DNA from: Clostridiales bacterium
Lineage (GTDB): Bacteria; Bacillota; Clostridia; Oscillospirales; Acutalibacteraceae
Assembly (NCBI GenBank): GCA_024680655.1
Contig: JAILBY010000026.1
Location: forward strand, 4,109 to 68,108
Direction: 5' to 3'
Length of the DNA: 64,000 bases
The notes beneath the pieces are model-generated. The model did no database searches, was not told where the DNA came from, and was given only the letters and a program-made list of their open reading frames with translations. Both the position numbers and the translations under genes were made by a program. Below are positions 1 through 64,000 of the stretch, piece by piece; the stretch's first letter is position 1; every line of letters begins with the position of its first letter.

Positions 1-1
1 C

Positions 2-469
2 CATGTTCCGCTTTTGGCCAAAATGCACTATTGGAGCGAGGAGATACGGAACGAGGCCGCGATGGTAAAAGTCCTGCAAGACTTTAACGCGGGCGCGCGG
101 ACGGACAACCAGGCGCCAGGCTTGGCCAACGCGCGGTCGGACAACCAGGCCTCGGACTTGGCCAGCGCGCGGTCGAGCAACCAAGCATCGGGCGCGGCTG
201 GGCAAAAAGGCCGCCTGCTTGCCTTTGTCCACGGCCACATCCACGCCGATTGGGTCAACAGCGCCGACTTGTCCTTCCCAATCGTGTCAATCGGCTGCGC
301 AAAGGTTGAGGACGACCAAGTCAAAAAGTCCGCAGGCTCCACCACCTATAGCCGCGCCCTTGGCGACGCGACGCAAGACCTGTGGGACGCGCTGGTGGTC
401 AACACTCGGACGGGGCGCTTGGACTTTATCCGCTTTGGCGCCGGCGAGGACAGGACTCTGGGGGAGTAG
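2..469 (+). CDS. Metallophosphoesterase-like protein, C-terminal part (5' end lies outside the window)
   Basis: The frame is open from nt 2 to the left edge. The GHxH motif in LLAFVHGHIHAD is typical of calcineurin-like phosphoesterases. GC is about 60%, unlike the rest of the window. Confidence 0.5.
   Translation, partial: HVPLLAKMHYWSEEIRNEAAMVKVLQDFNAGARTDNQAPGLANARSDNQASDLASARSSNQASGAAGQKGRLLAFVHGHIHADWVNSADLSFPIVSIGCAKVEDDQVKKSAGSTTYSRALGDATQDLWDALVVNTRTGRLDFIRFGAGEDRTLGE
95..199 (+). repeat. 36-nt in-frame tandem repeat, about 2.9 copies, inside the flank gene
   Basis: Units at 95-130, 131-166 and 167-199 (gcgcggNcggacaaccaggc...ttggccaRc). They encode ARTDNQAPGLAN / ARSDNQASDLAS / ARSSNQASG. 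Confidence 0.85.
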
Positions 470-486
470 AGGGGGAAATCGGCGAG

Positions 487-2010
487 ATGAAAGACTCAAG
501 CTTTTCTTTTGTAACAAAACGATGCTCTGCCCTGACGGAAGACGAAATGAATTCTGCGTCCGCTTTGTTTTCAAATAATTATGGAAGCTACAGCTTGTCT
601 CATCCAGTTTCAAAATTTCGCGGCCGGCAGATAAGGCTTCCTCCGTCATATTATCAAAGGTTAACGGAAAAGCCGTGCAACTATGTCGCGTTTGCCTATT
701 ATAAAGAAAGATTAATTGGCCAAGCTTTTTATGTTGTGGAGCAAAGCGGCAAGGGAAAAATGACTTGGGTCATTCAGCTTGTCGTTGACAAAGCCTTTAG
801 ACGGCGGCAAGTGGCAAAAAAGCTTTTGTTTTCTATATGGGGCTTTTCCAATGACTTTGCCTGGGGGCTTGCCACAACAAACCCGGTGACGATAAAAACA
901 TTGGAATCTGCGACCATGCGAAAGGTTTCGTTGTCCTCAATGCAAAAGAATGTCAGCTATATAAAGCAGGCTTCTAAAAACATAGAGTTTGTGAATGAAG
1001 ACACTATTGAAATTTCTGAGAATAATTCAACTGTAAATTCAACTTTTTTTGTGAGCCACAACGATATTCCTAAGTTGATAAACTCTTATGGAAAAAATTG
1101 GATTTTTGGCGATTTGCAAGAAGGTTATGAATGGTTGGCTTTTGCTTTTAAAAGCCAAGACTTAAAGCCAATATCTAAGAAAGATTTTGAAAAGATAATC
1201 GCCCACTCTGAGAAGTGCCTGGTTGACGCGTATTCCAGAATGGATATGAAAAACCATCCTTGGACAAAATATACGCGCGACGAAGTAGACTATATGGAAC
1301 AGTTTATTCCCATAGCAAGTGGAAAAGATTCTGTTATTGTTGATGTTGGCTGCGGCATTGGTCGGCATGTTGCGGAATTGTATAGGCGAGGCTATAAAAA
1401 TGTTTATGGCTATGACTTTTCTAACCGACTTTTGGAAGATGCAAAAACAAACAATCCTGAAATCGCCGACCGTTTTTTGCTGGGGGATTTTAGGAGCTTC
1501 TGCCCGCCGCAGAAAGCAGATTTTGTTATCTGCGTTTATGATGTGATAGGTTCTTTTGCCGACCAAAGACAAAATGACAAGATTGTTCGGAACATAAAGA
1601 AGATGTTAAAAAAAGGCGGACGAGCCATTGTGTCTGTTATGAATATGGAATTGACAGGGAATGTCGCCCGCCATAAATTTGATGTGTACGCAAATCCAAA
1701 GTCATTGTTCAAGCTAAAGGCCTCTAGCGTTATGCAGGAAACGGGCAACATTTTTAATCCGGACTATTATGTGATAGACACACATAGCGGCGCTGTGTTT
1801 AGAAAAGAAATGTTTACTAATGATGGTTATTTGGATTCTGAATACATTGTCAGAGACCGCCGCTACACAATGGCGGAAATTTGCGCGATGTTTAAGAAAC
1901 ATGGAATGTCAGTTTTGGACGCTCGCTATGTCCAAGCCGGAAGATGGGATTTTTCTTTGAAAAATACGGATTTGAAGGCCAAAGAAATTTTGTTGGTGGC
2001 GCAAAAGTAA
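487..2010 (+). CDS. GNAT-like acyltransferase fused to a class I SAM-dependent methyltransferase
   Basis: Track ORF 382-2010 trimmed to ATG 487, the first ATG after the upstream stop at 469. GNAT-like core: WVIQLVVDKAFRRRQVAKKLL. MTase motif I VDVGCGIGRH, plus DFVICVYDV and LKKGGRAIVSV. Confidence 0.7.
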   Translation: MKDSSFSFVTKRCSALTEDEMNSASALFSNNYGSYSLSHPVSKFRGRQIRLPPSYYQRLTEKPCNYVAFAYYKERLIGQAFYVVEQSGKGKMTWVIQLVVDKAFRRRQVAKKLLFSIWGFSNDFAWGLATTNPVTIKTLESATMRKVSLSSMQKNVSYIKQASKNIEFVNEDTIEISENNSTVNSTFFVSHNDIPKLINSYGKNWIFGDLQEGYEWLAFAFKSQDLKPISKKDFEKIIAHSEKCLVDAYSRMDMKNHPWTKYTRDEVDYMEQFIPIASGKDSVIVDVGCGIGRHVAELYRRGYKNVYGYDFSNRLLEDAKTNNPEIADRFLLGDFRSFCPPQKADFVICVYDVIGSFADQRQNDKIVRNIKKMLKKGGRAIVSVMNMELTGNVARHKFDVYANPKSLFKLKASSVMQETGNIFNPDYYVIDTHSGAVFRKEMFTNDGYLDSEYIVRDRRYTMAEICAMFKKHGMSVLDARYVQAGRWDFSLKNTDLKAKEILLVAQK

Positions 2011-2019
2011 GGAGCGGTC

Positions 2020-3279
2020 TTGACTTTTTTTAGCAAAGAACAAAACTACATACGCTATCGCAAGCTCAAAGCCTTTTGCAACTCGCTGGCTTTTTATTTG
2101 TGCCGAGTGTTTCCTATCGACAAAGAGCTTGTTTCTGTTTGTACGTTTGAAGGAAAGGGCGGTTTTGGCTGCAATCCAAAGTATATTGTTCAAGAGCTTC
2201 ATAAACGAACCCCTGATTTGAAGTTTGTTTGGTTCGTGAACGACATGGCAAAGGAATTTCCTGATTACATAAAGAAAGTTCCAAACACCTTGTGGAGCCG
2301 CGCCTATTGGCTGACCCGCTCAAAGGTGTGGATAGATAATTATCGAAAACCATACGGTACGGTGAAGCGTCGCGGCCAATATTACTTGAATGTCAACCAT
2401 TATACGATTGGAATAAAATGCACCGGCTTGTACAGGGGCGCCGGTTTTTCCAAAATGGCCTACATTGTAAGCAAGAACGATTCTGACATGGTTGACGACT
2501 TTGTAATTGATTCTGATTGGTGCGAGCAGATTTCTCCCCAGGCTCTTGTTTATGGCGGAACATACTTAAAGACAGGCGCTCCGCGTTGCGACATTCTTTT
2601 TGGCGACAGAAGCGCGCAAAAAAGAGCCTTTAGGCAAAAGCATAATTTGCCGTCGGACGCAAAAGTTCTTATGTACGCTCCCACTTTTAGGGAAGGTGCG
2701 CAAAACGGAAAGCGCTTTGTTTTTAGCGAAGTGTGGACAATCGACTTTGAGCGGCTATTAAAAAGGTTTGAAAAAAAGTTTAGCGGGGCATGGTATTTGT
2801 GCGTTCGCGTTCATCCGCAGCTCGCGCCCACTTTTAAGGAGTACAAAAATCCCGCCATACAAGACCGCCTTATAGACGAAAGCCAGGCGGACGACTTTTA
2901 CGAAATATTGGCCGGCATGGACGCTTACATAACCGATTATTCCAGCGCGTGTTTTGAGGCTGGCTTTGCAAAAATTCCGGTATTCCTGTACGCCGACGAC
3001 GTAAAAAAATACACGCATGACCGTGGCCAGCTTATGTGGAACATGGCCGCCGACAGCCGCAATGAAGTTGGCAACAACAAGGACATCACGCCTATGTTTG
3101 ACGTTCGTTTGCCCTTTACGCTGGCGCAAAACAATGGCGAGCTTATGCAGGATATACAGAGTTTTGACGCGAGCTCTTATAATGACAAATTGGACGCCTT
3201 TTACAACAAGTTGGGTCTTGTGTTTAACGGGAACGCAAGCAAGAAATTGGCTGAAGTGGTGGAAGAAAAGCTTAAGTAG
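2020..3279 (+). CDS. CDP-glycerol glycerophosphotransferase family protein (TagB/TagF-like)
   Basis: TTG start 8 nt after aggag. Family motifs: VLMYAPTFREG, VRVHPQ, ITDYSSACFEAGF. Confidence 0.85.
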   Translation: MTFFSKEQNYIRYRKLKAFCNSLAFYLCRVFPIDKELVSVCTFEGKGGFGCNPKYIVQELHKRTPDLKFVWFVNDMAKEFPDYIKKVPNTLWSRAYWLTRSKVWIDNYRKPYGTVKRRGQYYLNVNHYTIGIKCTGLYRGAGFSKMAYIVSKNDSDMVDDFVIDSDWCEQISPQALVYGGTYLKTGAPRCDILFGDRSAQKRAFRQKHNLPSDAKVLMYAPTFREGAQNGKRFVFSEVWTIDFERLLKRFEKKFSGAWYLCVRVHPQLAPTFKEYKNPAIQDRLIDESQADDFYEILAGMDAYITDYSSACFEAGFAKIPVFLYADDVKKYTHDRGQLMWNMAADSRNEVGNNKDITPMFDVRLPFTLAQNNGELMQDIQSFDASSYNDKLDAFYNKLGLVFNGNASKKLAEVVEEKLK

Positions 3280-3305
3280 TTTTTTGGGGCCATTTGCAAC
3301 TCCTG

Positions 3306-3336
3306 TTTAGTTGATTTTTGCCTAAATTCAACTAAA
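3306..3336 (+). terminator. AT-rich hairpin downstream of the TagF-like gene (weak intrinsic terminator candidate)
   Basis: Perfect 9-bp arms tttagttga (3306-3314) and tcaactaaa (3328-3336), 27 nt after the stop at 3279. A T-rich stretch follows. Confidence 0.3.
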
Positions 3337-3342
3337 TAAATA

Positions 3343-3370
3343 TTGATTTTTGGATAGATTGTGATATAAT
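3343..3370 (+). promoter_or_regulatory. sigma70-type promoter with extended -10
   Basis: TTGATT (3343-3348), 16-nt spacer, TGaTATAAT (3362-3370). It lies directly upstream of the ATPase gene. Confidence 0.55.
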
Positions 3371-3388
3371 ATGCGTCAAGAGGTTCTT

Positions 3389-4546
3389 ATGGAGCGCAAA
3401 ACAAAGAGAATTCTTGATGTTTCTGACTTAATTAGTAAAAAGTCGCTTTTTTTGTTCGGGCCAAGGCAAACGGGAAAGTCAACTCTTGTTGACCAGCTTC
3501 CCGAGAAAACCTTCGCCCTAAAGTGGAATCTTCTAAAAGGAAAGCTCCGCTTGCAGATTAAGGCAAACCCCAGTTATTTGACGGAGCAGGCGGAACTACT
3601 TGATTTGCATGACTGCGCGATTTTCATTGATGAAATCCAGCTGTGCCCAGAACTGTTGAACGAGTGCCATCTTTTGATTGAAGGGCGCAATATCCGCTTT
3701 CTTCTTACTGGCTCTTCGGCGAGAAAACTGCGCTCGTATGGAACTAACCTTTTGGGCGGAAGAGCTTGGGAGCGCCATTTGCATCCGTTCACTTTTGCCG
3801 AAGTTGGAACAGACGCAAATTACAATCTGCCGTATATTTTTGAACACGGTCTTTTGCCGTCAATGTTCTATTCAACCGACATAGAAGAGGACTTGTCTTC
3901 ATATATCGGAACCTATCTTACGGAAGAAATTTCCGCGGAAGGAACCGCCCGCAATTTGGGGGCGTTCGCGCGTTTCTTAAAAACAGCGGCGTTGACAAAC
4001 GGGCAGCTGTTGAACTACGCGAACATTGCAAGCGATTCGCAAGTTCCTGTTCAGACTGTAAAGCAGTGGTACAAGGTTCTTGAAGACACTTTGCTTGGTT
4101 TTATAGTGGAACCGTACACCGCCGGCAAAAAAAGAAAAAGCGTGAGCGTTTCAAAATTTTATCTGTTTGATATTGCCGTTGCGCGCGCGCTGCAAAACAT
4201 TTCTGTCCCCGGCGAGGCGAACGAAGAATTTGGCGAATGTTTTGAGCAGCTTGTGTGCATGGAGTTAAAGGCCTGGATTTCTTATAAAAGTCCGCGTTCG
4301 CGCCTTGCTTTTTGGCGGACAACAAGCGGGAATGAAGTTGACTTTTGCCTTGATGACGAACTTGCGATAGAAGTAAAATCGACGGACACAGTCACAGATA
4401 GGCACTTGAAGGGACTTAGAGCGTTGCGGGAGGAAGGAATCTTCAAGCGCTACATTGTTGTTTGCCGTGAAGAATATCCGCGCAAGGTTGACGGAATTGA
4501 AATTCTTCCGTGGAAATATTTTTTTGAGTCTTTGTGGAATGGGTGA
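3389..4546 (+). CDS. AAA+ ATPase with C-terminal PD-(D/E)xK-like domain (AAA_14/DUF4143-type architecture)
   Basis: Walker A FGPRQTGKST, Walker B-like AIFIDEIQ. C-terminal NEVDFCLDDELAIEVKS resembles a D...ExK nuclease motif. Start moved to ATG 3389 (aagagg 6 nt upstream) because the -10 box abuts ATG 3371. Confidence 0.8.
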   Translation: MERKTKRILDVSDLISKKSLFLFGPRQTGKSTLVDQLPEKTFALKWNLLKGKLRLQIKANPSYLTEQAELLDLHDCAIFIDEIQLCPELLNECHLLIEGRNIRFLLTGSSARKLRSYGTNLLGGRAWERHLHPFTFAEVGTDANYNLPYIFEHGLLPSMFYSTDIEEDLSSYIGTYLTEEISAEGTARNLGAFARFLKTAALTNGQLLNYANIASDSQVPVQTVKQWYKVLEDTLLGFIVEPYTAGKKRKSVSVSKFYLFDIAVARALQNISVPGEANEEFGECFEQLVCMELKAWISYKSPRSRLAFWRTTSGNEVDFCLDDELAIEVKSTDTVTDRHLKGLRALREEGIFKRYIVVCREEYPRKVDGIEILPWKYFFESLWNG

Positions 4547-4594
4547 AGGTGGCGGCGGAAACTCGCAACTGTTAAAAAGTTAGGCAAAACAACC

Positions 4595-6679
4595 ATGGAA
4601 TCAAAAAGCAAATTTGACTACGAAGTGGAAGCCTTTGAAAAAGCTTTTGCGGATATGCGCGACAAACGAATCGCTTTGTACGGAACAGGCCGCATGACGG
4701 CCACGTTGTTGGAGCGGTTGAAAGGCTTTAACATCGTAGGAGTTCTTGATAAAAACTCAGAATTGGTCGGCTCTTATGTATTTGGAAAAGAGGTTCTTGA
4801 CCAAAAAAAAGCTGAGTCTGTTGCCGACCTTATAGTTATTAACACTTCTGGGGCTTATTGGGATACAATTTATCAAAGAATAGCGGATTATAAAATACCA
4901 ATATATTATCGCAACGGCGAATTGGCTTGCAATAAGGCCAAGGATTTTGAAAGCAACGAGTATTGGGAAAAAAATGAAGAGGATTTGCGGAGCCAAATTT
5001 TAAAAGCCGATGTCATTTCTTTTGATGTTTTTGACACCTTGCTTGTTAGAAGGGTGACCGACAATATGGATGTTTTTCGTATTGTCGAAGACAAGTTGCG
5101 CTTAAAATATGGCGATTTAAATTTTGTTCAAATCAGAAAACAAGCTGCAGGAATAAATGCAAACCCGACAATCGATGAAATTTATGGCGCTGTCAAAGAT
5201 TTGTCCGGTTGGCCAGATAAATGCATAAACTGCGCGAAACAGGCCGAAATAGATACCGAGATGGCTCTGATAGCGCCACGGACCGCTGTCGTGGATTTGT
5301 ACCGCGAGGCTGTCAAATGCAAAGACGTGTATCTTGTGAGCGACATGTATTTTCCCAAGGAAATTATATGTGATTTTTTAACAAGCGTTGGTGTATCCAT
5401 TGATATTAACCATATCGTTGTTTCTTGCGACTATAAAAAAAGCAAGCAAGACGGCGCCTTGTGGGAGCATTATTCCACTGCATTTGTGAAGGGGAGAAAG
5501 GCTCTTCACATTGGCGATGATGTCAAAGGAGATGTCATTGAGCCCGCTCGTTTTGGCATAAAGACTTATGAAGTGTGGAGCGAGGCTAAGTTGGTGGAAA
5601 ACTCGTATTTGAGCGGCACAAATGCGTTTGCGAATTCGACTTTTGAATCTATTTTGTGTTCGACTCTGACAAATAAAATATGCAACGATCCATTTTGCTT
5701 TCATAAGAGCAAAGGAAAAGTTGTTTTTTCAAATGAGAAGGAAGCAGGATATGTTCTGCTTGGGGCAGTTGTCTATGTCTTTTGCAGTTGGCTTTTGGAG
5801 CAGGCAAAAAAAGATAATGTTGCGCAGCTTCTTTTTCTGGCAAGGGATGGATATCTAATAAAAAAAATGTTTTTTGCGTATTGCAATCTGATTGGCGAAA
5901 AAAACATGCCAGAGCTTGTTTACTTGGAAACTTCAAGGCGGGCTGTTTTAACCGCTTTTATCCGAACAAAGGACGATATTGCGGAGGTGGCTGATTTTCC
6001 GTATAACGGCGCAAGAAAAGATTTCTTTTATGACAGGTTTGGAATAGAAGTGGCCGACGCCGAAAAAGAACCTCTTTATTATGCGGACGAAATACTAAAA
6101 GAGGCAGAGCGCGAAAGAAAGAATTACTTGCGATATCTTGATTCGCTGAATATTAAAGACGATTGCGCTGTAATAGACACATTGCTGTATGGAACCGTTC
6201 AGTACTATCTTGGAAAAATTTCGCGGCGTAATTTTTTAGGGTATTATCTATGCGTCCGGCTTGATTCTGCCAACCGTTATCTTGTGTCAAATAAAATGAA
6301 AGGCTGCTTTTGCGGAGAACACGGCGAGCAGTCTAACATCTGCAAGAATAATGTTTTTTCGGATTCGTTTTTTACGGCTCCAAACGGCATGATGGAATGT
6401 GTTTGCGATGACGGAACGATAAAATACAAGCCTAATGGAAAAAGTCAGGAAAACTTTGCCGTAAGAGAGGATATGCTTGACGGAATAATTGATTTTATGA
6501 AGGATGTCGAAGCTGTGAAAAAAGCTTCCGGCGTTTCCTATACGAATTCTTCGGAGTGGGCTGACAAGGCTTTTGGAATATTGATGCAAGGCGCGTTTGA
6601 ACCTACCGCAAAAATGAAAGAAGCCTTTTATTATGACAATGGGATTGCCGGCAGGCAGGAATCGGCCATATTTGAATAA
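4595..6679 (+). CDS. Rossmann-like module + HAD-superfamily hydrolase-like domain + large uncharacterised C-terminal region
   Basis: N-terminal RIALYGTGRMT...VGVLDKN. HAD motif I ISFDVFDTLLVRR, late motif HIGDDVKGDV. The C-terminal half contains LLFLARDGYLI. Confidence 0.65.
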   Translation: MESKSKFDYEVEAFEKAFADMRDKRIALYGTGRMTATLLERLKGFNIVGVLDKNSELVGSYVFGKEVLDQKKAESVADLIVINTSGAYWDTIYQRIADYKIPIYYRNGELACNKAKDFESNEYWEKNEEDLRSQILKADVISFDVFDTLLVRRVTDNMDVFRIVEDKLRLKYGDLNFVQIRKQAAGINANPTIDEIYGAVKDLSGWPDKCINCAKQAEIDTEMALIAPRTAVVDLYREAVKCKDVYLVSDMYFPKEIICDFLTSVGVSIDINHIVVSCDYKKSKQDGALWEHYSTAFVKGRKALHIGDDVKGDVIEPARFGIKTYEVWSEAKLVENSYLSGTNAFANSTFESILCSTLTNKICNDPFCFHKSKGKVVFSNEKEAGYVLLGAVVYVFCSWLLEQAKKDNVAQLLFLARDGYLIKKMFFAYCNLIGEKNMPELVYLETSRRAVLTAFIRTKDDIAEVADFPYNGARKDFFYDRFGIEVADAEKEPLYYADEILKEAERERKNYLRYLDSLNIKDDCAVIDTLLYGTVQYYLGKISRRNFLGYYLCVRLDSANRYLVSNKMKGCFCGEHGEQSNICKNNVFSDSFFTAPNGMMECVCDDGTIKYKPNGKSQENFAVREDMLDGIIDFMKDVEAVKKASGVSYTNSSEWADKAFGILMQGAFEPTAKMKEAFYYDNGIAGRQESAIFE

Positions 6680-6698
6680 CGCGCAAGGAGTTTGAGGT

Positions 6699-7817
6699 TT
6701 GAATCATTTTTCAGACGACTGGAAAAACTTAAAGCATATTGTCCTGTATGGGTATGGAAATGTTGGAAAGGCGTGCTTTAACAAAATAAAGTCTGATTTT
6801 TCCGTAGATTTCATAATGGACAAGGATACGGAAAAATTAAAAAAAGGCGCATTCGGCGTTCCCGTGCTTTCTCCAAAAGACGGTTTGGCGGCTCTTGACG
6901 GTCAGAAAATCATTGTAATGACAGGCGGAAGAGTTTATCAAGAAATATCCGATTTTCTAAAAAACGAAGGCCTAGTGGAGTTTAAGGATTATTGCGGCAT
7001 TGAGTATTTGATAACTCATTGGTACTGGGAAGTAAAAGGCCTGAACTGCGTGATGGAGCTGCACAGCGCCTTAACAATGGATTGCACGTTAAAATGCAAA
7101 AATTGCAATATGTTTGTTCCGTTTTATGAAAAAAGCGTGTCGTATGACTTGCACAGCCTTAAAGAAGATGTTGACGCGCTTTTTAAGTATGTTGATTATG
7201 TTTTTTGCTATACTTTGCTTGGCGGAGAGCCTTTTTTGTATAAGCAGATTGGGGAATTTATTCAATATCTAGCGACATCATACAGAAATAAGATTGGAAC
7301 GATAAAAATAATAACAAACGGCACTTTGATTCCAAAAACAGAAACAATTGACGCGCTTTGCAAGTTTAATATTTGGGTAAGCGTGAGCGATTATACAACT
7401 TGCGTTCCATACCAAAAACGATTGGAAGAGTTGAAGACTGTTTTTGAAAATAACGGCGTTGATTATACAATTGCAAGCCAGGGCAACTGGTTAGCCTTTG
7501 GTTTTCCCAATGCCCCTGCTTGCATTGACAAAGAATATTGCGCCGCCCACATGAAAAACTGTTCTCCCATTTTTCACGGCTACAATGACAAAAAAATATT
7601 TTATTGCCATGTGGCGTGGAGCGCCGAAAAAATCGGGAAGTATGTTCTGCAAGAAAAAGATTTTGTTGACTTGGAGAAGTTGCCTGTGAGCGACAGGCAT
7701 GTCATTGCGGAACATTGCTTGGGCAACATAAAAGACGGCTATGTTAGTTTTTGTCGTGTGTGCGGCGGTTGTGGAAATGACAATGAGAATGTCGTTCCTG
7801 CCGGCGAGCAGGAGTAG
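6699..7817 (+). CDS. Rossmann-like module + radical SAM enzyme with Cys-rich (SPASM/twitch-like) C-terminus
   Basis: TTG start 8 nt after aaggag. HIVLYGYGNVGKA module. CxxxCxxC in CTLKCKNCNM. C-terminal CRVCGGCG. Confidence 0.8.
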   Translation: MNHFSDDWKNLKHIVLYGYGNVGKACFNKIKSDFSVDFIMDKDTEKLKKGAFGVPVLSPKDGLAALDGQKIIVMTGGRVYQEISDFLKNEGLVEFKDYCGIEYLITHWYWEVKGLNCVMELHSALTMDCTLKCKNCNMFVPFYEKSVSYDLHSLKEDVDALFKYVDYVFCYTLLGGEPFLYKQIGEFIQYLATSYRNKIGTIKIITNGTLIPKTETIDALCKFNIWVSVSDYTTCVPYQKRLEELKTVFENNGVDYTIASQGNWLAFGFPNAPACIDKEYCAAHMKNCSPIFHGYNDKKIFYCHVAWSAEKIGKYVLQEKDFVDLEKLPVSDRHVIAEHCLGNIKDGYVSFCRVCGGCGNDNENVVPAGEQE

Positions 7818-7825
7818 GGGGGGGG
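7817..7825 (+). repeat. Poly-G tract (G9) filling the junction between two genes
   Basis: The first G is the last base of stop TAG 7815-7817 and the last G abuts ATG 7826. It is the longest G run in an AT-rich window. Confidence 0.95.
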
Positions 7826-8929
7826 ATGATTTCGTTTAGAAATTGTACAATGAATGAAGCCGTTGATAGATTTTCTAAGAGGCGGATAATTCCCTTTGGT
7901 ACTGGCCTTTGGTTTAATTATTTACAATATACAGATTTGCGCTTGTTGAATGAAAATTATGTGTACGCAATTGATAACAATCTCCAACGTACAGAAGTTG
8001 AATTTTGCAATAGGCGTTTGCCTGTGCGCGGCGTTGATTCTTTGCTGCGGGAAACAGATGCGGTTGTAATTATTACTAGCCCAATCCATATGTATGATAT
8101 GTATACGCAGCTAAGCGCAATGAACCTTCCTGATACCATAGAATGCTATGCGCTACCGTTTGTCCAATTGGTTAGTGATGCTAATTATTCAAAATTGGAG
8201 GAGCGGCGCGCAATAAATTGCAAAAATTTAAATAAAATACCAAAGATAATTCATTGCTTTTGGTTTAGCGGTGATGAAAAACCAGAAAGTTATAAACGTT
8301 GCTTTGATACATGGAAGAAAGTGTGTCCTGACTATCAAATAATTGAATGGTCAAAAGATAATTATGATTATAAAAAAAATGAATTTTGTAAAAAAGCAAT
8401 AGAACTGGGGGCGTGGGCTTTTGCCTCTGATTTTGCGCGTCTTGATGTAGTGCATAGGATGGGTGGATTCTACATGGATATGGATGTTGAGTTGCTAAAG
8501 CCATTGGATGACTTTTTAGGCAACGAGGGCGTTTTTTCTTTTAGCAATAATATAACTGTTGATTTAGCTGTTTTTGGCGCCGCCAAAGGCAATGTTCTGG
8601 TAAAGAAATTGTTGGACTTGTATTCTAAGGTTGACATTCCCAATACTAGAAAGGAGTTTGACAAGTGTTTTCAGCCAAATATTATTTTGCCAACCTTGCT
8701 TGACTATGGATTAAAATGTGATGGAAGTTTTCAGATTGTCGAAAAAAATGCCTTCCTCCCAAGATGTTATTTTATGCCGATGGATTTGGTCTTGTTTGAA
8801 CTTGCCGCTAAAAATGAACGCACTTATGCTATTCATTGGGATAATTTTGGTTGGTATTCTGGCGGCAATGACACGCGTAAGAATAAAGAGGTTAATAATA
8901 GAAAGTTGTGGGCGATGCTAGGGGAGTAA
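7826..8929 (+). CDS. Degenerate Rossmann-like module + GT32/Gly_transf_sug-type glycosyltransferase (DXD)
   Basis: IPKIIHCFWFSGDEKPESYKRCFDTWKK and ASDFARLDVVHRMGGFYMDMDVE are typical of the sugar-binding DXD family. The N-terminus reads RRIIPFGTGLWF. Confidence 0.65.
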   Translation: MISFRNCTMNEAVDRFSKRRIIPFGTGLWFNYLQYTDLRLLNENYVYAIDNNLQRTEVEFCNRRLPVRGVDSLLRETDAVVIITSPIHMYDMYTQLSAMNLPDTIECYALPFVQLVSDANYSKLEERRAINCKNLNKIPKIIHCFWFSGDEKPESYKRCFDTWKKVCPDYQIIEWSKDNYDYKKNEFCKKAIELGAWAFASDFARLDVVHRMGGFYMDMDVELLKPLDDFLGNEGVFSFSNNITVDLAVFGAAKGNVLVKKLLDLYSKVDIPNTRKEFDKCFQPNIILPTLLDYGLKCDGSFQIVEKNAFLPRCYFMPMDLVLFELAAKNERTYAIHWDNFGWYSGGNDTRKNKEVNNRKLWAMLGE

Positions 8930-8957
8930 TGCATGAACTCAAATCGATATTTAGGAG

Positions 8958-10154
8958 ATGTTTTTACGCATGATGTTAAGTAAATACTTGCAAAGAATAA
9001 AATCTTCTCAAAAGCGTGTGGTTCTATATGGCGCGGGAAAGATAGGCAAAGCCTTAAAATCAATGCTTGAAAAGAACAATATATTGCCCCAAGGCTTTGT
9101 TGTTAGCGACAAGAACATGAATAAGGATGAAGTTGATGGCCTTAAAGTGTTTGGACTTGATGAGGTGATAAATTTGTGGGGTGGTGAAAATATTCTTGCC
9201 CTTGTCGCTGTGAAAGAACCTTGGAATAACGAGGTTGTTGCTAAAATAAAAAGTTGTCGTAATTTGGAATATCTTGATATTATCCCTGAACTGCTTACGC
9301 TTGACATAAAACCAGAACTTTTTGAAATAAACGCTGTTGTTGGATGTTCTGTCGCTTGTAAGTATTGCCCACAGTCCGCGTTAATAAAGGCTTACAGCGC
9401 GAAGAATGCTGCTTCTCCGCGTGTATTGTCATTTGATGTGTTCCGCCAAGCCTTGGATAAAATACCAGTGAAAAAAAATATAGCGTTCAGTGGTTTTTCG
9501 GAGCCTTTCTTGAATCCTGATATTACAAAAATGATAAAATATGCGCATGAGAAAGGGCACGGAATCATGCTTAATACGACGCTTGTGGGCATGACAAAGG
9601 AAAAATTCGCGGAAATTCGTGATATTCCAATTGCAAATTTTACTTTGCATTTGCCCGACAAAGATAATTATGCAAAAATACCTATTACGGAACAATATAT
9701 TGAACTTTTGAAAATGGTTTTGGATTGGAAGTGGCTGAAGAATGGGAGCTATATTCCTGTCGTGGATAAGGCTAATGGCCAGGGGGCTTTGCCAAAAGAA
9801 GTTGAGCAAATTATACATGGAAAAGTATTGTTCCATTCTGAGCTGGCGGACAGAGCCGGAAATCTAGCAGATTCAGATATTTACAGTATAGGAACTCTTA
9901 ATGGACGCATACGCTGCAATTATTCACCGGATATTTCAAATTTTGTTATGATGCCAAATGGCGATGTGTACTTGTGTTGCATGGATTTCGGACTTCGACA
10001 TAAGATAGGAAATATTCTTGAACAAAGTTATGAAGATCTTCTAAAGAGTTCGGAACTTCAAAAAATACGAAAAGCCATGGATAGTGATGATGGTGAATGT
10101 TTGTGCAGGCATTGCACAGAGGCTCAAGTTATTGCTGAGTCGAAAAAAAGCTAG
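8958..10154 (+). CDS. Rossmann-like module + radical SAM/SPASM-like enzyme
   Basis: RVVLYGAGKIGKAL...QGFVVSD module. CxxxCxxC in CSVACKYCPQ. C-terminal Cys cluster YLCCMDFG...GECLCRHC. Alternative start ATG 8970. Confidence 0.8.
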   Translation: MFLRMMLSKYLQRIKSSQKRVVLYGAGKIGKALKSMLEKNNILPQGFVVSDKNMNKDEVDGLKVFGLDEVINLWGGENILALVAVKEPWNNEVVAKIKSCRNLEYLDIIPELLTLDIKPELFEINAVVGCSVACKYCPQSALIKAYSAKNAASPRVLSFDVFRQALDKIPVKKNIAFSGFSEPFLNPDITKMIKYAHEKGHGIMLNTTLVGMTKEKFAEIRDIPIANFTLHLPDKDNYAKIPITEQYIELLKMVLDWKWLKNGSYIPVVDKANGQGALPKEVEQIIHGKVLFHSELADRAGNLADSDIYSIGTLNGRIRCNYSPDISNFVMMPNGDVYLCCMDFGLRHKIGNILEQSYEDLLKSSELQKIRKAMDSDDGECLCRHCTEAQVIAESKKS

Positions 10155-10266
10155 ATGGTGTCAATGACTTCTATAGATGTAAAATGTTCCTTCGGGCGGT
10201 TTGTGTTAAGCTGTTTGAGAAAAATAAGTTTATATTTGGCGTGTAAGTTTTTGACCGATTCGTGGC

Positions 10267-11436
10267 ATGAAAACTGCGCTATTTTATAGCATTAAGAACG
10301 GGATAAATGTGATGAAAGATACAGAATATGTTTTGTTGCTCACAGGAACAGTAAATCCGTGCACTCAAGTACCTTTTTTGTCATTGAAGGACGGTTTTGT
10401 AAGAAAAAAACAATATTACGATGCTATAAAGTTTTATATTGAAGAATGCAAGGTAAAAAAAATAGTCTTTTGTGAGAATTCCTGTGAAAAATGTCCTGTG
10501 GAAATAACGGATTTAGCTCTTGAAAATGGCGTTGAATTTGAATGGCTGTCTTTTATAGGCGATGTAGAAGGATCTGTAAAAATAGATAAATCTTACGGCG
10601 AAGTAGAAATAATAAACTATGCGCTTGATCATAGCAAACTTATTAAGGCCTGCTCTTATTTTGTGAAGGCTACTGGAAGAGTAAAGGTTAGAAACTATAA
10701 GAAAATTATTGCAATGTTATCTACAAAGCGAAATTATTTTTCGGCATATGGTGATAATAAGCTTGATAGGCTTGATACGCGCTTCTTTTCAATGAAAGTT
10801 GAAGTGTACAAGAATTTTTTTTATAATGTATATGATAAGAATATTCCTGTAAAAATCAAATCGATAGAAAATTTATATCCTTTTGTAATAAGGGACAATA
10901 ACATCCCAATAGTGTCATTTCCTTTGAAAGTATGTTTTGATGGAATTTCTGGGGGGTTTGGATTCCCGTATGTAACTACGAAGAAAGAAGAAATTTTAGG
11001 ATCCCTAAAACAATTGTTTTTTACAATGTGTGGTCACCGTCTGTATTTACAAAGAACTTGTTATTGGCAAGGCGATATGATTGTAACAAAAGCAATTTGG
11101 AACACTTGTTTTGAAGAATTGACAGGGAAAAGGATTGTTATGTGTGGAGCAGGCAGGCTGGGGTGTTGTTTGGTCAAAACTGCAAAAGAAATGTCAAAAC
11201 TTGTGGCATGGACAGATACAAACTATGAAAAAATAAAATCCATATACGGAAGAAAAGTTGAGCCTCTTGATAAGGTTATGAATCGAAAAACTGATTTTTT
11301 TTTGATATGTGTTAAGGATAAAAAGTGTTATGAGGATATAAAGGCGAAAATTATTGGTTTCACAGGAAACGATTCAAATATTCGTTGGATAATGGATTTA
11401 ATGTCTAAATTAGATGGCCTTTTGCGTGCGGAGTGA
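10267..11436 (+). CDS. Unrecognised ~285-aa N-terminal domain + C-terminal Rossmann-like module
   Basis: Long ORF in the operon frame. The N-terminus (VLLLTGTVNPCTQ...IVFCENS) matches nothing I recognise. C-terminal KRIVMCGAGRLGCC...VAWTDTN. Alternative start ATG 10312. Confidence 0.6.
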   Translation: MKTALFYSIKNGINVMKDTEYVLLLTGTVNPCTQVPFLSLKDGFVRKKQYYDAIKFYIEECKVKKIVFCENSCEKCPVEITDLALENGVEFEWLSFIGDVEGSVKIDKSYGEVEIINYALDHSKLIKACSYFVKATGRVKVRNYKKIIAMLSTKRNYFSAYGDNKLDRLDTRFFSMKVEVYKNFFYNVYDKNIPVKIKSIENLYPFVIRDNNIPIVSFPLKVCFDGISGGFGFPYVTTKKEEILGSLKQLFFTMCGHRLYLQRTCYWQGDMIVTKAIWNTCFEELTGKRIVMCGAGRLGCCLVKTAKEMSKLVAWTDTNYEKIKSIYGRKVEPLDKVMNRKTDFFLICVKDKKCYEDIKAKIIGFTGNDSNIRWIMDLMSKLDGLLRAE

Positions 11437-11528
11437 ACTGTCATGCGGATGGTGTATATGCAAAAATAAAATGATTCCATGCTAGAATTTAAGATTCGAT
11501 GCAAATATAATTAGTTCAGGAGTTTTTA

Positions 11529-12497
11529 ATGATGGATTTTATGTTTCCTTATTGGGCGGTAAAAAAGGATAGTGACATTGTTTTGTATGGCGAGGGCAAT
11601 GTTGGAAAAGATTTTTTTCTTCAGCTTTATGAAACAAAATACTGCAATGTTGTTGCTTGGGTGGATAAGGTCTTTGACGGCTATGAATTGAGCAAGCCTT
11701 TTGACTATGTGAGCAATATAAAGAACTATAATGTGGATTATATTGTTTTGGCTGTTAAAGATAAGAAAACAGCTGATGAAATATCTAACGAGCTAAAACT
11801 CAAATGCGGCGTTGATGGTTCAAAAATAATTTGGTCAAACTATTACAACTTTAGCCGCGACTTTTTCCCTTCCGATAGACTGTTATATTTAAAAGATTTG
11901 GATTTTTACATGAGTCTTTTGGATGAATATATGGTCGCAGAAACTTTTTACGCTACAAAGGAATATTATCAGAGCTTTGAAAAACTTGGCATAAAAGGAT
12001 CTCGCAAGAATGCGGAACGTTTGGTGAAATACGGAATACATGAATTTTTGAACAAGGATGACAACGTCTTGGATATAGGCTGCAATTGCGGCTTCTTTTC
12101 TATGACTGTGGCTCCGTATGTAAAGAAGATTATTGGCGTGGATGTTGATGAAAACTTTATTAATATCGCGAATAAGGCAATGGCTTTTGCAAAAATTGAC
12201 AACGCTGAATTCTATGTAAAAGATGTGTTTGCTGACGGATTAAACGGTAATTATGACGCGATATTTATGCTTGCTTTGCCTGCCAATATAGGAGTTTACG
12301 AAAAGGCGAATGTGATTGCCAACCACATAACTCAAGGCGGCTATTTATTTTTGGAGTCTCACAATATGAAAGGCGAAAGTGAAAAGTATTTATTTAAGAA
12401 GTTGATAGATACGTATATCGAAAAAGGGCTAAAAAATGTTTGCCTCTATGACAATTTAGGTTCACAGGATCGTGATTTCTGTGTGCTAAGAAAATAA
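11529..12497 (+). CDS. Rossmann-like module + class I SAM-dependent methyltransferase
   Basis: DIVLYGEGNVGKDF...VAWVDK module. MTase motif I VLDIGCNCGFFS, then IIGVDVDENF and YDAIFML. Confidence 0.75.
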   Translation: MMDFMFPYWAVKKDSDIVLYGEGNVGKDFFLQLYETKYCNVVAWVDKVFDGYELSKPFDYVSNIKNYNVDYIVLAVKDKKTADEISNELKLKCGVDGSKIIWSNYYNFSRDFFPSDRLLYLKDLDFYMSLLDEYMVAETFYATKEYYQSFEKLGIKGSRKNAERLVKYGIHEFLNKDDNVLDIGCNCGFFSMTVAPYVKKIIGVDVDENFINIANKAMAFAKIDNAEFYVKDVFADGLNGNYDAIFMLALPANIGVYEKANVIANHITQGGYLFLESHNMKGESEKYLFKKLIDTYIEKGLKNVCLYDNLGSQDRDFCVLRK

Positions 12498-12506
12498 AAC
12501 TGTTTT

Positions 12507-13766
12507 ATGGGGCGAAAATTGTTAAGGGTGCTTGGAAAGTCAAAGGACTTTATGGACAATAAGGGGTGTATTGTTTGGGGAGCGACTAGAAGAACCGCAG
12601 TAAACTGTGCTAGCATTTATCTTGACGACAGGGAAGTTCGTGTTATAGACAGTCAGCGAGAAAAACACGGCCAAGTTCTATGTATTGGAAAAAAAGAGTT
12701 TGTTATAGAATCCAGTGATATTTTAAACAATCTGGATTCAAAAGCTTGGTGTCTGGCAATTTCAAGCCAAAATTATTACGAAGAAATAAGAGATTTAATA
12801 AGGGCTTCTTATGCAGGCTGGGATGCTTCGACAATAAATTTTGATCAATTGTACAGAACATATGAGTCATTGGATGATTTGTTTAAATTGGATTATGTTT
12901 TTCATAAGCGCATGTTGAATGCCTGTATATTAGGAGATATAGAAGCTTATCAAAATACTGCAAAGAATATAGTCTCAAGTTTTTTGTCCTGTAGTGGTTA
13001 TGAATATTTTTGCTTGCCAAGCGCTTCCAATGTTGTAATAATGATTCAGGGAGATGCAGACTCTTATGTCTTAAAGTTTCCTAGTTTTGACGGGTCGCAT
13101 TCTTTGAAACAAATAAAAGCAATATTGAATAATAAAGAGAAAATAATCGGGAAAGACAAACTTGTGTTGTATGAAGACTCCGAAGGCTTTGTGCTTTCTC
13201 GCAAGGCGCAGGTAATTGAAAACTGGGAGCAAGAGGAGGTAAAGCAAGCGCTATCCATCCTGAAACAAATCGAAAAATCAGATGTTTTAGTGGATAAGAA
13301 TATTGAGCCGTTATTGTTTGTATCTGAGAGACATGTAAAAAAATTCTGCAATCTTGAAGAAAAAAGAATTCAGACGCTTGTGAATGATATAAAGTGTCAT
13401 TCTGAAAAAAAACGAATTAGTCATGGGGACACTCATTGCGGTAATTTTCTTAAACATGAAAACGAAGTGTATTTGATTGATTGGGACACGCTAGCAATGC
13501 GCGATGATTTATGGGATGTTTTATTTTTTATAGGTGATTTATGGTATGGAAGGGCCGCGCGAATATACAAAAATTGGGAAGACATGTTGTTGGAATATTT
13601 AGACGGAAAAATTGATGATGTTATGATGAGGTACGCCAGGGCTAAGATGATCGGAATTATGATTAAAATTGAAGACGTCTTTTCAAAGGCTGGCGTAAAC
13701 ACAGATTTTATTACTGGTGAAATAAAAAAGAGCGTTAATGAATATGTCGCATTATATAAGTTGTGA
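12507..13766 (+). CDS. Degenerate Rossmann-like module + protein-kinase-like fold phosphotransferase (APH/choline-kinase type)
   Basis: Catalytic-loop region ISHGDTHCGNFLKHENEVYLIDWDTLAMRDDLWDV (HGD...N...IDWD pattern). N-terminus GCIVWGATRR. Confidence 0.65.
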   Translation: MGRKLLRVLGKSKDFMDNKGCIVWGATRRTAVNCASIYLDDREVRVIDSQREKHGQVLCIGKKEFVIESSDILNNLDSKAWCLAISSQNYYEEIRDLIRASYAGWDASTINFDQLYRTYESLDDLFKLDYVFHKRMLNACILGDIEAYQNTAKNIVSSFLSCSGYEYFCLPSASNVVIMIQGDADSYVLKFPSFDGSHSLKQIKAILNNKEKIIGKDKLVLYEDSEGFVLSRKAQVIENWEQEEVKQALSILKQIEKSDVLVDKNIEPLLFVSERHVKKFCNLEEKRIQTLVNDIKCHSEKKRISHGDTHCGNFLKHENEVYLIDWDTLAMRDDLWDVLFFIGDLWYGRAARIYKNWEDMLLEYLDGKIDDVMMRYARAKMIGIMIKIEDVFSKAGVNTDFITGEIKKSVNEYVALYKL

Positions 13767-13772
13767 ACCTTA

Positions 13773-13801
13773 TTGATTAAGTGGCAAAAGAATGGTAGTA
13801 T
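13773..13801 (+). promoter_or_regulatory. Weak sigma70-like promoter candidate placed for a leaderless or near-leaderless start
   Basis: TTGATT (13773-13778), 17-nt spacer, TAGTAT (13796-13801). A TATAAT overlaps at 13799-13804. ATG is at 13810. Confidence 0.3.
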
Positions 13802-13809
13802 AATTGAAT

Positions 13810-16407
13810 ATGTCTTACAACATTTACATTTATGGCGCCGGTAAGCTTGGCAGACGGTGTTATGATTTTTTAAAGAACTCTGGAATGCAAGTGGCGGGCT
13901 TTCTTGTAAGCGATGCAACTGGGAACCCAGGATGCATAGGCGAATGTCCTGTCTTGGAATATAAGAATGCGAATGTAGACAAGAGCAAAGACTTAATTGT
14001 CGTTGCCTTGAATCAACGTTTTAGGGATGAGGTGTGCCCTAAGCTGAAGGCAGACGGTGTTAAGCGCATGCAATTTTTTCCTTATTTGCGGACTGCGGAA
14101 AAACCTAAAAAACAAAATAGAGTTTTGATTTTTGGAACCGGCAAGTATGCTTTGGAAAATCGCCAATATTTTTACGAAGAGGAAGTTGTCGGTTATTTGG
14201 ACAACAATAAATCGGTTCAAAAAACACGTATTGACGAAAAACTTGTTTATGCTCCGAGCGTTGTAAAAAAACTAGACTTTGACTATGTTTGCGTCATGAG
14301 CCCTCGAAACGCAGTTGAGATGACGCTGCAGCTTTTGAAATTGGGCGTTGAAAAAGAAAAAATTATAAGCCTGTTGGGTTATAGAAGCAAGTTTTACAGG
14401 GCTGTGAATGTCCGTCTCGTGCTTGACTGCCCTCGACCAAAACTTTTTCCCACGCCTGAGATTTATAAGGATGTAAAAAAGTGTGAGAAAGTTGTTTTTC
14501 AGGTTTCTAAAACTCCTGTCGTATCAATCATAATCCCTGTATACAACCAGTTTGCCTACACATACAATTGTCTAAAGGCCATTAAGGATCATTCTGGCGC
14601 AGAAATTCCTTACGAAGTCATTGTTGCCGACGACAAGTCTTCTGACCAAACTAAAAACCTGGAAACAGTGGCGCCCGGCTTGACGGTAATTCACAACAAA
14701 AGCAATTTGCGTTTTTTAAAGAATTGCAACAATGCCGCAAAACACGCCAAAGGCAAGTATATATTGTTTTTAAACAACGACACGCAGGTTCAGGATAATT
14801 GGTTAAAGCCTTTGGTAGATTTGATTGAAAGCGATAAAAAAATCGGCATGGTCGGCTCAAAGCTTATTTACCCTGACGGTGTTTTGCAGGAGGCTGGCGG
14901 GATTCTTTGGAAGGATGGTTCCGCTTGGAACTATGGAAACAAACAAAATCCCACATTGCCGGAGTTCAATTATGTAAAGGAGGCCGACTACATTTCCGGA
15001 GCGTCCATTATGATACGTTCTGACCTTTGGAATGAGATAGGTGGCTTTGACGAACGCTTTTGTCCAGCGTATTGCGAGGATTCGGACTTGGCATTTGAAG
15101 TTCGAAAACACGGTTACAGGGTTATGTATCAGCCCGCCTCCGTTGTTGTTCACTTTGAGGGAGCTTCAAACGGAACAGACACTACCACAGGACAAAAAAA
15201 ATATCAAGTTGTGAACATGGAGAAATTTTACAACAAGTGGAAAGACGTTTTAGACTCTGAACATTTTGAGAACGGGCAAAATGTTTTCTTGGCCCGCGAT
15301 CGTTCCTGCGCAAAAAAACATATTCTCGTGGTAAACGACATTGTTCCCACTTTTGACAAGGACGCTGGGTCCAAGACGGTTTATCAGTATCTAAAAATGT
15401 TTGTGGCAAAAGGGTATAGCGTTAAGTATGTCGCGGACAACTTCTTCTTGGCGGAGCCATACACGACATGCTTGCAACAAATGGGGGTTGAAGTTTTGGG
15501 CGGTGCTTGGTACGCTCAAAACTTTTGGAACTGGTTTGACAAAATTGGAGATTGCATTGATGTTGTCTATCTAAACCGTCCACACATTAGCGTTAAATAT
15601 ATTGACAAAATTGCTGAAAGAAAAGGACCCAAAGTTGTTTATTACGGACATGACTTGCACTATTTGCGACTTTTGAGAGAGTATGAGCTGACTGGTGATA
15701 AGAAATATCTTTCGGAGTCAGATTATTACAAGAAAATTGAATTTTCTGTCATGCGAAAAGCTGATGTGTGTCATTATCCGTCGCAAGTTGAAATTGACGC
15801 TATTCACAACGAGGATTCTTCAATAAACGCAAAGGCAATTAACGCTTATGTATATGACAGGTTTTTGAATGATTTGGACTTCGATTGTGCAAAAAGAAAA
15901 GGCATTTTGTTTGTTGGAGGTTTTGGACACCGTCCAAATGTTGACGCAGTCTTGTGGTTTGCGAGCGAAGTATATCCGGTCATAAGAAAAAAAGCAAAAA
16001 TTCCTTTTTATATTGTCGGTTCAAAGCCGACTCAGGAGATTCTGAATCTTGACGGCAACGGCATAATAGTTAAAGGCTTTGTCTCTGACGAAGAATTGGC
16101 TAACTTATATCGTTCTTGCAAGCTTGTCGTTGTTCCTTTGCGTTATGGCGCTGGAGTTAAGGGCAAGGTTGTGGAGGCGCTCTATAATGGAATGCCCATT
16201 GTAACGACATCCGTTGGAGCGGAAGGTATTCCCGGCATAAGTAATGTTGTCGAGATAAAGGATTCCGTCCAAGCCTTTGCCAGTTCAGTAATCAAATTGT
16301 ATGAAAATGACAAGAAACTCGTTGAAATGTCAAGGGCCGCTCAAGCTTTGATAAAAAAGCATTTTTCCGCTGCGGCCGCTTGGAAATTGATAAAAGACGA
16401 TTTTTGA
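13810..16407 (+). CDS. Two tandem Rossmann-like modules + GT2 domain + GT4 (Glycos_transf_1) domain; dual glycosyltransferase
   Basis: IYIYGAGKLGRRCY...AGFLVSD and VLIFGTGKYALE...VGYLDNN modules. GT2: VSIIIPVYNQ...VIVADDKSSDQT, FLNNDTQV, EDSDLAFE. GT4: LFVGGFGHRPN...GAGVKGKVVEALYNGMPIV. The track start TTG 13804 is replaced by ATG 13810. Confidence 0.85.
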   Translation: MSYNIYIYGAGKLGRRCYDFLKNSGMQVAGFLVSDATGNPGCIGECPVLEYKNANVDKSKDLIVVALNQRFRDEVCPKLKADGVKRMQFFPYLRTAEKPKKQNRVLIFGTGKYALENRQYFYEEEVVGYLDNNKSVQKTRIDEKLVYAPSVVKKLDFDYVCVMSPRNAVEMTLQLLKLGVEKEKIISLLGYRSKFYRAVNVRLVLDCPRPKLFPTPEIYKDVKKCEKVVFQVSKTPVVSIIIPVYNQFAYTYNCLKAIKDHSGAEIPYEVIVADDKSSDQTKNLETVAPGLTVIHNKSNLRFLKNCNNAAKHAKGKYILFLNNDTQVQDNWLKPLVDLIESDKKIGMVGSKLIYPDGVLQEAGGILWKDGSAWNYGNKQNPTLPEFNYVKEADYISGASIMIRSDLWNEIGGFDERFCPAYCEDSDLAFEVRKHGYRVMYQPASVVVHFEGASNGTDTTTGQKKYQVVNMEKFYNKWKDVLDSEHFENGQNVFLARDRSCAKKHILVVNDIVPTFDKDAGSKTVYQYLKMFVAKGYSVKYVADNFFLAEPYTTCLQQMGVEVLGGAWYAQNFWNWFDKIGDCIDVVYLNRPHISVKYIDKIAERKGPKVVYYGHDLHYLRLLREYELTGDKKYLSESDYYKKIEFSVMRKADVCHYPSQVEIDAIHNEDSSINAKAINAYVYDRFLNDLDFDCAKRKGILFVGGFGHRPNVDAVLWFASEVYPVIRKKAKIPFYIVGSKPTQEILNLDGNGIIVKGFVSDEELANLYRSCKLVVVPLRYGAGVKGKVVEALYNGMPIVTTSVGAEGIPGISNVVEIKDSVQAFASSVIKLYENDKKLVEMSRAAQALIKKHFSAAAAWKLIKDDF

Positions 16408-16458
16408 ATATATATTAAAGATGGAGAATTGTATATAAATTGAGAGGGCAAATAGGGG

Positions 16459-17376
16459 ATGGGAAAATTAACAAACTCTGAGAAAAAAATAATTAGAATC
16501 CTAGAGTCTTTGAATTTTGACACAATTGATGGTTGCATAGTGTTTCCTTATGGTAAATATGGGAAAGAAGTTGTCAAAATCATAAAACAAAAAAGCTGAA
16601 TTATGTTGTGGCGGATAATTTTTGTGATTCTAGCTATGAGAATGTACATCCGTTTGCGGACATTGTGCATAATAAATTTTATGAAAAATACGCGCTTATT
16701 TTTTCTGCTGCGAGAGAGGAAATCAGAAAGGATTTGATTCCTTATTACAAGGCATGGAAAGGAGAGAAAAGGGATGCGTTTCTTTTTGATGCTGATGTTT
16801 TTGGAGACATTCACGAAGATGATTGTAGGCTTGGTGCTCTGGAAAGGTGTGGAAGAGAAATCCTTAATAAGAATTTATCAGGAAGTGTTGCAGAAGCCGG
16901 CGTTTTTCGCGGTGATTTTGCGAGATATATCAATTGTATATTTCCCAACAAAAAAAATATATCTTTGTGACACATTCGAGGGCTTTGATAAAAGGGACAT
17001 TGCAGTTGACGATGAAAGAAAATTTTCAGAAGGCAGTCAAGATTGGAGTGAGACAAGCATTGATTTTGTCTTGTCAAGAATGCCATTTAAGGATAACTGC
17101 ATAGTGCGAAAAGGTTTCTTTCCCACGACCATGATTGATGTTGACGATACATTTTGTTTCGTCAGTTTGGATTTGGATTTGTATAAGCCGATATTTGATG
17201 GGCTTGAGTATTTTTATCCAAGACTTGTTAGAGGAGGGTATATATTTGTTCATGACTGTGTGAATAAAGGGTATCTTGGAGCTCGTGAGGCTGTCTTGGA
17301 GTTTTGTGCGAAACATAAAGTGGGATATGTGGTTCTGCCAGATGAATGGGGGACAGCGGTGCTTACGAAGGCGTGA
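16459..17376 (+). pseudogene. Rossmann-like module + TylF/MycF-type O-methyltransferase, disrupted by two frameshifts at poly-A tracts
   Basis: Three consecutive frame segments (16459-16599, 16557-16970, 16774-17376) join into one protein if A6 (16589-16594) gains one A and A8 (16950-16957) loses one A. The repaired joins read IIKQKKLNYVVADNF and FPNKKIYLCDTFEGFDKRD. TylF-like motifs: AEAGVFRGDF, LCDTFEGF, VSLDLDLY, GGYIFVHD. Confidence 0.75.
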
Positions 17377-17620
17377 TTTTTTTTATGACAGAATATCTAT
17401 GTTGAAATTTGTTATAATACATATGGACGAGGCAATGTGTTTGATAAATGGAATGCGTGTTGAAAATAATCAAAAAAAGTCCAAGGTGACAATAATGCAA
17501 GATTGAGAGTTTTGATTGTGGTTCGTACTTATTGTTTATTTATGTGCTTAGAATTATTTTTTTTTCTATCGAAACTGCGTATGACGTTGTCTGATATGAA
17601 CTTGTTTAACAGGGGGACTC

Positions 17621-18760
17621 ATGGCTTTAACAAATTTTCCAAAATATGACTTTCTAATCGTAGGGGCCGGCCTTTACGGAGCTACCTTTTCATATCTTGC
17701 AAAACAGAATGGAAAAAAATGCCTTGTAATCGAAAAACGCCATGAAGCTGGCGGGAATATCCGCTGTCAGACTATTGAAGGAATAAACGTTCATACTTAT
17801 GGTGCGCACATTTTTCATACGTCAAACAAAAGAATCTGGGGTTTTGTAAATAAGTTCGTTGACTTCAACCGCTATACTAATTCTCCTGTCGCAAACTATC
17901 ACGGAAAGCTCTACAACCTGCCGTTCAATATGAACACTTTTTATGCTATGTGGGGGGTAATAACTCCCGAGCAGGCACGTGCAAAAATCGAAGAGCAAAG
18001 AGTTAAGGCAAAAGTCATTAATCCGAAAAATCTTGAGGAACAAGCTATCGCACTTGCAGGTCGCGATATCTATGAAATCTTGGTAAAAGAATATACAGAA
18101 AAACAGTGGGGGAGAAAATGCAACGAACTTCCTCCTTTCATCATCAAGCGTCTTCCTGTGCGATTCACTTTTGACAACAATTATTTTAATGACTGTTATC
18201 AGGGAATTCCAATCGGTGGGTACAATAAACTGATTGAAGGTCTGCTGAATGGGACTGAAGTCGTAACCGATACAGATTTCTTTTCTGACAGAAAAAAATG
18301 GGAGGTCATAGCAGACAAGATTGTCTTTACAGGTAAAGTCGATGAATTTTTTGATTATTGCTTTGGAAAGCTTGAATACCGTACTGTTCGTTTTGAAACA
18401 GAAACTCTTGATGTTCAGAATTTTCAAGGAAATGCGGTCGTCAATTACACGAGCCACGACGAGACATATACCCGAATTATTGAGCATAAGCATTTTGAGC
18501 CGGAAAATCCATCTTATCAGAACTGTAAGACTGTAATCTCAAAAGAGTATTCTTCTGAATGGACAGACGGAGCTGAACCATTTTATCCGGTCAACAATGA
18601 CAAGAATACCGATCTCTACAAAAAATACGCAGAGTGTGCGTCTAAGACAGATAATGTGATTTTTGGCGGTCGGCTTGCGGAATACAAATACTATGACATG
18701 GACGACGTGATTGAAAAGGCGATGACCGATTTTGAAAAAATATCAGGAGTGAATAAATGA
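17621..18760 (+). CDS. glf: UDP-galactopyranose mutase
   Basis: FAD fold YDFLIVGAGLYGA, plus GGNIRC, YGAHIFHTSN, RLPVRFTFDNNYFND, IFGGRLAEYKYYDMD. RBS aggggga. Confidence 0.93.
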   Translation: MALTNFPKYDFLIVGAGLYGATFSYLAKQNGKKCLVIEKRHEAGGNIRCQTIEGINVHTYGAHIFHTSNKRIWGFVNKFVDFNRYTNSPVANYHGKLYNLPFNMNTFYAMWGVITPEQARAKIEEQRVKAKVINPKNLEEQAIALAGRDIYEILVKEYTEKQWGRKCNELPPFIIKRLPVRFTFDNNYFNDCYQGIPIGGYNKLIEGLLNGTEVVTDTDFFSDRKKWEVIADKIVFTGKVDEFFDYCFGKLEYRTVRFETETLDVQNFQGNAVVNYTSHDETYTRIIEHKHFEPENPSYQNCKTVISKEYSSEWTDGAEPFYPVNNDKNTDLYKKYAECASKTDNVIFGGRLAEYKYYDMDDVIEKAMTDFEKISGVNK

Positions 18761-19479
18761 GTGATGTTTTGTATGTGGTTCTTCCTGCTTATAATGAGGA
18801 AGAGAATATCGAAGCAGTTGTGAAGAGTTGGTATGCGGTTCTTGACGGAAAAGATGACAACTCTCGGATTGTAATTGCAGACAGCGGAAGCATGGATAAG
18901 ACTCATGACATTCTGACTGGCTTGCAGGAGAATTTTTCCAAACTTGTTGTGCTTAGTGAAACTGGTAGATATCACGGCGAAAAAGTTATAGCGCTTTACG
19001 AATATGCCATCAAAAACGGTGCGGATTGGATTTTTCAGACTGACTCAGACGGTCAGACAAATCCTGATGAGTTTGCCGCTTTTTGGAATCTTCGTTCTGA
19101 ATATGATGGAATCTTTGGCAAGCGCATTGCTCGCGGAGATGGAAAGAGCCGTGCATTTGTCGAAAAAGTGGTTTGTTTTCTGCTTAAACTCTATTTTGAG
19201 GTTAACGTACCGGATGCAAACGCTCCGTTTAGATTGATGAAATCGGATGTCGTAAAAAAGTATCTTTATAAAATGGATTCAGATTACAACCTTCCAAACA
19301 TAATGATGACAACATATTTTTCTCATTATGGCGAAAAAATGTGCTTTAAAGAGATTTCTTTCAAGCCTCGTCAGGGTGGAGTTAATTCAATCAATATTCT
19401 AAAAATTGTAAAAATAGGCTGGAAAGCCTTGGCCGACTTTAAGAGGTTTAAAAAGGAAATGAAAGATGCTTCTGATTGA
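18757..19479 (+). CDS. GT2-family glycosyltransferase (soluble, DPM1-like)
   Basis: ATGA overlap with glf. Motifs VVLPAYNEEENI and FQTDSDGQTNP. Confidence 0.75.
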   Translation: MSDVLYVVLPAYNEEENIEAVVKSWYAVLDGKDDNSRIVIADSGSMDKTHDILTGLQENFSKLVVLSETGRYHGEKVIALYEYAIKNGADWIFQTDSDGQTNPDEFAAFWNLRSEYDGIFGKRIARGDGKSRAFVEKVVCFLLKLYFEVNVPDANAPFRLMKSDVVKKYLYKMDSDYNLPNIMMTTYFSHYGEKMCFKEISFKPRQGGVNSINILKIVKIGWKALADFKRFKKEMKDASD

Positions 19480-19629
19480 TTCAGAAAATACAAGATTCGT
19501 ATTTAAATCTAGTAAAAATGTAAACTCAGATTATGGAAAATAATGATTAATGCGGCCTATTGAAATATTCGTAAAATAATACTATTGTAAACATGTAATT
19601 TTCATTTTAGCAGTTGTTGAGGTATCAGA

Positions 19630-21438
19630 TTGTCAGAACTAGAATACCCTTTTGATGGCGCGTATCTTCTCAAAAAACGAAAGTCAATAAAGCGTGAGCT
19701 GTTGGCACGGATTGAACAATTGGAACAGTCCGGCACGAAAATTCTCACCAAGAAAATAGCCGTTCTTGGCGGTTCTACTACTCATGACATAAAAGATATC
19801 CTTGAGCTTTTTCTTTTAAATTACGGAATTAAGCCTGAGTTTTACGAAAGCGAGTACGCCCAGTATTGGAACGACATTATGTTTGACAATGCTGAGCTTT
19901 CTGAATTCAAGCCTGACATCATTTTTATTCATACATCAACACGGAATATCACAAGTTTTCCGACGGTGCGAGATTCTGCGGAATCAATAAACGCAATGTT
20001 GGACAATCAGTTCTCGCATTTTGAGCAGATGTGGAGCAAGGCTTTTGAAACTTACAAGTGTCCGATTGTTCAGAATAACTTTGAGCAGCCGTTTTATCGC
20101 CTTTTAGGAAACCGTGACGTATGGGATTTTCATGGCAGATGTAATTTTGTCTCCCGCCTGAATCAGCGATTCTATGAATACGCGCAGATACGTGAAAATT
20201 TCTATATAAATGACATTGATTACATGGCAAGCTGCTACGGCTTGCAAAAGTGGGCTGATCCGTTCTATTGGCATATGTACAAGTACGCTCTTTGTGTGGA
20301 CGCGATTCCTGAATTTGCCTATAACCTTGCAAATATAATAAAGTCTATTTACGGAAAGAATAAAAAGGCAATCGTCTGCGATTTGGACAACACGCTCTGG
20401 GGCGGAATCGTGGGAGACGACGGCGCGGAGAATATAGAAATCGGGCAGGAAACTTCTGTCGGACAGCTTTATTCAGAGTTCCAGACGTATCTAAAAGCTC
20501 ACAAAGATTTGGGCGTGCTTTTGACAGTCGACTCAAAAAATGACGAGGAAAATGCGCTCGCCGGCCTTAACCGCCCTGACAGCATTTTAAAGCCCGATGA
20601 TTTCATTGTAGTCAAAGCAAACTGGGATCCTAAGGATTTGAATCTTGTTGAAACCGCAAAAGAACTTAACATCGGAAATGATGCGCTTGTGTTTATTGAT
20701 GACAATCCCGCCGAGCGTGAGATTGTCCGCGCGCAGGTTGGCGGCGTAGCCGTTCCTGAAATGAGCGCACCTGAACGCTATATAAATGTGCTTGACCGCA
20801 GCGGATTCTTTGAAGTGACGGCATTCTCGGCTGACGATTTGAGCCGCAATGAAATGTACAAGGCGAATGTCGAACGCGCGAAACAGGAAGCAAGCTTCGC
20901 TGATTATGGCGAATATCTCAAATCGCTGGAAATGAAAGCAGAAATCAAGCCGTTCGCGCCGATTTACATGAGCCGAATCGCCCAGCTTACAAACAAGAGC
21001 AACCAGTTTAACTTGACGACGCTCCGGTGCACGCAGGCGGATATTGAGCGGGTGGCGGCAGACGGCAATTACATAACATTATATGGAAAGCTGGAAGACA
21101 AATTCGGCGACAACGGGGTTGTTAGCGTTGTGTTCGGACATATTGATGAAAGTGAGAAAATACTTTTTCATATAGACTTGTGGCTCATGAGCTGCCGCGT
21201 GCTTAAGCGGGATATGGAATTTGCCATGATGGACAGTCTTTCGGCTGAATGCAAGTCACGTGGAATTAAAAAAATCCGCGGTTACTATTATCCGACCTCC
21301 AAAAACAAGATGGTAAAAGACTTTTATGCCCTTCATGGCTTTGCCAGGGTATCAGAAGATGCTGATGGCAATGCAATATGGGAGCGTAAAATTGAAGATT
21401 ATGAAAACAAAAACAAAGTGATAGAGGTGAACAAATGA
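19630..21438 (+). CDS. FkbH-like / HAD-IIIC family protein (candidate ACP loader)
   Basis: TTG start. HAD-IIIC signature AIVCDLDNTLWGGIVGDDG, then VFIDDNPAERE. C-terminal GNAT-like fold region LWLMSCRVLKRDMEFAMMD. Confidence 0.85.
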   Translation: MSELEYPFDGAYLLKKRKSIKRELLARIEQLEQSGTKILTKKIAVLGGSTTHDIKDILELFLLNYGIKPEFYESEYAQYWNDIMFDNAELSEFKPDIIFIHTSTRNITSFPTVRDSAESINAMLDNQFSHFEQMWSKAFETYKCPIVQNNFEQPFYRLLGNRDVWDFHGRCNFVSRLNQRFYEYAQIRENFYINDIDYMASCYGLQKWADPFYWHMYKYALCVDAIPEFAYNLANIIKSIYGKNKKAIVCDLDNTLWGGIVGDDGAENIEIGQETSVGQLYSEFQTYLKAHKDLGVLLTVDSKNDEENALAGLNRPDSILKPDDFIVVKANWDPKDLNLVETAKELNIGNDALVFIDDNPAEREIVRAQVGGVAVPEMSAPERYINVLDRSGFFEVTAFSADDLSRNEMYKANVERAKQEASFADYGEYLKSLEMKAEIKPFAPIYMSRIAQLTNKSNQFNLTTLRCTQADIERVAADGNYITLYGKLEDKFGDNGVVSVVFGHIDESEKILFHIDLWLMSCRVLKRDMEFAMMDSLSAECKSRGIKKIRGYYYPTSKNKMVKDFYALHGFARVSEDADGNAIWERKIEDYENKNKVIEVNK

Positions 21439-21677
21439 CAAGAGAAGAAGTTTTTGAAAAGCTCAACGAAGTTTTTCGCGATGTTTTTGATGACGAGGAC
21501 ATCAAAGTAGCAGAATCTACAAACGCCGATGACATAGAAGACTGGGACAGTCTTTCTCATATCAATCTTGTTGTCGCTGTTGAAAAAGAATTCGGCATAA
21601 AATTCAGTATGGGCGAAACTCAGAAAATGAAGAACGTCGGCGAGATGGTTGATATTATCCTAGAGCGGACGAAATAG
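21435..21677 (+). CDS. Acyl carrier protein
   Basis: 80 aa, ATGA overlap with the FkbH-like gene. Phosphopantetheine-site motif IEDWDSLSHINLV. Confidence 0.8.
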   Translation: MTREEVFEKLNEVFRDVFDDEDIKVAESTNADDIEDWDSLSHINLVVAVEKEFGIKFSMGETQKMKNVGEMVDIILERTK

Positions 21678-21686
21678 ACTTGCTTT

Positions 21687-22109
21687 ATGAATGAATTTAC
21701 CTTTGAGGATATCGCCTCCGCTCAAAACATGGAGCAATCATTTTCTGTGACTGTAACACAGGAAATGATGCGTGATTTTCTGAAAATTACCGGTGATTCA
21801 AATCCAATGCATGTAGACGTGGGCTATGCCAAGCAAAACGGCTTTCCGTCATGTTTGGTATACGGCCTTCTAACCACAAGCTTTTATTCTACATTGGCAG
21901 GTGTTTATCTTCCTGGAAAATATTGTCTTTTGCAGGAGGTTTCAACTCAGTTTGCAAAGCCTGTTTTTATTGGCGATATTCTTACCGTGAGCGGAAAGGT
22001 CGCGGAAACTCAAGAAACTTTTAAGAGAATTATAATAAAAGCACGCATTACAAATCAAGACGGAAAAACTGTTAACCGCGCAACCATAACAGCGGGTGTG
22101 TTAAAGTGA
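21687..22109 (+). CDS. MaoC-like (hotdog fold) dehydratase
   Basis: ITGDSNPMHVDVGYAKQNGFPSCLVYGLL. Length 140 aa. Confidence 0.85.
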   Translation: MNEFTFEDIASAQNMEQSFSVTVTQEMMRDFLKITGDSNPMHVDVGYAKQNGFPSCLVYGLLTTSFYSTLAGVYLPGKYCLLQEVSTQFAKPVFIGDILTVSGKVAETQETFKRIIIKARITNQDGKTVNRATITAGVLK

Positions 22110-22870
22110 AAAAAGTATATTTAATTCTTGGGGCTTCTTCTGATTTGGGAATAGAGCTGATAAAACAACTGAATGGTGAGAATCCGACTGATGAAAAAGT
22201 TTTTATCGCCCATTATCATTCATCAAAAGAAAAACTGGAGCAGATTTCTCTGAATCAAAATAGAAGTCTTGTTTGCGTCAAGTCAGACTTGGGTGATATG
22301 GCTTCTGTGGACCTTCTTATTGAGAAAGTTCGTTCTTGTTGCGCAGAATATAACATGGACGCGCCAACTCATGTTGTTCATCTCGCTGCGGAGCCATTCC
22401 GTTACATGAAGTTAAAGGAATTTTCACGCGACAGGCTTATACATAATATTGATGTTCAAGTCAGCTCTTTTGCAAAAATTATGCAGTCTTTTCTTCCTTC
22501 AATGGCAAAAAGAAAGCGGCACGACAAAGTTGTGGTTATGTTAACAAGCTATCTATTGAATGCTTCGCCAAAACTTGTGCTTGATTACGTAGTGACAAAA
22601 TCCGCTTTGCTTGGCCTAATGAGGAGCATTGCGGCTGATTATCTTGGGAAGGGGGTGAATATAAATGCTCTTTCCCCTTCAATGATTGAAACAAAATTTT
22701 TGCAGAATGTTGATGAAAGGATCGTTCAGATGATTGCAGAAGGCAGTCCTGAGAAACGAAATGCAACTGTTGCAGATGTTGTGCCTGTCATTCAATTTCT
22801 TCTATCTGATGCGGCAAATTATTTGCATGGCGCAAACTTAAATGTAACATATGGGGGGGGATTTAGATGA
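22106..22870 (+). CDS. Short-chain dehydrogenase/reductase
   Basis: ILGASSDLGIELIKQL glycine loop, catalytic YVVTKSAL (YxxxK). ATGA overlap with the MaoC gene. Confidence 0.8.
   Translation: MKKVYLILGASSDLGIELIKQLNGENPTDEKVFIAHYHSSKEKLEQISLNQNRSLVCVKSDLGDMASVDLLIEKVRSCCAEYNMDAPTHVVHLAAEPFRYMKLKEFSRDRLIHNIDVQVSSFAKIMQSFLPSMAKRKRHDKVVVMLTSYLLNASPKLVLDYVVTKSALLGLMRSIAADYLGKGVNINALSPSMIETKFLQNVDERIVQMIAEGSPEKRNATVADVVPVIQFLLSDAANYLHGANLNVTYGGGFR
22853..22860 (+). repeat. Poly-G tract (G8) at the SDR 3' end and MBOAT ORF 5' end
   Basis: atgggggggga. The SDR frame reads tat ggg ggg gga ttt aga tga. The overlapping MBOAT ORF frame reads atg ggg ggg gat. Confidence 0.95.
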
Positions 22871-22904
22871 TAAAAAAGTTTTGCTTTCGAGGTTCCTTTT
22901 TATA

Positions 22905-24494
22905 ATGCATTTTCTTTATAATCTCCTAAAATTCATCGTAGATGATTTCTCCATTATGTCTTTTTGGTTTTGGACATGTCTCGCTGCGTTTGCTGTGATT
23001 TATTACACTGTGGGCAAGAGACTTCGCGTTCAGTGGATTCTGCTTTTGCTTGCAAGCCTGTTTTTTTACAGAGCAAACTGTTCCACAAAACTTATGCTCT
23101 GGATGCTTGTTCCTGTCTGCTTGACTTATCTTGTGGCGCTCGTAATAAACAACTTGCAAGGCCTGAGGCGAAGCTTGCTTCTTTTCTGCGCGGTTGCGGC
23201 AAGTGTCGCGTTCCTTGTCTATTTTAAGGAGCGGAATTTCTTTATAGTTACTCATAACGCGCTTGCATGCGTGTTTAACTTTGGACATTGGGAAAAAGTA
23301 AATATTGCGGCTCCACTTGGAATCTCTTATCTTATTTTGATGCTCGTAAGTTACACGCTTGATGTTTCGTGGGGACTTGTCAAACCGCAAAAAAATCCGC
23401 TTAAATTTCTTTTGTATGTGATTTATTTTCCTATTACAACTTCAGGACCGATTACAAGATATGTCGAAGTGGAGAATCAACTTTTTGCAGAACACAATTT
23501 TGATTATGACCGCTTTTGTTTCGGAGTCCAGCGGGTTGTCTGGGGAATGTTCAAGAAAATGATAGTCGCCGATAGAATTGGTCTAATCGTTGGAACAATT
23601 TATGGCAATTGGGAAAATTACACAGGGTTCACGCTTGCGATTGGGCTTCTTGCATACACATTGCAAGTTTATACAGACTTCTCTGGTTGCATAGACATGG
23701 CGTTGGGCGCGTCTCAAATTCTTGGTATAAATTTGCCTGAAAATTTCCGCCAGCCGTTCTTTTCATCAAGTCTTTCTGAAATTTGGCGAAGATGGCACAT
23801 GACATTGGGTTTTTGGGTAAAAGACTATATCCTCTATCCGATGTTAAAGTCTCGGTTAATTCAACAGTTCTCTAATTTCTTAAAAACAAGGCTTGGGAAG
23901 AAAAATCGTTATGCAAAACTTATTCCAACTTGGTGCGGAATGTTGGTTGTTTGGTTCACGGTAGGATTCTGGCACGGTGGATCTTGGAAATATATATTTG
24001 GCGGCGGGCTTTTTTTCTTCATTATGATTGCCGGCGGTCAATTGTTGGAACCGTTGTTTGCTTGGCTTATAAGAATAATGAGAATCAGGACCGAAACTGC
24101 AAGTTGGCGTTTGTTCCATAGGTTAAGAACGTTCTTCCTTTTTGCAGTGGCTGTTTCATTCCAACGGGCCCCATCTTTTAAAACTGGTTTGTGCATGTGG
24201 AAACGTGTTTTTGTCGAATTCAATCCATGGATTTTTGTTGATGGAACCTTGTTTAATATTGGTCTTGATGCCAAAGATTTCTTCGTGTTGCTCTTCGGAG
24301 GGATGATTATGCTGTTTGTTGAACTTGGCGAACATGGGAACAAGGCCGAATCTATAAGTATGAGGCGATGGATTGCTGGTCAAAATATAGCGTTTCGTTG
24401 GATAATCTATTTGGGGCTTGTGTTTAGCATAATTATTTTTGGAATGTATGGCCCAGATTATAATGCGAAATCATTCATTTACGCAGGTTTTTAG
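22905..24494 (+). CDS. MBOAT-family membrane O-acyltransferase (DltB/AlgI-like)
   Basis: Conserved His regions SLSEIWRRWHMTLGFWVKDYILYP and VGFWHGGSW; polytopic. The start is uncertain: the ORF is open from ATG 22851, and other candidates are ATG 22905 and ATG 22956. Confidence 0.85.
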   Translation: MHFLYNLLKFIVDDFSIMSFWFWTCLAAFAVIYYTVGKRLRVQWILLLLASLFFYRANCSTKLMLWMLVPVCLTYLVALVINNLQGLRRSLLLFCAVAASVAFLVYFKERNFFIVTHNALACVFNFGHWEKVNIAAPLGISYLILMLVSYTLDVSWGLVKPQKNPLKFLLYVIYFPITTSGPITRYVEVENQLFAEHNFDYDRFCFGVQRVVWGMFKKMIVADRIGLIVGTIYGNWENYTGFTLAIGLLAYTLQVYTDFSGCIDMALGASQILGINLPENFRQPFFSSSLSEIWRRWHMTLGFWVKDYILYPMLKSRLIQQFSNFLKTRLGKKNRYAKLIPTWCGMLVVWFTVGFWHGGSWKYIFGGGLFFFIMIAGGQLLEPLFAWLIRIMRIRTETASWRLFHRLRTFFLFAVAVSFQRAPSFKTGLCMWKRVFVEFNPWIFVDGTLFNIGLDAKDFFVLLFGGMIMLFVELGEHGNKAESISMRRWIAGQNIAFRWIIYLGLVFSIIIFGMYGPDYNAKSFIYAGF

Positions 24495-24505
24495 GAGATG
24501 ATTTT

Positions 24506-25969
24506 ATGGCTGATAGGTCAAAGATAGAAAACCTTGCAAAGTGCTCCATGTTTTTGATTTTTTTCGTTATTTTATTTTGGTTTTGCAATAAAGTTTTTAT
24601 TCTAAAAAGAAATGATGGAATAACTCCAATGCAGAATTTTTATGCACAAAAGCAAAATACTGTGGATGTGCTTTTTTGTGGCCCAAGTCTCATGGGAGAA
24701 CTTGGAATGGATGAATTGTGGTATGACTATGGAATAGCTGGTTATAATTTATGGGGAAGTGGCGAACCATTTTGGAATTGCTATTTTGGATTAAAAGAGG
24801 CGTTGAAAAGTCAAAAACCAAGAGTTGTGGTTTTGGAAGTTTCCCCTGCCTCCTATCAGTTTGAGTATTCAGACAATACAGGGCAATTGGTTAATACGCA
24901 AGGTATGAAATTCGGCAAAAACTTTCTTGATGCAATAAGAGTTTCAACTCCAAAAGAGAAATATCTTGAGCTTTTTTTTGGAATACAGACTTTCCATTGG
25001 AGATTTAAAGAACTCTCTAGAGATGATTTTTTGCATTTCACTTGGATTCAGGATTGTATAACTGATAAAGGCAGCTTTCATTATTATCATAATAATGCAA
25101 AAATGGACTTGACGGATATATCTAGTATTGTAGAATTTAAGAATTTATATCCAAAAGCAGAAGAATATCTTCGTCTGTTTATAGAATATGCTCAGCAGAG
25201 AAAGATTCAAGTGTTGCTAATAAAAACTCCTTCTATCAACAGGATGGCTGAAGCACCGTTTTATAATTGTGTTTCTAAAATTGCAGATGAATATGGGGTC
25301 AAATTCATAGATACTAATCGTGTATCCGATGAAATTGGTTTTGAGCTAGATGATTCCGCTGATGGAGGTCATATAAATGTTCGTGGAATGTGGAAGTGTA
25401 CAAGCTACATAGGAAATGTCTTGCGAAATGAATACAATGTTCCTGATAGGCGTGGGGAGAAACAGTATATCTCGTATGAAAAATACACAGAAAAATGTCA
25501 TAAAAAACATATTGTGGAGATGAAAGACAAAAAAGGTTATGCTGCCGAAGTACTTCGCTCAACTCAAAAACCGTACCTTGATTTGTATGTTCCAATTTAT
25601 TTTAGTTCATATAATTACAACGCACCCGTTTTTGTAAGATGTGGACTTTCTGAACCTGATAATGATTTTTCATGGACGGATAGAAGGTTTCTGCGTATGG
25701 TTTGCAATTTCCCAAAAAACTGCATGGGAAAAGACTTGAAGGCGAAATACAACTTGGCTCAAATTTTCAATGGTAATCAGAGGATTATTGTGTATGTGAA
25801 TAATAGCCGTGTCTTTGACAAAAAACTTTCAAACGGTGAGAATTTAGAATTTCATTTTAGTTTGCCGGCAGATAGCGTTACAGCCCACATAATGTTGGAA
25901 TTTCCAAATTTATTAAATAATGACAAAAAAAATGCATTAGCAATCAAAAATGTTGTTTTTACGGAGTGA
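24506..25969 (+). CDS. Membrane-anchored DltD/SGNH-like extracytoplasmic acyltransferase partner
   Basis: N-terminal TM helix. Block-I-like VDVLFCGPSLMGE, late DSADGGHINVRG (DxxH-like). It lies immediately downstream of the MBOAT gene. Confidence 0.55.
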   Translation: MADRSKIENLAKCSMFLIFFVILFWFCNKVFILKRNDGITPMQNFYAQKQNTVDVLFCGPSLMGELGMDELWYDYGIAGYNLWGSGEPFWNCYFGLKEALKSQKPRVVVLEVSPASYQFEYSDNTGQLVNTQGMKFGKNFLDAIRVSTPKEKYLELFFGIQTFHWRFKELSRDDFLHFTWIQDCITDKGSFHYYHNNAKMDLTDISSIVEFKNLYPKAEEYLRLFIEYAQQRKIQVLLIKTPSINRMAEAPFYNCVSKIADEYGVKFIDTNRVSDEIGFELDDSADGGHINVRGMWKCTSYIGNVLRNEYNVPDRRGEKQYISYEKYTEKCHKKHIVEMKDKKGYAAEVLRSTQKPYLDLYVPIYFSSYNYNAPVFVRCGLSEPDNDFSWTDRRFLRMVCNFPKNCMGKDLKAKYNLAQIFNGNQRIIVYVNNSRVFDKKLSNGENLEFHFSLPADSVTAHIMLEFPNLLNNDKKNALAIKNVVFTE

Positions 25970-26165
25970 AAAAAATCAAACAGCTCCCTTCAAATCGTTG
26001 CCGCGGTTTTGCGTACGGAAAAAACATAGCAATAAAAGTTGCGGATATGGCGCTTTTTCCTTGTGATCTAAGGAAACGCAATGGAACGCCTTGAATCTTT
26101 CAATCCTTTGGAAAGTATGAAAAAGGTGATAATTGACGACAGATTTTTTACACACGTAAAGGCTG

Positions 26166-26800
26166 TTGACTTTGTTCTCTTTCCAGGAGAGACAAGGAAA
26201 TATAGATTGTGGGGTGTATGGCAAGATTGTGATGAAATCTCAAAGTTGCGTACTAAAAATGACGGTCGCTGTTTTAGCCCAGACCGCTCTGCCTTTGATT
26301 AGAAAATTATCTGTTAACCAGTGCTTTCTTAAGCAGGATTTTGAAGTGGATGCACCGTATAAAAAAAACTTTTGACTGATATAACACAGATGACTTGCAA
26401 GAATGTTAAACTTTATGTTTGCTTCTTTTGTACTGCTACAATGGAGAAATCATTTCTCTTGTCACGGACAAAGAGTGCGGGCAGTCGGAAAGTCGGATTT
26501 ACACGCTTGATACCGACATAGGTCGGAAAGCCTGTGGAAGGTACGGGCCTCGTCCGAAAAGTGCGAAAGCCACAACACGTCCTTAAAAACTGGAGGGTAG
26601 ACCCTGGAAAACAGGTGCTTCATCACGGCTGATCGGCCCTTAAAATCGAAGCCGTTGAGAATTTTGTCGTTGTAAAGTGCTTTGTCTATAGCATAGAATA
26701 AAATGCAGTCCGATTCCGACACCATCTTAAGAAGGGGCGGGGGAGCATGTGCGACAATCCCAGAGCGAAGATTTTGTTTTCATGCTGTAGCCGTACGTGA
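26166..26800 (+). mobile_element. Degenerate rve (DDE integrase)-type transposase relic, IS3-like, with multiple stops and frameshifts
   Basis: Fragments in shifting + frames: CGVYGKIVMKS...IRKLSV, LKQDFEVDAPYKKNF then LLTDITQM (the pn.kW.TDITy region), FITADRP/KIEAVENF (the hsDrG.ef region), GSMCDNP...SEDFVFML (the C.DNa.aEsFF..LK region). The segment is GC-richer than its surroundings. Confidence 0.5.
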
Positions 26801-26813
26801 TTCAATTGTTCCC

Positions 26814-26843
26814 TTGACAATTCCGTATCGTGTGTACTAAAAT
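26814..26843 (+). promoter_or_regulatory. sigma70-like promoter candidate for module 3
   Basis: TTGACA (26814-26819), 18-nt spacer, TAAAAT (26838-26843). It lies upstream of ATG 26874. Confidence 0.35.
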
Positions 26844-26873
26844 ATAATAATTTTATATGATGTGAGAAGAAAA

Positions 26874-29800
26874 ATGATATTTGATATATCTAGAAAACAG
26901 ATTTTTCAGGAAGGTCGTATAGCTTGGGTTGATATTTATAAAGCGGTTGCCATAATTTTAATGGTGTTGGGACATGCTACAGGACGCTTTAATCTATGGG
27001 TTTATCAGTTTCATATGGCGGCATTTTTCTTTGTTTCTGGATATGTCGTTAATTACAGTAGACGTTCTTTGTCTAGAACTATTTGGGACAGGTTTTTTAC
27101 TCTGCTTTTACCATATTTTTCTGTTTTTACTCTTTTTCTTTCTCTTGAGTTTGTTTTGCAACATTTGGGCCTTAGACATTTCATTTTAGGAGATTTTAAC
27201 TATGTCGGTATTAAAAAGAGCCTTTTAGATTTGTTTGTTTATGGAAATTCCCACGCTTGTTTTTTAGGGGCTGGCTGGTTTGTCATTGCTCTTTTTGGCA
27301 TAGAGGTGTTGGGGAAAGTTTTATACGATCTTTTGTGCAAAAATAGGTTAGCATATTTTGTTTCTGCTGCAGCGATTTTCATTTTTGGTCGATGGATGGT
27401 GGATCAGGGGTATAGATTTCATATAGGTATTTTTTATGTGAATTCCATTTTTATCGGTCATTTTTACTTTGCTTTGGGGCATTTGGCTCGTAGTTCTGAA
27501 TTGTTAGAAATTATGCGCACAAAGCTTCCGTTGTGGGGGAAAGTTGCTTGTTTTGTGGTTGTAGTATGTCTTTTGCAAGTTTTTAGACATTTTGGTTTTT
27601 TGGTCGATTTTGCAAGCAATGTTTTTAATCATAATTTATGGTGCGAAGCCCTTGCCGCTATAAACGGTTGCATATTTTTGTTTCTCTGTTCTGTTTTTCT
27701 AGAGAGTATATATGCTCTCAGGAATCCTTTGTTCTTGCTTGGTTCGAATACACTTGGGGTTTTGTTTTTTCACTTTATGTTTTTTAAGCCAGTTCAGTTG
27801 TTGTTGATATTCGTAAAACGAAAAGACATTTCTTTATTGAATGAATTCGTTCCTAAATCTTTCGGCAGATACAGTTGGCCGTTGTTTGTTGTTGTCTCTA
27901 TTGTTTTGAGTGTCGGCCTATGGCTTTTACTTCTAAAGATTCCTTTGTTTAAGTTTTTGTTTGGAAAGTCTTCAGCTATTTATGACAAGTGGCGTTGTTT
28001 TGCTAAGCGTTCATTTGAACTGATTTTTGGCGTTGAAACAAAGACTTTGAGCATTTTAAATTATGCTTGTAAGACTAAGAGTTGTTTGTTAGAGAGTAAA
28101 ACTTGGATTTTGCCGTTTGCATTTTCCATTTTGGTGGCGATTCCAATGTTAACGCAGGGGGTTATGCTCAATGATGAGTTGCAAATAAATTCATGGGTGG
28201 AAGGCGGCTTCGCGACTTGTTTTAGTCATTGGTTTTCTTTGGCAAAAATGCAGGGACGACACATTTCTGCTTTTAGTTACGCGTTTTTTATGACTCTTGT
28301 AGAGCTTTTTGGAGGTCAGCGTTCTCCGCTAAATAGACTTTTGCCTGTTTTCTTGCATTTTTTCAGTGTGTTTTTATATTTTCGTTTTATAAAAAGAATT
28401 ACGGCGAATGGTAATTTTGCAAAATTTTGCTCTGTTGTTCTTTTGGCTTTTACTCCATTGCTTTTTGAGCATACTATACCAAATGCGTTTAATTATTTTT
28501 TACCAGATTTTATAATCCTATTGCTATCTTTTATTTTGTTTTATGATTATCAAATTTCGCACAAAAAACAGAAAATTATTTGGGCAATGATACTATTCTT
28601 CGCGGCTTGTTGTTCATACGAACTTTTTGTTACCTATGTTTTTGTTTATCTCGTTATAATTTTAGAAACACAAAAAACACGTCTTTTTTCAAAAAAGACT
28701 ATTCTTTTATTTGCTCCTGCTGTTATAACCGCTTTCATCTATGTCGCGTTTTACTGTGTTTTCAGAATTATGTTTCCATCTGGTTATTCTGGGAACACAA
28801 TCGGTTTTTCAGCACGGGGGGCGGCAAAAGTGCTGTTGGGAATGTTTCGATCTTCCGTTCCTGGTATTTTTTCATTAAACGGAAAATACAAATATTTTTC
28901 GGCTTTATATTCTAATAATCTTAATCCTATTGACTATTTTAGAATAATTGGCGTTGTTTTGTTGTTTTGTGCTATTTCGTATGTTTTGATAAAAAGACTT
29001 TTAGAATCTTCTGAGAAAAAGAATATAAAGACATTTGTTCTGCCGTTGTTTTGCGGTTGTGTTTATATGGTTTTGCCGGCCTTTCCTAACAGTCTTGGAC
29101 AAATGTATCAAAACGATTTTAATAGAGGCCACTGGTTGCTTGCCCTTCCAGTTTCGTATTTTTTGTTATATGCAGCCGTTTTCGCAGTTTGTTGGTGTTT
29201 GTTGCATTTTGCTCGGTTTGTTACAAGAAAAAAGTGTTCGGATATTGTTCCGTCTTTGATATCTATTGCGCTTGCTTTATATTTGATTCCCGTTCAGTAT
29301 TTAAATTCCATTGTGGCGAATCAGCAATATAAGGATTGGGAGCGTATTTGTGACATTCATGATTTGTTGGATACGGATTTTGTAAATGGGCTTGGTGGCG
29401 CGACCGCTTATGCTCCGGATTTTTTTGAAACTCGTAACCTTCTTGCAATAGACGCAGGACATTACGCCCTTTGGCAAAACTTAAAGAGGCATCGGCTTCA
29501 GATAGTGAACAGGACGTCTTTTGCCGATTTAAAAGACGATGAATGTTTTATAGCCATGCCATTTGACAAATACTTTGTTGTACAAGACAATGGCAGTGTG
29601 TTTGTTGTCAGCAAGAATCCGCTTTTTGGAAGAGCTCTTGTTCCTGTTTCGAGCGGAAACTGGAAAGAGGCAGTCTTGCAACGTCAATGGAAAGACAAGT
29701 CTTTCACAATATATGAGACAAACCTTGTGGTTGGTGATTCTATTGCTGCAATAGGAAAGACATTGAACAGAGCTTTTGTACAAAAAGGTTTTTATTCGGA

Positions 29801-30098
29801 CGGTTGGCTGCAAAAAGAAAGTTTGTTTAAGATTAGAACGGATACCTCTGGCCGTGTTGATTTTTCGTTTTATTATCCTTTTGATGACTGTGACGACAAA
29901 AAGCGTATTGTCATATCTGTCAACGGTGAAGAACATGGTTTCGTTGTAAGAGAAAACCTGTCAAATTTTTCCGTTTCTGCCCCTGCAAAACAAGTCGTTG
30001 ATGTAAAGATAGTGTGTTCATGGGAGTTGTCTGCAGAAAGAAAAAACGGCGATTCGCGAGAGTTGTGCATAGTGCTTTCAAAGATGAATGGAATGTAA
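26874..30098 (+). CDS. Acyltransferase-3 (OafA/AT3) domain fused to a large GT-C-like polytopic domain and a C-terminal soluble domain
   Basis: AT3 N-terminus IAWVDIYKAVAIILMVLGH with about 10 TM helices (aa 1 to about 370). A second polytopic block follows, with the loop motif MLNDELQINSW, and then a soluble tail of about 250 aa. The track start GTG 26862 is trimmed to ATG 26874. Confidence 0.65.
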   Translation: MIFDISRKQIFQEGRIAWVDIYKAVAIILMVLGHATGRFNLWVYQFHMAAFFFVSGYVVNYSRRSLSRTIWDRFFTLLLPYFSVFTLFLSLEFVLQHLGLRHFILGDFNYVGIKKSLLDLFVYGNSHACFLGAGWFVIALFGIEVLGKVLYDLLCKNRLAYFVSAAAIFIFGRWMVDQGYRFHIGIFYVNSIFIGHFYFALGHLARSSELLEIMRTKLPLWGKVACFVVVVCLLQVFRHFGFLVDFASNVFNHNLWCEALAAINGCIFLFLCSVFLESIYALRNPLFLLGSNTLGVLFFHFMFFKPVQLLLIFVKRKDISLLNEFVPKSFGRYSWPLFVVVSIVLSVGLWLLLLKIPLFKFLFGKSSAIYDKWRCFAKRSFELIFGVETKTLSILNYACKTKSCLLESKTWILPFAFSILVAIPMLTQGVMLNDELQINSWVEGGFATCFSHWFSLAKMQGRHISAFSYAFFMTLVELFGGQRSPLNRLLPVFLHFFSVFLYFRFIKRITANGNFAKFCSVVLLAFTPLLFEHTIPNAFNYFLPDFIILLLSFILFYDYQISHKKQKIIWAMILFFAACCSYELFVTYVFVYLVIILETQKTRLFSKKTILLFAPAVITAFIYVAFYCVFRIMFPSGYSGNTIGFSARGAAKVLLGMFRSSVPGIFSLNGKYKYFSALYSNNLNPIDYFRIIGVVLLFCAISYVLIKRLLESSEKKNIKTFVLPLFCGCVYMVLPAFPNSLGQMYQNDFNRGHWLLALPVSYFLLYAAVFAVCWCLLHFARFVTRKKCSDIVPSLISIALALYLIPVQYLNSIVANQQYKDWERICDIHDLLDTDFVNGLGGATAYAPDFFETRNLLAIDAGHYALWQNLKRHRLQIVNRTSFADLKDDECFIAMPFDKYFVVQDNGSVFVVSKNPLFGRALVPVSSGNWKEAVLQRQWKDKSFTIYETNLVVGDSIAAIGKTLNRAFVQKGFYSDGWLQKESLFKIRTDTSGRVDFSFYYPFDDCDDKKRIVISVNGEEHGFVVRENLSNFSVSAPAKQVVDVKIVCSWELSAERKNGDSRELCIVLSKMNGM

Positions 30099-30151
30099 AA
30101 TGATGTTTTGTGTTTATATATATGAGAGTAAATAAAATGATAGGAGGTTTC

Positions 30152-32548
30152 ATGATTTGCTTGTGTGATAGAAAAAGCTTAAGAAAATTTGTTCCCGATT
30201 TTGGTGTTTTGTTGTTCCTTTTTGTTTTCTCTGCGTTTTACTATTTCAAAATGAATGTTTGGCCTGTAAAACTAGCTGGAGACTTGGGGGATGGGTGGTT
30301 ATCGCCTATTTATTCGACGTACAACGTGTTCCGACATGGTGAACTTTCACTGTGGAACCCATACTTGTGGTGTGGCATGTCCGCAGCTGGACATACATGT
30401 CAACAAACTTTATACCCTATTTATTTGTTTCTATTTGTTTTAAGATTGCCCTCGTTTGTAACTTTTGCCACCATAGTATTTACTATTCATTTTTTTATTT
30501 TAAGTGCGGGACTTTATTTCTTTTTACGTGTTAATAAAGTGTCATGGATTTCTGCCTTTGTCGCTGTTATGATGGCAATAACTTCGGCGGGGTTAACATA
30601 CCAGTCTTGGTGGGCTTATCTTTTTACGGGGTTTGTTTGGCATCCTTTTGTCCTTGCTTTTTCCACGTTGGCCGCTAGACAAGACATCCATGTGGAAAAG
30701 TATGGATGGCAAAAAATGCTTTCATATATAGCACTTTCTGGTATCTGTTTGGGATTGTCAGGACTAGCATGTCCCGGACAGTCCCTTTTGGTAAATGTTT
30801 TGACTGTTTGTATATTATGGTTCTGCCTTGTGTGTGCTGATTTTTCTAAGAGAAATCTTGTAAATTTGACTTTTAGGTTTCTTGCAATTGGATTTTTTTC
30901 GCTTGCCGTTTGTGCACCTGTATTGTTTTTAACAATCGAATATTCAAAATATTGTGTTCGATATGTTCCTGAAATGGGATGGGTCTGGCCTGGAGAAAAA
31001 TTAACTATTGGAGTTTTTTTAAAGCATAATATTAATTTTTCAAGTTTTCAAAACTTGTTTCAGTTCCCTGAGGCTGTGGATTACGCAGGTGGTAGATTTG
31101 GTCCCGTTAATTTTTTGCTCTCTTTGTTTGGTGTCTGTGGTTTCTTTGTAAAAGTTAAAGAGGGGGTTAAGCCTATTCAACTTTTTCAAAAGGTCTTGTT
31201 TGCATGTGTGATTTTATATGCAAGCGATTTTGTGTTGCCCTATATCGCTTGGTATGTTCCGTATCTTAACGCCATTAGAGAACCATTTTTATATGTTCCT
31301 TACTTAATTCTTCCATTGACTTTTTTTGCTGGGGTTGGATTGGACGCTATGATTGCTTGCAAAGCTTCTCCTGTTAGACTTGCAAAATGTGTTTCGTCAC
31401 CAGTGGTTATGTTTTTTTTGCTTTTCATTGTTTTGTGCAGTACGATGGTGAATTATACTGGTGCAGGAAGGGGCAGGGCTAATATACCAATCATCTTGTT
31501 GTTGGTTGTTTCGTTTGTGTTTACAGTCGACAGATTTGATTCTGTTGCATTAATTAAATTATTGCGTAAGTTTGTTTTTTCTTGTCTTTTGGCGGCGTCT
31601 GTATTTGTTCAAATGAAAAATGTTTCCGGTTGGTTTTCTGCATTTTCGACAAATAATATCGTAGAGAGTAAATTGATAAGGGTGCTTGATAATTTGACAA
31701 GGATAGAAGATTTTGTCTCGATGAAAGATGGCATTGAAAGAAAATCTTTTGGACGTTTTTCTTCTTTTTGCACAAGAGCATGGAGTAGCAATAGTCTTTC
31801 TATTAATAGAATGAGAGATGTCTCGGGGTATATGAATCCCGCGATGGGGGCAGCTATTGTGCTGAATGGTTGTGACTTAAAAACAAGGGCCGTTCTTGAG
31901 GATATTAGATATTTTTTTGTTGCTGAAGATAAGACCGATGAACTCTATGATTGGTCGCATGGAGTTGTGAAAACTGAATTGGGAGCACAATGCTTAGGCA
32001 CTATTGATTTATTCCCTGATTACGACTCTGACAAATTGAAAACTTTTTCTGTATGGAAAGTAAAAACAAACGGGACTGCATGGCTTGTTAATGACATAAG
32101 GCCTGCTCCTTTCTTTGGAAAAATGAGCAAGTCGAAAGGTGACAAGATGCAAGAACTTCTTAAGCAAAATCTCATAGACTATGAGCGGACGGCTTGGATT
32201 TCAGAAGATAGTTTAGTTAAAATAGAGGCTGGCCATAATAATTGGAATGTTGATGTTCTTTCATATAATAGCAACAGTGTAGAGTATTCTGTCCAGTCAG
32301 AGAAAGCCTCTTTGTTTGTTACATCGGAATTATGGTATCCCGGCTGGGATATGTATGTTGACGGCAAAAAGACAAAAACTTTGCAAGTCAATTTGTGCTT
32401 TAGGGGATGTGAGGTTCCATCTGGAAGTCATGTAATCAGAATGGTTTACCATCCGAGGTTGTTTTTTGTGGGGATTGTTTTTTTGTTTTTGATTATTGTT
32501 TTTTTTGTTATAATGCTTGTTGTAAAGCGTGAGGAGGGCAGCGAATGA
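30152..32548 (+). CDS. YfhO-family polytopic membrane glycosyltransferase-like protein
   Basis: Many TM helices. C-terminal YfhO-type signature LWYPGWDMYVDGKKTKTLQVNLCFRGCEVPSGSHVIRMVYHP and a final TM helix. Start set to ATG 30152, 4 nt after AGGAGG (30142-30147); the ORF is open from 30110. Confidence 0.7.
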   Translation: MICLCDRKSLRKFVPDFGVLLFLFVFSAFYYFKMNVWPVKLAGDLGDGWLSPIYSTYNVFRHGELSLWNPYLWCGMSAAGHTCQQTLYPIYLFLFVLRLPSFVTFATIVFTIHFFILSAGLYFFLRVNKVSWISAFVAVMMAITSAGLTYQSWWAYLFTGFVWHPFVLAFSTLAARQDIHVEKYGWQKMLSYIALSGICLGLSGLACPGQSLLVNVLTVCILWFCLVCADFSKRNLVNLTFRFLAIGFFSLAVCAPVLFLTIEYSKYCVRYVPEMGWVWPGEKLTIGVFLKHNINFSSFQNLFQFPEAVDYAGGRFGPVNFLLSLFGVCGFFVKVKEGVKPIQLFQKVLFACVILYASDFVLPYIAWYVPYLNAIREPFLYVPYLILPLTFFAGVGLDAMIACKASPVRLAKCVSSPVVMFFLLFIVLCSTMVNYTGAGRGRANIPIILLLVVSFVFTVDRFDSVALIKLLRKFVFSCLLAASVFVQMKNVSGWFSAFSTNNIVESKLIRVLDNLTRIEDFVSMKDGIERKSFGRFSSFCTRAWSSNSLSINRMRDVSGYMNPAMGAAIVLNGCDLKTRAVLEDIRYFFVAEDKTDELYDWSHGVVKTELGAQCLGTIDLFPDYDSDKLKTFSVWKVKTNGTAWLVNDIRPAPFFGKMSKSKGDKMQELLKQNLIDYERTAWISEDSLVKIEAGHNNWNVDVLSYNSNSVEYSVQSEKASLFVTSELWYPGWDMYVDGKKTKTLQVNLCFRGCEVPSGSHVIRMVYHPRLFFVGIVFLFLIIVFFVIMLVVKREEGSE

Positions 32549-33699
32549 CTACCAAAAGAACGGAATGGATAGATTGCTTAAAATTTTTTGCGATATTGTC
32601 AGTTGTTATTCATCATGGTTATGGAGGATTTTATCATAAATGGTGGATAGTCTTTTTGACCCAATTTTCTGTTCCTGTTTTTGTTTTCTTGGGTGGAGCT
32701 AATATGTATCAGTCGCAAGAGCGCTCAATATCTGTTTCATATTGCAAAGATGTTTTTAGACGACTTAAGGCTTTGTTTGTTCCGTATTTGATTGTTACAG
32801 CGGCAATAGTTTTTTTTCAGGTTAGACAGGTTCATTTGATAAAAATTTGGGATTATGCTATACATTTTTCAGGTTCGGCTCAGTTTTATTTTATTCTGTT
32901 CTATGCACAGTTGATATTGATTTCTAGAGTTTTGTATGCAATCATTTATGCATGTAAAACATCTAAAAACAACATTTTGTGTTATATTGTTTCGATTTTG
33001 TTTATGTCTTTTGTTTGTGCCTTCTTATATAGGCACTCTTTTGTTCTAGAAGTTCATGGAGGTGGCAAATTCCTTTTTGGAGCGTCTTTTTTATTGTTAT
33101 ATTTTGTGGGCATGATATTTGGTGCGTATTATAAAGATGTAAAGTGGAATAAATGGGTGGCCCTTATTGTTTTTTGTTGCTCAATTATAGCAACATTTTT
33201 TTATGCTTATTATCTTTATAAAAAAGGTTTTACTATTGATAATACTATTATAAAAGTTTTTGGTAATGGAAATCCGCCAGGCTTAAATTCTATGTTTTTT
33301 GCTTTTTTGGTGTGCCTTGTGGGGTGGAGTGCAAATGAATTTATCGATGGTTTTTCTCTCGCTTTTGCATTCAAGTTTCGGACTGGATTTGCAATTCTTG
33401 GGCGGCATACACTGTATGTGTTTTTGATGCATTGCTTTGTTTATGCATTTTTCTTCAACAGTAAATATGGAAGGGTCTTAGGGGATAATATTTGGATTAG
33501 ACGTTGTTTCTATATTCCTGCTGAGATTTTTCTGCCAATTATGTTTGAAGTATATGTGAGACATTTTTTTTCCTTTTTTCAATCACTTGTTGATAATGCT
33601 AAACAATTGACGGCAAAGAATCCACTTGGAAAAAAACTTCTAAAATTGGCGATTGGGACTGGAGCGCTTTTGTTGTTATTGTTTATTTTATATAAATAG
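32545..33699 (+). CDS. Acyltransferase-3 family membrane O-acyltransferase
   Basis: TEWIDCLKFFAILSVVIHH, about 10 TM helices. ATGA overlap with the YfhO gene. Confidence 0.75.
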   Translation: MTTKRTEWIDCLKFFAILSVVIHHGYGGFYHKWWIVFLTQFSVPVFVFLGGANMYQSQERSISVSYCKDVFRRLKALFVPYLIVTAAIVFFQVRQVHLIKIWDYAIHFSGSAQFYFILFYAQLILISRVLYAIIYACKTSKNNILCYIVSILFMSFVCAFLYRHSFVLEVHGGGKFLFGASFLLLYFVGMIFGAYYKDVKWNKWVALIVFCCSIIATFFYAYYLYKKGFTIDNTIIKVFGNGNPPGLNSMFFAFLVCLVGWSANEFIDGFSLAFAFKFRTGFAILGRHTLYVFLMHCFVYAFFFNSKYGRVLGDNIWIRRCFYIPAEIFLPIMFEVYVRHFFSFFQSLVDNAKQLTAKNPLGKKLLKLAIGTGALLLLLFILYK

Positions 33700-33736
33700 A
33701 ACATTCAAAAAAAACATAGATACAGGAGTTTTCGAT

Positions 33737-35158
33737 ATGAGGATGATTAAATTTTTTTTAAACAAGTATAAGTTTTATTTAATTGGTTTTCTTTTCATTT
33801 TTCTTTTCAATGTTTTTGCGGCAATGCAGGTTGATTTATCAAGAGGCTATGACAATACTTGGTATTGGCGGGCGTATGAACCTTTTTTTAATGGTCATAA
33901 GGTCGGGTTGGGGGAGTTGCCAATTTGGAGGGGGGTGTTGTTTTTGTGCATTTGCGGTTTGCTTAATGTTTTTGGGCATGGCAAATTTACTTATTGGATT
34001 TTGTTTTCTTCCTTTTTGCATGCATTTGTTTTTATGTCAATAATTCCCTATGTTTTTGATTTTTCTGAACGTCCTTCCATTTTCTTTCGTTCATTTAAGA
34101 AAATGTTGGCTTCTGTTTTTTGCTTTATTTTGCTTTTTTGTTTATATTCCGGGCTTTTTTATTATACGTTGTCCGATGTTTTTGCACTTTATATGTCTTT
34201 ATTATCTGTCTTTTTTATGAAAAAAATTATTGAGGAAAATTCTTTTTCATCTCTGATGTTTTTTTCCTTTTTGTGCGCAGTGTTTGCTTATTCTTCTTAT
34301 AATTCAAGGGGAATTTATCTTTTTTTCCTTGCATTGGAAATAATCATAGCTTTTCTTATTATATTGAAAAAATCTATTTCTGTTCATAAGCGCCTTATTT
34401 GTGTTTGTGCGTTTGTTATAGGTATATTGATGGCGGGGGTTCCGCAAGCAATTTTTAATTATAAGCATGGTTTGAGTGACGGTGTAGAGAAGGCGAAGAT
34501 TTCTATTCTTATTCCGAATTATTTTAATTATGCCGGCCAAATTTATAATGGACTTCAATGGCAACGTGTTGACGGGTATATAGGTCGGCCAGGCGTTATG
34601 GAGCAAAGCACTCCTTTTATGGAGTCTCAAGACTTAGTTGGTCGCAAACTATTTGAATTGAACGGTGGAAATGGGACGATTAAGGGGGCTATAAAGCTTA
34701 TTATAAAGTATCCGTTTGAATATGCGGGCGTTTGTATGAGGCATTTTATGAATATGACTTTTCCTTGCTGGCCGAACCAATATGTATGTGAATTGAATAA
34801 TAATAAATTGCCATACGCAATTATATCTCTTTTGCTTATGTATTCTTTTATTTTGTCTGCGATTCTTAGATGCTTAAAATCCTTGACTTCATATTGGATG
34901 TTGGCACCTGTTTTTTTAGTTTGCTTTATGTGCTTGCCAGATGGTAGGGAAATGCGTTATATCATAGGATTTTTTTTCATCATGGCAGGAACATTGTTTT
35001 TCAACGTTGACTATAAAGCTCTTGCTTTAAAAATAAAAGAGAATTGGATAGCTGTCCTTGTTGTTTTTGTTCTTTTTTCTGCTGTGATGATTTCGCAGTG
35101 GACTTGGTTTTTGATGACGCAGGAAACTGGAATTCCAATTTTTATATTGGGAAAATAG
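33737..35158 (+). CDS. Polytopic membrane protein (Wzy/GT-C-like candidate), function unknown
   Basis: Start ATG 33737, 8 nt after AGGAG (33724-33728). More than 10 hydrophobic segments. No motif recognised. Confidence 0.55.
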   Translation: MRMIKFFLNKYKFYLIGFLFIFLFNVFAAMQVDLSRGYDNTWYWRAYEPFFNGHKVGLGELPIWRGVLFLCICGLLNVFGHGKFTYWILFSSFLHAFVFMSIIPYVFDFSERPSIFFRSFKKMLASVFCFILLFCLYSGLFYYTLSDVFALYMSLLSVFFMKKIIEENSFSSLMFFSFLCAVFAYSSYNSRGIYLFFLALEIIIAFLIILKKSISVHKRLICVCAFVIGILMAGVPQAIFNYKHGLSDGVEKAKISILIPNYFNYAGQIYNGLQWQRVDGYIGRPGVMEQSTPFMESQDLVGRKLFELNGGNGTIKGAIKLIIKYPFEYAGVCMRHFMNMTFPCWPNQYVCELNNNKLPYAIISLLLMYSFILSAILRCLKSLTSYWMLAPVFLVCFMCLPDGREMRYIIGFFFIMAGTLFFNVDYKALALKIKENWIAVLVVFVLFSAVMISQWTWFLMTQETGIPIFILGK

Positions 35159-35227
35159 ATGCGTCATTTTTTTCTTTCTGTTGCATAAATTGTATGTATT
35201 TGCTAGAATTATCTTATGAGGGTGTAA

Positions 35228-35653
35228 ATGAGTGACATTATTCCTGTTTTTGATCAAGTTAAGTTTTTTGAGTTTAATCAGAGGGGCGACAATCGAGGGC
35301 ATCTTGTTGTTGTTGAGGGTGCGCAAGATGTCCCCTTTGAGATAAAAAGAGTTTTTTACATCTATGGTTCTGACCGTGATGTTGTCCGCGGACAGCATGC
35401 AAATCGTAAGAGCGAATTTGTCTTGATAAATGTTTCTGGAACAAGCAAGGTACGGGTTAAGGATGGAAAGGATAATGAGGCCATATTCTCTTTGAATAGA
35501 CCTCATACTGGAATATATCTTCCTAAAATGATATGGAAAGACATGTATGATTTTAGTGAAGATTCGGTTTTGTTGTGTCTTGCAAGTGAGCATTATGATT
35601 CTGAAGAGTATATCCGTAACTATGATGATTATGTGAAAGAGGTCTGTAAATGA
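35228..35653 (+). CDS. FdtA/QdtA-type sugar 3,4-ketoisomerase (cupin)
   Basis: GDNRGHLVVVEGAQDVPFEIKRVFYIYG...VRGQHANRK...LASEHYDSEEYIRNYDDY matches the WxcM/FdtA cupin pattern. Confidence 0.85.
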   Translation: MSDIIPVFDQVKFFEFNQRGDNRGHLVVVEGAQDVPFEIKRVFYIYGSDRDVVRGQHANRKSEFVLINVSGTSKVRVKDGKDNEAIFSLNRPHTGIYLPKMIWKDMYDFSEDSVLLCLASEHYDSEEYIRNYDDYVKEVCK

Positions 35654-35657
35654 TATT

Positions 35658-36605
35658 ATGAAACTCTCAATTATTATCCCTGTTTATTACAATCAAGACA
35701 ATCTCAAACCTCTATATTATGACATAAAGAAGAAAGTCATTGACATTGTTGACTACGATTATGAAATCGTAATGGTCAATGATGGCTCAAAAGATGGCAG
35801 TTATTCTGTCATGAAGCAACTTGCAGAAATCGATAAAAATATCAAAATTATTAGCCTATCCCGGAATTTCGGCTCACACTCTGCGATTTTGTGTGGGCTT
35901 GCCCACTGCTCAGGGGATTGCGCGGTTGTAAAAGCGGCGGATTTGCAAGAACCTACAGAAATGATTCTTGAAATGGTTGGAAGCTGGAAAAAAGGAAACA
36001 ATGTAGTTCTTGCGGTTCGTGGTGGCAGGGAAGAAAAGAAAAGTCAGACATTCTTTGCAAATCTCTATTATTGGATGGTTCGCAAGACTTCATTCCCTAA
36101 TATGCCCAAAACAGGTTTTGACATTTATCTGATTGACCGCAAAGTTATAAATGTTTTGAGCATGCTTGATGAAATAAACAGCGCGCTGACAGGTCAGATT
36201 CTATGGAGCGGGTTTAAAACTGATTGCGTATATTATACACGATTGGAAAGAAAAATTGGGAAAAGTCGTTGGACGTTAAAGAAAAAAATTAGGCTCGTTA
36301 CAGATACATTGTTTAGTTTTTCGACACTGCCTATAAAGCTTGTTTCTGTGGTTGGATTCCTTGCGTTTACAGGCTCTGTTATATGGGCAATTTGCCTTAT
36401 TATTTCAAAACTGTTGGGGATTATTCCGGTAAGTGGATGGACGACACTTATCGTTTTCAATTTGTTCAGTTTTGGCGTGATTATGCTTACGCTCGGTATT
36501 CTTGGTGAATACTTATGGCGAACTTTTGACGCGACGCGCAAGCGTCCTCCATATATCGTTGAGGAATCCAATATGGATGAGGAAGAAAAATCATGGAAAA
36601 AATAA
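35658..36605 (+). CDS. ArnC/GtrB-like GT2 polyprenyl-phosphate glycosyltransferase
   Basis: LSIIIPVYYNQDNL, YEIVMVNDGSKDGS, SRNFGSHSAILCGL, plus two C-terminal TM helices. Confidence 0.85.
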   Translation: MKLSIIIPVYYNQDNLKPLYYDIKKKVIDIVDYDYEIVMVNDGSKDGSYSVMKQLAEIDKNIKIISLSRNFGSHSAILCGLAHCSGDCAVVKAADLQEPTEMILEMVGSWKKGNNVVLAVRGGREEKKSQTFFANLYYWMVRKTSFPNMPKTGFDIYLIDRKVINVLSMLDEINSALTGQILWSGFKTDCVYYTRLERKIGKSRWTLKKKIRLVTDTLFSFSTLPIKLVSVVGFLAFTGSVIWAICLIISKLLGIIPVSGWTTLIVFNLFSFGVIMLTLGILGEYLWRTFDATRKRPPYIVEESNMDEEEKSWKK

Positions 36606-37687
36606 TGCCAAACCGCCTCGACAGAGGTTTTTATATGTACCAAAAGGAATTTGAGATAAAGGCTCTCGAAGTCCTGCGTTCCGGCTGGTACATTCTTGGA
36701 AACGAAGTGAAGCAGTTTGAAAACGAGTTCGCTTCTTTTACTGGTTCAAAGCACTGCGTGGGACTGGCAAGTGGTCTTGACGCGCTTTGGATAGCTTTCC
36801 GTGTTCTTGGGATTGGCAAGGACGATGAAGTAATCGTTCAGGGGAACACATATATTGCGAGCGTTATGGGCATTACAATCAACGGGGCGACGCCAGTCTT
36901 TGTTGAACCAGATGAATACTTCAATATAGATGCCTCAAAAATCGAAGAAAAGATAACTCCAAAAACAAAGGCGATTCTTGTAGTTCATCTTTACGGACAA
37001 GCTTCAAATATGAAACCCATAACTGACTTATGTAAAAAATACAATCTCCGTCTTGTGGAAGACTGCGCGCAGTCGCATGGTGCCTGCTTTGACGGGAAAA
37101 TGACAGGAACGTTTGGTGACATTGGGTGCTTTTCTTTTTATCCTTCAAAGAACCTTGGCGCTTTTGGCGACGCCGGCGCTATTACAACTGACGATGAAAA
37201 ACTTGCTGAAGCGGTAAGAATCTTCAGAAATTATGGAAGCGAAAAGCGCTATCATAATAAGGTTGTCGGGGCAAATTCACGCCTTGACGAATTGCAAGCT
37301 GGACTTCTTAGAGTTCGACTCACTCATATAAAAGAGCTTGCTGAAGAAAAGCAGAAAATTTGCGGCCGTTATCTGGAAGAATTACATAATGATAAAATTC
37401 AGCTCCCTAAAATTCGTGATGGTGCGACACATATTTGGCATCAGTTTGTAATTCGTTCAAAACAACGCGACGAGCTTATGAAATATCTTGACGAAAAAGG
37501 AATCGGGACGATAATTCATTATCCAATTCCACCGCACCTTTCGGAAGCGTACTCATATCTTGGAATGAAAGGAGGTTCTCTCCCCGTTACAGAGTTGTAT
37601 GCGAAAGAAGTGCTTTCGATTCCTCTTTACAATGGCATGACAGAAGAAGAGCAAGCTCGTGTAATAAAAGCTATTAATGTTTTTTAA
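36593..37687 (+). CDS. DegT/DnrJ/EryC1-family PLP-dependent sugar aminotransferase
   Basis: GNEVKQFENEFASFTG, GLDALW, and FSFYPSKNLGAFGDAGAITT (PLP lysine). Confidence 0.9.
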   Translation: MEKIMPNRLDRGFYMYQKEFEIKALEVLRSGWYILGNEVKQFENEFASFTGSKHCVGLASGLDALWIAFRVLGIGKDDEVIVQGNTYIASVMGITINGATPVFVEPDEYFNIDASKIEEKITPKTKAILVVHLYGQASNMKPITDLCKKYNLRLVEDCAQSHGACFDGKMTGTFGDIGCFSFYPSKNLGAFGDAGAITTDDEKLAEAVRIFRNYGSEKRYHNKVVGANSRLDELQAGLLRVRLTHIKELAEEKQKICGRYLEELHNDKIQLPKIRDGATHIWHQFVIRSKQRDELMKYLDEKGIGTIIHYPIPPHLSEAYSYLGMKGGSLPVTELYAKEVLSIPLYNGMTEEEQARVIKAINVF

Positions 37688-38141
37688 GACAATAAAGATG
37701 AACAGAAAAACGCTGGATGAATTTATACAATTTATAAAGTTTTGCATTGTAGGCGTTACGAACAATGTGATTTTTTATGTCGTTAACATTGCCATTCTTT
37801 TTCTATTTAATGAGCGTGCTTTTGAATGGGATTACATGATCGCAAACATCGCGGGCTTTCTAATCAGCGTTCTCTGGTCGTTTTATTGGAACAACAAGTT
37901 CGTCTTCAAGGCGGGCGAAAGTGAGAAGCGTTCTCTTTTGAAGAGTTTGCTTAAGACATATATGGCTTATGGGTTTACAGGAGTTGTTTTAAACAATGTT
38001 CTTTCTTATGTGTGGATTGAGGTGTTTGGAGTTTCCAAATTTATTGCTCCACTTATAAATCTGTTTCTTACAGTTCCTGTAAATTTCCTAATCAATAAAC
38101 TATGGGCTTTTAGAACAACAAAAAATGGAGGAGAACAATGA
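37677..38141 (+). CDS. GtrA-family small membrane protein (candidate lipid-linked sugar translocase)
   Basis: FIKFCIVGVTNNVIFYVVN and NKLWAFR; 4 TM helices. Alternative start ATG 37698. Confidence 0.8.
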   Translation: MFFKTIKMNRKTLDEFIQFIKFCIVGVTNNVIFYVVNIAILFLFNERAFEWDYMIANIAGFLISVLWSFYWNNKFVFKAGESEKRSLLKSLLKTYMAYGFTGVVLNNVLSYVWIEVFGVSKFIAPLINLFLTVPVNFLINKLWAFRTTKNGGEQ

Positions 38142-38172
38142 TTCATCCAACTGCTGATAGGAGAGATAGATA

Positions 38173-38712
38173 ATGGCTAAAGAAATAAAGAGAGAAAATC
38201 TTTGTGGCAAATATGTAACATTGAGAGAAGTGTCTGTTGATGATGCAGATTTCATTCTTGCTCTTAGATGCGATGAAAAAAAAGCGAGGTTTCTTAACAA
38301 AATTAACAATGACAAAAATGCGCAGGTTGCCTACATAAAAAGATATCTTGCGACCACTGATGAATGGTATTTTATCAGCGAAAGTAAGGACGGCAGGAAA
38401 CTTGGGGCTATCAGAATATATGATTTGAGGAGCGACAGTTTTTCTTTTGGAAGCTGGGTTATGATAGACGGAGTTACTATGTCTGAAGCCTTTGAAACTG
38501 ATTATCTTACTAGAATGTACGGATTTAATGTACTTGGGTTTAACAAGAATCATTTTGATGTGCGAAAAGATAATGAAAAAGTCTTAAAGTATCATCAATT
38601 CCTGGGGGCGAAAAAAGTAGGAGAAACGGAACTTTGTTATTTGTATGAAGTTACCAAGAACGAATTTGTAAAAAGAGCAAACCTTATGTGGAAGTTGTCA
38701 GAGTCCAAATAA
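38173..38712 (+). CDS. GNAT-family N-acyltransferase
   Basis: 179 aa. AGGAG lies 9 nt upstream. RimJ/L-like N-terminus VTLREVSVDDADFILALR and a beta-strand core. Confidence 0.6.
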   Translation: MAKEIKRENLCGKYVTLREVSVDDADFILALRCDEKKARFLNKINNDKNAQVAYIKRYLATTDEWYFISESKDGRKLGAIRIYDLRSDSFSFGSWVMIDGVTMSEAFETDYLTRMYGFNVLGFNKNHFDVRKDNEKVLKYHQFLGAKKVGETELCYLYEVTKNEFVKRANLMWKLSESK

Positions 38713-38756
38713 AAACTGCTTAAAAACTATAAATATATATGTAAGGAGCAATAATT

Positions 38757-39047
38757 ATGAAAGAAAAAATTAAAGCATTAGTAATCGACTCTTTGAATGA
38801 GTCAAAAGAAACAAATAATCTCGATTTTGAGATTAATGACGAGACAATTCTTTTGGGGGAAAACGCCGTAATGGATTCATTCGACTTTGTTTCATTCGTT
38901 TCTACTCTTGAAGAAAAGATTGCAGATGCTTTTGGCAAATCAATAACTGTTGTAAGCGAGAAGGCGTTCTCAAAGAAATACAGTCCGTTCAAAACAATTG
39001 ACCGTATTTCTGATTACATCATCGAACTTTTGAATGAGGCTGAGTAA
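38757..39047 (+). CDS. Acyl carrier protein-like
   Basis: 96 aa. AAGGAG lies 8 nt upstream. LLGENAVMDSFDFVSFVSTLEEK carries a DSx phosphopantetheinylation-type motif. Confidence 0.7.
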   Translation: MKEKIKALVIDSLNESKETNNLDFEINDETILLGENAVMDSFDFVSFVSTLEEKIADAFGKSITVVSEKAFSKKYSPFKTIDRISDYIIELLNEAE

Positions 39048-39740
39048 ATGATTATCCTTATAACAGGTACAAGCCGGGGCATAGGAAAATATCTTGCAGA
39101 AAAGTTTCTTGCTGCAGGTCATACAGTAATCGGTTTCTGTCGTAGCGAATGTGATATTCATAATGAGAATTTTTATCATTTTACAGCCGATGTTACCGAT
39201 GAAAAAGGTGTTGTAAAAGCTCTTGGTGAAGTACGGAAGCAGTTTGGTTGTATTGATGTTCTTGTCAATAATGCCGGAATTGCTTCCATGAATCATTTCT
39301 GTCTTACACCCCTTGAAACTGCAAAGCGGATTATGAATGTGAACTTCTTCGGAACTTTCCTTATGACTCGTGAATGTGCAAAACTTCTTCGCAAGAGCAA
39401 GAATGCGAGAATCATTAATTTTAGCACCGTGGCCGTTCCTCTCAACCTTGAAGGGGAGGCTTCTTATGCGGCATCTAAATCTGCGATTGAAACTCTCACT
39501 CGCACAACTTCGAAAGAACTCTCTGGTTATGGTATTACGGTAAACGCTGTTGGTCCTGTGCCGATTAAAACGGCTCTTATTGCAGGCGTGCCGGAAGATA
39601 AAATTCAGAACTTGCTTTCTCATCAGGCAATCAAACGCTTTGGTGAACCAGAAGATGTTTATAATGTAATTGATTTTTATATCAAGCCAGAGAGCAACTT
39701 TATTACAGGTCAGATTATGTATCTTGGAGGGATTAATTAA
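39048..39740 (+). CDS. SDR, 3-oxoacyl-ACP reductase (FabG)-like
   Basis: ILITGTSRGIGKYL, NNAGI, YAASKSAIE (YxxxK). Confidence 0.88.
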   Translation: MIILITGTSRGIGKYLAEKFLAAGHTVIGFCRSECDIHNENFYHFTADVTDEKGVVKALGEVRKQFGCIDVLVNNAGIASMNHFCLTPLETAKRIMNVNFFGTFLMTRECAKLLRKSKNARIINFSTVAVPLNLEGEASYAASKSAIETLTRTTSKELSGYGITVNAVGPVPIKTALIAGVPEDKIQNLLSHQAIKRFGEPEDVYNVIDFYIKPESNFITGQIMYLGGIN

Positions 39741-41065
39741 TGTCTTGCATTGACTTTATTATAGATGACATAAAATCTTTTGGAGAAGAAATTGCAATCG
39801 TCACTGATGGAAAAGAGTATACCTACAAAGATTTGCTTTCTGAGTATGAAAATGCAGTTGCTTTTCTTGATGAAAATAAAGTTCCTGACTGTTCGGTTGT
39901 AGCGCTTCGTGGTGAGTTCTCTCCTAAAACAATCGGCATGATGCTTGCGATTATTGGAAAGAATTGCATATATGTTCCAGTTTCTACGGCTGTTAAAGAA
40001 CCTGTAAAATATATCGAGATTTCAGAAGTTCAGTTCTATATCGACGGTTTAACTGTTACGAAATACGACACGATGCCAAAACATCAGATTCTGACTGGCC
40101 TTATTAACGAAAATCATCCAGGACTTGTTTTATTTTCTTCTGGAACAACAGGTGACCCAAAAGCGGCTGTTCATAATCTTGTTCCCATGCTTGAGAAATA
40201 CAAGGCAAAGGGTAAGAAAATAAAGTCACTTGCATTTTTGTTGTTTGACCATATTGGCGGTTTTAATACTGTTATGTACAACATTTCAAACGGAGGCATG
40301 CTTGTAACCCTTAAGAACAGAAGCCCGGAAGAAGTTGCTTCATATATTGAAAAATATAAGCTAGAGTTGCTCCCGACCTCTCCGTCTTTCCTCAATATGA
40401 TTTTGTATTCTCACATTTATGAAAAGTATGATTTTTCTTCACTAAAAATTATCAGCTACGGAACAGAACCTATGCCGGAATCTACGCTTAAAATGATGCA
40501 TCAGATATTCCCGGATGTAAAACTTAAGCAAACTTATGGACTTTCAGAAGTCGGCATTATGCGCACTAAGTCTGAAAGTTCTGATTCTCTATGGCTTAAA
40601 GTTGGTGGCGATGAAGATCATCAGATTAAGATTGTGGATGGAATTCTTTTTATTAAGTCAAAGATGTCTATGCTCGGTTATTTGAATGCTCCAAGTCCTT
40701 TTGATGAAGATGGTTGGATGAATACAAAGGATCGTGTTGAACAGAAAGGCGAATACATAAAAATTCTTGGTCGTGTGTCAGAACTTATAAATGTTGGTGG
40801 CGAGAAGGTTTATCCTGCTGAAGTTGAAAGCGTTTTGCTTGAAGTTCCGGGGGTAAAGGACGCAATCGTTGGTAAAATGCCGAATCCTATTCTTGGAAGT
40901 GTTGTTACCTGCAAGGTTGCCGCCGATGAAGGACATGATTTGACAGAGCTCAAGAAGGCAATACAAAAGCATTGTACTGAACGTTTGGAGAAATTCAAGA
41001 GGCCAGTGAAGATTGAGTTTCGGGAATCTTCGTTCAATACTGCAAGATTTAAAAGATTACGATAA
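39740..41065 (+). CDS. AMP-dependent synthetase/ligase (acyl-ACP or acyl-CoA ligase, DltA-like size)
   Basis: Adenylation motifs LFSSGTTGDPKAAVH, SYGTEPM, DGWMNTKDRV, NVGGEKVYPAEVE. Its start shares a base with the SDR stop. Confidence 0.9.
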   Translation: MSCIDFIIDDIKSFGEEIAIVTDGKEYTYKDLLSEYENAVAFLDENKVPDCSVVALRGEFSPKTIGMMLAIIGKNCIYVPVSTAVKEPVKYIEISEVQFYIDGLTVTKYDTMPKHQILTGLINENHPGLVLFSSGTTGDPKAAVHNLVPMLEKYKAKGKKIKSLAFLLFDHIGGFNTVMYNISNGGMLVTLKNRSPEEVASYIEKYKLELLPTSPSFLNMILYSHIYEKYDFSSLKIISYGTEPMPESTLKMMHQIFPDVKLKQTYGLSEVGIMRTKSESSDSLWLKVGGDEDHQIKIVDGILFIKSKMSMLGYLNAPSPFDEDGWMNTKDRVEQKGEYIKILGRVSELINVGGEKVYPAEVESVLLEVPGVKDAIVGKMPNPILGSVVTCKVAADEGHDLTELKKAIQKHCTERLEKFKRPVKIEFRESSFNTARFKRLR

Positions 41066-41078
41066 TGGTTTGATAAAA

Positions 41079-41250
41079 ATGAAGTACATTTACAAAAGAA
41101 CAAATGATTTGACGGAGAATGAGATACAAGAAATTTGCTCGGTTTTTGAAACTGTTTTTGCAGGTATTGAAAAAAAACTGTGACGTATTTCAAAAACGAG
41201 ACTGTGAAGTCCTTTATGTAAATTCAGCAGGCTGCGGTAAAAAGTTTTAA
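41079..41250 (+). pseudogene. Truncated and frameshifted 5' remnant of an unidentified gene next to the IS relic
   Basis: ATG 41079 gives MKYIYKRTNDLTENEIQEICSVFETVFAGIEKKL, stopping right after an A8 tract (41170-41177). An alternative frame continues CDVFQKRDCEVLYVNSAGCGKKF and then ends. Confidence 0.35.
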
Positions 41251-41268
41251 TGCGGGCGTGTTCCGCAA

Positions 41269-41295
41269 GCAGCTGGCAGCTGCCGTTTCTTTTCT
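41269..41295 (+). terminator. Short GC hairpin plus T-rich tail (weak intrinsic terminator candidate)
   Basis: gcagct-ggc-agctgc (41269-41283) followed by cgtttcttttct. Confidence 0.3.
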
Positions 41296-41320
41296 GAATA
41301 TAAACTATTGCTGAAGATAG

Positions 41321-41886
41321 TGTACAATAAAGTTCGCAATTTGGGGTAGGAAAAAGCCATTGAAAATTCCAAAATGTTGGTGACCAAACTAACAAAGAGG
41401 AAAAGACAATGGCCAAGAAGAGCGATACCACATTTTTCGAAAAAAACTACTGGATTTTGTAACCGAAAAGGATCCGATGCTGGAGATGCTTCAGTGGGTG
41501 ATGGACAAGTTCATGGAGATTGAAGTCGCCCACAAAACGGGAGCTGGAAAAGGGGTTCACTCAAGAAAGCGAGCAGGCGCTCATTCAGGTCGTGCAGGAA
41601 TGCTGGCTGAACGGAGTCTCCACCCGCAAGATTTCAAGCACGAACACGCTTGAGCGGCTCAACCGCGAAATCCGCAGACGTTCGTCCGTTGTCGGCATTT
41701 TTCCTTCAACGGATTCTTACATCAGGCTGATAACAAGCTATCTGCTTGAGTATTCAGAGGACTGGCAGACTGAGAGGAGCTACATGAATGCCGGCTCAAT
41801 AAAAGTTCAAAAGGAGATTCTGTTTAACGCAGCATGATGGATTTTTTGGCTTTTTTCAAAAACGAAATTGCGAACTAAACTTGACA
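41321..41886 (+). mobile_element. IS256-family insertion sequence relic with internal deletions and recognisable terminal inverted repeats
   Basis: Transposase fragments: MAKKSDTTFFEK(frameshift at A7)LLDFVTEKDPMLEMLQWVMDKFMEIEVAHKTGAGKG, ALIQVVQECWLNGVSTRKI, and STNTLERLNREIRRRSSVVGIFPSTDSYIRLITSYLLEYSEDWQ. Left agttcgcaattt (41331-41342) and aaaaagcca (41351-41359) are mirrored by tggcttttt (41847-41855) and aaattgcgaact (41865-41876). Confidence 0.75.
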
Positions 41887-42064
41887 TAGTCAAAAGGTGG
41901 CTCTTGAGACGTTTTGAAAACTTTTTTTAGGCTAGTCCTAGACTGGCTGAAAAAAAATTTTTTCGGAAGACTCTGCATGGAAGTTGATTAAAAATGATTT
42001 ATGAGGTAAACTAATAGTTCGAGGTGTTTTTTTTTAATATTAGTTATAACCTAGACAATGCTTT

Positions 42065-42760
42065 ATGAAAATTCTTGCCATTGTTCCGGCGTATAATGAA
42101 GCCGCAAATATAGAGAAGACTGTCGCAAATTTAAAGTCCTGCGGAAGTTCGGTTGATTATGTAGTCATAAATGACTGCTCCACCGACAACACTTTGGATA
42201 TACTAAAAGCAAATGATTTTAACTACATTAGTTTGCCTGTAAATCTTGGTATTGGCGGCGGCGTTCAGACTGGATATAAATATGGCGTTGAAAATGGTTA
42301 TGACATTATAATTCAGCAGGATGGCGATGGGCAACATGACCCCAAATATATAAAGGATGTTTGTGCTCCTATAATAAACGGAGATGCGGATATTGTTGTT
42401 GGGAGTCGATTTATAACAAATGAAGGCTTTCAGTCTAGCGGAACGCGCCGTATAGGTATTGGTTTCTTAAGTTGGCTTATAAAACTAAAGTGTGGAACTG
42501 TTGTGAAAGATGTTACAAGCGGATACAGGGCTGTGAACAATAAATACTCGCTTTTTTTTGCCCGCAATTATCCGCAGGATTATCCAGAGCCAGAAGCTAT
42601 CGTTTCAGCTTCTTTGGCTGGTGCGAGGATAAAGGAAGTGCCTGTTGTTATGAAAGAAAGGGAGTATGGAAAATCCTCGATAAATCTAAAGCGTTCTATT
42701 TATTATATGATTAAGGTTTCATTGGCGATACTTTTATGCAAAAAGGAGAGCGATATATGA
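42065..42760 (+). CDS. GT2-family glycosyltransferase (DPM1/GtrB-like catalytic domain without TM)
   Basis: ILAIVPAYNEAANI, VVINDCSTDNT, IIQQDGDGQHDP. Confidence 0.85.
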   Translation: MKILAIVPAYNEAANIEKTVANLKSCGSSVDYVVINDCSTDNTLDILKANDFNYISLPVNLGIGGGVQTGYKYGVENGYDIIIQQDGDGQHDPKYIKDVCAPIINGDADIVVGSRFITNEGFQSSGTRRIGIGFLSWLIKLKCGTVVKDVTSGYRAVNNKYSLFFARNYPQDYPEPEAIVSASLAGARIKEVPVVMKEREYGKSSINLKRSIYYMIKVSLAILLCKKESDI

Positions 42761-43107
42761 CAGATAGATTGAGGGTGTTTGTTACAATTGGAATTGTTTT
42801 GTATTTTTTGTTGTTGTCTTTGTTGGTAAAAAAAAAACATATTTCGCTTAGATATGCTCTTGTTTGGGGCGTTTTGGGGTTAGTTTTTTTGGCTTTGGAT
42901 GTTTTTCCCGGTTTGCTTGTCCAAATATGTGATTTTTTTGGAATCCAAACACCTGTTTTTGCTTTATTTGCTGTTTTTTTTACACTTGTTTTTTTTGTTC
43001 TTATTGTTTTTACAGGGGTCGTTAGTAGACAGGCAGAAAAAATACGGACTCTAGTTCAAACTGCGGCATTGTTGGAAAAACGAATTATGAATATGGAACA
43101 AGATTGA
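42757..43107 (+). CDS. Small membrane protein, DUF2304-like partner of the GT2
   Basis: ATGA overlap; AGGAG lies 8 nt upstream of ATG 42757. Three or four TM helices, then the amphipathic tail EKIRTLVQTAALLEKRIMNMEQD. Contains an in-frame A10 tract (42828-42837). Confidence 0.6.
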   Translation: MTDRLRVFVTIGIVLYFLLLSLLVKKKHISLRYALVWGVLGLVFLALDVFPGLLVQICDFFGIQTPVFALFAVFFTLVFFVLIVFTGVVSRQAEKIRTLVQTAALLEKRIMNMEQD

Positions 43108-43152
43108 TTGAGAAACTCAAGATAAATAATCTGTAAGAGAGGAAAGAATAAT

Positions 43153-44196
43153 ATGTCTTTGTATAGCGGAAAAAGGTTGCTTATAACTGGGGGTACTGGG
43201 TCTTTTGGAAATACCGTGCTCAAGCATTTTCTAAAATCTGATATAGAAGAAATCCGAATATTTAGTCGAGATGAAAAAAAGCAGGATGATATGCGTCATG
43301 GTTTGCAGACAGACTGTCCTGAATTTGCACAAAAAGTGAAATTCTATATAGGAGACGTTCGAAACTATCAGTCAATTAAAGATGCGATGTCTGGCATTGA
43401 CTATGTCTTTCATGCGGCGGCTTTAAAGCAGGTTCCCAGTTGTGAATTCTTTCCGATGGAAGCTGTTCGGACAAATGTTATTGGAACGGACAATATGCTC
43501 CACGCGGCTATGGAAAATGGTGTAAAAAGGGTTGTCTGCCTTTCTACAGATAAAGCGGCGTATCCAATTAATGCGATGGGAATATCAAAGGCTATGATGG
43601 AGCATGTTATCTATGCAAACGCACGTATTGCGGCCGAACGAGGAGATACGGTGATTTGTTGTACTCGATATGGTAATGTAATGTGCAGCCGTGGATCGGT
43701 GATACCTCTTTTCATTGATCAGATAAAGGCTGGCAACCCCATTACAGTTACTGATTCCAATATGACAAGGTTTCTTATGAATTTGGATGAGGCGGTGGAT
43801 CTTGTTCAGTTTGCTTTTGAGCATGCTAATCCTGGTGATTTGTTTATACAGAAGTCGGACGCTTCCACAATAGGAGATCTTGCAAAGGCCGTGCAAAAGT
43901 TATTCGGCGATACAGGGATAAATGTTATTGGAACTAGGCATGGTGAAAAATTGTATGAGACGCTGATGACTTGTGAAGAAAGATTGCGCAGTGAGGATAT
44001 GGGCGGATATTATCGTGTTGCTGCGGACAGTCGTGATTTGAATTATGATAAGTTTTTTGTGAAGGGAGAGGTTCATACTATGGCGAAGGAAGCTTATACA
44101 AGCCATAATACACGCCGACTTGATGTTGACGGCACAGTTGAAAAGATTCTTACGACGGATTATGTAAAAGGCGCGCTTGCATCTTGGAAAATATAA
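43153..44196 (+). CDS. UDP-GlcNAc 4,6-dehydratase/5-epimerase (FnlA/CapE/WbvB family)
   Basis: LLITGGTGSFGNTVLKHFL, IRIFSRDEKKQDDM, LSTDKAAYPINAMGISKAMME. Confidence 0.9.
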   Translation: MSLYSGKRLLITGGTGSFGNTVLKHFLKSDIEEIRIFSRDEKKQDDMRHGLQTDCPEFAQKVKFYIGDVRNYQSIKDAMSGIDYVFHAAALKQVPSCEFFPMEAVRTNVIGTDNMLHAAMENGVKRVVCLSTDKAAYPINAMGISKAMMEHVIYANARIAAERGDTVICCTRYGNVMCSRGSVIPLFIDQIKAGNPITVTDSNMTRFLMNLDEAVDLVQFAFEHANPGDLFIQKSDASTIGDLAKAVQKLFGDTGINVIGTRHGEKLYETLMTCEERLRSEDMGGYYRVAADSRDLNYDKFFVKGEVHTMAKEAYTSHNTRRLDVDGTVEKILTTDYVKGALASWKI

Positions 44197-45414
44197 ATGA
44201 AGAAACGTATTCTTATTGTTTGCCAGCATTTTTGGCCTGAAAATTTTCGTATAAACGATATCGCAAAGAATTTCGTGGAGCACGGTTATGAAGTTGATGC
44301 TTTATGCGGAATTCCAAATTACCCTAAAGGAGAATTCTTTTCAGGATATGGTTTTTTTCGACGTCGACACGAAGAATACGAGGGTATAAGGATTTTTAGA
44401 TGTGGGGAGGTTCCCCGCAAAGGGAATACTTATTTCAGAATATTTCTTAATTATATATCATTTCCCTTCTTCAGTCTCTTCCACGTATTTCCAAGGTTGT
44501 TTACACATTATGACGTGGTCTTCTTATACCAGCTTTCTCCCGTAATTATGGTATGGGCGGGCATGCTTATTGCAAAAATAAAAAAATTGCCAACTGTAAT
44601 GTATGTATTGGATTTGTGGCCTGATAATTTGTATTCCGTTTTAGATATTAAAAACAAGTTTTTGAGAAAAATTGCCGTAACAATGTCTCATTGGCATTAT
44701 CGGCATGCCAGTAGGCTTATAGCGATTTCTCCCAGAATGCAAAAAAAACTTTATGATATAACAGAGAATAAAAGTATCATTACAGTTCCTCAGTTTTGTG
44801 AAAAGATTTATGAGACTACTATTTATGATGAGAGTTTAAATGACAGGTTTAAAAATGGATTTAATATTGTGTATGCAGGAAATATAAGTCCTGCACAGAA
44901 TTATTCGTTAATAGCAAAAACTGCCAAAATTTTAGTCGATGACTATGGAATTAAAGATATTAATTGGATTATTGTTGGTGACGGCATGTCAAAAAATGAT
45001 TTTGAAAGAATTATTGCTGACTATGCATTGGAGGATATTTTCTATTTTGAAGGGATGCACCCAATGGAAGACATACCGAAGTATGCTTATATAGCTGATG
45101 GTCTTCTTGCGGCATTGACAAAAACACCTGGTTTAGATTGTACTATACCCGCAAGAGTAATCTCGTATTTTGCAGCTGGCAAGCCGCTGTTGCTTTCTAT
45201 GGATGGAGATGCCACGGATTTGGTTAATGGTCAGAATTGTGGTTTTGCTTCTGCGGCAGGTGATGTGGAGCAATTTGCTGAGAATATATGCAAGTTGTAT
45301 AGAATGAATGACAGTGAACGAACCAAGATGGGGGATAATGCAAAGAAAGTTTATATGGAGAATTTTGAGAGAGGTGATTGTCTTGCAAGGTTGATTGCTT
45401 TTATTCAGCCCTAG
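44197..45414 (+). CDS. GT4 glycosyltransferase, WbuB-like
   Basis: ILIVCQHFWPENFRINDIAKNFVEHGYEVD is a WbuB-type N-terminus. It is adjacent to the 6-deoxy-L-HexNAc genes. Confidence 0.75.
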   Translation: MKKRILIVCQHFWPENFRINDIAKNFVEHGYEVDALCGIPNYPKGEFFSGYGFFRRRHEEYEGIRIFRCGEVPRKGNTYFRIFLNYISFPFFSLFHVFPRLFTHYDVVFLYQLSPVIMVWAGMLIAKIKKLPTVMYVLDLWPDNLYSVLDIKNKFLRKIAVTMSHWHYRHASRLIAISPRMQKKLYDITENKSIITVPQFCEKIYETTIYDESLNDRFKNGFNIVYAGNISPAQNYSLIAKTAKILVDDYGIKDINWIIVGDGMSKNDFERIIADYALEDIFYFEGMHPMEDIPKYAYIADGLLAALTKTPGLDCTIPARVISYFAAGKPLLLSMDGDATDLVNGQNCGFASAAGDVEQFAENICKLYRMNDSERTKMGDNAKKVYMENFERGDCLARLIAFIQP

Positions 45415-45457
45415 GATTGTTTGAAAATATATGAGGCGGGGGGAGAGGAAACGAAAT

Positions 45458-45808
45458 ATGAAAAATATTGTTGAATGTGTTGTGTACCTACTGTTGGCTC
45501 TTGCTGGTATGACATTAATAAAGATGGGAGGTCGTTCGTCAGGGCAATTTATACATCTGCTCGGTTTCTCAGTTAGTTTGCAAACTATTGCGGGCATGTT
45601 CTTTTATGGATTAAGTTTTTTGTTGTATACATTTTTAATTTCAAAAATGCAATTAAGTATTACGATACCGGTTCTTTCGATGGTGAGCAACTGCGCTGTA
45701 GTAATGATAGGCATGATAGTTTTTAAGGAAGTGTTAAAACCCGGGCAGATTGTTGGAATAACCATTATGATCGCCGGAGTGTTTATAATGGGATTCTTTT
45801 CAAAATGA
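45458..45808 (+). CDS. SMR/EamA-like 4-TM small membrane protein (ArnE/ArnF-like flippase subunit candidate)
   Basis: About 116 aa with 4 hydrophobic helices. ggagagg RBS before ATG 45458; the track start 45431 is trimmed. Confidence 0.5.
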   Translation: MKNIVECVVYLLLALAGMTLIKMGGRSSGQFIHLLGFSVSLQTIAGMFFYGLSFLLYTFLISKMQLSITIPVLSMVSNCAVVMIGMIVFKEVLKPGQIVGITIMIAGVFIMGFFSK

Positions 45809-46686
45809 ATAATAAGAAAGTGGTTGTTTTGGGCGCGACAGGAATGGCGGGTCATGTCGTTTATATGTATCTTGCTGAGACAGACAAATATGATGTCGTA
45901 ACAGTATGCCATTCGGGAAAAATAGGAGCAAAAAACTATGAGCTTGATGTGTACAATACAGAGGAGTTAGCACGGATACTTTTTTTAGAGAAGCCGGATG
46001 TTGTTATAAACTGCATTGGGGTCCTCATAGCGGGGGCAAGAAATAATCCCTCCAATGCAATTTATGTCAATGCATATTTTCCTCATGTGCTCTCAAAATC
46101 TTTGCATTCTATCCTTCCAAATTCTAAAGTAATTCAAATAAGCACAGATTGTGTTTTTTCAGGAAACGAGGGAGGGTATAAGGATTCTGATGTAAAGAAT
46201 GCTCTTGATACATACGGCATGACAAAGAATCTTGGCGAGCTTATAAATGATAGGGATTTAACACTTCGGACTTCTATAATTGGACCAGAATTGAAGAGAA
46301 ATGGCGAAGGCCTTATGCATTGGGTTTTTTCTCAAAAAACTGTAGGTGAACTTAATGGTTGGCAGAAGTCTTTTTGGGGCGGGGTTACGACCCTTGAACT
46401 TGCAAAAGTTATGGATGCGGTTATTGATTCAAATTTGACAGGTTTGTATCAGATATCAAATAATGAAGCGATTAGTAAATATGATTTAGTTTCTCTAATA
46501 GTGAAGGAGTTTGAGCTTCCCATAAAAGTGAATGCGATTGAGGGAAATGTGTGCGACAAGTCTATATTCAATTCTATTCGTGCCGATTTTTCTTATAATG
46601 TTCCTTCGTATAAAGACATGATTTCTGAAATACATTCGTTTATGAGCGTCCACAAAGCATTATATACTCAATATCTTGGAGAATGA
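45805..46686 (+). CDS. RmlD-like SDR reductase (candidate C-4 reductase of the 6-deoxy-L-HexNAc pathway)
   Basis: VVVLGATGMAGHVV, ISTDCVFSG, YGMTKNLGE (YxxxK). 293 aa, which is RmlD/WbvR-sized rather than CapF-sized. Confidence 0.75.
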   Translation: MNNKKVVVLGATGMAGHVVYMYLAETDKYDVVTVCHSGKIGAKNYELDVYNTEELARILFLEKPDVVINCIGVLIAGARNNPSNAIYVNAYFPHVLSKSLHSILPNSKVIQISTDCVFSGNEGGYKDSDVKNALDTYGMTKNLGELINDRDLTLRTSIIGPELKRNGEGLMHWVFSQKTVGELNGWQKSFWGGVTTLELAKVMDAVIDSNLTGLYQISNNEAISKYDLVSLIVKEFELPIKVNAIEGNVCDKSIFNSIRADFSYNVPSYKDMISEIHSFMSVHKALYTQYLGE

Positions 46687-47825
46687 TTATGAATAAAACA
46701 GAAAAACTTAGGGTTATGATTGTAATGGGAACGCGCCCAGAAATTATAAAGCTTTCAGCTGTTATAAAAAAATGTGATAAATATTTTAATTTACAGATTG
46801 TTCATACAGGGCAGAATTATGATTATGAACTAAATAAGGTTTTCTTTGAAGATTTACAGATTCGTGAACCGGATTTCTATTTGAATGTAGTTGGGGACAG
46901 CCTTGGTAAAACAATGGGGAATATTATTTCAAAATCATATGAACTTTTTACAGAGCAGAAACCTGACGCTGTGCTTGTGTTGGGTGATACAAATTCTTGC
47001 CTTTGCGTTATTGCCGCAAAACGTCTGAAGATTCCAATTTTTCATATGGAAGCAGGAAACCGTTGTAAAGATGAAAATCTTCCGGAAGAGGTTATTCGTC
47101 GTATTGTTGATGTGACGAGTGATGTAAACCTTTGTTATTCGGAAAATGCCAGAAAATATATTTTGGATACTGGTGTAAAGCCTGAGTATACCTTTGTTAC
47201 AGGTTCTCCCATGGCTGAGGTTCTGAATTGTTGCATAGATAAAATCAATGCAAGCAATGTTTTGGAAGAATTAAAGTTAAAGCCGAGAAATTACATTCTT
47301 CTTTCTGCGCATCGAGAAGAGAATATTGACAATGAAGAAAATTTTATGGCCCTGATGAGTGCTGTAAATGCAATGGCTGAAACTTATGACATGCCCATTT
47401 TGTATTCATGCCACCCACGTTCAAGAAAGATGATTGAAAAACGTGGTTTTAAGTTTGATGAGAGAGTTATACAACATCAGCCATTGGGTTTTTTTGATTA
47501 CAACTATTTGCAGCAAAATGCCTTTTGCGTTGTTTCTGATAGTGGGACCATACCTGAGGAAGCTAGTTATTTTAAATTTCCTGCCGTTTCTGTTCGTACA
47601 AGTACAGAAAGGCCTGAGGCTATGGAAAAAGGAGTGTTCGTTGTTGGCAGCATTACAAAGGAACATGTTTTACAGGCTGTGGATTTGGCGGTGAGCATGC
47701 ATGAAAATGGCGATGCGGGGCTTACAGTGCCTGCTTATACTGATACAAATGTATCGGTAAAGGTGGTAAAAATCATCCAAGGCTATGTAGGGATAGTTAA
47801 TAAAATGATTTGGCGAAAGTGTTAG
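46683..47825 (+). CDS. UDP-N-acetylglucosamine 2-epimerase, non-hydrolysing type (FnlC/WbvD/CapG-like)
   Basis: MGTRPEIIKL, VHTGQNYD, VLGDTNS, HMEAGNR, VSDSGTIPEEA. Confidence 0.9.
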   Translation: MIMNKTEKLRVMIVMGTRPEIIKLSAVIKKCDKYFNLQIVHTGQNYDYELNKVFFEDLQIREPDFYLNVVGDSLGKTMGNIISKSYELFTEQKPDAVLVLGDTNSCLCVIAAKRLKIPIFHMEAGNRCKDENLPEEVIRRIVDVTSDVNLCYSENARKYILDTGVKPEYTFVTGSPMAEVLNCCIDKINASNVLEELKLKPRNYILLSAHREENIDNEENFMALMSAVNAMAETYDMPILYSCHPRSRKMIEKRGFKFDERVIQHQPLGFFDYNYLQQNAFCVVSDSGTIPEEASYFKFPAVSVRTSTERPEAMEKGVFVVGSITKEHVLQAVDLAVSMHENGDAGLTVPAYTDTNVSVKVVKIIQGYVGIVNKMIWRKC

Positions 47826-47863
47826 TTTTTTTTGAGTGCATGTGATTTTAAGGATAATGTTTT

Positions 47864-49996
47864 ATGAATAAAGAGTTCAAATATAGTGATATCTTAATAT
47901 CTTTCATGTTTTCAACTGTTTTAATTTTTGTTTTTTTGGCATATTGTGATTTTGTTGCGGAGCCCAATTTTGATGTTTTGTTGACAAAAGCCTTTTCGCG
48001 TTTGTTTTCAATGAAAATATGGCTGGCTATATTTTTATTCTTCGTGATTTTCTTTATTTATAGAAAACATTTTAAAATTATAAATGATTTTATTTTTCAT
48101 TATCGTTTTGCTATTGTTTTTGCAATCTTTGCATTATGCGTCTTTTTTGAAATAACTGGGTCGTCAATCGGAATGTGGTGCGCTTATTTGGGTGAGGCTG
48201 ACAATGATGTTGTTCTCGGCGTTTCTCGCCCGATTCGTACCGATGAATGGGCTGTTTCCACGCCTATAGCAATCTCACAGTATTATAATTATTCCGGCTC
48301 TTTTCCTTACTTTAGCGATACGGTCCGTGCTGCTGCCACAGACGTGTTCTTGGTGTCTGGAACAGCCGTTAAAAACCCGCTAATTTTTTTTCGCCCATTT
48401 TATTGGGGGTATCTTTTCCTTCCGGTGGCAAAAGGTATGGCCTTTTTTTGGTGCGGTAGATTGCTTGCATTGCTGTTGGTTTCTTTTGAATTTGGAATGC
48501 TCATAACAAATCGAAATAAATCATTGTCAGTTGTTATGGCGATTATGATCGCCTATGCTCCTGCTGTCCAGTGGTGGTTTTATGGATTTGCAGAGCTTCT
48601 TATTTATACACAGCTTTCTGTGTTGTGTTTAAAAAAATATTTGAATGAGAACTTGCTTGTAAAACGAATATGTCTTCTTGCGGTGATAGTTATTTGCGCT
48701 GGCGGCTATGTGCTTACTTTTTATCCGCCATGGATGATTCCATGCGTATATGTTCTGCTTGCGCTGATTTTATGGGTTTTATTAGAGAACTATAAAGATT
48801 GCAGGATGAGATTAATAGACTGGATTTGCATTGCAATTGCGATTCTAGTATTTATGCTTTCTATGCTTTATTTATATCAAAAATCAAAGGGGACAATTCA
48901 AGCATTGATGAATACTGTTTATCCGGGAGAAAGGTTTGAAACTGGAGGAGGAGGATTAAACAGTCTCTTTTTATATATAACAAATATTTGGCATTCTGTT
49001 CTTGGAGAAGGTGCTGTTGCCAATGTCTGTGAAAGTAGTTATTTCATTGATTTTTTTCCAATTTGTTGGCTTCTGCCGATAGCGGCACTTAACAAGAAAG
49101 AAGATAAAGATGTTTTGTCAATGTTTTTGTTTTTGGTCAGTCTGTTTTTGGGAGTTTATTGTGTTTTCGGTTTTCCAAGAACACTTGCTCGGTTCACGCT
49201 CCTTAGAAATGCAGCTACAGGTCGTGCCATTGTTATTTTTGGTTTTTGCAATATTCTGCTTCTGATTCGCTCTGTTTCAATAAATAAAAAGTATTCTATC
49301 TCATTGCAAAGTTCTATTGTAATAGCTCTTGTTTTTTTGCTTATCGCATTGCAAGCTTGTAAAGCTTTAAATCCGCATTATTTGTATAAGTCAAAAAAAA
49401 TTCTTATGTCGACAATCGCTGTGTTTTTTGGTCTGTATTTTTGTTTGCTCTCATTTAACAAAAATAACTTATTTTTCTTGTGGAAGTGTGGAACTGTCAT
49501 TCTCGTTTTGTTTGCAAGTTTTTTGGCGAATCCAATTAGACATGGTATAAAATCTGTGGAAAATATTTCGTTGTTACGCACAATGAAAGAAATTCATCTT
49601 CATGAACCTGATGCAAAATGGATGATAGAAGGTGAGGGGATACCTTTTAATTTAGGGTTGTTTGTGGGAATTCCCACTGTAAATTCAACAAATATTTATC
49701 CGAACATTGAAAGGTGGCGTGGCTTTGATTCTGAAAGGAAATATGAGCAGATTTACAATAGATATGCGAACTGCATTATTATGCATTTGATAGATCAAGA
49801 TGAACTTATGACATTTTCGTTACCTGGTACGGATTTTTTTGCATGTAATCTTAATATGGATGCTGCCAGACAATTGGATGTTTCGTATATAATGACCCGG
49901 GGTGATTTGACGCCATTTGTTTACAATGGTGACGTGACTTTTATAACTATGACAAACGGATGTGCGTTTTACAAGGTCAATGCAAGCAAGAAATGA
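47864..49996 (+). CDS. Large polytopic membrane protein with C-terminal soluble domain (GT-C-like candidate), function unknown
   Basis: 710 aa with more than 12 hydrophobic segments. The early extracytoplasmic loop contains RPIRTDEW. No family recognised. Confidence 0.5.
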   Translation: MNKEFKYSDILISFMFSTVLIFVFLAYCDFVAEPNFDVLLTKAFSRLFSMKIWLAIFLFFVIFFIYRKHFKIINDFIFHYRFAIVFAIFALCVFFEITGSSIGMWCAYLGEADNDVVLGVSRPIRTDEWAVSTPIAISQYYNYSGSFPYFSDTVRAAATDVFLVSGTAVKNPLIFFRPFYWGYLFLPVAKGMAFFWCGRLLALLLVSFEFGMLITNRNKSLSVVMAIMIAYAPAVQWWFYGFAELLIYTQLSVLCLKKYLNENLLVKRICLLAVIVICAGGYVLTFYPPWMIPCVYVLLALILWVLLENYKDCRMRLIDWICIAIAILVFMLSMLYLYQKSKGTIQALMNTVYPGERFETGGGGLNSLFLYITNIWHSVLGEGAVANVCESSYFIDFFPICWLLPIAALNKKEDKDVLSMFLFLVSLFLGVYCVFGFPRTLARFTLLRNAATGRAIVIFGFCNILLLIRSVSINKKYSISLQSSIVIALVFLLIALQACKALNPHYLYKSKKILMSTIAVFFGLYFCLLSFNKNNLFFLWKCGTVILVLFASFLANPIRHGIKSVENISLLRTMKEIHLHEPDAKWMIEGEGIPFNLGLFVGIPTVNSTNIYPNIERWRGFDSERKYEQIYNRYANCIIMHLIDQDELMTFSLPGTDFFACNLNMDAARQLDVSYIMTRGDLTPFVYNGDVTFITMTNGCAFYKVNASKK

Positions 49997-50029
49997 ATTT
50001 GATACAGTGTTGATTTTTTACGGTTTGTA

Positions 50030-50058
50030 TTGATTTTACTATTGTCAATTATTAAAAT
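50030..50058 (+). promoter_or_regulatory. sigma70-like promoter candidate for module 5
   Basis: TTGATT (50030-50035), 17-nt spacer, TAAAAT (50053-50058), in the 113-nt gap before ATG 50110. Confidence 0.4.
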
Positions 50059-50109
50059 ATAAGATAAAATAATAACTATCTTTTTTATAATATAAAGTGG
50101 GACATTTTT

Positions 50110-52539
50110 ATGGTCGTTTACATATATGGAGCGGGAGTTTACGCAAAGCGTTGTTATGAAGATGTCACTAGACTTGGTTTTTCTGTAAAGGCTTTTGTTG
50201 TGACCGACAAGGCGGACAATCCGCAAGAGTTGTTTTTGTTGCCAGTGCTTTGCGTTGACGATTTGAGCTTGCTTGCAGATGATGTGTTGATTGTCGCTCT
50301 AAAAGAAGCGTTTCGGGAAGATGTCGCAGAAATCTTGAAAAAGCGGAACGTTAAAAATGTCTATTATTATCCTGACGTAACGCGGTTGGATGTCGCTACC
50401 GCCATGTGGATGAACCGTATTGTGGCGGAATCGAGCGGCTATAAGCGTGTTTATGTTTATGGCGCCGGCGCTTACGGCCAACTGTGTCTTAGAGCCTTCG
50501 CGCAGAGAAATGTAAAAGTTGATGGATTTTTAGTCACGGATAAGGCTGGCAACCAAGAATTGCTGAACGACATTCCAGTTTTTGCGTTAAAGGATTTCAA
50601 TGTTCCCTCCAAGGAAACATTGATTGTTGTTGCGCTTAAGCCTAAATATAGGGACGAAGTCCTTCCTCTTTTACGAGCTGCGGGCTATTCAAACTATATA
50701 TGCTTTAAGGATGAAATTCTGGAAAATGAGGTAGCAGGGCAGGGCACTTCGGAGAATGCAGATAATAATGGAGATGTGACTGGCAACAAGCAAGAGGACG
50801 ACAATATTTTTGCTTCTATATGGCGCCGACGGCATGACTTTGTTATAGAGCCGGAGTCTTTTGGCTGTCGGTATTCCATAGTAGAAAAGCAACGAAAATT
50901 ACAATTCCCTAAAAAAATTAAATTTAGCATTTTGACCCCTCTTTACAACACGCAGGAAGACTTTTTGAGGGAAATGATTGCTTCTGTTCTAGGCCAGTCG
51001 TATGAAAATTGGGAGTTGTGCCTTTCTGACGGCAGTGATTCCGCTCATTCTTATGTTCGTGATATTTGCGAAAAAATTGCTTCAAAAGACAATCGTATAA
51101 AGTATAAAAAGTTAGACAAGAATAAGGGGATATCCGAAAACACCAACGTCTGTCTTGGCATGGCCACTGGAGACTATGTCGCTTTGTTGGATCATGACGA
51201 TTTATTGCATCCTGCGGCTCTTTATGAAATGATGAAGGTGATTTCAAACTGTGATGCCGACTTTATTTATACGGACGAGGCAACATTTAATAGCCCTAAT
51301 TTACATGAGATTATTGGAACAAATTTTAAGCCGGACTTTGCCCCAGATTATTTTTACGCTGTGAACTATATATGTCATTTTACCGCTTTCTCAAAAAAAC
51401 TGCTTGATAAGATTGGTAATTTTAATTCTGAATACGACGGAGCTCAGGATTACGATTTGTTTTTGAGGTTGACTGAAAAAGCTCGTTGTATAAAGCATAT
51501 TCCCAAGTGCCTGTATTATTGGCGAGGAAGCGAGACTTCGACATCTGTGAATGCCGCCTCAAAGTCTTACACTTGCATAGCCGGGCAAAAGGCGGTTATG
51601 GCTCACTTTAAGAGAGTTGGCGTGAATGCAAGTGTCTATTTGGGACACGTAGAGAATACATATCGCGTTAAGTATGAAATAAAAGATGAGCCGCTGATTT
51701 CCATTATAATTCCAAATTATGAGCATTGGGAGAGTTTAAAAAAGTGTGTTGAGTCGATAATTGGATTTTCAACATATAAAAATTATGAGATAATCGTTGT
51801 AGAAAACAACAGCAAATCTTCTGAAACTTTCGCTTACTACAAGGAACTTGAAGGGAAAACAAAGGTAAGAATTGTGACATGGGAAGGGAAATTCAATTAC
51901 TCTGCCATAAATAATTTTGCCGTAAAATATGCCAACGGTGAATATATTTTACTTTTGAACAATGATGTTGAAGTCATTACAGCCAATTGGCTGGAAGAGA
52001 TGCTTATGTACGCCCAACGGTCGGACGTGGGCGCTGTTGGGGCTATGCTTTACTATCCCTCAAATAAAATTCAGCATGCCGGTGTCATTGTGGGGCTTGG
52101 CGGTGTTGCTGGACATTCGCACAAACAGTTTAACCGGGATGGGACACCTGGATATGCTCGTAGAAAAGTTGTTCCCCAAAATCTTTCAGCGGTCACGGCA
52201 GCATGCGTGATGATTCCAAAAAAAGTTTTTGATGAAGTTGGCGGCCTTGACGAAATGTTTGAGGTGGCCTTTAACGATGTTGACTTATGCCTTAGAATCA
52301 GAAGCGCTGGATACACCGTTGTTTGGACTCCTTTTGCAGAGCTTTATCATTATGAATCCGAGACCCGAGGATATGAGGACACGCCTGAAAAACAGGCGAG
52401 GGCGGATAGCGAAGAGTATTTGTTTAAAGAAAGATGGCAGAAGTTTTTGGCGGCAGGAGATCCATATTACAATAAAAATTTGACGTTGGATTATGAAAAT
52501 TTTGCTATTGCAGGGTTTCACACTCTTTTTCACTGTTAG
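50110..52539 (+). CDS. Two tandem Rossmann-like modules + two GT2 domains; dual glycosyltransferase
   Basis: VYIYGAGVYAKRCY...KAFVVTD and VYVYGAGAYGQLCL...DGFLVTD modules. GT2-1: FSILTPLYNT...LCLSDGSD...LLDHDD. GT2-2: ISIIIPNYEH...IIVVENNS...LLNNDVEV, AFNDVDLCLR. Confidence 0.85.
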   Translation: MVVYIYGAGVYAKRCYEDVTRLGFSVKAFVVTDKADNPQELFLLPVLCVDDLSLLADDVLIVALKEAFREDVAEILKKRNVKNVYYYPDVTRLDVATAMWMNRIVAESSGYKRVYVYGAGAYGQLCLRAFAQRNVKVDGFLVTDKAGNQELLNDIPVFALKDFNVPSKETLIVVALKPKYRDEVLPLLRAAGYSNYICFKDEILENEVAGQGTSENADNNGDVTGNKQEDDNIFASIWRRRHDFVIEPESFGCRYSIVEKQRKLQFPKKIKFSILTPLYNTQEDFLREMIASVLGQSYENWELCLSDGSDSAHSYVRDICEKIASKDNRIKYKKLDKNKGISENTNVCLGMATGDYVALLDHDDLLHPAALYEMMKVISNCDADFIYTDEATFNSPNLHEIIGTNFKPDFAPDYFYAVNYICHFTAFSKKLLDKIGNFNSEYDGAQDYDLFLRLTEKARCIKHIPKCLYYWRGSETSTSVNAASKSYTCIAGQKAVMAHFKRVGVNASVYLGHVENTYRVKYEIKDEPLISIIIPNYEHWESLKKCVESIIGFSTYKNYEIIVVENNSKSSETFAYYKELEGKTKVRIVTWEGKFNYSAINNFAVKYANGEYILLLNNDVEVITANWLEEMLMYAQRSDVGAVGAMLYYPSNKIQHAGVIVGLGGVAGHSHKQFNRDGTPGYARRKVVPQNLSAVTAACVMIPKKVFDEVGGLDEMFEVAFNDVDLCLRIRSAGYTVVWTPFAELYHYESETRGYEDTPEKQARADSEEYLFKERWQKFLAAGDPYYNKNLTLDYENFAIAGFHTLFHC

Positions 52540-52563
52540 AATGCCGCGTAAGGAGTTAACTTT

Positions 52564-53934
52564 ATGAGAGGGCCGGATTTGATTTCTGTAATAATTCCGA
52601 CATACAACAGAGCCTATTGTTTGGAAAAATCGATGCGCTCTGTGCTTAACCAAACTTATGGCAACATAGAGTTGATTGTTGTTGACGATTGTTCCACTGA
52701 CAATACAGAATCTGTTGTTCGTTCAATAGACGATTCTAGGTTGCGATATATAAAGTTGGGTAAAAACGGCGGCCCGTCAAAGGCAAGAAATGTTGGCATA
52801 GAGAATGCTCGTGGTAAATACATAGCCTTTCATGATTCCGATGACGTGTGCCATTTGGACAAATTGGAAAAACAATATGCCGAAATAATGAAGGATGAAA
52901 GCGTTCTTATGGTGTTTTGCCGATACAAAGTTTTTGGTGAAAAAGAATCAATTGTGCCTGCGGCAGATGTTGTTAATTGTGATGATAATTTTTTTGAACT
53001 TTTATTACAAGGTAATGTTATAGGTACGCCAACTATGTTGGTGAAAAAAAGTGTTTTTGACATTGTTGGCGGATTTAATGAGAGCCTTTCGACGTACGAG
53101 GATTGGGAACTTGCCTTGCGATTGGCTAAAAATGGAAGGATTTCATTTGTGGATGAAATCTTGTTGGATGTGTATGATTCAAAGAGTTCTGTAAATAAAC
53201 TTTTTGGGGTAAAAAGAATAAACGCTATCTTGCTTTTCTTTTCTCTTTATTGGAATGATGTTGAGGACAAGGCCGCATTTAAAACATTGGTTTTTTTAAT
53301 TTTTGCCGAGCTTAAATTTGCTGATGAAGCAGCTCAAAAAGAAACGTTGGATAAATTGAACCTTTACTTTCCTTTTTCGTCCTTGTTTTACCAGACTTAT
53401 CGCCTTACAAATGATCATATTGATAACCTTAGCACTAACTTGTCCAACATGAAGGCCGCCCATGATAACGCCGTTTCGATAATTTCAAATCTGCAAAATG
53501 AGTTGAATTTGCGACAGAATCACATCAATAATTTGAATGATACAATCAATAATTTGAATGATACAATCAATAATTTGAATAATACAATCAATTTCGAAAA
53601 ATCCAAAAAGTTCCTCATCAAAAAATGTGTAAACTATTTCTGTGATGATGGACTTGTGGCGAAACTTGGTACTAATTTCTCTTTATATGGTGCTGGAGAG
53701 GTCGCTCAAATCCTAATTCCTCTGTGTAAAAAATCAGGAATAGTAATTCCATATACAATCGACAGGAAGCCTAAAATTGTTGATGGCGTTCCTTCCTATA
53801 CTGTTTCTGATATTCCTGACAAAGAGCTTCCAATTATCATAACAGCTTACGATCCGCAGCGGTCAATAATTGGCGAGCTAAAAAAAGCACACAATGGTCC
53901 AATTCAATATCTTGATGAATTGCTAGTTGATTGA
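52564..53934 (+). CDS. GT2 glycosyltransferase + coiled-coil segment + C-terminal Rossmann-like module
   Basis: ISVIIPTYNRAYCL...LIVVDDCSTDNT, FHDSDD. Heptad-rich region at aa 283-348. C-terminal FSLYGAGEVAQIL. Confidence 0.85.
   Translation: MRGPDLISVIIPTYNRAYCLEKSMRSVLNQTYGNIELIVVDDCSTDNTESVVRSIDDSRLRYIKLGKNGGPSKARNVGIENARGKYIAFHDSDDVCHLDKLEKQYAEIMKDESVLMVFCRYKVFGEKESIVPAADVVNCDDNFFELLLQGNVIGTPTMLVKKSVFDIVGGFNESLSTYEDWELALRLAKNGRISFVDEILLDVYDSKSSVNKLFGVKRINAILLFFSLYWNDVEDKAAFKTLVFLIFAELKFADEAAQKETLDKLNLYFPFSSLFYQTYRLTNDHIDNLSTNLSNMKAAHDNAVSIISNLQNELNLRQNHINNLNDTINNLNDTINNLNNTINFEKSKKFLIKKCVNYFCDDGLVAKLGTNFSLYGAGEVAQILIPLCKKSGIVIPYTIDRKPKIVDGVPSYTVSDIPDKELPIIITAYDPQRSIIGELKKAHNGPIQYLDELLVD
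53524..53594 (+). repeat. 21-nt in-frame tandem repeat (3.3 copies) encoding the heptad INNLNDT
   Basis: atcaataatttgaatgataca at 53524-53544 and 53545-53565. 53566-53586 carries one substitution. A partial copy runs to 53594. Confidence 0.95.
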
Positions 53935-53946
53935 TAGAATCTTAAA

Positions 53947-55215
53947 ATGAAATTTTCTGTTGTAGTTCCTGTCTGCAATGTAGAGAAGTATCTTGCAGAA
54001 TGTTTGGACAGTATTCTTAAACAAAACATTTCTTCATTGGAAGTAGTATGTGTCAATGACGGCTCAACTGATTCATCACTTTCTATTTTGCGTGAGTTTG
54101 CAAAAAGTGATAGTCGCGTTGTGGTTGTTGATAAGCCCAATTCTGGTTATGGGGATTCTGTAAATATTGGCATAAATCGTGCCTCTGGTGATTATATAGG
54201 AATTGTTGAAAGTGATGACATCGTAGTTGATGGAATCTTTCAAAAAATGCTTACTATTGCAAAAAATACAGGCGTTGATTTTGTAAAAGGAACTTTCAAT
54301 TTTTACCAGGCAGAGAGTTGCACTCGGAATTTACATCCTAATTTTATGAATCTTCCATGCGACAAAATAATTTCTGTAAATGAATATCCTGAACTTTTCT
54401 TTACAGCGCCTTCAATATGGAGCGGAGTCTATAAGAGGTCCTTCCTCGACGAGAACAAAATTCGTTTCTTGCCGACTCCAGGAGCAAGTTATCAGGATAC
54501 TTCCTTTGCGTTCAAAGTCTGGGCGACAGCAAAGTCCGTGTACCTGCTTTCTGATCCTGTTATTGATTACCGGCAGGATAGTTCAGGCTCTTCAAGCAAC
54601 ATAAGCAAAAAAGTATTTAATATTTTTAATGAAACAAAAGAAATGGAGCGTTTTATAAAAGAAAATGAACTTGAGCGTTTTTATCCAGAATTCGTAAAGA
54701 CGAAATTCATAAGTTATGCATGGACCCTTGCTAGGCTCAATGAAAATGACAAGCGTAAGTTTTTTTTGCGGTGGATTCCAGAATTGACATCAGAATTTGA
54801 AAAAGGGTATTTTGTAAAAAAATATTGGGATGATTATAATTGGAATTACATTCATCAACTTGTTTTTAATCCCCAGCAAAGCATAGAAAATGTTTGTTCT
54901 TCTACGCCTATTTTAGCTCCTGCATTTTCCAAAATTGAAATTTTATCAAAAATTACACCTGTTTACATATATGGAGCTGGAAAATACGGTCAGATTGCAT
55001 TAAAGAAACTAAAAGTTCATGGAGTAAATACTTCTGCATTCGTTGTTTCTAGTAGAGATGATAACCCTGGAAGTGTTGATGGAATACCCGTTATTCAACT
55101 CGATGAAATTGACAAAGATGGAATCATCTTTATAGGTTTATCTGAAAAGTATAAGATGGAAGTTCTTAAATTATTAAAAGATAGATGGCTTTTTAATAAT
55201 GTATTTGAAATTTGA
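53947..55215 (+). CDS. GT2 glycosyltransferase + C-terminal Rossmann-like module
   Basis: FSVVVPVCNVEKYL...VVCVNDGSTDSS, VESDD. C-terminal VYIYGAGKYGQIALKKL...SAFVVSSRDDNPG. Confidence 0.85.
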   Translation: MKFSVVVPVCNVEKYLAECLDSILKQNISSLEVVCVNDGSTDSSLSILREFAKSDSRVVVVDKPNSGYGDSVNIGINRASGDYIGIVESDDIVVDGIFQKMLTIAKNTGVDFVKGTFNFYQAESCTRNLHPNFMNLPCDKIISVNEYPELFFTAPSIWSGVYKRSFLDENKIRFLPTPGASYQDTSFAFKVWATAKSVYLLSDPVIDYRQDSSGSSSNISKKVFNIFNETKEMERFIKENELERFYPEFVKTKFISYAWTLARLNENDKRKFFLRWIPELTSEFEKGYFVKKYWDDYNWNYIHQLVFNPQQSIENVCSSTPILAPAFSKIEILSKITPVYIYGAGKYGQIALKKLKVHGVNTSAFVVSSRDDNPGSVDGIPVIQLDEIDKDGIIFIGLSEKYKMEVLKLLKDRWLFNNVFEI

Positions 55216-55224
55216 GAGAAAAAT

Positions 55225-56721
55225 ATGAATTCGAAAAATTCTATAATAAAAGTCAGTTATATTTTGTTAGTATTGGCAGGACTAAGTTTGTTATGCCTTG
55301 TACCTTTCGCTGTAGTTTGTGTTTCAAAAATACTTAACGAGGGACTTGGTAGTCTAGGAATGCATGGAATAAGTCACAACTATCATTATCTTGCATCCTT
55401 CGGGATATTTAGTTTTATTATTTGTTTTTTTTCTTCTATCGCCTTATACCTATTATCTAGGCTCCATAAATATAAATCATTTTCAAAATCGCAGAAAATA
55501 CATTTCTATACGGCAATTTCTGCCTTTGTTCTTATTTTTATTTTACATAATTTTATAAATCCTGATTTTGGTGACGATATTATTTGGCGAAAGTATTTGG
55601 ATCAAATAACCCTAACAGAAATTATCGGCTTTAATTTTTTCACGCATCAAAGTCGTATTATTGGTACCGTTGGCGGAGCCATATTTACCTGGCTTCATCC
55701 CATTTTTTGGTGTTTTTTTGATTCCCTTTTTATGGTTATAATCATAGAAGAGATAATCTACATATTTATGAAAGATGAATTAAAAAAGTATTCTTTTCTT
55801 GTTTACCTTTATGTTTTTCTTATTCCGCTTAGAGTTTATTATTGTGCTGGTTGGGAAATCACAACAATCACATATGTTTGGCCTTTGGCATTTTTCCTAC
55901 CATGTTTTATGATGGTAAAAAAAATATTTTCAGGGGCAGAGGTTTGTTTTTACGAATTTATAGTCACTCTTGTTTTTGCTGCAATGGGAGCCACTGAGCT
56001 ATCATTGGTTCCTGTGCTTTTGGTTGCGTCTATAGTTTTTATAATGTATCAAGTTTTTTTTCGAGAAAACCATTTTTGTCCGATAAACAGCTATTTATTG
56101 TTGCTTTTTCTTGTTGCGATATTTAGCTTGTTGGTAGTTATTTTTACACCTGGAAACTGGCATAGGGCAGAAGAGGAACTGCGTTGGTTCCCCGAATATC
56201 CATCTTTATCATTATTCAACAAACTGTCGATGGGATTGTTGACTGCAATGTCATATTTTTTTGCCGGTAGTTATTTTAACTTGCTTATAATACCATTTCT
56301 GATTGTCATGATTTATGCTTTTATAAAAAAACGACAGTATTTATCATTGTCAGGGGTAATTTTTCCTCTCTCCCTTGTTTTTATGAGCATGTTTAATATA
56401 CTCCCATGGTTAAAAAATGACAAAATTCTTTATTTTTCTGAATATTCAATATCAATTGTAAACACTGAAATTATTATATATTTTGTTATCTGGTTACTTT
56501 GTCTTATGCTGATTTATCAGGCTGCGGGAAAAGGTTGGTATGGACTACTTATAGATCTTGTTTTTTTAGCCGGTTTTGGAACAAAATTTATGGTTTGCTT
56601 TAGTCCTACCGTATATGCATCTGATGTAAGAACAACATATTATATGTCCATATCTGTTATTATGGTTTCTACTGCAGTTTTTTCAAAAGGAAATGTACAA
56701 TGGAAACAGAAAAAAAATTAA
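55225..56721 (+). CDS. Polytopic membrane protein (Wzy/GT-C-like candidate), function unknown
   Basis: 498 aa with about 12 hydrophobic segments. No catalytic motif recognised. Confidence 0.5.
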   Translation: MNSKNSIIKVSYILLVLAGLSLLCLVPFAVVCVSKILNEGLGSLGMHGISHNYHYLASFGIFSFIICFFSSIALYLLSRLHKYKSFSKSQKIHFYTAISAFVLIFILHNFINPDFGDDIIWRKYLDQITLTEIIGFNFFTHQSRIIGTVGGAIFTWLHPIFWCFFDSLFMVIIIEEIIYIFMKDELKKYSFLVYLYVFLIPLRVYYCAGWEITTITYVWPLAFFLPCFMMVKKIFSGAEVCFYEFIVTLVFAAMGATELSLVPVLLVASIVFIMYQVFFRENHFCPINSYLLLLFLVAIFSLLVVIFTPGNWHRAEEELRWFPEYPSLSLFNKLSMGLLTAMSYFFAGSYFNLLIIPFLIVMIYAFIKKRQYLSLSGVIFPLSLVFMSMFNILPWLKNDKILYFSEYSISIVNTEIIIYFVIWLLCLMLIYQAAGKGWYGLLIDLVFLAGFGTKFMVCFSPTVYASDVRTTYYMSISVIMVSTAVFSKGNVQWKQKKN

Positions 56722-58712
56722 CAGAATCAATTTGGCGTTGGTTCTCATTCAAGAAGGAATCTTCTATATGCTTTGTGAGTGCAGATACTGTTTTGAATGA
56801 CAGATTCGACTACATTATAGTCTTGGATTTTTCCTCTCTAAAAGGCGAGAATTCTGAAATTTTAAAAAATCTACGTTCTCACTTAAAATTTGGTGGAACA
56901 CTTCTATTAGGATTTGATAACAGTCTTGCATATCGTTTTTTTTGCGGGGACACAAAAATAGAAGGAAAACAATATTTCACCAAGCATGAAATAAAAAATC
57001 TTCTTGCTTCTGCAGAAATAAAATCCTATAAGTTTTATTCTGTTTTTCCATGTCTTGAAGCGGCACAACTTATTTATGCGGACACATTCACGCCTGCAGA
57101 AAACCTAAACATTCGTTTCCTCCCACTTTATAATAACCCGGATTCTGTTTTCAAATTTGAGGAATCAGGCTATGACGATTTAATACAAAATGGCCTTTTT
57201 CATTCTATGGCAAATGCTTTTTTAGTCGAATGCAATGATGAGGGAGTTTTTAATAATGCCTTGCAAATTACTCTTAGTGCCGATCGTGGAAATGATATGT
57301 CCTATGCGACAATTATACGAGAAAATGATACTGTTATTAAAAAGCCTCTTTTTTCTAATGGTACAAAAAAACTGGAAGTTTTACAGAAAAACCTTTTTGA
57401 CATAAAAAAATTGGGGCTTAATGTAGTTGAAGGAAGTCTGAATTATGATGAATTCTCAATGCCTTTTGTGAATGCTCCTTTGGGAAATGTTTATTTACAG
57501 GAACTTGCTCAAAAAGATAGGGATTCATTTATTAAAAAAATGGATCATTTCCGAGAATTGATTTACAAATCTGCGGAAAATGGTATTTGTTACTTTGATT
57601 TAGTTCCCCTTAATTCTTTCTATGTTGATGGGGACTTTTCTTTTTTTGATCAGGAATTTGACTTGCCAGCGTCTGATTACCCGCCAGAGATGCTTGTTTA
57701 CAGAACAATTGTTATTGTTTACTCAGATTTTGAGAAGATGAATGCAATTGCTCCCATTGATTTTTTCTGGAAACGATACGGGATTCAAGATAAGTTGCCT
57801 GAACTAGAAAAGCTTTCCCATGAATTCCTTATGAGCCTTAGAAATCAAGAACAACTAAAATCTTTTAATGCACTTCATCAAAGGAAAGATGCGGTTGTAA
57901 GGTTTAATATGGCTCAACGTAATCAGACTCATTTTTATGATTCTCTCTTAAATAGAAATTTCATTGAAGGTACTTTCGGAAAAAAAGTTTGCGTTTTTGG
58001 AAGCGGAAGGTTTGCAGAAAAATTTATTTCGCAATATGGAGACAATTGCGATGTTGTGCAAGTTGTTGATAATGATTCATCAAAATGGAACTCTGACTTC
58101 CATGGAATAAAAATTTCGTCTCCTTCAACACTTTCAAATATTTCTGATGATATTTGTCTTGTTATCTGTGTAAAAGATTATAAACCTATATACAATCAAT
58201 TGCTTTCAATTAATATAAAAAACATTGTTTTATATGATGCGCATAAAAACTATTCTGTAGGCGATTTAAAAGATGGTGAAAACAAAAAATACCACGTTGG
58301 TTATCTGTCTGGAGTCTTTGATCTTTATCATATTGGTCATATTAACATGTTCCGGCGCGCAAAGGAAATGTGCGATTACTTGATTGTAGGGGTAACAAGT
58401 GATGAATATGTACTAAATAAAAAGAAAAAAACTCCTTTTATCCCTTGTGAAGAACGGATGCAGGTTATTCAAGCCTGCAAATATGTTGATAAGGTTGTGA
58501 AAGTTCCTTACCTGCACGAAGAAATCACGGAGGCGTGGAATACATATCATTATGATGTCCAGTTTTGTGGTTCTGATTATGAAAACAATCCTTGGTGGCT
58601 TGAACAGCAAAAATGGCTCCGCGAGCATGGCGCTGATTTGGTCTTCTTCCCGTATACAGAACAAACAAACTCCACAAAGATCAAGGCTTTGATAGAGAAG
58701 GGCTTGTTATGA
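56700..58712 (+). CDS. Four-domain fusion: MTase-like (motif I not evident) + kinase-like fold + Rossmann-like module + TagD-type cytidylyltransferase
   Basis: aa 35-75 FDYIIVLDF...LKFGGTLLLGFDN. aa about 295-320 ICYFDLVPLNSFYVDGDFSFFDQEF (kinase-like catalytic-loop pattern with HGD replaced). aa 428-512 KVCVFGSGRFAEKF...VVDND. aa 530-670 GVFDLYHIGHINMFRRAKE (HxGH) ...CGSDY. Confidence 0.7.
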   Translation: METEKKLTESIWRWFSFKKESSICFVSADTVLNDRFDYIIVLDFSSLKGENSEILKNLRSHLKFGGTLLLGFDNSLAYRFFCGDTKIEGKQYFTKHEIKNLLASAEIKSYKFYSVFPCLEAAQLIYADTFTPAENLNIRFLPLYNNPDSVFKFEESGYDDLIQNGLFHSMANAFLVECNDEGVFNNALQITLSADRGNDMSYATIIRENDTVIKKPLFSNGTKKLEVLQKNLFDIKKLGLNVVEGSLNYDEFSMPFVNAPLGNVYLQELAQKDRDSFIKKMDHFRELIYKSAENGICYFDLVPLNSFYVDGDFSFFDQEFDLPASDYPPEMLVYRTIVIVYSDFEKMNAIAPIDFFWKRYGIQDKLPELEKLSHEFLMSLRNQEQLKSFNALHQRKDAVVRFNMAQRNQTHFYDSLLNRNFIEGTFGKKVCVFGSGRFAEKFISQYGDNCDVVQVVDNDSSKWNSDFHGIKISSPSTLSNISDDICLVICVKDYKPIYNQLLSINIKNIVLYDAHKNYSVGDLKDGENKKYHVGYLSGVFDLYHIGHINMFRRAKEMCDYLIVGVTSDEYVLNKKKKTPFIPCEERMQVIQACKYVDKVVKVPYLHEEITEAWNTYHYDVQFCGSDYENNPWWLEQQKWLREHGADLVFFPYTEQTNSTKIKALIEKGLL

Positions 58713-59839
58713 GTGATAATAATTACGATTATCTAATAGTAGGCTCCGGCCTTTATGGAGCCGCTTTCGCGCGTCTTGCGACTGACGCACAAAAAAAATG
58801 CCTTGTAATTGAAAAACGACCGCAATTTGGCGGAAACATTCGTTGCGAGAATGTTGAAGTTATAAACGTTCATGTTTACGGAGCGCATATTTTTCATACA
58901 TCAAATAAAAAAGTCTGGGATTTTGTGAACAGGTTCGTTGCGTTCAACCGCTACACAAATTCCCCAATCGCAAATTACAAAGGAAGGCTTTACAATCTTC
59001 CCTTCAATATGAACACCTTTTACGCTATATGGGGCGTAAAAACGCCTGCGGAAGCCCTTGCCAAAATAGAGGAGCAAAAAGCGGCTGCAAAAATAAGTGA
59101 ACCAAAGAATTTGGAGGAACAGGCCATTTCCCTTGTAGGAAGCGACATTTATAAAATCCTTGTTAAGGAATATACCGAAAAACAATGGGGCAGGGTTTGC
59201 GCGGAGCTTCCTCCTTCAATAATAAAGCGGCTTCCTGTGCGCTTTACTTTTGACAACAATTATTTTAACGATTTCTACCAAGGAATTCCCATTGGAGGCT
59301 ACAATAAAATAATAGAGGGGCTTCTTGACGGCGTTGAAAAAATGGCGGACGTTGACTTCTTTTCCGATAGAAGGCGCTTTGAAAGCCTTGCGTCAAAAAT
59401 CGTCTTTACAGGAAAAATCGATGAATTTTTTGGCTATCGGTTTGGAAAACTTGAATACCGCACGGTCCGTTTTGAAACTGAACTTTTGAGCCTTCAAAAT
59501 TTTCAGGGAAATGCTGTAGTGAACTATACGAGTCGTGAGGAGCCTTATACTAGAATCATAGAACACAAGCATTTTGAACCAGAAACCTCATCCTATAATA
59601 ATCCAAAAACTGTCATTTCCAAGGAATATTCTTCCGAATGGACTAACGGCTCGGAACCTTTTTATCCAATAAATGACCAAAGGAACACAGTGCTTTATAA
59701 AAAATATCAAGAGATTTCTAAGACAAGTTCGAACGTAATTTTTGGCGGCCGCTTGGCTGAATACAAGTATTACGATATGGACGATGTAATTGAAAAGGCT
59801 ATGAATGATTTTGAAAAAGAAATTCATAAAAAAGAATAG
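58709..59839 (+). CDS. glf: UDP-galactopyranose mutase, second paralog
   Basis: YDYLIVGSGLYGA, YGAHIFHTSN, RLPVRFTFDNNYFND, IFGGRLAEYKYYDMD. Roughly 70-75% of residues are identical to the first copy by eye. ATGA overlap with the upstream gene. Confidence 0.93.
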   Translation: MSDNNYDYLIVGSGLYGAAFARLATDAQKKCLVIEKRPQFGGNIRCENVEVINVHVYGAHIFHTSNKKVWDFVNRFVAFNRYTNSPIANYKGRLYNLPFNMNTFYAIWGVKTPAEALAKIEEQKAAAKISEPKNLEEQAISLVGSDIYKILVKEYTEKQWGRVCAELPPSIIKRLPVRFTFDNNYFNDFYQGIPIGGYNKIIEGLLDGVEKMADVDFFSDRRRFESLASKIVFTGKIDEFFGYRFGKLEYRTVRFETELLSLQNFQGNAVVNYTSREEPYTRIIEHKHFEPETSSYNNPKTVISKEYSSEWTNGSEPFYPINDQRNTVLYKKYQEISKTSSNVIFGGRLAEYKYYDMDDVIEKAMNDFEKEIHKKE

Positions 59840-59864
59840 TATTGGCATTGGTTGTATATCGCTA

Positions 59865-59893
59865 TTGAAAAATCTTGCTTTTATTGTTAAAAT
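59865..59893 (+). promoter_or_regulatory. sigma70-like promoter with extended -10, placed for a leaderless start at 59901
   Basis: TTGAAA (59865-59870), 17-nt spacer, TGtTAAAAT (59885-59893), then 7 nt to ATG 59901. No SD is visible. Confidence 0.5.
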
Positions 59894-59900
59894 GTAAAAT

Positions 59901-61502
59901 ATGTCTGACAAAAAACGTGTTTACCTCAATTTAATTTTGTATGAATATAATTTAGAGCATTTTAATTTCTTAAAGAATTTGGCGGCTGAATATGGAAGCC
60001 TTACCATAGGAATCCCCTCAGATTATGTTATGGCGCGTCTTTTTGGGGAAGGTCGCAACGGTTATTCGGCGGAGCGAGTTAGAGATTTTTGGCTTCAGTT
60101 TAAATTTGTAGAAGACATAGTGGTTTTTGACAATCATAAATTCGGCTATCAAGATATGTATGAAAAACTTCACTTTGACGTGTGTTTTTATGGGTCAGAG
60201 TACGGAATACAGTTTGTAAAAGATAAAGCGTTTTTTGAATCGCGTGGCGTTTCTTTTTTGTCACTCATGCCAGAAAATTTTATATTTACCAATCCGATTG
60301 ATTCTTTTTCTCTTTCATTAAAAAACATTCAAAAAGACAAAAAACTAATTCTTTTTGGTACTGGCAAATACTTTGACTTGTTTATTAAAAGATATTCTTC
60401 CCAGTGTGCAATTGCTTACGCGGTTGACAATAATTCAAACCTTTGGAATACTCAAAAAAGCTCTGTTCAAATATTTTCTCTTGAAAAATTAAAAGAGGAA
60501 AATGTTCAAGATTGTCTTGTCGTCTTGTGCGCAAAAAACTTTTCTTCTATGAAAAATGATCTTTTTTCGGTTGGCGAATTTAATTACAGGACATTGATTT
60601 TTTGTAATCCCATTTCGCTTTTGGAAGAAATGTGTCTTGGCCTCAAAGCTGAAGACGAGTATTTGAAAAAAGCTCAAAGAATAAATCTTATTATGATGGC
60701 AGAAGTTAATCGTGTTTGCAAAAAATACAATATTCCTTATTATGTTATTTGTGGAAGCCTTATTGGAGTTGTTCGCCATCATGGTTTTATTCCTTGGGAT
60801 GACGATGTAGATTTGGCATTTACGCGGGAAGGATACGAAAAACTAAAATCTGTCGCTAAAAACGAATGGGCAAGCGGTGATTTTACATTTGTTGATTATG
60901 AAGATTATGGCGTTTTTTATGATTTTATGCCACGTCTTGTCTACAACAAAGAACGCCTTCCCATTAAGGCTTTTGATAAGGTTAACGATGTGTCGGCTGT
61001 TGATGTAAGAGGTAAATTGTTTGTTGATTTTTATATTTTTGAGGATGCTGGAAAAAATCCAAAGAGACACTATAGGGCGGTAAAAAAAATGCAAGCAATT
61101 TACACTATGTGTATGGGGCATCGTCCTTGTCTTGATTTTGATGAATACAAGAGGCTTCCTAAGTCTAAAATAATGCTTTTAAAAGTGATGACAAAAATAG
61201 GATCGTTAATACCATTAAAAACATTGTTCTCTTGGTATGAAAAAACGCGTCGTTTTGCTATTAATGAAAACAGCGATTATTATTTTTGCGCCAATTTTGC
61301 TATTTTGTGCATAGATAGGCGTATAAAGAAGGCTTTTTTGGGAAATGGCAAGGAAATGCAAATGGAGAATTTAAAAGTTAGGGTTCCAATTGATTGCGAC
61401 GCCTTTTTGGAAAACATGACTTACCACAATTATATGAATTATCCAGGACTGTCAGTCCAAAAGCCATCGCATTATTTTAATTCTGACATTGAAATATGGT
61501 AG
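59901..61502 (+). CDS. Degenerate cytidylyltransferase-like domain + Rossmann-like module + LicD-family phosphotransferase
   Basis: aa 5-125 align by eye with the TagD-like domain of the 56700 protein, but HxGH is replaced (YEYNLEHFNF). aa 147-235 LILFGTGKYFDLF...YAVDNN. LicD core YYVICGSLIGVVRHHGFIPWDDDVDLAF. Confidence 0.8.
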   Translation: MSDKKRVYLNLILYEYNLEHFNFLKNLAAEYGSLTIGIPSDYVMARLFGEGRNGYSAERVRDFWLQFKFVEDIVVFDNHKFGYQDMYEKLHFDVCFYGSEYGIQFVKDKAFFESRGVSFLSLMPENFIFTNPIDSFSLSLKNIQKDKKLILFGTGKYFDLFIKRYSSQCAIAYAVDNNSNLWNTQKSSVQIFSLEKLKEENVQDCLVVLCAKNFSSMKNDLFSVGEFNYRTLIFCNPISLLEEMCLGLKAEDEYLKKAQRINLIMMAEVNRVCKKYNIPYYVICGSLIGVVRHHGFIPWDDDVDLAFTREGYEKLKSVAKNEWASGDFTFVDYEDYGVFYDFMPRLVYNKERLPIKAFDKVNDVSAVDVRGKLFVDFYIFEDAGKNPKRHYRAVKKMQAIYTMCMGHRPCLDFDEYKRLPKSKIMLLKVMTKIGSLIPLKTLFSWYEKTRRFAINENSDYYFCANFAILCIDRRIKKAFLGNGKEMQMENLKVRVPIDCDAFLENMTYHNYMNYPGLSVQKPSHYFNSDIEIW

Positions 61503-61571
61503 GAACAGAACTCGTATAAAAAACAATTTTTTTACAATGCCTTGATGCTATGGTAGGAGAACCAACTATGC

Positions 61572-61600
61572 TTGACACAATCCAAATCGCAAACTATAAT
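61572..61600 (+). promoter_or_regulatory. Perfect-consensus sigma70 promoter
   Basis: TTGACA (61572-61577), exactly 17 nt, TATAAT (61595-61600). Confidence 0.6.
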
Positions 61601-61611
61601 TCACATAATTC

Positions 61612-61755
61612 ATGTCCTTGCTTTTTACTCTGAGTTTGTATATTAATCCTGAAATTATGGTTTTAGACGAATCTGCGTCTGCTTTGGATAACGAGACTGA
61701 AGGTGTCGGCTTTAAAACCATCACTTGCGGCCAATTGTTGGCAAAAACAGAATAG
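61612..61755 (+). pseudogene. Relic of an ABC-transporter ATPase gene (Walker B / D-loop region only)
   Basis: The 47-codon ORF contains LYINPEIMVLDESASALDNETE, matching the ABC pattern P.i.iLDEatSALD.e.E. The rest of the ATPase is absent. Confidence 0.5.
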
Positions 61756-61769
61756 GAGAGCGTTTTGTT

Positions 61770-63017
61770 ATGATTTCAGAAATGCCAATTAAAAAGAAGT
61801 ATGAAAACTATTATTTTTTAGGCGCGATAGGCCTCTTTTTGCTGTGGTTCATCCTTTTTTCTTTTAGGCCGAATAGCAGAGAGTGTTTGATTTTTTTCCG
61901 GAAGTTTGAAGATTTGTTTGCTGATTTTTTTAATGTATTGCGCTATGTCAGTGAAAGGGATGTGTATTTTAATGAAGTCAACGGCTTGGGGCAAAAAGAA
62001 TATCTCCCCTTAGCCTATATGATATTTTATCCTTTTTCACGTTTTGATGATTATGCGCGTATGTCCTTGGCGGATTGTTGGCATTCTCAATGGGGAATGT
62101 TCACCTGTTTCCTCTTTTTGTTTATCAACTTAATCCTTTTGTTGCATTCTTTATTGGCGCTTTGTAAAAAATATTCGGTTGATGAAAAAATAGCGTACGC
62201 CTTGTTTTGTTCCAACGTGATCCTTCTTTCAATAGAGAGGGCGAATATTGTATTTTTATCAGCCGTTTTCCTAAATTATTTTTTAGTCTTTTATGATTCT
62301 CAAAATGCAAGAGAGAGATTGTTTGCATGCTTTGCCCTTGCGTTTTCCGCAACATTGAAGATTTATCCTGTGCTGTTCATCCTTTTATATCTTCCAAAAA
62401 AGCGATATAAAGAATTCTTTACGACTGTCATCATGGGGCTTTTGTTGGCCTTTTTGCCTTTCTTGTTTTTTAAGCAGGGTTTTGCAAATATTCCGCAGCT
62501 TGTTAAAAATGTGTTGGTTGCCAGTAATACTGGATTTTTTACCGCATATGGAGGCTGCTTTTCTCCATTGGTATTTGATGCGTGTCGTTTTTTAGGCATG
62601 AATGAAAATGTATCCATGATGTTTGTTGGACTGTCACGATATTTTGTCATTTTATTGACTCTTATTTCTTTGGCGTTGTTTTTTATTCATCATGACAGCC
62701 TAAAGCGTTGGGATAAATTAACATTGCTTTTATTCCCTTTCCTTTATTTACCTAGCACTAATAGGAGATATTGCGGCCTTTTTATTTTTTCTCTTGTCAT
62801 TCTTTATTTTGCGACATTGCCGGAACGAAAAAAAGCTTCCAACATTTTGTTTCTTGTTTTATTTCTCATAGCTTTTACTCCTTTGGAGTTTTTTGAATCT
62901 GGTCTAAATAGCCTGATACATCAGAGAATAATTTTCTTTATCTGCGCTGTATCTTTATTTTCTAGAACGCGCTTTATTTGTAATGAATTTTTTCTCAGAA
63001 AAAAGGAAACTTTTTAA
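61770..63017 (+). CDS. Polytopic membrane protein (GT-C / DUF2029-like candidate), function unknown
   Basis: Start ATG 61770, 12 nt after AGGAG (61754-61758); the track start TTG 61725 overlaps the ABC relic. About 11 hydrophobic segments. Early loop FEDLFADFFNVLRY...YLPLAYMIFYPF. Confidence 0.5.
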   Translation: MISEMPIKKKYENYYFLGAIGLFLLWFILFSFRPNSRECLIFFRKFEDLFADFFNVLRYVSERDVYFNEVNGLGQKEYLPLAYMIFYPFSRFDDYARMSLADCWHSQWGMFTCFLFLFINLILLLHSLLALCKKYSVDEKIAYALFCSNVILLSIERANIVFLSAVFLNYFLVFYDSQNARERLFACFALAFSATLKIYPVLFILLYLPKKRYKEFFTTVIMGLLLAFLPFLFFKQGFANIPQLVKNVLVASNTGFFTAYGGCFSPLVFDACRFLGMNENVSMMFVGLSRYFVILLTLISLALFFIHHDSLKRWDKLTLLLFPFLYLPSTNRRYCGLFIFSLVILYFATLPERKKASNILFLVLFLIAFTPLEFFESGLNSLIHQRIIFFICAVSLFSRTRFICNEFFLRKKETF

Positions 63018-63059
63018 TTATAATTTGTACATTTTGATAATAAAGATAAAGGTGGAAAA

Positions 63060-63806
63060 ATGGATATAAATGAAAAAAAAAGTAAAGATTTTCATAGGCA
63101 TCCTTGGGAATTAAGTCGTACAAAATGTGTGATGAATGAGCTAAAAAAACATCTTGCCGTTGATAAACAATCAAAATATTTGAATATAGGCGCTGGCGAT
63201 TTATATTTTGATGAATGTTGGAAACAAATATACGCTAAAAATCATGAAACATATGCTGTCGACATTGGATATGAGCATGAGTCAAAAAATGGAACAACAA
63301 ATCTATATCGTGACTTAAGTTCAGTCAATGAGAGCAATTTTGATTATGCATTAATGATGGATTCTCTTGAATATATGACCGATGATTTTTTATATGTGAA
63401 ACTCCTTGCCGATAAAGTATCTAATGGCGGCAAGTTGATGTTTACGTTGCCTGCTTATTCTTCATTATATTCAAAACATGACGAAATTGTAGGAAACCTT
63501 AGAAGATATAGCTTTTCTGATTTTAAGAAACTTATAAACAGAATCGATAATTTGTCTATTGTTACTTGGCATTATTTTTATTTTTCTTTGTTCTGCTTCC
63601 GTTTCATGCAAAAATTCTTTAAGCTTGATATCGATCCATCTCATAAAGTTACAACCGGTTGGAAGCATTCAGAAAAAAACATTATAACAAGAACTGTGGT
63701 TTTTATACTTGATTTAGACTATTGGATTTGTAAAATTTTAAGGATTTTTCATTTTCCGGGTTTGTCATTGTTTGTAATATGCAAAAAAAATGATGGAGTG
63801 TTATAA
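63060..63806 (+). CDS. Class I SAM-dependent methyltransferase-like protein with C-terminal hydrophobic segments
   Basis: YLNIGAGDLYFD (motif I-like), FDYALMMDSLEYM, SNGGKLMFTLPAY. Contains an in-frame A9 tract (63073-63081). Confidence 0.55.
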   Translation: MDINEKKSKDFHRHPWELSRTKCVMNELKKHLAVDKQSKYLNIGAGDLYFDECWKQIYAKNHETYAVDIGYEHESKNGTTNLYRDLSSVNESNFDYALMMDSLEYMTDDFLYVKLLADKVSNGGKLMFTLPAYSSLYSKHDEIVGNLRRYSFSDFKKLINRIDNLSIVTWHYFYFSLFCFRFMQKFFKLDIDPSHKVTTGWKHSEKNIITRTVVFILDLDYWICKILRIFHFPGLSLFVICKKNDGVL

Positions 63807-63808
63807 AA

Positions 63809-64000
63809 ATGAAACTTTCTATTTGCATTCCTGTTTATAATGGTTCTGACACAATCGGCGCTCTTGTTGATGCGTTGCAAAATGCTTTTGCGGGCAAGGA
63901 TATTGAGATTGTCATGGTGAATGACGGAAGCAAAGACAATTCCAGCCTTGTCTGCCAATCGCTTGTAAAAAAATATGACAATGTCCGTTTTATAGATTTG
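63809..64000 (+). CDS. GT2-family glycosyltransferase, N-terminal part (runs off the right edge)
   Basis: ATG 63809 gives MKLSICIPVYNGSDTIGALV...EIVMVNDGSKDNS. The frame is open to nt 64000. It is absent from the track because no stop lies in the window. Confidence 0.8.
   Translation, partial: MKLSICIPVYNGSDTIGALVDALQNAFAGKDIEIVMVNDGSKDNSSLVCQSLVKKYDNVRFIDL

Follow-up and report, generated by a model that had tools for sequence, protein, structure and literature searches.

In a cell-surface sugar locus from a Clostridiales bacterium, nearly all of the soluble tailoring enzymes carry a fused small nucleotide-binding-type (mini-Rossmann) domain of about 85 aa, and the same decoration is present in many gut bacteria. 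In the window, by which we mean the whole 64,000-nucleotide stretch analyzed (GCA_024680655.1, JAILBY010000026.1:4109-68108), the module occurs 16 times in 14 genes, 13 of them intact and one broken. Translation placed all 16 segments in frame with their host ORFs and recovered in each the sequence pattern by which a preliminary description of this DNA had recognized them, and its count of 16 copies on 14 enzymes stood.

Judged from their sequences, the 16 segments are one homologous module, as had been claimed. Most copies were linked by all-vs-all BLASTP, with E values of 1.7e-21 for the copies at 13819 and 50443 (copies 8 and 12 in Table 1) and 1.5e-16 for those at 57981 and 60339 (copies 15 and 16). 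With the ORF fragments of the window in all six frames as the target (663 in total), leave-one-out HMMs retrieved 12 copies at E ≤1.5e-4; those at 7880 (copy 3, E 0.13) and 53674 (copy 13, E 0.29) were weak matches that ranked directly below the true copies, and the one at 12561 (copy 7) was missed among these fragments. An external profile was built from 286 module copies in 148 proteins, all outside the window, after removal of two external proteins with the same sequence as proteins of the window. It found 14 window copies with domain E values from 2.2e-22 to 5.7e-9, and the degenerate kinase-like copy 7 at 9.2e-4. The two fragments of the frameshifted copy 10, which lie in different frames, matched separately at E 0.38 and 0.77 and, when joined over the frameshift, covered profile positions 6 to 81 at an E value that varied with the choice of junction, from about 1e-4 to 5e-3. 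The next-best matches in the window were true NAD-binding Rossmann domains at E 0.008 or weaker (an RmlD-like domain at 45808-45978, E 0.008, and a Polysacc_synt_2 domain at 43192-43389, E 0.097), and the profile revealed no additional module copies within the window.

Family matches bore out nearly all of the host labels given earlier, comprising two radical SAM proteins, a Gly_transf_sug/Caps_synth protein, a methyltransferase, an APH-like kinase, GT2+GT4 and GT2+GT2 proteins, two GT2 proteins, a cytidylyltransferase, LicD, and TylF. The label that did not hold up as well was "HAD-like" for the host of copy 1, for which only a weak NCBIfam match (E 0.0011) and a DVFDT motif were found. The module was carried by 9 of 9 consecutive genes in the block 4595-17376 and by 5 of 7 genes in the block 50110-61502; among the genes separating these blocks, those for membrane proteins and for standard enzymes of NDP-sugar synthesis were without it, and the Polysacc_synt_2 protein of the window (43153-44196) had none either. 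The family matches of the host proteins included no hexapeptide or LbH family, no copy being followed by a left-handed β-helix acyltransferase domain, and no DNA-binding domain.

Table 1. Module copies in the window, their hosts, and their matches to the external profile
Copy	Position	Strand	Placement and host (ORF)	External profile E	Further observations
1	4658..4903	+	N-terminal, 694-aa HAD-like protein (4595-6679)	2.4e-12	Leave-one-out E 7.5e-10; full-length homologues with module and partner in external loci L003, L023, L016
2	6732..6980	+	N-terminal, radical SAM protein 1 (6699-7817)	2.1e-15	Radical_SAM PF04055 at aa 127-229; homologue with module and partner in external locus L009
3	7874..8152	+	N-terminal, Gly_transf_sug/Caps_synth glycosyltransferase (7826-8929)	5.7e-9	Loop FGTGLWF; homologues with module and partner in external loci L013, L007
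4	9009..9254	+	N-terminal, radical SAM/SPASM protein 2 (8958-10154)	3.8e-15	TIGR03570 NeuD_NnaD positions 2-90, E 9.4e-6; identical protein on a Logan contig, faint C2185-like_N match on record there
5	11125..11400	+	C-terminal, 389-aa protein (10267-11436)	2.7e-13	Leave-one-out E 2.1e-6; no recognised domain in host apart from module
6	11565..11849	+	N-terminal, class I SAM methyltransferase (11529-12497)	6.6e-13	Methyltransf_31 at aa 175-282; sub-threshold C2185-like_N at aa 62-101
7	12558..12806	+	N-terminal, APH/EcKL-like kinase-fold protein (12507-13766)	9.2e-4	Degenerate, loop WGATRR, Asp retained; collinear homologue in Pseudobutyrivibrio ruminis (L023) with clear N-terminal module, E 8.8e-8
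8	13816..14079	+	First of N-terminal tandem pair, GT2+GT4 protein (13804-16407)	1.3e-19	PglD_N sub-threshold, 19.9 bits
9	14110..14373	+	Second of tandem pair, GT2+GT4 protein	8.1e-16	
10	16534..16739	+	Frameshift-split, broken TylF-like methyltransferase gene (about 16459-17376)		Frameshift at A-run near 16585-16592; TylF PF05711 in ORF 16774-17376
11	50116..50391	+	First of N-terminal tandem pair, GT2+GT2 protein (50110-52539)	2e-18	Full-length homologues of host of copies 11 and 12, 57% identical, in Treponema MAGs L002 and L004
12	50440..50718	+	Second of tandem pair, GT2+GT2 protein	1.3e-19	TIGR03570 positions 2-86, E 3.2e-9
13	53674..53892	+	C-terminal, GT2 protein with coiled-coil-like linker (52564-53934)	2.3e-9	Full-length homologue P0123 has module and partner
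14	54955..55182	+	C-terminal, GT2 protein (53947-55215)	1.1e-17	27 homologues elsewhere are GT2 with C-terminal module
15	57978..58262	+	Internal, directly before cytidylyltransferase domain, 670-aa protein (56700-58712)	2.2e-22	CTP_transf_like at aa 536-646; full-length homologue P0116, 56% identical
16	60333..60581	+	Internal, before LicD domain, 533-aa protein (59901-61502)	1.9e-15	LicD PF04991 at aa 273-506; homologues P0016, P0068, P0082 have module and partner

The AF2 model of the module (copy 8, pLDDT 96.1) predicted the small Rossmann-like fold that had been anticipated, with the element order strand-helix-strand-strand-strand-helix-strand and two helices in about 85 residues. The tandem pair of copies 11 and 12 was confidently predicted as one unit in a di-module model (pLDDT 90.5, pTM 0.72). 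When the AF2 model was compared with known structures using Foldseek, Rex-family proteins were the top matches, and TM-scores of 0.66 to 0.76 were obtained for Rex, WbaP 8t53, 3nkl, VioB, the PglB acetyltransferase, PerB, and 2g6t. A profile of 64 module copies, searched against PDB sequences, matched 3nkl at 1.1e-11, Rex at 1.5e-8 and 4.7e-8, WbaP residues 146-236 at 1.1e-6, 2g6t residues 17-89 at 5.5e-6, and VioB at 5e-5, and a profile of the window copies only matched 3nkl at 3.5e-7. The module belongs to the superfamily of CoA_binding_3, PglD_N, C2185-like_N, and Rex small Rossmann-like domains, in which it is a divergent subfamily: no window copy reached a Pfam gathering score, and no current Pfam model captures the subfamily at threshold. 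Both relationships suggested at the outset, to the NeuD/PglD N-terminal domain and to CoA_binding_3-type domains, were thereby upheld.

CoA_binding_3 (PF13727; in WbaP and PglF/WbpM/CapD-type dehydratases) gave the module's best sequence match (3nkl) and has in common with it the fold (TM-score 0.76) and the setting in surface-glycan synthesis. None of the 15 window copies tested matched the PF13727 model itself at E ≤1. CoA_binding_3, as in WbaP, sits between a four-helix membrane bundle and Bac_transf or Polysacc_synt_2, whereas the window hosts lack these, the AF2 model of the module lacks the dimerizing β-hairpin of WbaP, and the module, unlike CoA_binding_3, has as partners dozens of soluble enzymes unrelated to one another. 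PglD_N (PF17836; NeuD/PglB/VioB/PerB N-acetyltransferases, TIGR03570) resembles the module in size and Rossmann-like sheet-and-helix architecture and shares with it a YGAxGxG loop and an Asp at the β2 end, which contact UDP in PglD. Six of the 15 window copies matched PF17836 below threshold (best 20.7 bits, against a gathering cutoff of 23.4 bits), N-terminal positions 2-90 of TIGR03570 matched window copies at E 3e-9 to 9e-6, and Foldseek gave TM-scores of 0.67 to 0.73 for VioB 7txp, PglB-AT 4m98, and PerB 4ea7, with 7l7y matched too. However, PglD_N precedes a left-handed β-helix acyltransferase domain and the window copies do not, and of the 108 ORFs with a module elsewhere, just 2 had PglD_N at E ≤1e-5.

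C2185-like_N (PF22674) is represented by Clostridium acetobutylicum CAC2185 (PDB 2g6t), which aligned with the AF2 model at a TM-score of 0.69 over 93 columns. PF22674 was matched by 8 of 78 external module proteins, at E values down to 1.1e-15, and below threshold by 2 of 15 window copies (best 17.1 bits, against a gathering cutoff of 27 bits). The protein of 2g6t, from Clostridia, has a different C-terminal domain and is thus a further case of such a fusion; no published function for it was found in the literature. Rex showed strong profile and fold similarity to the module, with a GxGxxG loop in both, and its NAD(H)-binding domain is a nucleotide sensor and dimerizer in one. However, only the Rossmann part of Rex (residues 84-171) matched, the winged-helix DNA-binding domain is lacking in the hosts, the module is shorter than the Rex domain, and its context is enzymatic where that of Rex is transcriptional.

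The decoration had been presented as if peculiar to a single locus, but it proved to be widespread, with 15,218 representative protein clusters matching the module profile. In other genomes, mostly of Lachnospiraceae, plus Treponema and one Alteromonas, the count within 20 kb went as high as 12 modules in 12 ORFs, and dense loci had 9 to 12 decorated ORFs per 20 kb. The partners come from at least 46 Pfam families of unrelated folds, among them GT2, RgpF, GT4, GT8, radical SAM, methyltransferases, LicD, TagF, and cytidylyltransferases, and the module is N-terminal, C-terminal, internal, or tandem. Two to four copies per protein were seen in 123 of the best 150 matches, and candidate module-only proteins exist. 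PF08484, a C-methyltransferase C-terminal domain that we take to be the dTDP-sugar-binding domain of TcaB9-type enzymes, was also matched in 9 of 78 external proteins. Where a window copy had any BLAST match, the best one was in another genome, with identities inside the window of ≤43%; since the best match of each copy is in another genome, the fusions are old, and sequence comparison identifies the individual fusions as conserved gene families. Although the superfamily is known, we found no paper in the literature describing or explaining the module's fusion to these enzyme classes, as the preliminary description had supposed.

We then considered the putative ligand site. Among the 286 external copies, the first Gly of the β1-αA loop (G10) was conserved in 92%, the second (G12) in 64%, and the Asp at the β2 end (D34) in 62%. 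UDP is contacted in PglD by Ser13 and Asp35/36 (PMC8040287), and in a PglD sequence whose numbering agrees with PMC8040287, these residues align with profile positions 12 and 34/35. Among the window copies, two show a degraded loop (WGATRR and FGTGLWF), and the copy at 54958 (copy 14) reads FVVSS and lacks the Asp at the β2 end. A Gly-rich loop is in addition a structural need of the tight strand-helix turn, so its conservation is no proof of ligand binding.

In the course of evolution the module has become fused to most of the soluble tailoring enzymes encoded in the cell-surface glycan loci of gut and rumen anaerobes, and the reading that we tentatively favor is that it may be a portable, nucleotide-binding accessory domain, regulatory or dimerizing. 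The ligand of each copy would be a nucleoside mono- or diphosphate, or else the nucleotide moiety of an NDP-sugar, bound via the Gly-rich loop and the conserved Asp; lying outside the catalytic site of its host, the copy would act in regulation and self-association and couple the activity or oligomeric state of the attached enzyme to nucleotide or NDP-sugar levels. Unrelated partner folds and placement at any position are what regulatory or oligomerizing modules typically show, and would be unexpected of a domain needed to complete each active site. The functional part of the proposal draws on analogy with WbaP, whose domain responded to uridine nucleotides when 20 nucleotides were screened. 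In isolated form (residues 146-272) it was stabilized by UMP, UDP, and UTP, and it makes up most of the dimer interface, with allosteric regulation proposed; within CoA_binding_3, uridine-nucleotide binding and dimerization are known for WbaP only (PMC10942596). Several points speak against the favored reading. Copies with degraded loops or without the Asp persist, and a structural or docking role fits these at least equally; PglD-type enzymes, near to the module in fold and motif, use the domain for substrate binding and not for regulation; the dimerizing hairpin of WbaP is missing from the predicted structure; and the similarity to Rex nearly matches that to 3nkl, so that NAD(H) may be the ligand. 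Overall, the earlier interpretation was partly supported: the homology of the segments and the suggested relatives were upheld, the restriction to a single locus was not, and the nucleotide-binding and docking roles are putative.

It could alternatively be hypothesized, with rather lower probability, that the module serves the substrate directly, holding the UDP, dTDP, GDP, or CDP of the attached enzyme's NDP-sugar or NDP-alcohol as in PglD, NeuD, VioB, and PerB, all decorated enzymes then working on nucleotide-linked substrates. The PglD-type N-domain is a UDP-binding platform whose contact residues map to the module's conserved loop and Asp, and the TIGR03570 matches and the co-occurrence of PF08484 point the same way; the radical SAM, methyltransferase, kinase-like, and TIM-barrel isomerase hosts plausibly modify NDP-sugars. 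However, the GT-A, GT-B, LicD, TagF, and cytidylyltransferase folds already have complete nucleotide-binding sites, and placement at any position, 2 to 4 tandem copies, and unrelated partner folds are hard to square with a defined composite active site, as are candidate module-only proteins with the idea of a substrate handle.

The decoration of whole gene blocks, here and in the dense loci of other genomes, together with the bare enzymes and membrane proteins between the blocks, would suit docking, in which the modules of different enzymes would bind one another, or all bind one shared hub, to form a soluble-enzyme complex at the membrane, nucleotide binding being lost or secondary. Tandem and module-only architectures and the retention of copies with degraded loops are consistent with this. 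The related Rex domain is a dimer interface. So is the related WbaP domain (PMC10942596). We nevertheless consider docking unlikely, as the copies of one locus showed no sign of co-evolution or homogenization, having their best BLAST matches elsewhere, and ligand-type motifs stay conserved across the family. Least probable by a wide measure is a Rex-like redox sensor that binds NAD(P)(H) and links glycan tailoring to the redox state of the cell. The Rex profile and Foldseek matches, the classic GxGxxG motif, and the acidic residue ending β2 would fit such a sensor, but with two helices in about 85 residues the modeled module probably has no counterpart to the second half of a dinucleotide-binding Rossmann fold. 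Moreover, its closest sequence relative, 3nkl, falls in the CoA_binding_3 group of glycan-pathway domains, whose only tested member, the WbaP domain, was responsive to uridine nucleotides (PMC10942596).

All 16 segments proposed in the preliminary description as copies of one ~85-aa module were in frame with their host ORFs and carried the claimed pattern, and the count of 16 copies in 14 genes was upheld by the combination of a profile made from external proteins, a collinear homologue of the kinase-like protein and a rejoined TylF copy. BLASTP all-versus-all comparison among the segments linked most copies. When the window's 663 six-frame fragments were all searched with leave-one-out HMMs, 12 copies were found at E ≤1.5e-4, those starting at 7880 and 53674 were weak, and that at 12561 was missed. 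The weak copies were considered settled because an independent external profile scored them. This profile, made from 286 copies in 148 non-window proteins after removal of two proteins identical to window proteins, matched 14 copies at 2.2e-22 to 5.7e-9 and copy 12561 at 9.2e-4; the next matches in the window were genuine NAD-binding Rossmann domains, at E 0.008 or weaker. The kinase-like host of copy 12561 has a collinear counterpart in Pseudobutyrivibrio ruminis, the alignment starting at residue 1; the N-terminal module of that counterpart scored 8.8e-8. A frameshift at an A-run splits the TylF copy, which, when joined across the shift, covered profile positions 6 to 81 at an E of about 1e-4.

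AlphaFold2, with an alignment of 15 window copies as its only input, modelled the module at pLDDT 96.1 with the element order strand-helix-strand-strand-strand-helix-strand, and this confident model and its matches to small Rossmann-like domains agreed with the Rossmann-like topology. In a Foldseek search of the PDB, the model matched, at TM-scores of 0.66 to 0.76, NAD(H) sensors of the Rex family, the cytoplasmic domain of WbaP (8t53), the N-terminal domain of a WbpM/PglF-type dehydratase (3nkl), 2g6t, and the N-domains of the VioB, PglB, PerB, and Pcryo_0637 acetyltransferases. When solved structures were searched by sequence with a profile of 64 copies, 3nkl (E 1.1e-11), Rex (E 1.5e-8), WbaP residues 146 to 236 (E 1.1e-6), 2g6t residues 17 to 89 (E 5.5e-6), and VioB (E 5e-5) were found. 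Among 15 window copies searched against Pfam, 6 matched PglD_N (PF17836) and 2 matched C2185-like_N (PF22674), all under cutoff, none matched CoA_binding_3 (PF13727), and none reached a gathering score; window copies matched the first 90 positions of the NCBIfam NeuD/PglB/VioB model at 3e-9 to 9e-6. Given the strong structure-profile matches and the faint library matches, we therefore conclude that the module is a divergent, unmodelled subfamily of the known group of small Rossmann-like nucleotide-binding domains. The module shares homology with CoA_binding_3 and PglD_N, and profile, NCBIfam, and fold matches bore out the earlier guess of kinship with CoA_binding_3-type and NeuD/PglD N-terminal domains. 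In contrast to members of the CoA_binding_3 and PglD_N families, the module fails their score cutoffs and does not have their typical neighbouring domains. Current domain libraries overlook it in most occurrences, and a dedicated HMM would improve the annotation of module-bearing glycan loci.

An index-based homologue search with the 15-copy alignment gave no matches at E ≤1e-3, probably because a word index is ill-suited to so short and diverse a profile, and an exhaustive module-profile search of 1.84 billion representative proteins was therefore used. This returned 15,218 proteins at E ≤1e-3, a count that probably includes related classical families, and 306 at E ≤1e-10; among the best 150 matches, 123 had 2 to 4 copies, in any position. 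When each species was represented by one genome, a scan yielded 25 loci, for the most part in Lachnospiraceae, Acetatifactor, Butyrivibrio, Eubacterium, Eisenbergiella, Treponema, and Selenomonadaceae; a single locus was from Alteromonas. The scan was seeded by a 4-copy sub-alignment and is hence biased to the 'YIYGAG' subgroup, the 15-copy alignment having no conserved stretch of 7 to 10 columns. None of the loci was identical to that of the window; an exact protein match was found only on a 3-kb Logan contig from SRR15145254, and the relatives suggest a Lachnospiraceae-like anaerobe of the gut or rumen. Scored with the external profile, module density was highest in the Bacterium C-53 locus L020 (12 modules on 12 ORFs in 20 kb), and other dense loci had 11 (L009), 10 (L019), and 9 (L018 and L025) per 20 kb. 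The decoration is thus not peculiar to a single locus but occurs in other genomes as well: the module has no new fold and is not unique to the window, but is a real, general feature. Since the Alteromonas aquimaris locus (L022) is that of a marine gammaproteobacterium, the pattern reaches beyond anaerobic gut lineages.

Four module copies were seen in the representative external proteins P0002, P0003, and P0009, in tandem in P0003 and regularly spaced in the other two, and P0012 (315 aa) appeared to consist of three modules only. If these proteins are full-length, the module would double as a repeat scaffold. Module-only proteins in the representative set were not counted as established, as the candidates could be fragments of longer proteins.

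The partners of 108 module-bearing ORFs in the scanned loci fell into 46 Pfam families: GT2 (33), RgpF (12), GT1/GT4, GT8, Caps_synth, WbsX, and TagF-type proteins, radical SAM/SPASM, several methyltransferase families, FkbM, cytidylyltransferase, MptE-like, and xylose-isomerase-like TIM barrels, among others. L020 alone had the same range, and the multi-copy proteins showed a like spectrum, plus LicD, GT-D, and DUF4422. Only 2 of the 108 ORFs, all from other genomes, matched PglD_N at E ≤1e-5. For most window fusions, full-length homologues elsewhere span both module and partner; these include 27 homologues with GT2 and a C-terminal module, Treponema GT2+GT2 proteins with 57% identity and both modules present, and homologues of the HAD-like, radical SAM 1, GT32-like, kinase-like, cytidylyltransferase, and LicD fusions. 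Wherever a window copy had a BLAST match, the best one was in another genome, and identities within the window were at most 43%, which makes the copies ancient paralogues passed down with their hosts. Recent in-locus duplication or concerted evolution was rejected, given these external best matches.

Conservation was computed on the 286 external copies. The first, second, and third Gly of the beta1-alphaA loop are conserved in 92%, 64%, and 43%, respectively, and the Asp ending beta2 in 62%. In a PglD-to-profile alignment, the UDP-contact residues Ser13 and Asp35/36 of PglD (PMC8040287) fell on the conserved loop and Asp; the PglD sequence used matches that paper in its numbering. UMP, UDP, and UTP stabilise the WbaP domain in isolation; this domain makes up most of the dimer interface and has been proposed as a sugar-independent allosteric regulator (PMC10942596). 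By analogy, we infer that the module may act like the CoA_binding_3 and PglD_N domains. We tentatively favour a portable domain that would bind a nucleotide, regulate the attached enzyme, and self-associate, because attachment is at any position, often in tandem, and to folds with complete nucleotide sites. A PglD-like substrate handle serving its own protein seems doubtful, and a redox sensor by analogy with Rex highly improbable. In the GT2+GT2 protein, the two tandem modules were modelled as one confident unit (pLDDT 90.5, pTM 0.72); a structure search found no two-domain analogue of this di-module model among solved structures.

A putative docking role between enzymes, comparable to that of docking domains in polyketide synthases, was also considered. 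Homo- and heterotypic association of a nucleotide-gated module would then gather most soluble tailoring enzymes in one membrane-proximal assembly line. The locus-level pattern speaks for this, with 9/9 consecutive genes decorated in one block and 5/7 in another and, in the external-profile scan, no module on the standard NDP-sugar synthesis enzymes or membrane proteins of the window, but in-locus copies show no co-evolution, and we regard docking as unlikely. If true, it would be an unrecognised organising principle by which Lachnospiraceae, Treponema, and other anaerobes make their surface polysaccharides. Should the module sense nucleotides or mediate assembly, shared control or organisation into complexes would apply to much of the surface-glycan tailoring of abundant gut and rumen bacteria, and the 'one-size-fits-all' regulatory idea proposed for the WbaP domain would concern whole pathways as well as the enzyme that initiates them. 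No description of module fusion across glycan-pathway enzymes was found in the literature, with slight coverage of subscription journals. The isolated module is small, very confidently predicted, and readily testable for ligand binding and self-association.

Coordinates of features in the window and in two loci of other genomes
Sequence	Coordinates	Feature	Remarks
Window	3371-4546	AAA_14/DUF4143 ATPase gene	Between TagF-like gene and first module-rich block; looks misplaced for a glycan locus
Window	4595-17376	First module-rich block	
Window	16459-17376	TylF-like O-methyltransferase gene, N-terminal module	Frame changes at A-run near 16585-16592 and between about 16774 and 16967; either pseudogene or homopolymer sequencing errors
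Window	17621-18760	UDP-galactopyranose mutase gene	GLF domain, E 6.5e-80
Window	19630-25969, 39048-41065	FkbH-like, short-chain dehydrogenase, MBOAT, and AMP-binding proteins	All without module
Window	26-36 kb	AT skew strongly negative (about -0.2)	Large membrane proteins (Acyl_transf_3, YfhO-like) lie in this stretch
Window	47864-49996	710-aa protein, DUF7657 (E 1.8e-109) and DUF7654	Directly upstream of second module-rich block
Window	50110-61502	Second module-rich block	
Window	58709-59839	UDP-galactopyranose mutase gene, paralogous	GLF domain, E 3.5e-76
Window	59901-60330	LicD fusion, ~140 N-terminal aa before module	No Pfam match; looks like a degenerate segment of cytidylyltransferase type, and the architecture would then be three-part
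L020	3073-4506, 7418-8941	Short module-bearing ORFs of 180 and 157 aa	In frame with neighbouring ORF, parted only by stop codon or 24-nt gap; may be either free-standing modules or fusion genes interrupted by stop codons
L022	5678-11392	Five modules on four adjacent ORFs	

The window consists of 64 kb of cell-surface glycan genes at ~38% GC, all on one strand; the + strand bears all sizeable genes (1-64000), and cumulative GC skew rises monotonically over the full 64 kb. The genes encode TagF-like and LicD proteins, numerous GT2/GT4 enzymes, two UDP-galactopyranose mutases, MBOAT, Acyl_transf_3, YfhO, DegT, and GtrA proteins, and a Polysacc_synt_2 / RmlD-like / Epimerase_2 set. One mutase gene adjoins each module-rich block, and the pair suggests galactofuranose in the locus product(s). 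The FkbH-like, short-chain dehydrogenase, MBOAT, and AMP-binding genes hint that the polymer is decorated with acyl or glyceryl-type groups.

Follow-up and report, generated by a model that had tools for sequence, protein, structure and literature searches.

A six-gene cassette from a Clostridiales bacterium appears, on balance, to encode a carrier-protein-dependent O-acylation system of the MBOAT-SGNH kind, in which the acyl group would derive from a glycolytic intermediate. The most likely route, pieced together from the protein families, their motifs and the neighboring genes, would lead from glyceryl-ACP through pyruvoyl-ACP and lactyl-ACP to Tyr544 of the MBOAT, Ser61 of the SGNH-fold partner and a polymer hydroxyl; in this route the acyl group (lactyl C3 chemistry) and the acceptor (a teichoic-acid-like polymer) are both inferred. 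The outcome would probably be a C3 hydroxy-acid esterified onto a surface polymer.

The cassette occupies positions 19630-25969 of the window, the 64-kb stretch of DNA that was analyzed. The initial annotation had described six tightly coupled genes here, and a check of the open reading frames bore this out in strand, position and family (Table 1).

Table 1. Genes of the cassette, with window coordinates
Feature	Coordinates	Strand	Product	Family or basis of assignment
FkbH-type loader	19630-21438	+	602 aa	TIGR01686, TIGR01681, PF21211
ACP	21435-21677	+	80 aa, acidic	PF00550
MaoC dehydratase	21687-22109	+	140 aa, single hot-dog fold	PF01575
FabG-like SDR	22106-22870	+	254 aa	PF13561 + PF00106
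MBOAT	22851-24494	+	547 aa as ORF; 529 aa from M19	PF03062
Membrane-anchored SGNH-fold protein	24506-25969	+	487 aa	AlphaFold2 model + Foldseek

The ORFs overlap by 4 nt at FkbH/ACP, by 4 nt at MaoC/SDR and by 20 nt at SDR/MBOAT, and are separated by 9 nt at ACP/MaoC and by 11 nt at MBOAT/SGNH; the block is flanked by gaps of 150 nt upstream and 893 nt downstream. The MBOAT probably begins at M19 (22905), a candidate start with GAGG ~11 nt upstream that fits the ~529-aa length of homologs and converts the SDR/MBOAT overlap into a 34-nt gap. As read from the sequence, the six genes are translationally coupled and are taken to be co-transcribed. They lie inside a 64-kb locus with genes for TagF-like, LicD, cytidylyltransferase, Glf, YfhO and GtrA/GtrB-like proteins and many glycosyltransferases. 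The host is a gut or rumen Clostridiales and the locus a cell-wall sugar locus.

All six proteins were searched against Pfam and NCBIfam models, with the NCBIfam bit cutoffs applied. The first protein scored 276.5 bits against TIGR01686 (cutoff 146.65) and also matched TIGR01681 (HAD-IIIC) and FkbH_N (PF21211), in agreement with the earlier proposal that an FkbH-type enzyme takes the place of DltA. It consists of an FkbH_N domain, a HAD-IIIC phosphatase domain and a C-terminal acyl-transfer domain, and its residues 36-401 match PDB 3slr (BF1531, uncharacterized; E 5e-52), the closest solved relative. The motifs DLDNT (251-255), SKN (302-304) and DDNP (357-360) and C522 in WLMSCRVLKR are invariant in an alignment of 12 sequences with identities of 34-92%. 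Characterized FkbH enzymes use 1,3-bisphosphoglycerate, and their product is glyceryl-S-ACP made from a glycolytic intermediate, according to Sun et al. 2008 as cited in PMC4552970, with further precedent in bioRxiv 10.1101/2020.08.10.245514 and PMC10143770. By analogy, the cassette enzyme is predicted to accept a phosphorylated C3 acid, 1,3-bisphosphoglycerate by family precedent; its HAD domain would dephosphorylate this substrate, Cys522 would carry the glyceryl thioester, and the glyceryl group would then be placed on the phosphopantetheine arm of the ACP.

The ACP matches PF00550 (E 6.5e-5), scores best in NCBIfam against AcpP-type models (~42 bits) and reaches only 16 bits against the DltC model; Ser39, by its position in a DSL motif, is the phosphopantetheine site. 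A jackhmmer search found this type of ACP confined to FkbH-containing loci and two others. The MaoC protein matches PF01575 (E 3e-17), and the hydratase-2 motif GDSNPMH (D37, H42) is kept in 11 of 11 aligned cassette homologs. The SDR matches PF13561 (adh_short_C2) and PF00106, its top NCBIfam matches (FabG and YmfI models) all fall below cutoff, and GASSDLG (residues 9-15) and Y161-x3-K165 are kept in homologs. As an (R)-specific hydratase/dehydratase by type, the MaoC protein is predicted to remove the 3-OH of glyceryl-ACP through D37/H42, giving 2-hydroxyacryloyl-ACP, the enol that would tautomerize to pyruvoyl-ACP; the SDR would then use NAD(P)H to reduce the 2-oxo group, forming lactyl-ACP. 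The usual substrates of MaoC and FabG-like enzymes are 3-hydroxy and 3-oxo acyl groups, so that 2-oxo reduction by the SDR is an assumption. Conversion of glyceryl-ACP to lactyl-ACP has been proposed or reported for the DH-KR-FkbH-ACP loading modules of the bryostatin and FR901464 polyketide synthases.

It is possible, if doubtful, that the same machinery transfers a group other than lactyl, such as glyceryl, pyruvoyl, another C3/C2 hydroxy-acid or the product of a different phospho-acid. Substrate specificity is not readable from sequence, 3-oxo reduction is usual for FabG-like SDRs, and five differing tailoring sets in close relatives (described below) imply several end products. The lactyl route, however, is the simplest to need just a single MaoC and a single SDR, by dehydration and then reduction of the glyceryl group; it mirrors the proposal for FkbH-containing polyketide synthase loading modules, and the catalytic motifs of both enzymes are intact.

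The MBOAT has the catalytic residues His316 and His375 and two additional C-terminal transmembrane helices, and its C-terminus ends in FIYAGF, an FxYxxF acyl-shuttle motif that includes Tyr544. Its sequence matches in the PDB are to DltB only (E 8e-21, both His motifs kept), and DltB is also the top Foldseek match of its AF2 model (pLDDT 87.5; TM 0.73-0.75 on target). Orthology with DltB was rejected, with 135 bits against TIGR04091 (cutoff 375) and a shuttle motif fused to the MBOAT itself. The sixth protein has no match in Pfam or NCBIfam, while its homologs give weak SGNH-clan matches (Lipase_GDSL_2, DUF1574) and its block V matches GDSL proteins in a profile search; G59, S61 and H289 are invariant in an alignment of 38 homologs. 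Its AlphaFold2 model (pLDDT 82.7) contains an N-terminal transmembrane helix (residues 4-30), an SGNH domain carrying Ser61 together with Asp286/His289, and, toward the C-terminus, a beta-sandwich (~395-465) with a possible role in polymer binding, and Foldseek aligned the model with PatB (7tlv), TesA, GDSL acylhydrolases and DltD (3bma, 6pfx) at a probability of ~1.

The initial annotation had expected FkbH, PF03062 and DltD matches, and of these the FkbH models and PF03062 were recovered and the DltD Pfam model was not. Its description of the sixth protein as membrane-anchored and DltD/SGNH-like is right at the level of fold only, because the SGNH fold comes from structure prediction with no family match; DltD orthology was rejected on the missing Pfam match and the PatB-type pairing. 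Judged by its motifs, the MBOAT-SGNH pair is of PatA/PatB-type architecture, with FxYxxF fused to the MBOAT C-terminus, and the proposed parallel with Dlt holds for the logic of MBOAT, carrier and SGNH protein but not for a DltB/DltD pair. This architecture is that of acetyl-CoA-using PatA-type enzymes, which counts against a carrier-fed reading. By analogy with the Tyr-shuttle mechanism shown for DltB/DltX/DltD and PatA/PatB (PMC12148441), the acidic acyl-ACP would dock at a basic loop on the cytoplasmic side of the MBOAT, His375 and His316 would catalyze transfer of the acyl group across the membrane to Tyr544, and the sixth protein would take it up on Ser61 and form a hydroxyl ester on an extracytoplasmic glycopolymer that the surrounding locus produces.

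Homologous loci were drawn in two samples, one of 80 genome loci with the SGNH protein as bait and one of 80 metagenome loci with FkbH as bait, 47 of which extend 3.5 kb or more downstream. The MBOAT directly adjoins an SGNH homolog in ~75 of the 80 genome loci and lies within 3.5 kb of FkbH(-ACP) in 30 of the 47 metagenome loci. An FkbH+ACP pair stands directly upstream in the SGNH-sampled loci L001, L015, L021, L034, L028 and L050; a Treponema MAG (L001) has all six genes, with an FkbH 79% identical, and Hungatella MAGs (L015, L021, L034) have FkbH+ACP without MaoC or SDR. The named species Harryflintia acetispora carries FkbH-transketolase-ACP-MaoC-SDR-MBOAT-SGNH. Stand-alone relatives form operons of 4 to 10 genes, several of them outside any glycan locus and beside GGDEF/EAL genes. 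Self-contained operons without another acyltransferase include FkbH-ACP-AlgX-MBOAT (L083/84), FkbH-ACP-GcvH-Lpd-LplA-HgdAB-activator-MBOAT-SGNH (L171/172), the six-gene set (L173) and the Harryflintia cluster. Close relatives exchange what lies between ACP and MBOAT, where there may be no tailoring gene, MaoC+SDR, a VOC/Glyoxalase_4 protein, a split transketolase with MaoC+SDR, or GcvH/LplA/2-hydroxyacyl-dehydratase-like genes. By gene content, the window cassette is therefore one version among several in a modular family composed of FkbH, ACP, exchangeable tailoring, MBOAT and an SGNH/AlgX partner, and its reading as a one-off was rejected.

Neighbor-joining trees of MBOATs from loci drawn with the two baits grouped the FkbH/ACP-linked proteins with that of L067, which has an ACP and an AMP-binding enzyme, in a clade (clade A, 54 of 60 bootstraps) apart from ~57 ACP-less MBOATs. 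Basic residues at 339, 345, 350, 354 and 426 are common to clade A and L067 and absent from the ACP-less clades, which have R/K at 352, 359 and 360 instead; the basic loop of the window MBOAT (residues 333-354) is missing from ACP-less relatives. A sequence alignment did not find the clade-A-specific basic residues in canonical DltB. Clade C, in which FkbH-linked MBOATs are partnered by AlgX, shows a second, independent recruitment. Counting against the carrier-fed reading, seven clade-A MBOAT-SGNH pairs (L018, L024, L030, L032, L042, L045, L049) lack FkbH and ACP in their neighborhood. So does a whole group of loci in which FkbH, SGNH and MBOAT genes stand together without any ACP and the MBOATs carry the ACP-less residues; coupling of FkbH and MBOAT is therefore possible without a dedicated carrier.

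These distributions bear on whether the window instead holds two independent neighbors, an acetyl-CoA O-acetyltransferase pair (PatA/PatB, AlgI/AlgJ-like) and an FkbH-ACP-MaoC-SDR module feeding a cytoplasmic N-/O-acyltransferase elsewhere in the locus, for example on an NDP-amino sugar. The PatA-type fused motif and the absence of a carrier protein from ~70 of the 80 homologous MBOAT-SGNH pairs are consistent with such a division, as are the DegT and GNAT genes annotated ~11-12 kb downstream of the cassette. Also in line with it are loci where the four-gene module has no MBOAT beside it (L081, L170); the module is accompanied by hexapeptide acyltransferase, DegT and FdtA genes in L081/L082 and stands on its own in Subdoligranulum. 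We nonetheless consider two independent neighbors very unlikely: the self-contained operons offer the ACP only MBOAT-SGNH or MBOAT-AlgX as acyl acceptor, the MBOAT is close by in most of the FkbH loci scored, the FkbH-linked clades are distinct from the ACP-less ones and carry the basic loop, and no hexapeptide acyltransferase was found within or beside the window cassette. The elements of the original proposal that sequence can test were all confirmed, and its key idea, an FkbH/ACP module supplying the MBOAT/SGNH pair, gains independent support from dozens of unrelated loci, the stand-alone operons and a separate MBOAT clade.

Embedding of the cassette in the TagF-like/LicD/Glf/glycosyltransferase locus favors the product of that locus as the target. 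This makes another acceptor (peptidoglycan, capsular or S-layer glycan, glycolipid or lipoprotein) unlikely, although known MBOAT-SGNH targets are peptidoglycan (PatAB), alginate, cellulose and lipoteichoic acid (PMC12148441), several relatives lie outside glycan loci, and homologs of the SGNH partner vary in their C-terminal domain.

As in DltABCD(X), a cytoplasmic loader would charge a small phosphopantetheinylated carrier protein, an MBOAT would move the acyl group across the membrane to the FxYxxF tyrosine, and a membrane-anchored SGNH-fold protein would then esterify an envelope polymer (PMC12148441); among solved structures, the window MBOAT is also closest to DltB. The cassette differs in its FkbH-type phosphatase/acyltransferase loader in place of the adenylating DltA, in two tailoring enzymes predicted to act on the carrier-bound group, and in having no DltX microprotein, the MBOAT itself bearing the fused shuttle motif on additional helices. 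Its ACP, MBOAT and SGNH protein fail the DltC, DltB and DltD models, and its predicted acyl group, a glycolysis-derived hydroxy-acid in place of D-alanine, would therefore add no positive charge. PatA/PatB, like AlgI/AlgJ/AlgX and WssH/WssI, shares the fused C-terminal motif (FIYANF in NgPatA) and the separate SGNH partner with an N-terminal anchor, and PatB is one of the sixth protein's best structural matches. Those systems use acetyl-CoA without a carrier protein (PMC12148441), whereas the cassette encodes a dedicated ACP and loader and its MBOAT falls in a separate, carrier-linked clade.

The cassette enzyme, which scores above the TIGR01686 cutoff, belongs with the FkbH/OzmB/Tmn16 glyceryl-ACP loaders of polyketide and non-ribosomal peptide pathways and, like them, has a dedicated ACP partner and intact HAD and Cys motifs, and the lactyl step is likewise modeled on DH-KR-FkbH-ACP modules. 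Unlike those pathways, the cassette has no ketosynthase, condensation or other assembly-line genes, its MaoC and SDR are free-standing rather than polyketide synthase DH/KR domains, and its acyl-ACP would go to a membrane acyltransferase for envelope decoration. The FkbH-like gene cj1302 also lies within a glycan-modification locus, that for flagellar glycosylation in Campylobacter jejuni; it is uncharacterized, PMC7099621 reports no MBOAT-SGNH pairing for it, and by analogy it is more likely closer to the cytoplasmic N-acylation variant of L081. According to a 2025 paper (PMC12148441), no MBOAT/SGNH pathway apart from Dlt has a carrier protein, and we found no prior description in the literature of an MBOAT-SGNH design with an FkbH-loaded carrier. 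This design recurs in many gut bacteria and has apparently gone undescribed.

The cassette comprises six genes on the + strand, and every ORF that the initial annotation had drawn here is borne out in position. Neighboring genes are joined by 4-, 4- and 20-nt overlaps and by 9- and 11-nt gaps, with the ACP gene overlapping the stop codon of the FkbH gene, and the set is bordered by gaps of 150 nt upstream and 893 nt downstream. The true start of the MBOAT gene is probably M19 (22905); homologues are ~529 aa long and a GAGG lies ~11 nt 5' of this codon. In existing annotation, the FkbH gene appears as a 'HAD-IIIC family phosphatase' and the final gene of the set as a 'hypothetical protein'. A transposase-like fragment lies within the 893-nt gap right after the cassette, the window also holds an IS256-like C-terminal transposase remnant, and the 20-22 kb bin has a GC content of 0.438 compared with ~0.38 on both sides. 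These features fit a locus put together as a mosaic through horizontal transfer.

Coordinates of the cassette genes and of other features of the window
Feature	Coordinates	Strand	Length (aa)
FkbH-like	19630-21438	+	602
ACP	21435-21677	+	80
MaoC	21687-22109	+	140
SDR	22106-22870	+	254
MBOAT	22851-24494	+	547
SGNH-like	24506-25969	+	487
Two radical-SAM proteins and APH-like kinase	6699-7817, 8958-10154, 12507-13766
Transposase-like fragment	26462-26725	-
AT3 acyltransferase	26862-30098		1078
GNAT gene	38173-38712
Candidate second carrier-protein cassette	38757-41065	+
FabG-like SDR of second cassette	39048-39740
AMP-binding enzyme of second cassette	39740-41065		441
IS256-like transposase remnant	41520-41837	+
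DUF7657/DUF7654 protein	47864-49996		710

Profile HMMs upheld five of the six family assignments first proposed from the sequence, those of the FkbH, ACP, MaoC, SDR and MBOAT proteins. The FkbH-like protein contains FkbH_N and matches TIGR01681 (HAD-IIIC) and TIGR01686, the latter at 276.5 bits (cutoff 146.65), and its HAD motifs DLDNT (251-255), SKN (302-304) and DDNP (357-360) are invariant. Also invariant is C522, within WLMSCRVLKR, which we take, from OzmB and FkbH, to carry the acyl-enzyme intermediate. Enzymes of this type convert a glycolytic intermediate into glyceryl-S-ACP, as described in PMC4552970 (citing Sun et al. 2008), bioRxiv 10.1101/2020.08.10.245514 and PMC10143770; by family precedent only, the cassette enzyme may use 1,3-bisphosphoglycerate and form glyceryl-S-ACP. 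The ACP matches PP-binding, with a putative phosphopantetheine Ser39 in a DSL motif, and falls below the DltC model NF003464 (16 bits, cutoff 68), with AcpP-type models at ~42 bits. The MaoC protein matches MaoC_dehydratas and has the hydratase-2 motif GDSNPMH at 36-42 (D37, H42), which is kept in 11 cassette homologues. The SDR matches adh_short_C2, with GASSDLG at 9-15 and Y161/K165 (YxxxK), and reaches no NCBIfam equivalog cutoff.

The MBOAT assignment is accompanied by two catalytic histidines, H316 (WRRWH) and H375 (WHG), that are invariant across 120 aligned MBOATs. The protein is not a DltB equivalog (TIGR04091, 134.8 bits versus a cutoff of 375), and DltB is the best structural match to its AlphaFold2 model (pLDDT 87.5; TM 0.73-0.75 on target). 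Its C-terminus is ~110 residues longer than that of DltB, with extra helices at ~399-512 of the 529-residue model, past the DltB-aligning core, and its extreme end is FIYAGF (residues 542-547). An FxYxxF ending was found in 78/78 MBOATs gathered from related loci. DltB acylates the Tyr of this motif on the microprotein DltX, PatA does so at its own C-terminus, and in both cases the SGNH partner then receives the acyl group (PMC12148441). In the cassette, unlike in Dlt, the MBOAT itself carries the motif as a C-terminal fusion, and the spaces between the cassette genes leave no room for a small ORF encoding DltX. Because of the fused motif, the extra helices and the lack of DltX, the architecture resembles that of PatA/PatB, an MBOAT–SGNH O-acetyltransferase pair.

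The sixth protein, initially described as DltD/SGNH-like, has no match in Pfam or NCBIfam, including none to DltD, and phmmer against PDB returned only noise; its fold was therefore taken from a predicted model. The AlphaFold2 model (pLDDT 82.7) matched PatB, TesA, GDSL acylhydrolases and DltD with Foldseek probability ~1. The DltD structures 3bma and 6pfx were matched at probability 0.99 with a TM of only 0.34-0.38 on target, and PatB and TesA are better structural matches than DltD. Homologues gave weak SGNH-clan matches, and G59, S61 and H289 are invariant in the family alignment, with D286 in DGGH. From these matches, the conserved residues and the model, the protein is predicted to have an SGNH fold. 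It has a transmembrane helix at 4-30 and a C-terminal beta-sandwich, and its gene begins 11 nt 3' of the MBOAT gene.

The cassette resembles two known systems. With PatA/PatB it shares the invariant His, the C-terminal FxYxxF and an adjoining membrane-anchored SGNH protein with Ser/His(/Asp), but PatA/PatB use an acyl-CoA donor without a carrier, whereas the cassette operon encodes an ACP and a loader. Dlt, the D-alanylation pathway of teichoic acids, is the only MBOAT pathway known with a carrier protein, and other MBOAT/SGNH pathways have been described without one (PMC12148441), which makes the operon-encoded ACP and loader noteworthy. The Dlt loader is the adenylating DltA and that of the cassette is FkbH; no AMP-binding domain is present within 19630-25969, and the window's sole AMP-binding gene lies 14 kb away, in a separate cassette. 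An acyl-CoA donor would suit the PatA/PatB-like features, but the gene context, with ACP and loader in the operon and an MBOAT from a carrier-linked clade, appears to argue against it. We class the cassette as a putative MBOAT–SGNH polymer acylation system that would be carrier-dependent like Dlt, but with an FkbH loader and on-carrier tailoring.

The coupling of FkbH and ACP to MBOAT genes was examined in relative loci from genomes and metagenomes. Since a 38-sequence alignment of the SGNH protein was too divergent as a seed, the genome scan was seeded by a 12-sequence subset and gave 80 species-representative loci, in ~75 of which an MBOAT adjoins the SGNH gene. An ACP occurred in this sample only with FkbH (L001, L015, L021, L028, L034 and L050), with the exceptions of L067, which has an ACP and a putative AMP-binding enzyme, and L019, in which the ACP is distal. 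All six genes are present in L001, a Treponema MAG (FkbH 79% and ACP 82% identical), and Hungatella loci contain FkbH-ACP-MBOAT-SGNH without MaoC or SDR. The FkbH-bait sample comprised 80 metagenome loci at 48-69% identity, 47 of them with 3.5 kb or more of sequence downstream; an MBOAT lies within 3.5 kb of FkbH in 30 of these 47. Several operons are self-contained and encode no other acyltransferase. An FkbH-ACP-AlgX-MBOAT operon has unrelated flanking genes, a Treponema six-gene set (L173) has an HTH regulator in front, and the 10-gene operon of L171/L172 reads FkbH-ACP-GcvH-Lpd-like-LplA-HgdA/B-like-activator-MBOAT-SGNH, with the closest relative of the window's SGNH protein (69% identity). 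The named species Harryflintia acetispora (GCA_015550205.1) likewise encodes such an operon, with FkbH, a split transketolase, ACP, MaoC, SDR, MBOAT and SGNH. Chance juxtaposition of the cassette genes is rejected by the 30/47 recurrence and the stand-alone operons. In L173, a YoeB/RelB toxin–antitoxin pair (5431-5939) sits between the FkbH and ACP genes.

Neighbor-joining trees of the MBOATs grouped the FkbH/ACP-linked enzymes and L067 as clade A (54/60 bootstraps), separate from ~57 ACP-less MBOATs. The AlgX-partnered, FkbH-linked enzymes formed clade C (59/60 bootstraps), which shows a second recruitment. The 333-354 loop, before the His375 helix, carries a series of basic residues in clade A and L067, whereas ACP-less clades lack this series and have R/K at 352, 359 and 360 instead; such a loop is as expected for docking of an acidic ACP, which is suggestive only. 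A residue signature common to clade A and canonical DltB was also considered and dropped; at the clade-discriminating positions S. thermophilus DltB does not share the clade-A residues, which therefore mark the clade only. No FkbH or ACP is found near seven of the clade-A MBOAT–SGNH pairs, and a high-GC human-gut group (L121-L126, L129, L134, L141, L144-L149) has FkbH-SGNH-MBOAT in a locus without ACP, its MBOATs carrying the 'ACP-less' residues. L067, from Oscillospiraceae, encodes an 821-aa SGNH-like protein, an MBOAT ending in FVYMNY, a 76-aa carrier and a 695-aa protein whose N-terminus, judged by eye, looks AMP-binding (adenylating). This locus is a Dlt-like variant with the shuttle motif fused to the MBOAT.

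For the cassette as a whole, we infer each step of a mechanism that we consider somewhat probable. FkbH would make glyceryl-S-ACP from a glycolytic intermediate, MaoC would dehydrate this 2,3-dihydroxypropanoyl-ACP to the enol of pyruvoyl-ACP, and the SDR would reduce pyruvoyl-ACP to lactyl-ACP. The MBOAT would then move the acyl group onto Tyr544, and, on the outer side of the membrane, the SGNH protein (Ser61, Asp286, His289) would attach it as an ester to a hydroxyl of a polymer. Lactyl as the transferred group is a tentative assignment. A conversion of glyceryl-ACP to lactyl-ACP has been proposed for DH-KR-FkbH-ACP loading modules of polyketide synthases. A polyketide or secondary-metabolite role was dropped, as the window has no KS, AT or C domains and glycan genes throughout. 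In relatives that lack MaoC and SDR, glyceryl would be the group transferred, and other tailoring sets (VOC/Glyoxalase_4; transketolase; GcvH/LplA/2-hydroxyacyl-dehydratase-like) would imply further products. Two loci, L096 and L119, have a 135-aa VOC/Glyoxalase_4 protein between ACP and MBOAT that resembles methylmalonyl-CoA epimerase and could epimerize glyceryl-ACP at C2. In L168 and L171/L172, the closest relatives of the window genes (FkbH 81%, ACP 92%, MBOAT 66-70%, SGNH 69%), MaoC and SDR are replaced by GcvH, an Lpd-like flavoprotein, LplA, two HGD-D subunits and a BcrAD/BadFG activator. The HGD-D subunits are 2-hydroxyacyl-CoA-dehydratase-like, and the set looks like radical-dehydratase tailoring of a carrier-bound C3 acid.

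The acyl-ACP module is also found apart from MBOATs, and FkbH-ACP(-MaoC-SDR) is thus a portable acyl-ACP generator. In L081/L082, FkbH-ACP-MaoC-SDR lies beside a hexapeptide-repeat acyltransferase, DegT and FdtA with no MBOAT, a context that suggests cytoplasmic N-acylation of an amino sugar, which would give N-(C3-hydroxyacyl) amino sugars. An unannotated Subdoligranulum record from a plasmid search has FkbH-ACP-MaoC-SDR alone, again with no MBOAT. Four further loci (L127, L133, L163, L164) combine FkbH-ACP with a nearby hexapeptide acyltransferase, DegT or both; neither MaoC nor SDR was detected in them. The MBOAT–SGNH pair is the commonest, not the sole, consumer of the module in this FkbH subfamily.

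All 64 kb of the window make up a single envelope-glycopolymer locus, with TagF-like, LicD, cytidylyltransferase, two Glf, YfhO, GtrA/GtrB-like, two AT3 acyltransferase and many glycosyltransferase genes. For the acceptor, the natural candidate is a wall polysaccharide, teichoic-acid-like or other; since stand-alone relatives exist, no glycan locus is needed in cis. The 1078-aa AT3 acyltransferase has a ~700-residue C-terminal membrane extension, and the window also encodes a DUF7657/DUF7654 protein. Interspersed with the glycosyltransferase genes are those for two radical-SAM proteins (one SPASM) and an APH-like kinase, tailoring enzymes that are unusual in a wall-polymer locus. The candidate second carrier-protein cassette, which follows a GNAT gene, comprises a 96-aa ORF (DSF motif, no Pfam match), the FabG-like SDR and the AMP-binding enzyme, and is possibly a further module of this locus that activates acyl groups for glycan decoration.

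A search of open-access full text found no paper linking FkbH to MBOAT–SGNH proteins or envelope acylation, and the only mention found of FkbH in a glycan context was the uncharacterized cj1302 of C. jejuni (PMC7099621). Our broader reading, to which we give even chances, is that FkbH(-ACP)–MBOAT–SGNH/AlgX cassettes of gut and rumen Bacillota, Spirochaetota and other phyla form a widespread, modular and undescribed class of envelope acylation. They would be a second carrier-dependent MBOAT pathway after Dlt, turning a glycolytic intermediate into glyceryl, lactyl or other C3 esters of surface polymers, with exchangeable tailoring (MaoC and SDR; VOC epimerase-like; transketolase; 2-hydroxyacyl-dehydratase-like set) giving surface diversity. 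The system would contradict the current generalization on MBOAT/SGNH donors and, if the cassette works as proposed, a non-adenylating loader can feed MBOAT–SGNH machines with a metabolite-derived hydroxy acid tailored on the carrier. The residues of clade A versus clade B would then offer a natural comparison for ACP/CoA donor discrimination by MBOATs, and the system is directly testable because Harryflintia acetispora, a named species, carries it. To our knowledge, the enzymes that form glyceryl and lactyl esters on bacterial polysaccharides are largely unassigned, and these would then be identified. Ester decorations such as D-alanyl and acetyl groups govern charge and autolysis, recognition by phages and antibodies, and antimicrobial-peptide resistance, and the cassettes would represent a diversifying surface-modification system in abundant gut commensals.

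Follow-up and report, generated by a model that had tools for sequence, protein, structure and literature searches.

We conclude that 12 genes at positions 26862-41065 of an uncultured Clostridiales genome probably form a three-component lipid-carrier glycosylation system whose dedicated substrate is an N-acylated 3-amino-3,6-dideoxyhexose. The host comes from the gut or rumen and is known solely as a metagenome-assembled genome; the whole stretch of its DNA that we analyzed, 64 kb in length, is referred to here as the window. The module would be a Gram-positive variant of a scheme previously proposed for a side branch of the Xanthomonas O-antigen and is not unprecedented.

Sequence or structure prediction shows to which family each enzyme belongs and that the genes keep a conserved linkage, and from these findings we infer the nucleotide carrier, acyl group, order of steps, acting GT-C protein, and acceptor of the following scheme. 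A dTDP-4-keto-6-deoxyhexose, made by RmlA and RmlB encoded elsewhere, would be isomerized by the FdtA/QdtA-type enzyme to its 3-keto form, transaminated at C3 by the QdtB-like enzyme, and N-acylated by the FdhC-like GNAT. The acyl group would come from an adjacent cassette, in which a ligase would load an acid onto a carrier protein and a FabG-like SDR would reduce its keto group. The GtrB/ArnC-type GT2 would then move the finished sugar to undecaprenyl phosphate, GtrA would help the lipid-linked sugar reach the membrane's outer face, and the 473-aa GT-C protein would join it to a cell-wall glycopolymer; YfhO may serve a second acceptor, and the two AT3 proteins would add O-acyl groups. The original prediction had proposed an Arn/Gtr-like route to such a sugar, which is supported here by a matching family for each step and by a conserved gene arrangement.

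Operon layout and the proposed lipid-linked sugar

All 12 genes lie on the plus strand and adjoin or overlap by a few bases (Table 1). The promoter candidate is the best sigma-70-like match in the 893-bp gap 5' of the first gene; the region as a whole has no more such sites than would be expected of shuffled sequence. The transposase fragment marks a recombination scar just past the cassette, separating the module from the next gene block. The gene order FdtA-GT2-DegT-GtrA interleaves sugar-pathway and delivery genes, with overlaps that include 11 bases shared by the aminotransferase and GtrA genes. Pfam scans show the module surrounded, over 64 kb, by genes for teichoic acid and cell-wall polysaccharide (TagF-like, LicD, two Glf, and many glycosyltransferases), and further GT2 and GT4 genes are numerous in the window.

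Table 1. Features of the module and its flanks (positions in the window).
Feature	Position	Strand	Basis
Promoter candidate (operon)	26814..26843	+	TTGACA-18-TAAAAT, 11/12 sigma-70-like, consensus match only
1078-aa AT3 fusion (NCBI start 26874, 1074 aa)	26862..30098	+	AT3 residues 20-357, 82.5 bits
YfhO-family membrane protein, 812 aa (alternative start 30152)	30110..32548	+	Pfam YfhO, 42.9 bits
AT3-family membrane acyltransferase, 384 aa	32545..33699	+	Pfam Acyl_transf_3, 62.8 bits
473-aa polytopic membrane protein, undescribed GT-C-fold family	33737..35158	+	AF2 model and Foldseek
FdtA/QdtA-type cupin 3,4-ketoisomerase, 141 aa	35228..35653	+	Pfam FdtA, 154 bits
Polyprenyl-phosphate GT2 (GtrB/ArnC/PgfS type), 315 aa	35658..36605	+	GtrB 5EKP, ArnC, and PgfS matches
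PLP-dependent sugar C3 aminotransferase (QdtB/FdtB type), 364 aa	36593..37687	+	Pfam DegT, 375 bits
GtrA-family small membrane protein, 154 aa	37677..38141	+	Pfam GtrA_DPMS_TM, 74.5 bits
FdhC-like GNAT N-acyltransferase, 179 aa	38173..38712	+	Pfam Acetyltransf_3
Acidic carrier protein (divergent acyl carrier protein), 96 aa	38757..39047	+	Family profile against ACP 2L4B
FabG-like SDR (3-oxoacyl reductase type), 230 aa	39048..39740	+	Pfam adh_short, adh_short_C2
AMP-forming ligase, 441 aa	39740..41065	+	Pfam AMP-binding, AMP-binding_C
Terminator-like hairpin, weak	41269..41283	+	3' of last gene, pattern match only
Degraded IS256/Mutator-family transposase fragment	41520..41837	+	Pfam Transposase_mut, last 49 model positions only

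The best solved relative of the ketoisomerase is QdtA (E = 5e-37), with FdtA at E = 1e-28, and the protein would convert an NDP-4-keto-6-deoxyhexose to the 3-keto sugar. Its HxH motif keeps the first histidine and has asparagine in place of the second, which is present in all solved homologs shown; the substitution is found in 10/10 Clostridia/Spirochaete-type module copies compared, and proteobacterial copies retain HAH. The aminotransferase is closest among solved proteins to QdtB (E = 2.7e-115), then to 7N63, WlaRG, and DesV, and C4 aminotransferases score far below the C3 types against it. For the configuration at C4 we lean weakly toward the gluco form, Qui3N. No RmlA- or RmlB-like gene was found in the window, either by Pfam across all major ORFs or by searching all six frames with a nucleotidyltransferase and a 4,6-dehydratase as queries, in agreement with the original prediction; the precursor and its nucleotide are therefore assumed.

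The GT2 matches GtrB (5EKP; E = 8e-55) from end to end, C-terminal membrane helices included, and ArnC likewise along its full length (E = 6e-35), and a hydropathy profile places its hydrophobic segments at residues 218-282. Its NCBIfam matches, PgfS (217 bits, cut-off 500) and ArnC (145 bits), both fall under the equivalog cut-offs. We infer that the enzyme makes a lipid-phosphate-linked sugar at the cytoplasmic face, for which the protein that NCBI also names "GtrA family protein" is the presumed flippase or partner. GtrA was not detected in several related loci within the DNA taken around them. The assignments first made for these four genes, namely an FdtA-like isomerase, a DegT aminotransferase, an ArnC/GtrB-like GT2 with C-terminal helices, and GtrA, all hold.

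The N-acyltransferase and the predicted acyl group

An N-acyltransferase is present in every related locus examined and its type varies: a GNAT occupies the same position in L004 and L005, L009-L011 and L013 have other GNATs, L002 and L007 have a left-handed beta-helix enzyme, and L003 has a Hexapep enzyme. The sole strong solved relative of the GNAT described here is FdhC (5KTA; E = 2.6e-23, about 35% identity over 156 residues), a 3-hydroxybutanoyl transferase acting on dTDP-Fuc3N (PMC4869667), and the predicted role of the GNAT is acylation of the nucleotide sugar at its 3-amino group.

The three genes that follow were read originally, with the GNAT, as an acylation set. GNAT, SDR, and ligase stand by their Pfam matches, and the evidence that the 96-aa protein is an acyl carrier protein is moderate. 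This protein has no PF00550 match and is labeled "hypothetical protein" by NCBI, and JGI names some of its homologs "acyl carrier protein"; the profile of its family matches the solved carrier 2L4B (E = 5.7e-5), with an invariant D40-S41 aligned to the LDSLDF phosphopantetheine attachment motif. The best NCBIfam models for the SDR are 3-oxoacyl-ACP reductases, all under their cut-offs. The best solved relatives of the ligase are FadD13 and 4-chlorobenzoate ligase, and its predicted role is to charge the carrier protein with a carboxylic acid. Given that the FdhC-like GNAT comes with an acyl-carrier cassette, the acyl group is probably not acetyl; a 3-hydroxyacyl group, for example 3-hydroxybutanoyl, is our best guess because the FabG-like SDR would reduce a keto group.

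The alternative that survives best, which we nevertheless consider unlikely, keeps the module as proposed and uncouples the cassette from it: the GNAT would use a metabolic acyl-CoA (such as acetyl- or 3-hydroxybutanoyl-CoA), and the cassette would serve another acylation, for example via the AT3 proteins or on another target. FdhC itself takes its acyl group from acyl-CoA, not from an acyl carrier protein. Moreover, the carrier-SDR-ligase trio is a discrete, portable cassette, found also where the sugar pathway is absent: its DNA matches L025-L029 at 79.7% identity with sharp edges at exactly 38753-41066 (the SDR is 92% identical to the L025 copy), the degraded transposase lies directly downstream, and elsewhere the neighbors of the cassette are a polysaccharide deacetylase and an unknown protein of 362 aa, with neither GNAT nor FdtA. 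The link between cassette and GNAT is therefore one of adjacency only. Against this uncoupling, the cassette is in the operon of the GNAT and starts 45 bp after it, in L004 the same core and a GNAT come with a different acyl toolkit, in which there are an AMP ligase and an unannotated small ORF, and the deacetylase found beside the cassette elsewhere is amine-generating chemistry, which fits amide formation. A ligase and a carrier protein, RfbL and RfbK, have likewise been proposed for perosamine N-acylation in the surface-polysaccharide cluster of Vibrio cholerae O1, where a short hydroxy acid is activated to form an amide with an amino sugar (PMC12208996); compared by description, that system resembles ours in its AMP ligase and small carrier protein and differs in sugar, acid, and transferase.

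Membrane proteins predicted to act outside the cytoplasm

The 473-aa protein has no Pfam or NCBIfam match, and a profile search with it recovers 794 representatives. Its AF2 model is confident (pLDDT 94.1, pTM 0.93), and the best 15 Foldseek matches in the PDB are all GT-C proteins (STT3, Pmt4, ALG3, ALG9, ArnT, PglB, and AftD; probability 0.9-1.0, weak E-values of 0.01-0.2, TM about 0.44). This agrees with the GT-C-like assignment made originally, and we consider the protein the best candidate for sugar transfer from lipid carrier to acceptor outside the membrane.

The YfhO-family protein, which the original prediction also named as an extracytoplasmic transferase candidate, keeps its family but is ranked second to the 473-aa protein, as a candidate GT-C transferase. 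Its Pfam match exceeds the cut-off of 28.5 bits and covers C-terminal residues 713-790 only; it has 13 N-terminal membrane segments and one C-terminal segment, and its only NCBIfam matches are weak and lie at the C-termini of PgfM1 and PgfM2 (25-28 bits, cut-offs 1400-1500). Along 98% of its length it shares 29% identity with a Pfam-YfhO protein of L002, and in L009 a YfhO gene is placed after GtrA.

It is rather improbable, in our judgment, that the 473-aa protein is a polymerase, a ligase, or flippase-like and that YfhO is the sole transferase. Four of 102 members of the 473-aa family have weak Wzy_C matches (best E = 0.0024), the Foldseek E-values are weak, and YfhO, known to partner GtrB/CsbB-type enzymes, occurs in L002 and L009 as well as here. 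However, no Wzy, WaaL, or transporter appears among the top 15 structural matches, and residues D39, Y43, R65, and G66 are invariant in the family within the first predicted outside loop, where an invariant aspartate is also a feature of GT-C enzymes. In addition, most related loci that carry relatives of the 473-aa protein have no YfhO within reach.

Both predicted AT3 domains were recovered. The 384-aa AT3 protein, homologs of which lie in or next to the module in L002, L005, and L007, probably O-acetylates or O-acylates the sugar or the polymer. The 1078-aa protein had been proposed as a further GT-C-like transferase and proved to be an AT3 fusion instead, in which the N-terminal AT3 domain is followed by about 700 residues of no assigned family, with about 8 membrane segments and a C-terminal beta-sandwich. 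A GT-C fold was not demonstrable in its C-terminal half by Pfam, AF2 (pLDDT 55), or Foldseek, whose matches for the tail were all CBM35-like. An NDELQ sequence is invariant after the first membrane segment of this half, and the C-terminal part has only three homologs, two of which are likewise AT3 fusions. A homolog of the fusion adjoins the module in L002, and in L006 one lies next to a different GtrA/GT2 rare-sugar module; the protein is probably an O-acyltransferase accessory.

Conserved linkage and related systems

Relatives of the 473-aa protein adjoin FdtA and GT2 in 11 of 17 genome loci from several phyla and in three metagenome loci, within a set of related loci that was itself collected by searching with this protein. 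In the related loci from Lachnospiraceae and rumen Spirochaetaceae genomes and from unassigned metagenome contigs, the FdtA, GT2, and DegT genes remain adjacent, and their products are 70-88%, 67-83%, and 77-91% identical to those described here, whereas the neighboring GT-C proteins are merely 25-39% identical; this is the pattern expected of one donor pathway with acceptor-specific transferases. Pseudomonas and one Chitinibacteraceae genome have the same set of genes, arranged as wxcK-L-M-N, and a relative of the 473-aa protein lies close by. These comparisons support the view that the arrangement is not accidental.

They bear on a reading to which we give little credence, that two unrelated systems are neighbors: FdtA, the aminotransferase, and the GNAT would feed a cytoplasmic Leloir glycosyltransferase that builds the sugar into a repeat unit, an arrangement known from O-antigens and S-layer glycans, and GT2, GtrA, YfhO, and GT-C would form an ordinary glucose or GlcNAc side-chain system. 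The donors of known GtrB-type enzymes are UDP-Glc or UDP-GlcNAc, and to our knowledge the characterized GtrB, ArnC, and CsbB enzymes all use UDP-sugars. Likewise, all biochemically characterized FdtA/QdtA pathways that we know of supply Leloir transferases, and the window has numerous further GT2 and GT4 genes. O-antigen examples of such pathways have been described (PMC4869667). Unrelated neighbors are difficult to reconcile, however, with the interleaved and overlapping FdtA-GT2-DegT-GtrA genes, with similarly interleaved proteobacterial loci, or with a GT2 clade that stands beside FdtA and DegT in at least 10 loci at 67-83% identity, the GT2 of the different-sugar locus L006 being 29% identical. 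Mutants in the corresponding Xanthomonas region, moreover, lose the amino-sugar branch (PMC4878081).

A surface protein is a very unlikely acceptor: although the best NCBIfam match of the GT2 (PgfS) and the only ones of YfhO (PgfM1 and PgfM2) belong to the Streptococcus mutans Pgf machinery, which would suggest Pgf-like protein O-glycosylation with a lipid-linked amino sugar, these matches are far under the equivalog cut-offs, the surroundings are teichoic-acid and cell-wall-polysaccharide genes, and the target of the Xanthomonas counterpart is a polysaccharide (PMC4878081).

That counterpart, region 3 of the Xanthomonas campestris wxc cluster (wxcK-L-M-N-O), has been proposed to form the Fuc3NAc branch of the rhamnan O-antigen (PMC4878081, PMC3071791), and mutants in wxcK (aminotransferase) and wxcN (small membrane protein) lose this branch (PMC4878081, PMC3071791, PMC12573098). 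It shares with the proposed lipid-carrier module a C3 aminotransferase (WxcK), a GT2 (WxcL), an FdtA-type isomerase (in WxcM), a GtrA-like protein (WxcN), a large membrane protein (WxcO), and a 3-amino-3,6-dideoxyhexose as side branch. Unlike WxcM, in which the isomerase is fused to a beta-helix acetyltransferase, the Clostridiales isomerase stands alone and is accompanied by the FdhC-like GNAT and acyl-carrier cassette; YfhO and two AT3 proteins are extra, and the host is of Gram-positive type with a cell-wall polymer rather than LPS. WxcO of strain B100 has about 750 aa (PMC2238763) and, set apart by this size, is not obviously of the family of the 473-aa protein.

The O-antigen clusters with FdhC or QdhC (E. 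coli O103, Salmonella O55, Acinetobacter, and Hafnia) also encode an isomerase, a C3 aminotransferase, and a GNAT-type N-acyltransferase (PMC4869667) but use Leloir glycosyltransferases and an acyl-CoA donor, in contrast to the lipid-carrier system and adjoining carrier-protein cassette here. Conversely, the Gtr, CsbB/GtcA/YfhO, and PgfS/PgfM systems share the GtrB-type GT2 with C-terminal helices, the GtrA-family protein, and a GT-C protein, including YfhO, but transfer glucose or GlcNAc from UDP-sugars with no dedicated sugar-synthesis genes, whereas the Clostridiales module has a full amino-deoxy-sugar tailoring and N-acylation set embedded in it. In the Arn pathway for L-Ara4N on lipid A, a nucleotide amino sugar is likewise N-acylated; an ArnC-like GT2 moves it to undecaprenyl phosphate, and after flipping a GT-C enzyme attaches it. 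The module has neither an ArnA-type dehydrogenase/formyltransferase nor an ArnD deformylase, its flippase candidate is GtrA and not ArnE/F, its aminotransferase is of the C3 (QdtB) type whereas ArnB is of the C4 type, and its acceptor would not be lipid A, so that it would be Arn-like in its working and not a member of the Arn family.

Gene content and the probable amino-sugar pathway

The window, part of a 69,855-base contig of a metagenome-assembled Clostridiales genome, carries one long series of envelope-glycan genes on the forward strand (NCBI locus tags K5917_...), among which twelve adjoining or overlapping genes form an operon at 26862-41065. The operon is preceded by an 893-bp gap containing the best promoter-like site of the region (26814-26843) and is followed, approximately 450 bp downstream of its terminal carrier protein, SDR, and ligase genes, by a degraded IS256-type transposase fragment. 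Assignments based on Pfam, NCBIfam, and PDB sequence searches agree with the gene list of the original prediction, coordinates included. No Rfam families were found in the window, megablast against plasmids returned no match, and identical proteins were found only on Logan contigs of 2-3 kb. Our analyses support the original interpretation of an Arn/Gtr-like module with four refinements, which concern the final transferase, the gene at 26874, the mobility of the acyl cassette, and the existence of a Gram-negative precedent. We consider it probable that the module produces an N-acylated 3-amino-3,6-dideoxyhexose and delivers it by way of a lipid carrier; which nucleotide carries the sugar, its stereochemistry and acyl group, the acceptor, and the GT-C that acts are details that we infer.

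Genes of the twelve-gene operon, in order
Product	Length (aa)	Coordinates	Strand	Basis or remark
AT3 domain fused to unassigned membrane and beta-sandwich region	1078	26862-30098	+	
YfhO	812	30110-32548	+	Pfam
AT3	384	32545-33699	+	Pfam
Membrane protein	473	33737-35158	+	no family match (Pfam, NCBIfam)
FdtA/QdtA ketoisomerase	141	35228-35653	+	Pfam, 154 bits; QdtA
GtrB/ArnC/PgfS-type GT2	315	35658-36605	+	NCBIfam; GtrB/ArnC alignment
QdtB-like aminotransferase	364	36593-37687	+	solved relatives
GtrA	154	37677-38141	+	PF04138, 74.5 bits
FdhC-like GNAT	179	38173-38712	+	solved relative FdhC
Probable carrier protein (divergent)	96	38757-39047	+	family profile versus ACP 2L4B
FabG-like SDR	230	39048-39740	+	Pfam/NCBIfam
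AMP ligase	441	39740-41065	+	Pfam; solved relatives

The isomerase is a member of the FdtA/QdtA family and matches QdtA with an E-value of 5e-37. The catalytic histidine pair of cupin 3,4-ketoisomerases lies in an HxH motif, which is H-S-H in QdtA, H-A-H in the other solved homologs shown, and H-A-N in the window protein; the first histidine, at the position altered in QdtA entry 4O9G, is conserved, and the second is an asparagine. Given that this asparagine is common to all ten Clostridia/Spirochaete-type module copies compared (the window and related loci from the set L002-L013), where the motif reads RG[Q/K]HAN, we regard it as a trait of the clade and not as decay. Proteobacterial copies of the module keep HxH. 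The best solved relative of the aminotransferase is QdtB (388 bits, E 2.7e-115), followed by 7N63, WlaRG, and DesV, whereas C4 enzymes (ArnB, PseC-like, and perosamine synthase) score far lower, at 135-210 bits. This similarity predicts a member of the C3-specific PLP clade that is closest to enzymes aminating C3 of dTDP-3-keto-6-deoxyhexoses. For the configuration at C4, the residues changed in the QdtA double mutant 4ZU7 (Y17R, R97H) correspond to arginine and lysine in the window isomerase and to two arginines in 5TPU and 7N67. Given the lysine at the QdtA Arg97 position and the higher similarity to QdtA/QdtB than to FdtA, we lean weakly toward the gluco form, Qui3N.

As the original prediction stated, RmlA/RmlB-like genes (Glc-1-P thymidylyltransferase and dTDP-glucose 4,6-dehydratase) are absent from all 64 kb of the window, and the dTDP-sugar pathway may be completed in trans from elsewhere in the genome. 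An FnlA-like dehydratase encoded at 43153 is an unlikely source of the precursor because related modules lack such a gene.

Proposed lipid-carrier delivery and candidate transferases

The GT2 aligns end to end, membrane helices included, with Synechocystis GtrB (5EKP; query residues 2-303, E 8e-55) and likewise with ArnC, and its hydrophobic segments occupy C-terminal residues 218-282. The gtrA gene is approximately 1 kb away and overlaps the preceding aminotransferase gene by 11 bases. In this part of the pathway, the GT2 would form an undecaprenyl-phosphate sugar intermediate, and the sugar would then be transferred outside the membrane.

The candidates originally put forward for this last transfer were YfhO and the products of the genes at 26874 and 33737, of which we now favor the 473-aa protein encoded at 33737, with YfhO second. 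The 473-aa protein has only four close homologs, a profile search retrieves 794 cluster representatives, and no Pfam or NCBIfam model describes the family. In a Foldseek search with its AlphaFold model (pLDDT 94, pTM 0.93, from a 102-sequence alignment), the best fifteen PDB matches are all GT-C enzymes (STT3, Pmt4, ALG3, ALG9, ArnT, PglB, and AftD) with probabilities of 0.9-1.0 but weak E-values of 0.01-0.2 and TM scores of about 0.44. The family has an invariant D39, accompanied by Y43 and R65-G66, in the loop that follows the first membrane helix, which is where GT-C enzymes carry their catalytic acid. We regard the 473-aa protein as the likely final transferase.

The window YfhO matches Pfam PF09586 with 42.9 bits against a cutoff of 28.5, over the C-terminal 78 residues only; its topology fits the family, in which approximately 13 membrane segments at the N-terminus precede an extracytoplasmic domain and a last membrane segment, and it is homologous over its full length to a Pfam-annotated YfhO in the related locus L002. 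YfhO and the AT3 proteins are found again next to the module in some of the loci (L002, L005, L007, and L009) and appear to be accessories. The gene at 26874 encodes an AT3 fusion with a C-terminal half whose function as a GT-C is no more than possible. Structure prediction for this half drew on 4 sequences (pLDDT 55), and a fold search yielded CBM35-like matches only, for the tail. Profile comparison of the 473-aa family with this half and with YfhO gave probabilities of approximately 1%, a null result that carries no information, given that one of the two partners was represented by just one sequence.

A scan of species-representative genomes with a 5-sequence alignment of the 473-aa GT-C identified 17 loci with relatives. 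FdtA is encoded within 10 kb in 11 of the 17, and 10 of these 11 also encode a GtrB-type GT2; Lachnospiraceae, a rumen Spirochaetaceae MAG, two Pseudomonas, a Chitinibacteraceae genome, and a Rhodocyclaceae genome are represented. Given that the loci were found through the GT-C, this association covers one direction only. Around the close homologs, the order FdtA-[GT-C]-GT2-DegT is the same in three metagenome loci, and FdtA, GT-C, and GT2 occur together in a Lachnospiraceae MAG. In Clostridia/Spirochaete-type loci, identity to the window is 70-88% for FdtA, 67-83% for the GT2, and 77-91% for DegT, but 25-39% for the GT-C; constancy of the donor pathway combined with divergence of the transferases is the pattern that would be expected of acceptor-specific GT-C enzymes. 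The GT2 clade of the window tracks the amino-sugar genes, given that the GT2 of L006, a locus for a different rare sugar, is only 29% identical.

Two loci merit separate mention. The rumen Spirochaetaceae MAG RUG11842 (L007, 54% G+C) encodes FdtA, GT-C, GT2, and DegT, and its three cytoplasmic enzymes are 77-85% identical at the protein level to those of the window despite a very different G+C content, which suggests that the module recently moved horizontally between phyla in the rumen. At 10001-22129 of L006, a homologous AT3 fusion (1101 aa) adjoins another set of rare-sugar and lipid-carrier genes, encoding a nucleotidyltransferase, a 4,6-dehydratase, an RfbH-like DegT protein (444 aa), GtrA, split transketolase subunits, an epimerase, and a 314-aa GtrB-type GT2. 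This set suggests that lipid-carrier delivery of unusual sugars (in L006 perhaps a branched or 3,6-dideoxy sugar) is a wider habit in these bacteria.

Predicted N-acylation and the acyl cassette

The only strong solved relative of the GNAT is FdhC (E 2.6e-23, approximately 35% identity), and we predict that this FdhC-like protein is the dedicated N-acyltransferase acting on the 3-amino group. The acyl donor of FdhC is an acyl-CoA. In O-antigen pathways, FdhC adds (R)-3-hydroxybutanoyl to dTDP-Fuc3N (PMC4869667). Every related locus examined encodes an N-acyltransferase, although its type differs: it is a GNAT in L004/L005, L009-L011, and L013, L002 and L007 have a QdtC/FdtC-like left-handed beta-helix enzyme, and L003 has a Hexapep enzyme. 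In L004, the core and GNAT are accompanied by another toolkit composed of FabA, a TPP enzyme, NeuB, a small unannotated ORF, an AMP ligase, and LuxE.

The putative carrier protein that follows the GNAT has no match to PF00550, even at an E-value of 10; however, its family profile matches ACP 2L4B (E 5.7e-5) with an invariant D40-S41 on the DSL motif, where phosphopantetheine is attached in ACPs, and some homologs are named 'acyl carrier protein' by JGI. MAGs of Treponema and Spirochaetia also encode close relatives of it. The carrier protein, SDR, and ligase genes share 79.7% DNA identity (86-92% for the proteins), over exactly 38753-41066, with metagenome loci L025-L029, which have a lower G+C content (approximately 32%). 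There, the trio is preceded by a Polysacc_deac_1 gene and one for a 362-aa protein without a Pfam match, and neither FdtA nor a GNAT is encoded beside it; the 362-aa protein may be an undescribed carrier-protein-dependent N-acyltransferase. The cassette is a mobile acyl toolkit: the acylation genes grouped together in the original prediction are all present, and the trio is now recognized as a discrete, portable unit.

We propose that the ligase would load an acid, the SDR would reduce a keto group, and the GNAT would transfer the acyl group to the amine. By adjacency and analogy only, the group transferred may be a cassette-made, probably 3-hydroxy, acyl group; Vibrio cholerae RfbL/RfbK, a ligase and carrier protein, are a proposed precedent in amino-sugar N-acylation (PMC12208996). 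The alternative that the cassette is Dlt-like, in which a ligase and carrier protein act with an MBOAT (DltB) and DltD, was rejected given that 26862-41065 encodes no MBOAT and that the only MBOAT of the window (22851-24494), 14 kb upstream of the cassette, is served by a separate carrier protein and FkbH-type loader.

A broader proposal is more tentative, and we give it somewhat less than an even chance: that the 473-aa protein is the first member of a GT-C family not described before (approximately 800 clusters, without a Pfam or NCBIfam model) and specialized in the transfer of undecaprenyl-phosphate-linked N-acyl-3-amino-3,6-dideoxyhexoses to surface polymers of Gram-positives and Gram-negatives, with the N-acyl group varied through portable carrier-protein cassettes and the GNAT taking the acyl group directly from the carrier protein and not from CoA.

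Known systems and neighboring gene sets

The logic of the module is the same as that of Gtr and Arn. However, its only Arn-like components are an ArnC-like GT2 and a distant ArnB relative, and given that ArnA, ArnD, ArnT, and ArnE/F were not found among the Pfam and NCBIfam matches of the region, the module is an Arn analog and not an Arn member. The nearest precedent is region 3 of the Xanthomonas wxc cluster, which encodes an aminotransferase (wxcK), a GT2 (wxcL), an acetyltransferase-isomerase fusion (wxcM), a small (wxcN) and a large (wxcO) membrane protein, and which has been described as having nucleotide-sugar modification and sugar translocation functions (PMC3071791). In wxcK and wxcN mutants, the rhamnan O-antigen is without its Fuc3NAc branches (PMC4878081; see also PMC12573098). 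Pseudomonas relatives of the module combine a 318-aa fusion, the wxc gene order, and a relative of the 473-aa GT-C. A Gram-negative precedent for the scheme thus exists, and the module varies it: in place of a WxcM-type fusion it has a stand-alone 141-aa isomerase with the H-A-N motif and an FdhC-like GNAT with a carrier-protein cassette, and it adds YfhO and two AT3 proteins in a Gram-positive-type host.

To our knowledge, the envelope glycans of gut and rumen Clostridia are almost unstudied, and the module would add rare N-acylated amino-deoxy sugars of these bacteria to the glucose, GlcNAc, and Ara4N already covered by the lipid-carrier side-branch scheme. It would provide a testable function for a sizeable unannotated membrane-protein family, and it points to modular variation of surface epitopes, in which the donor pathway is conserved, the GT-C enzymes vary, and the N-acyl cassettes can be exchanged. 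It also offers candidate enzymes for lipid-linked or polymer-linked Qui3N/Fuc3N derivatives. The counterpart epitopes of Xanthomonas are phage receptors (PMC12573098), and such epitopes may also be immune targets.

Several other gene sets lie in the window. A second, separate carrier-protein-dependent acylation set at 19630-25969 encodes an FkbH-like loader (19630-21438), an 80-aa ACP that had not been listed before and has a classic DSL motif (21435-21677), a MaoC dehydratase, an SDR, the MBOAT, and a protein of 487 aa that faintly matches GDSL lipases; this set looks Dlt-style and could attach a glycerate-derived acyl group by an ester bond to a polymer outside the membrane. Past the transposase scar, 42065-49996 contains a second possible lipid-carrier module, beginning with a 231-aa GT2 without membrane helices and a DUF2304 membrane protein. 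These are followed by an FnlA/CapE-like dehydratase, a GT4, a 125-aa EamA-like protein of ArnE/F-like size, an RmlD-like reductase, a UDP-GlcNAc 2-epimerase, and finally a 710-aa DUF7657/DUF7654 membrane protein; the sugar genes are a 2-acetamido-2,6-dideoxy-L-hexose pathway set. Two radical-SAM enzymes (one SPASM), several methyltransferases, and a GNAT-methyltransferase fusion are encoded among glycosyltransferases at 6699-12497 and 382-2010, a hint that glycans are tailored in further unusual ways. UDP-galactopyranose mutase is encoded twice in the window (17621-18760 and 58709-59839), and TagF-like, LicD, and cytidylyltransferase genes are likewise present. Two polytopic proteins with weak DUF6056 and GT87 matches (55225-56721 and 61725-63017) may represent further GT-C-type transferases, which would bring the number of such enzymes in the window to perhaps five or more.
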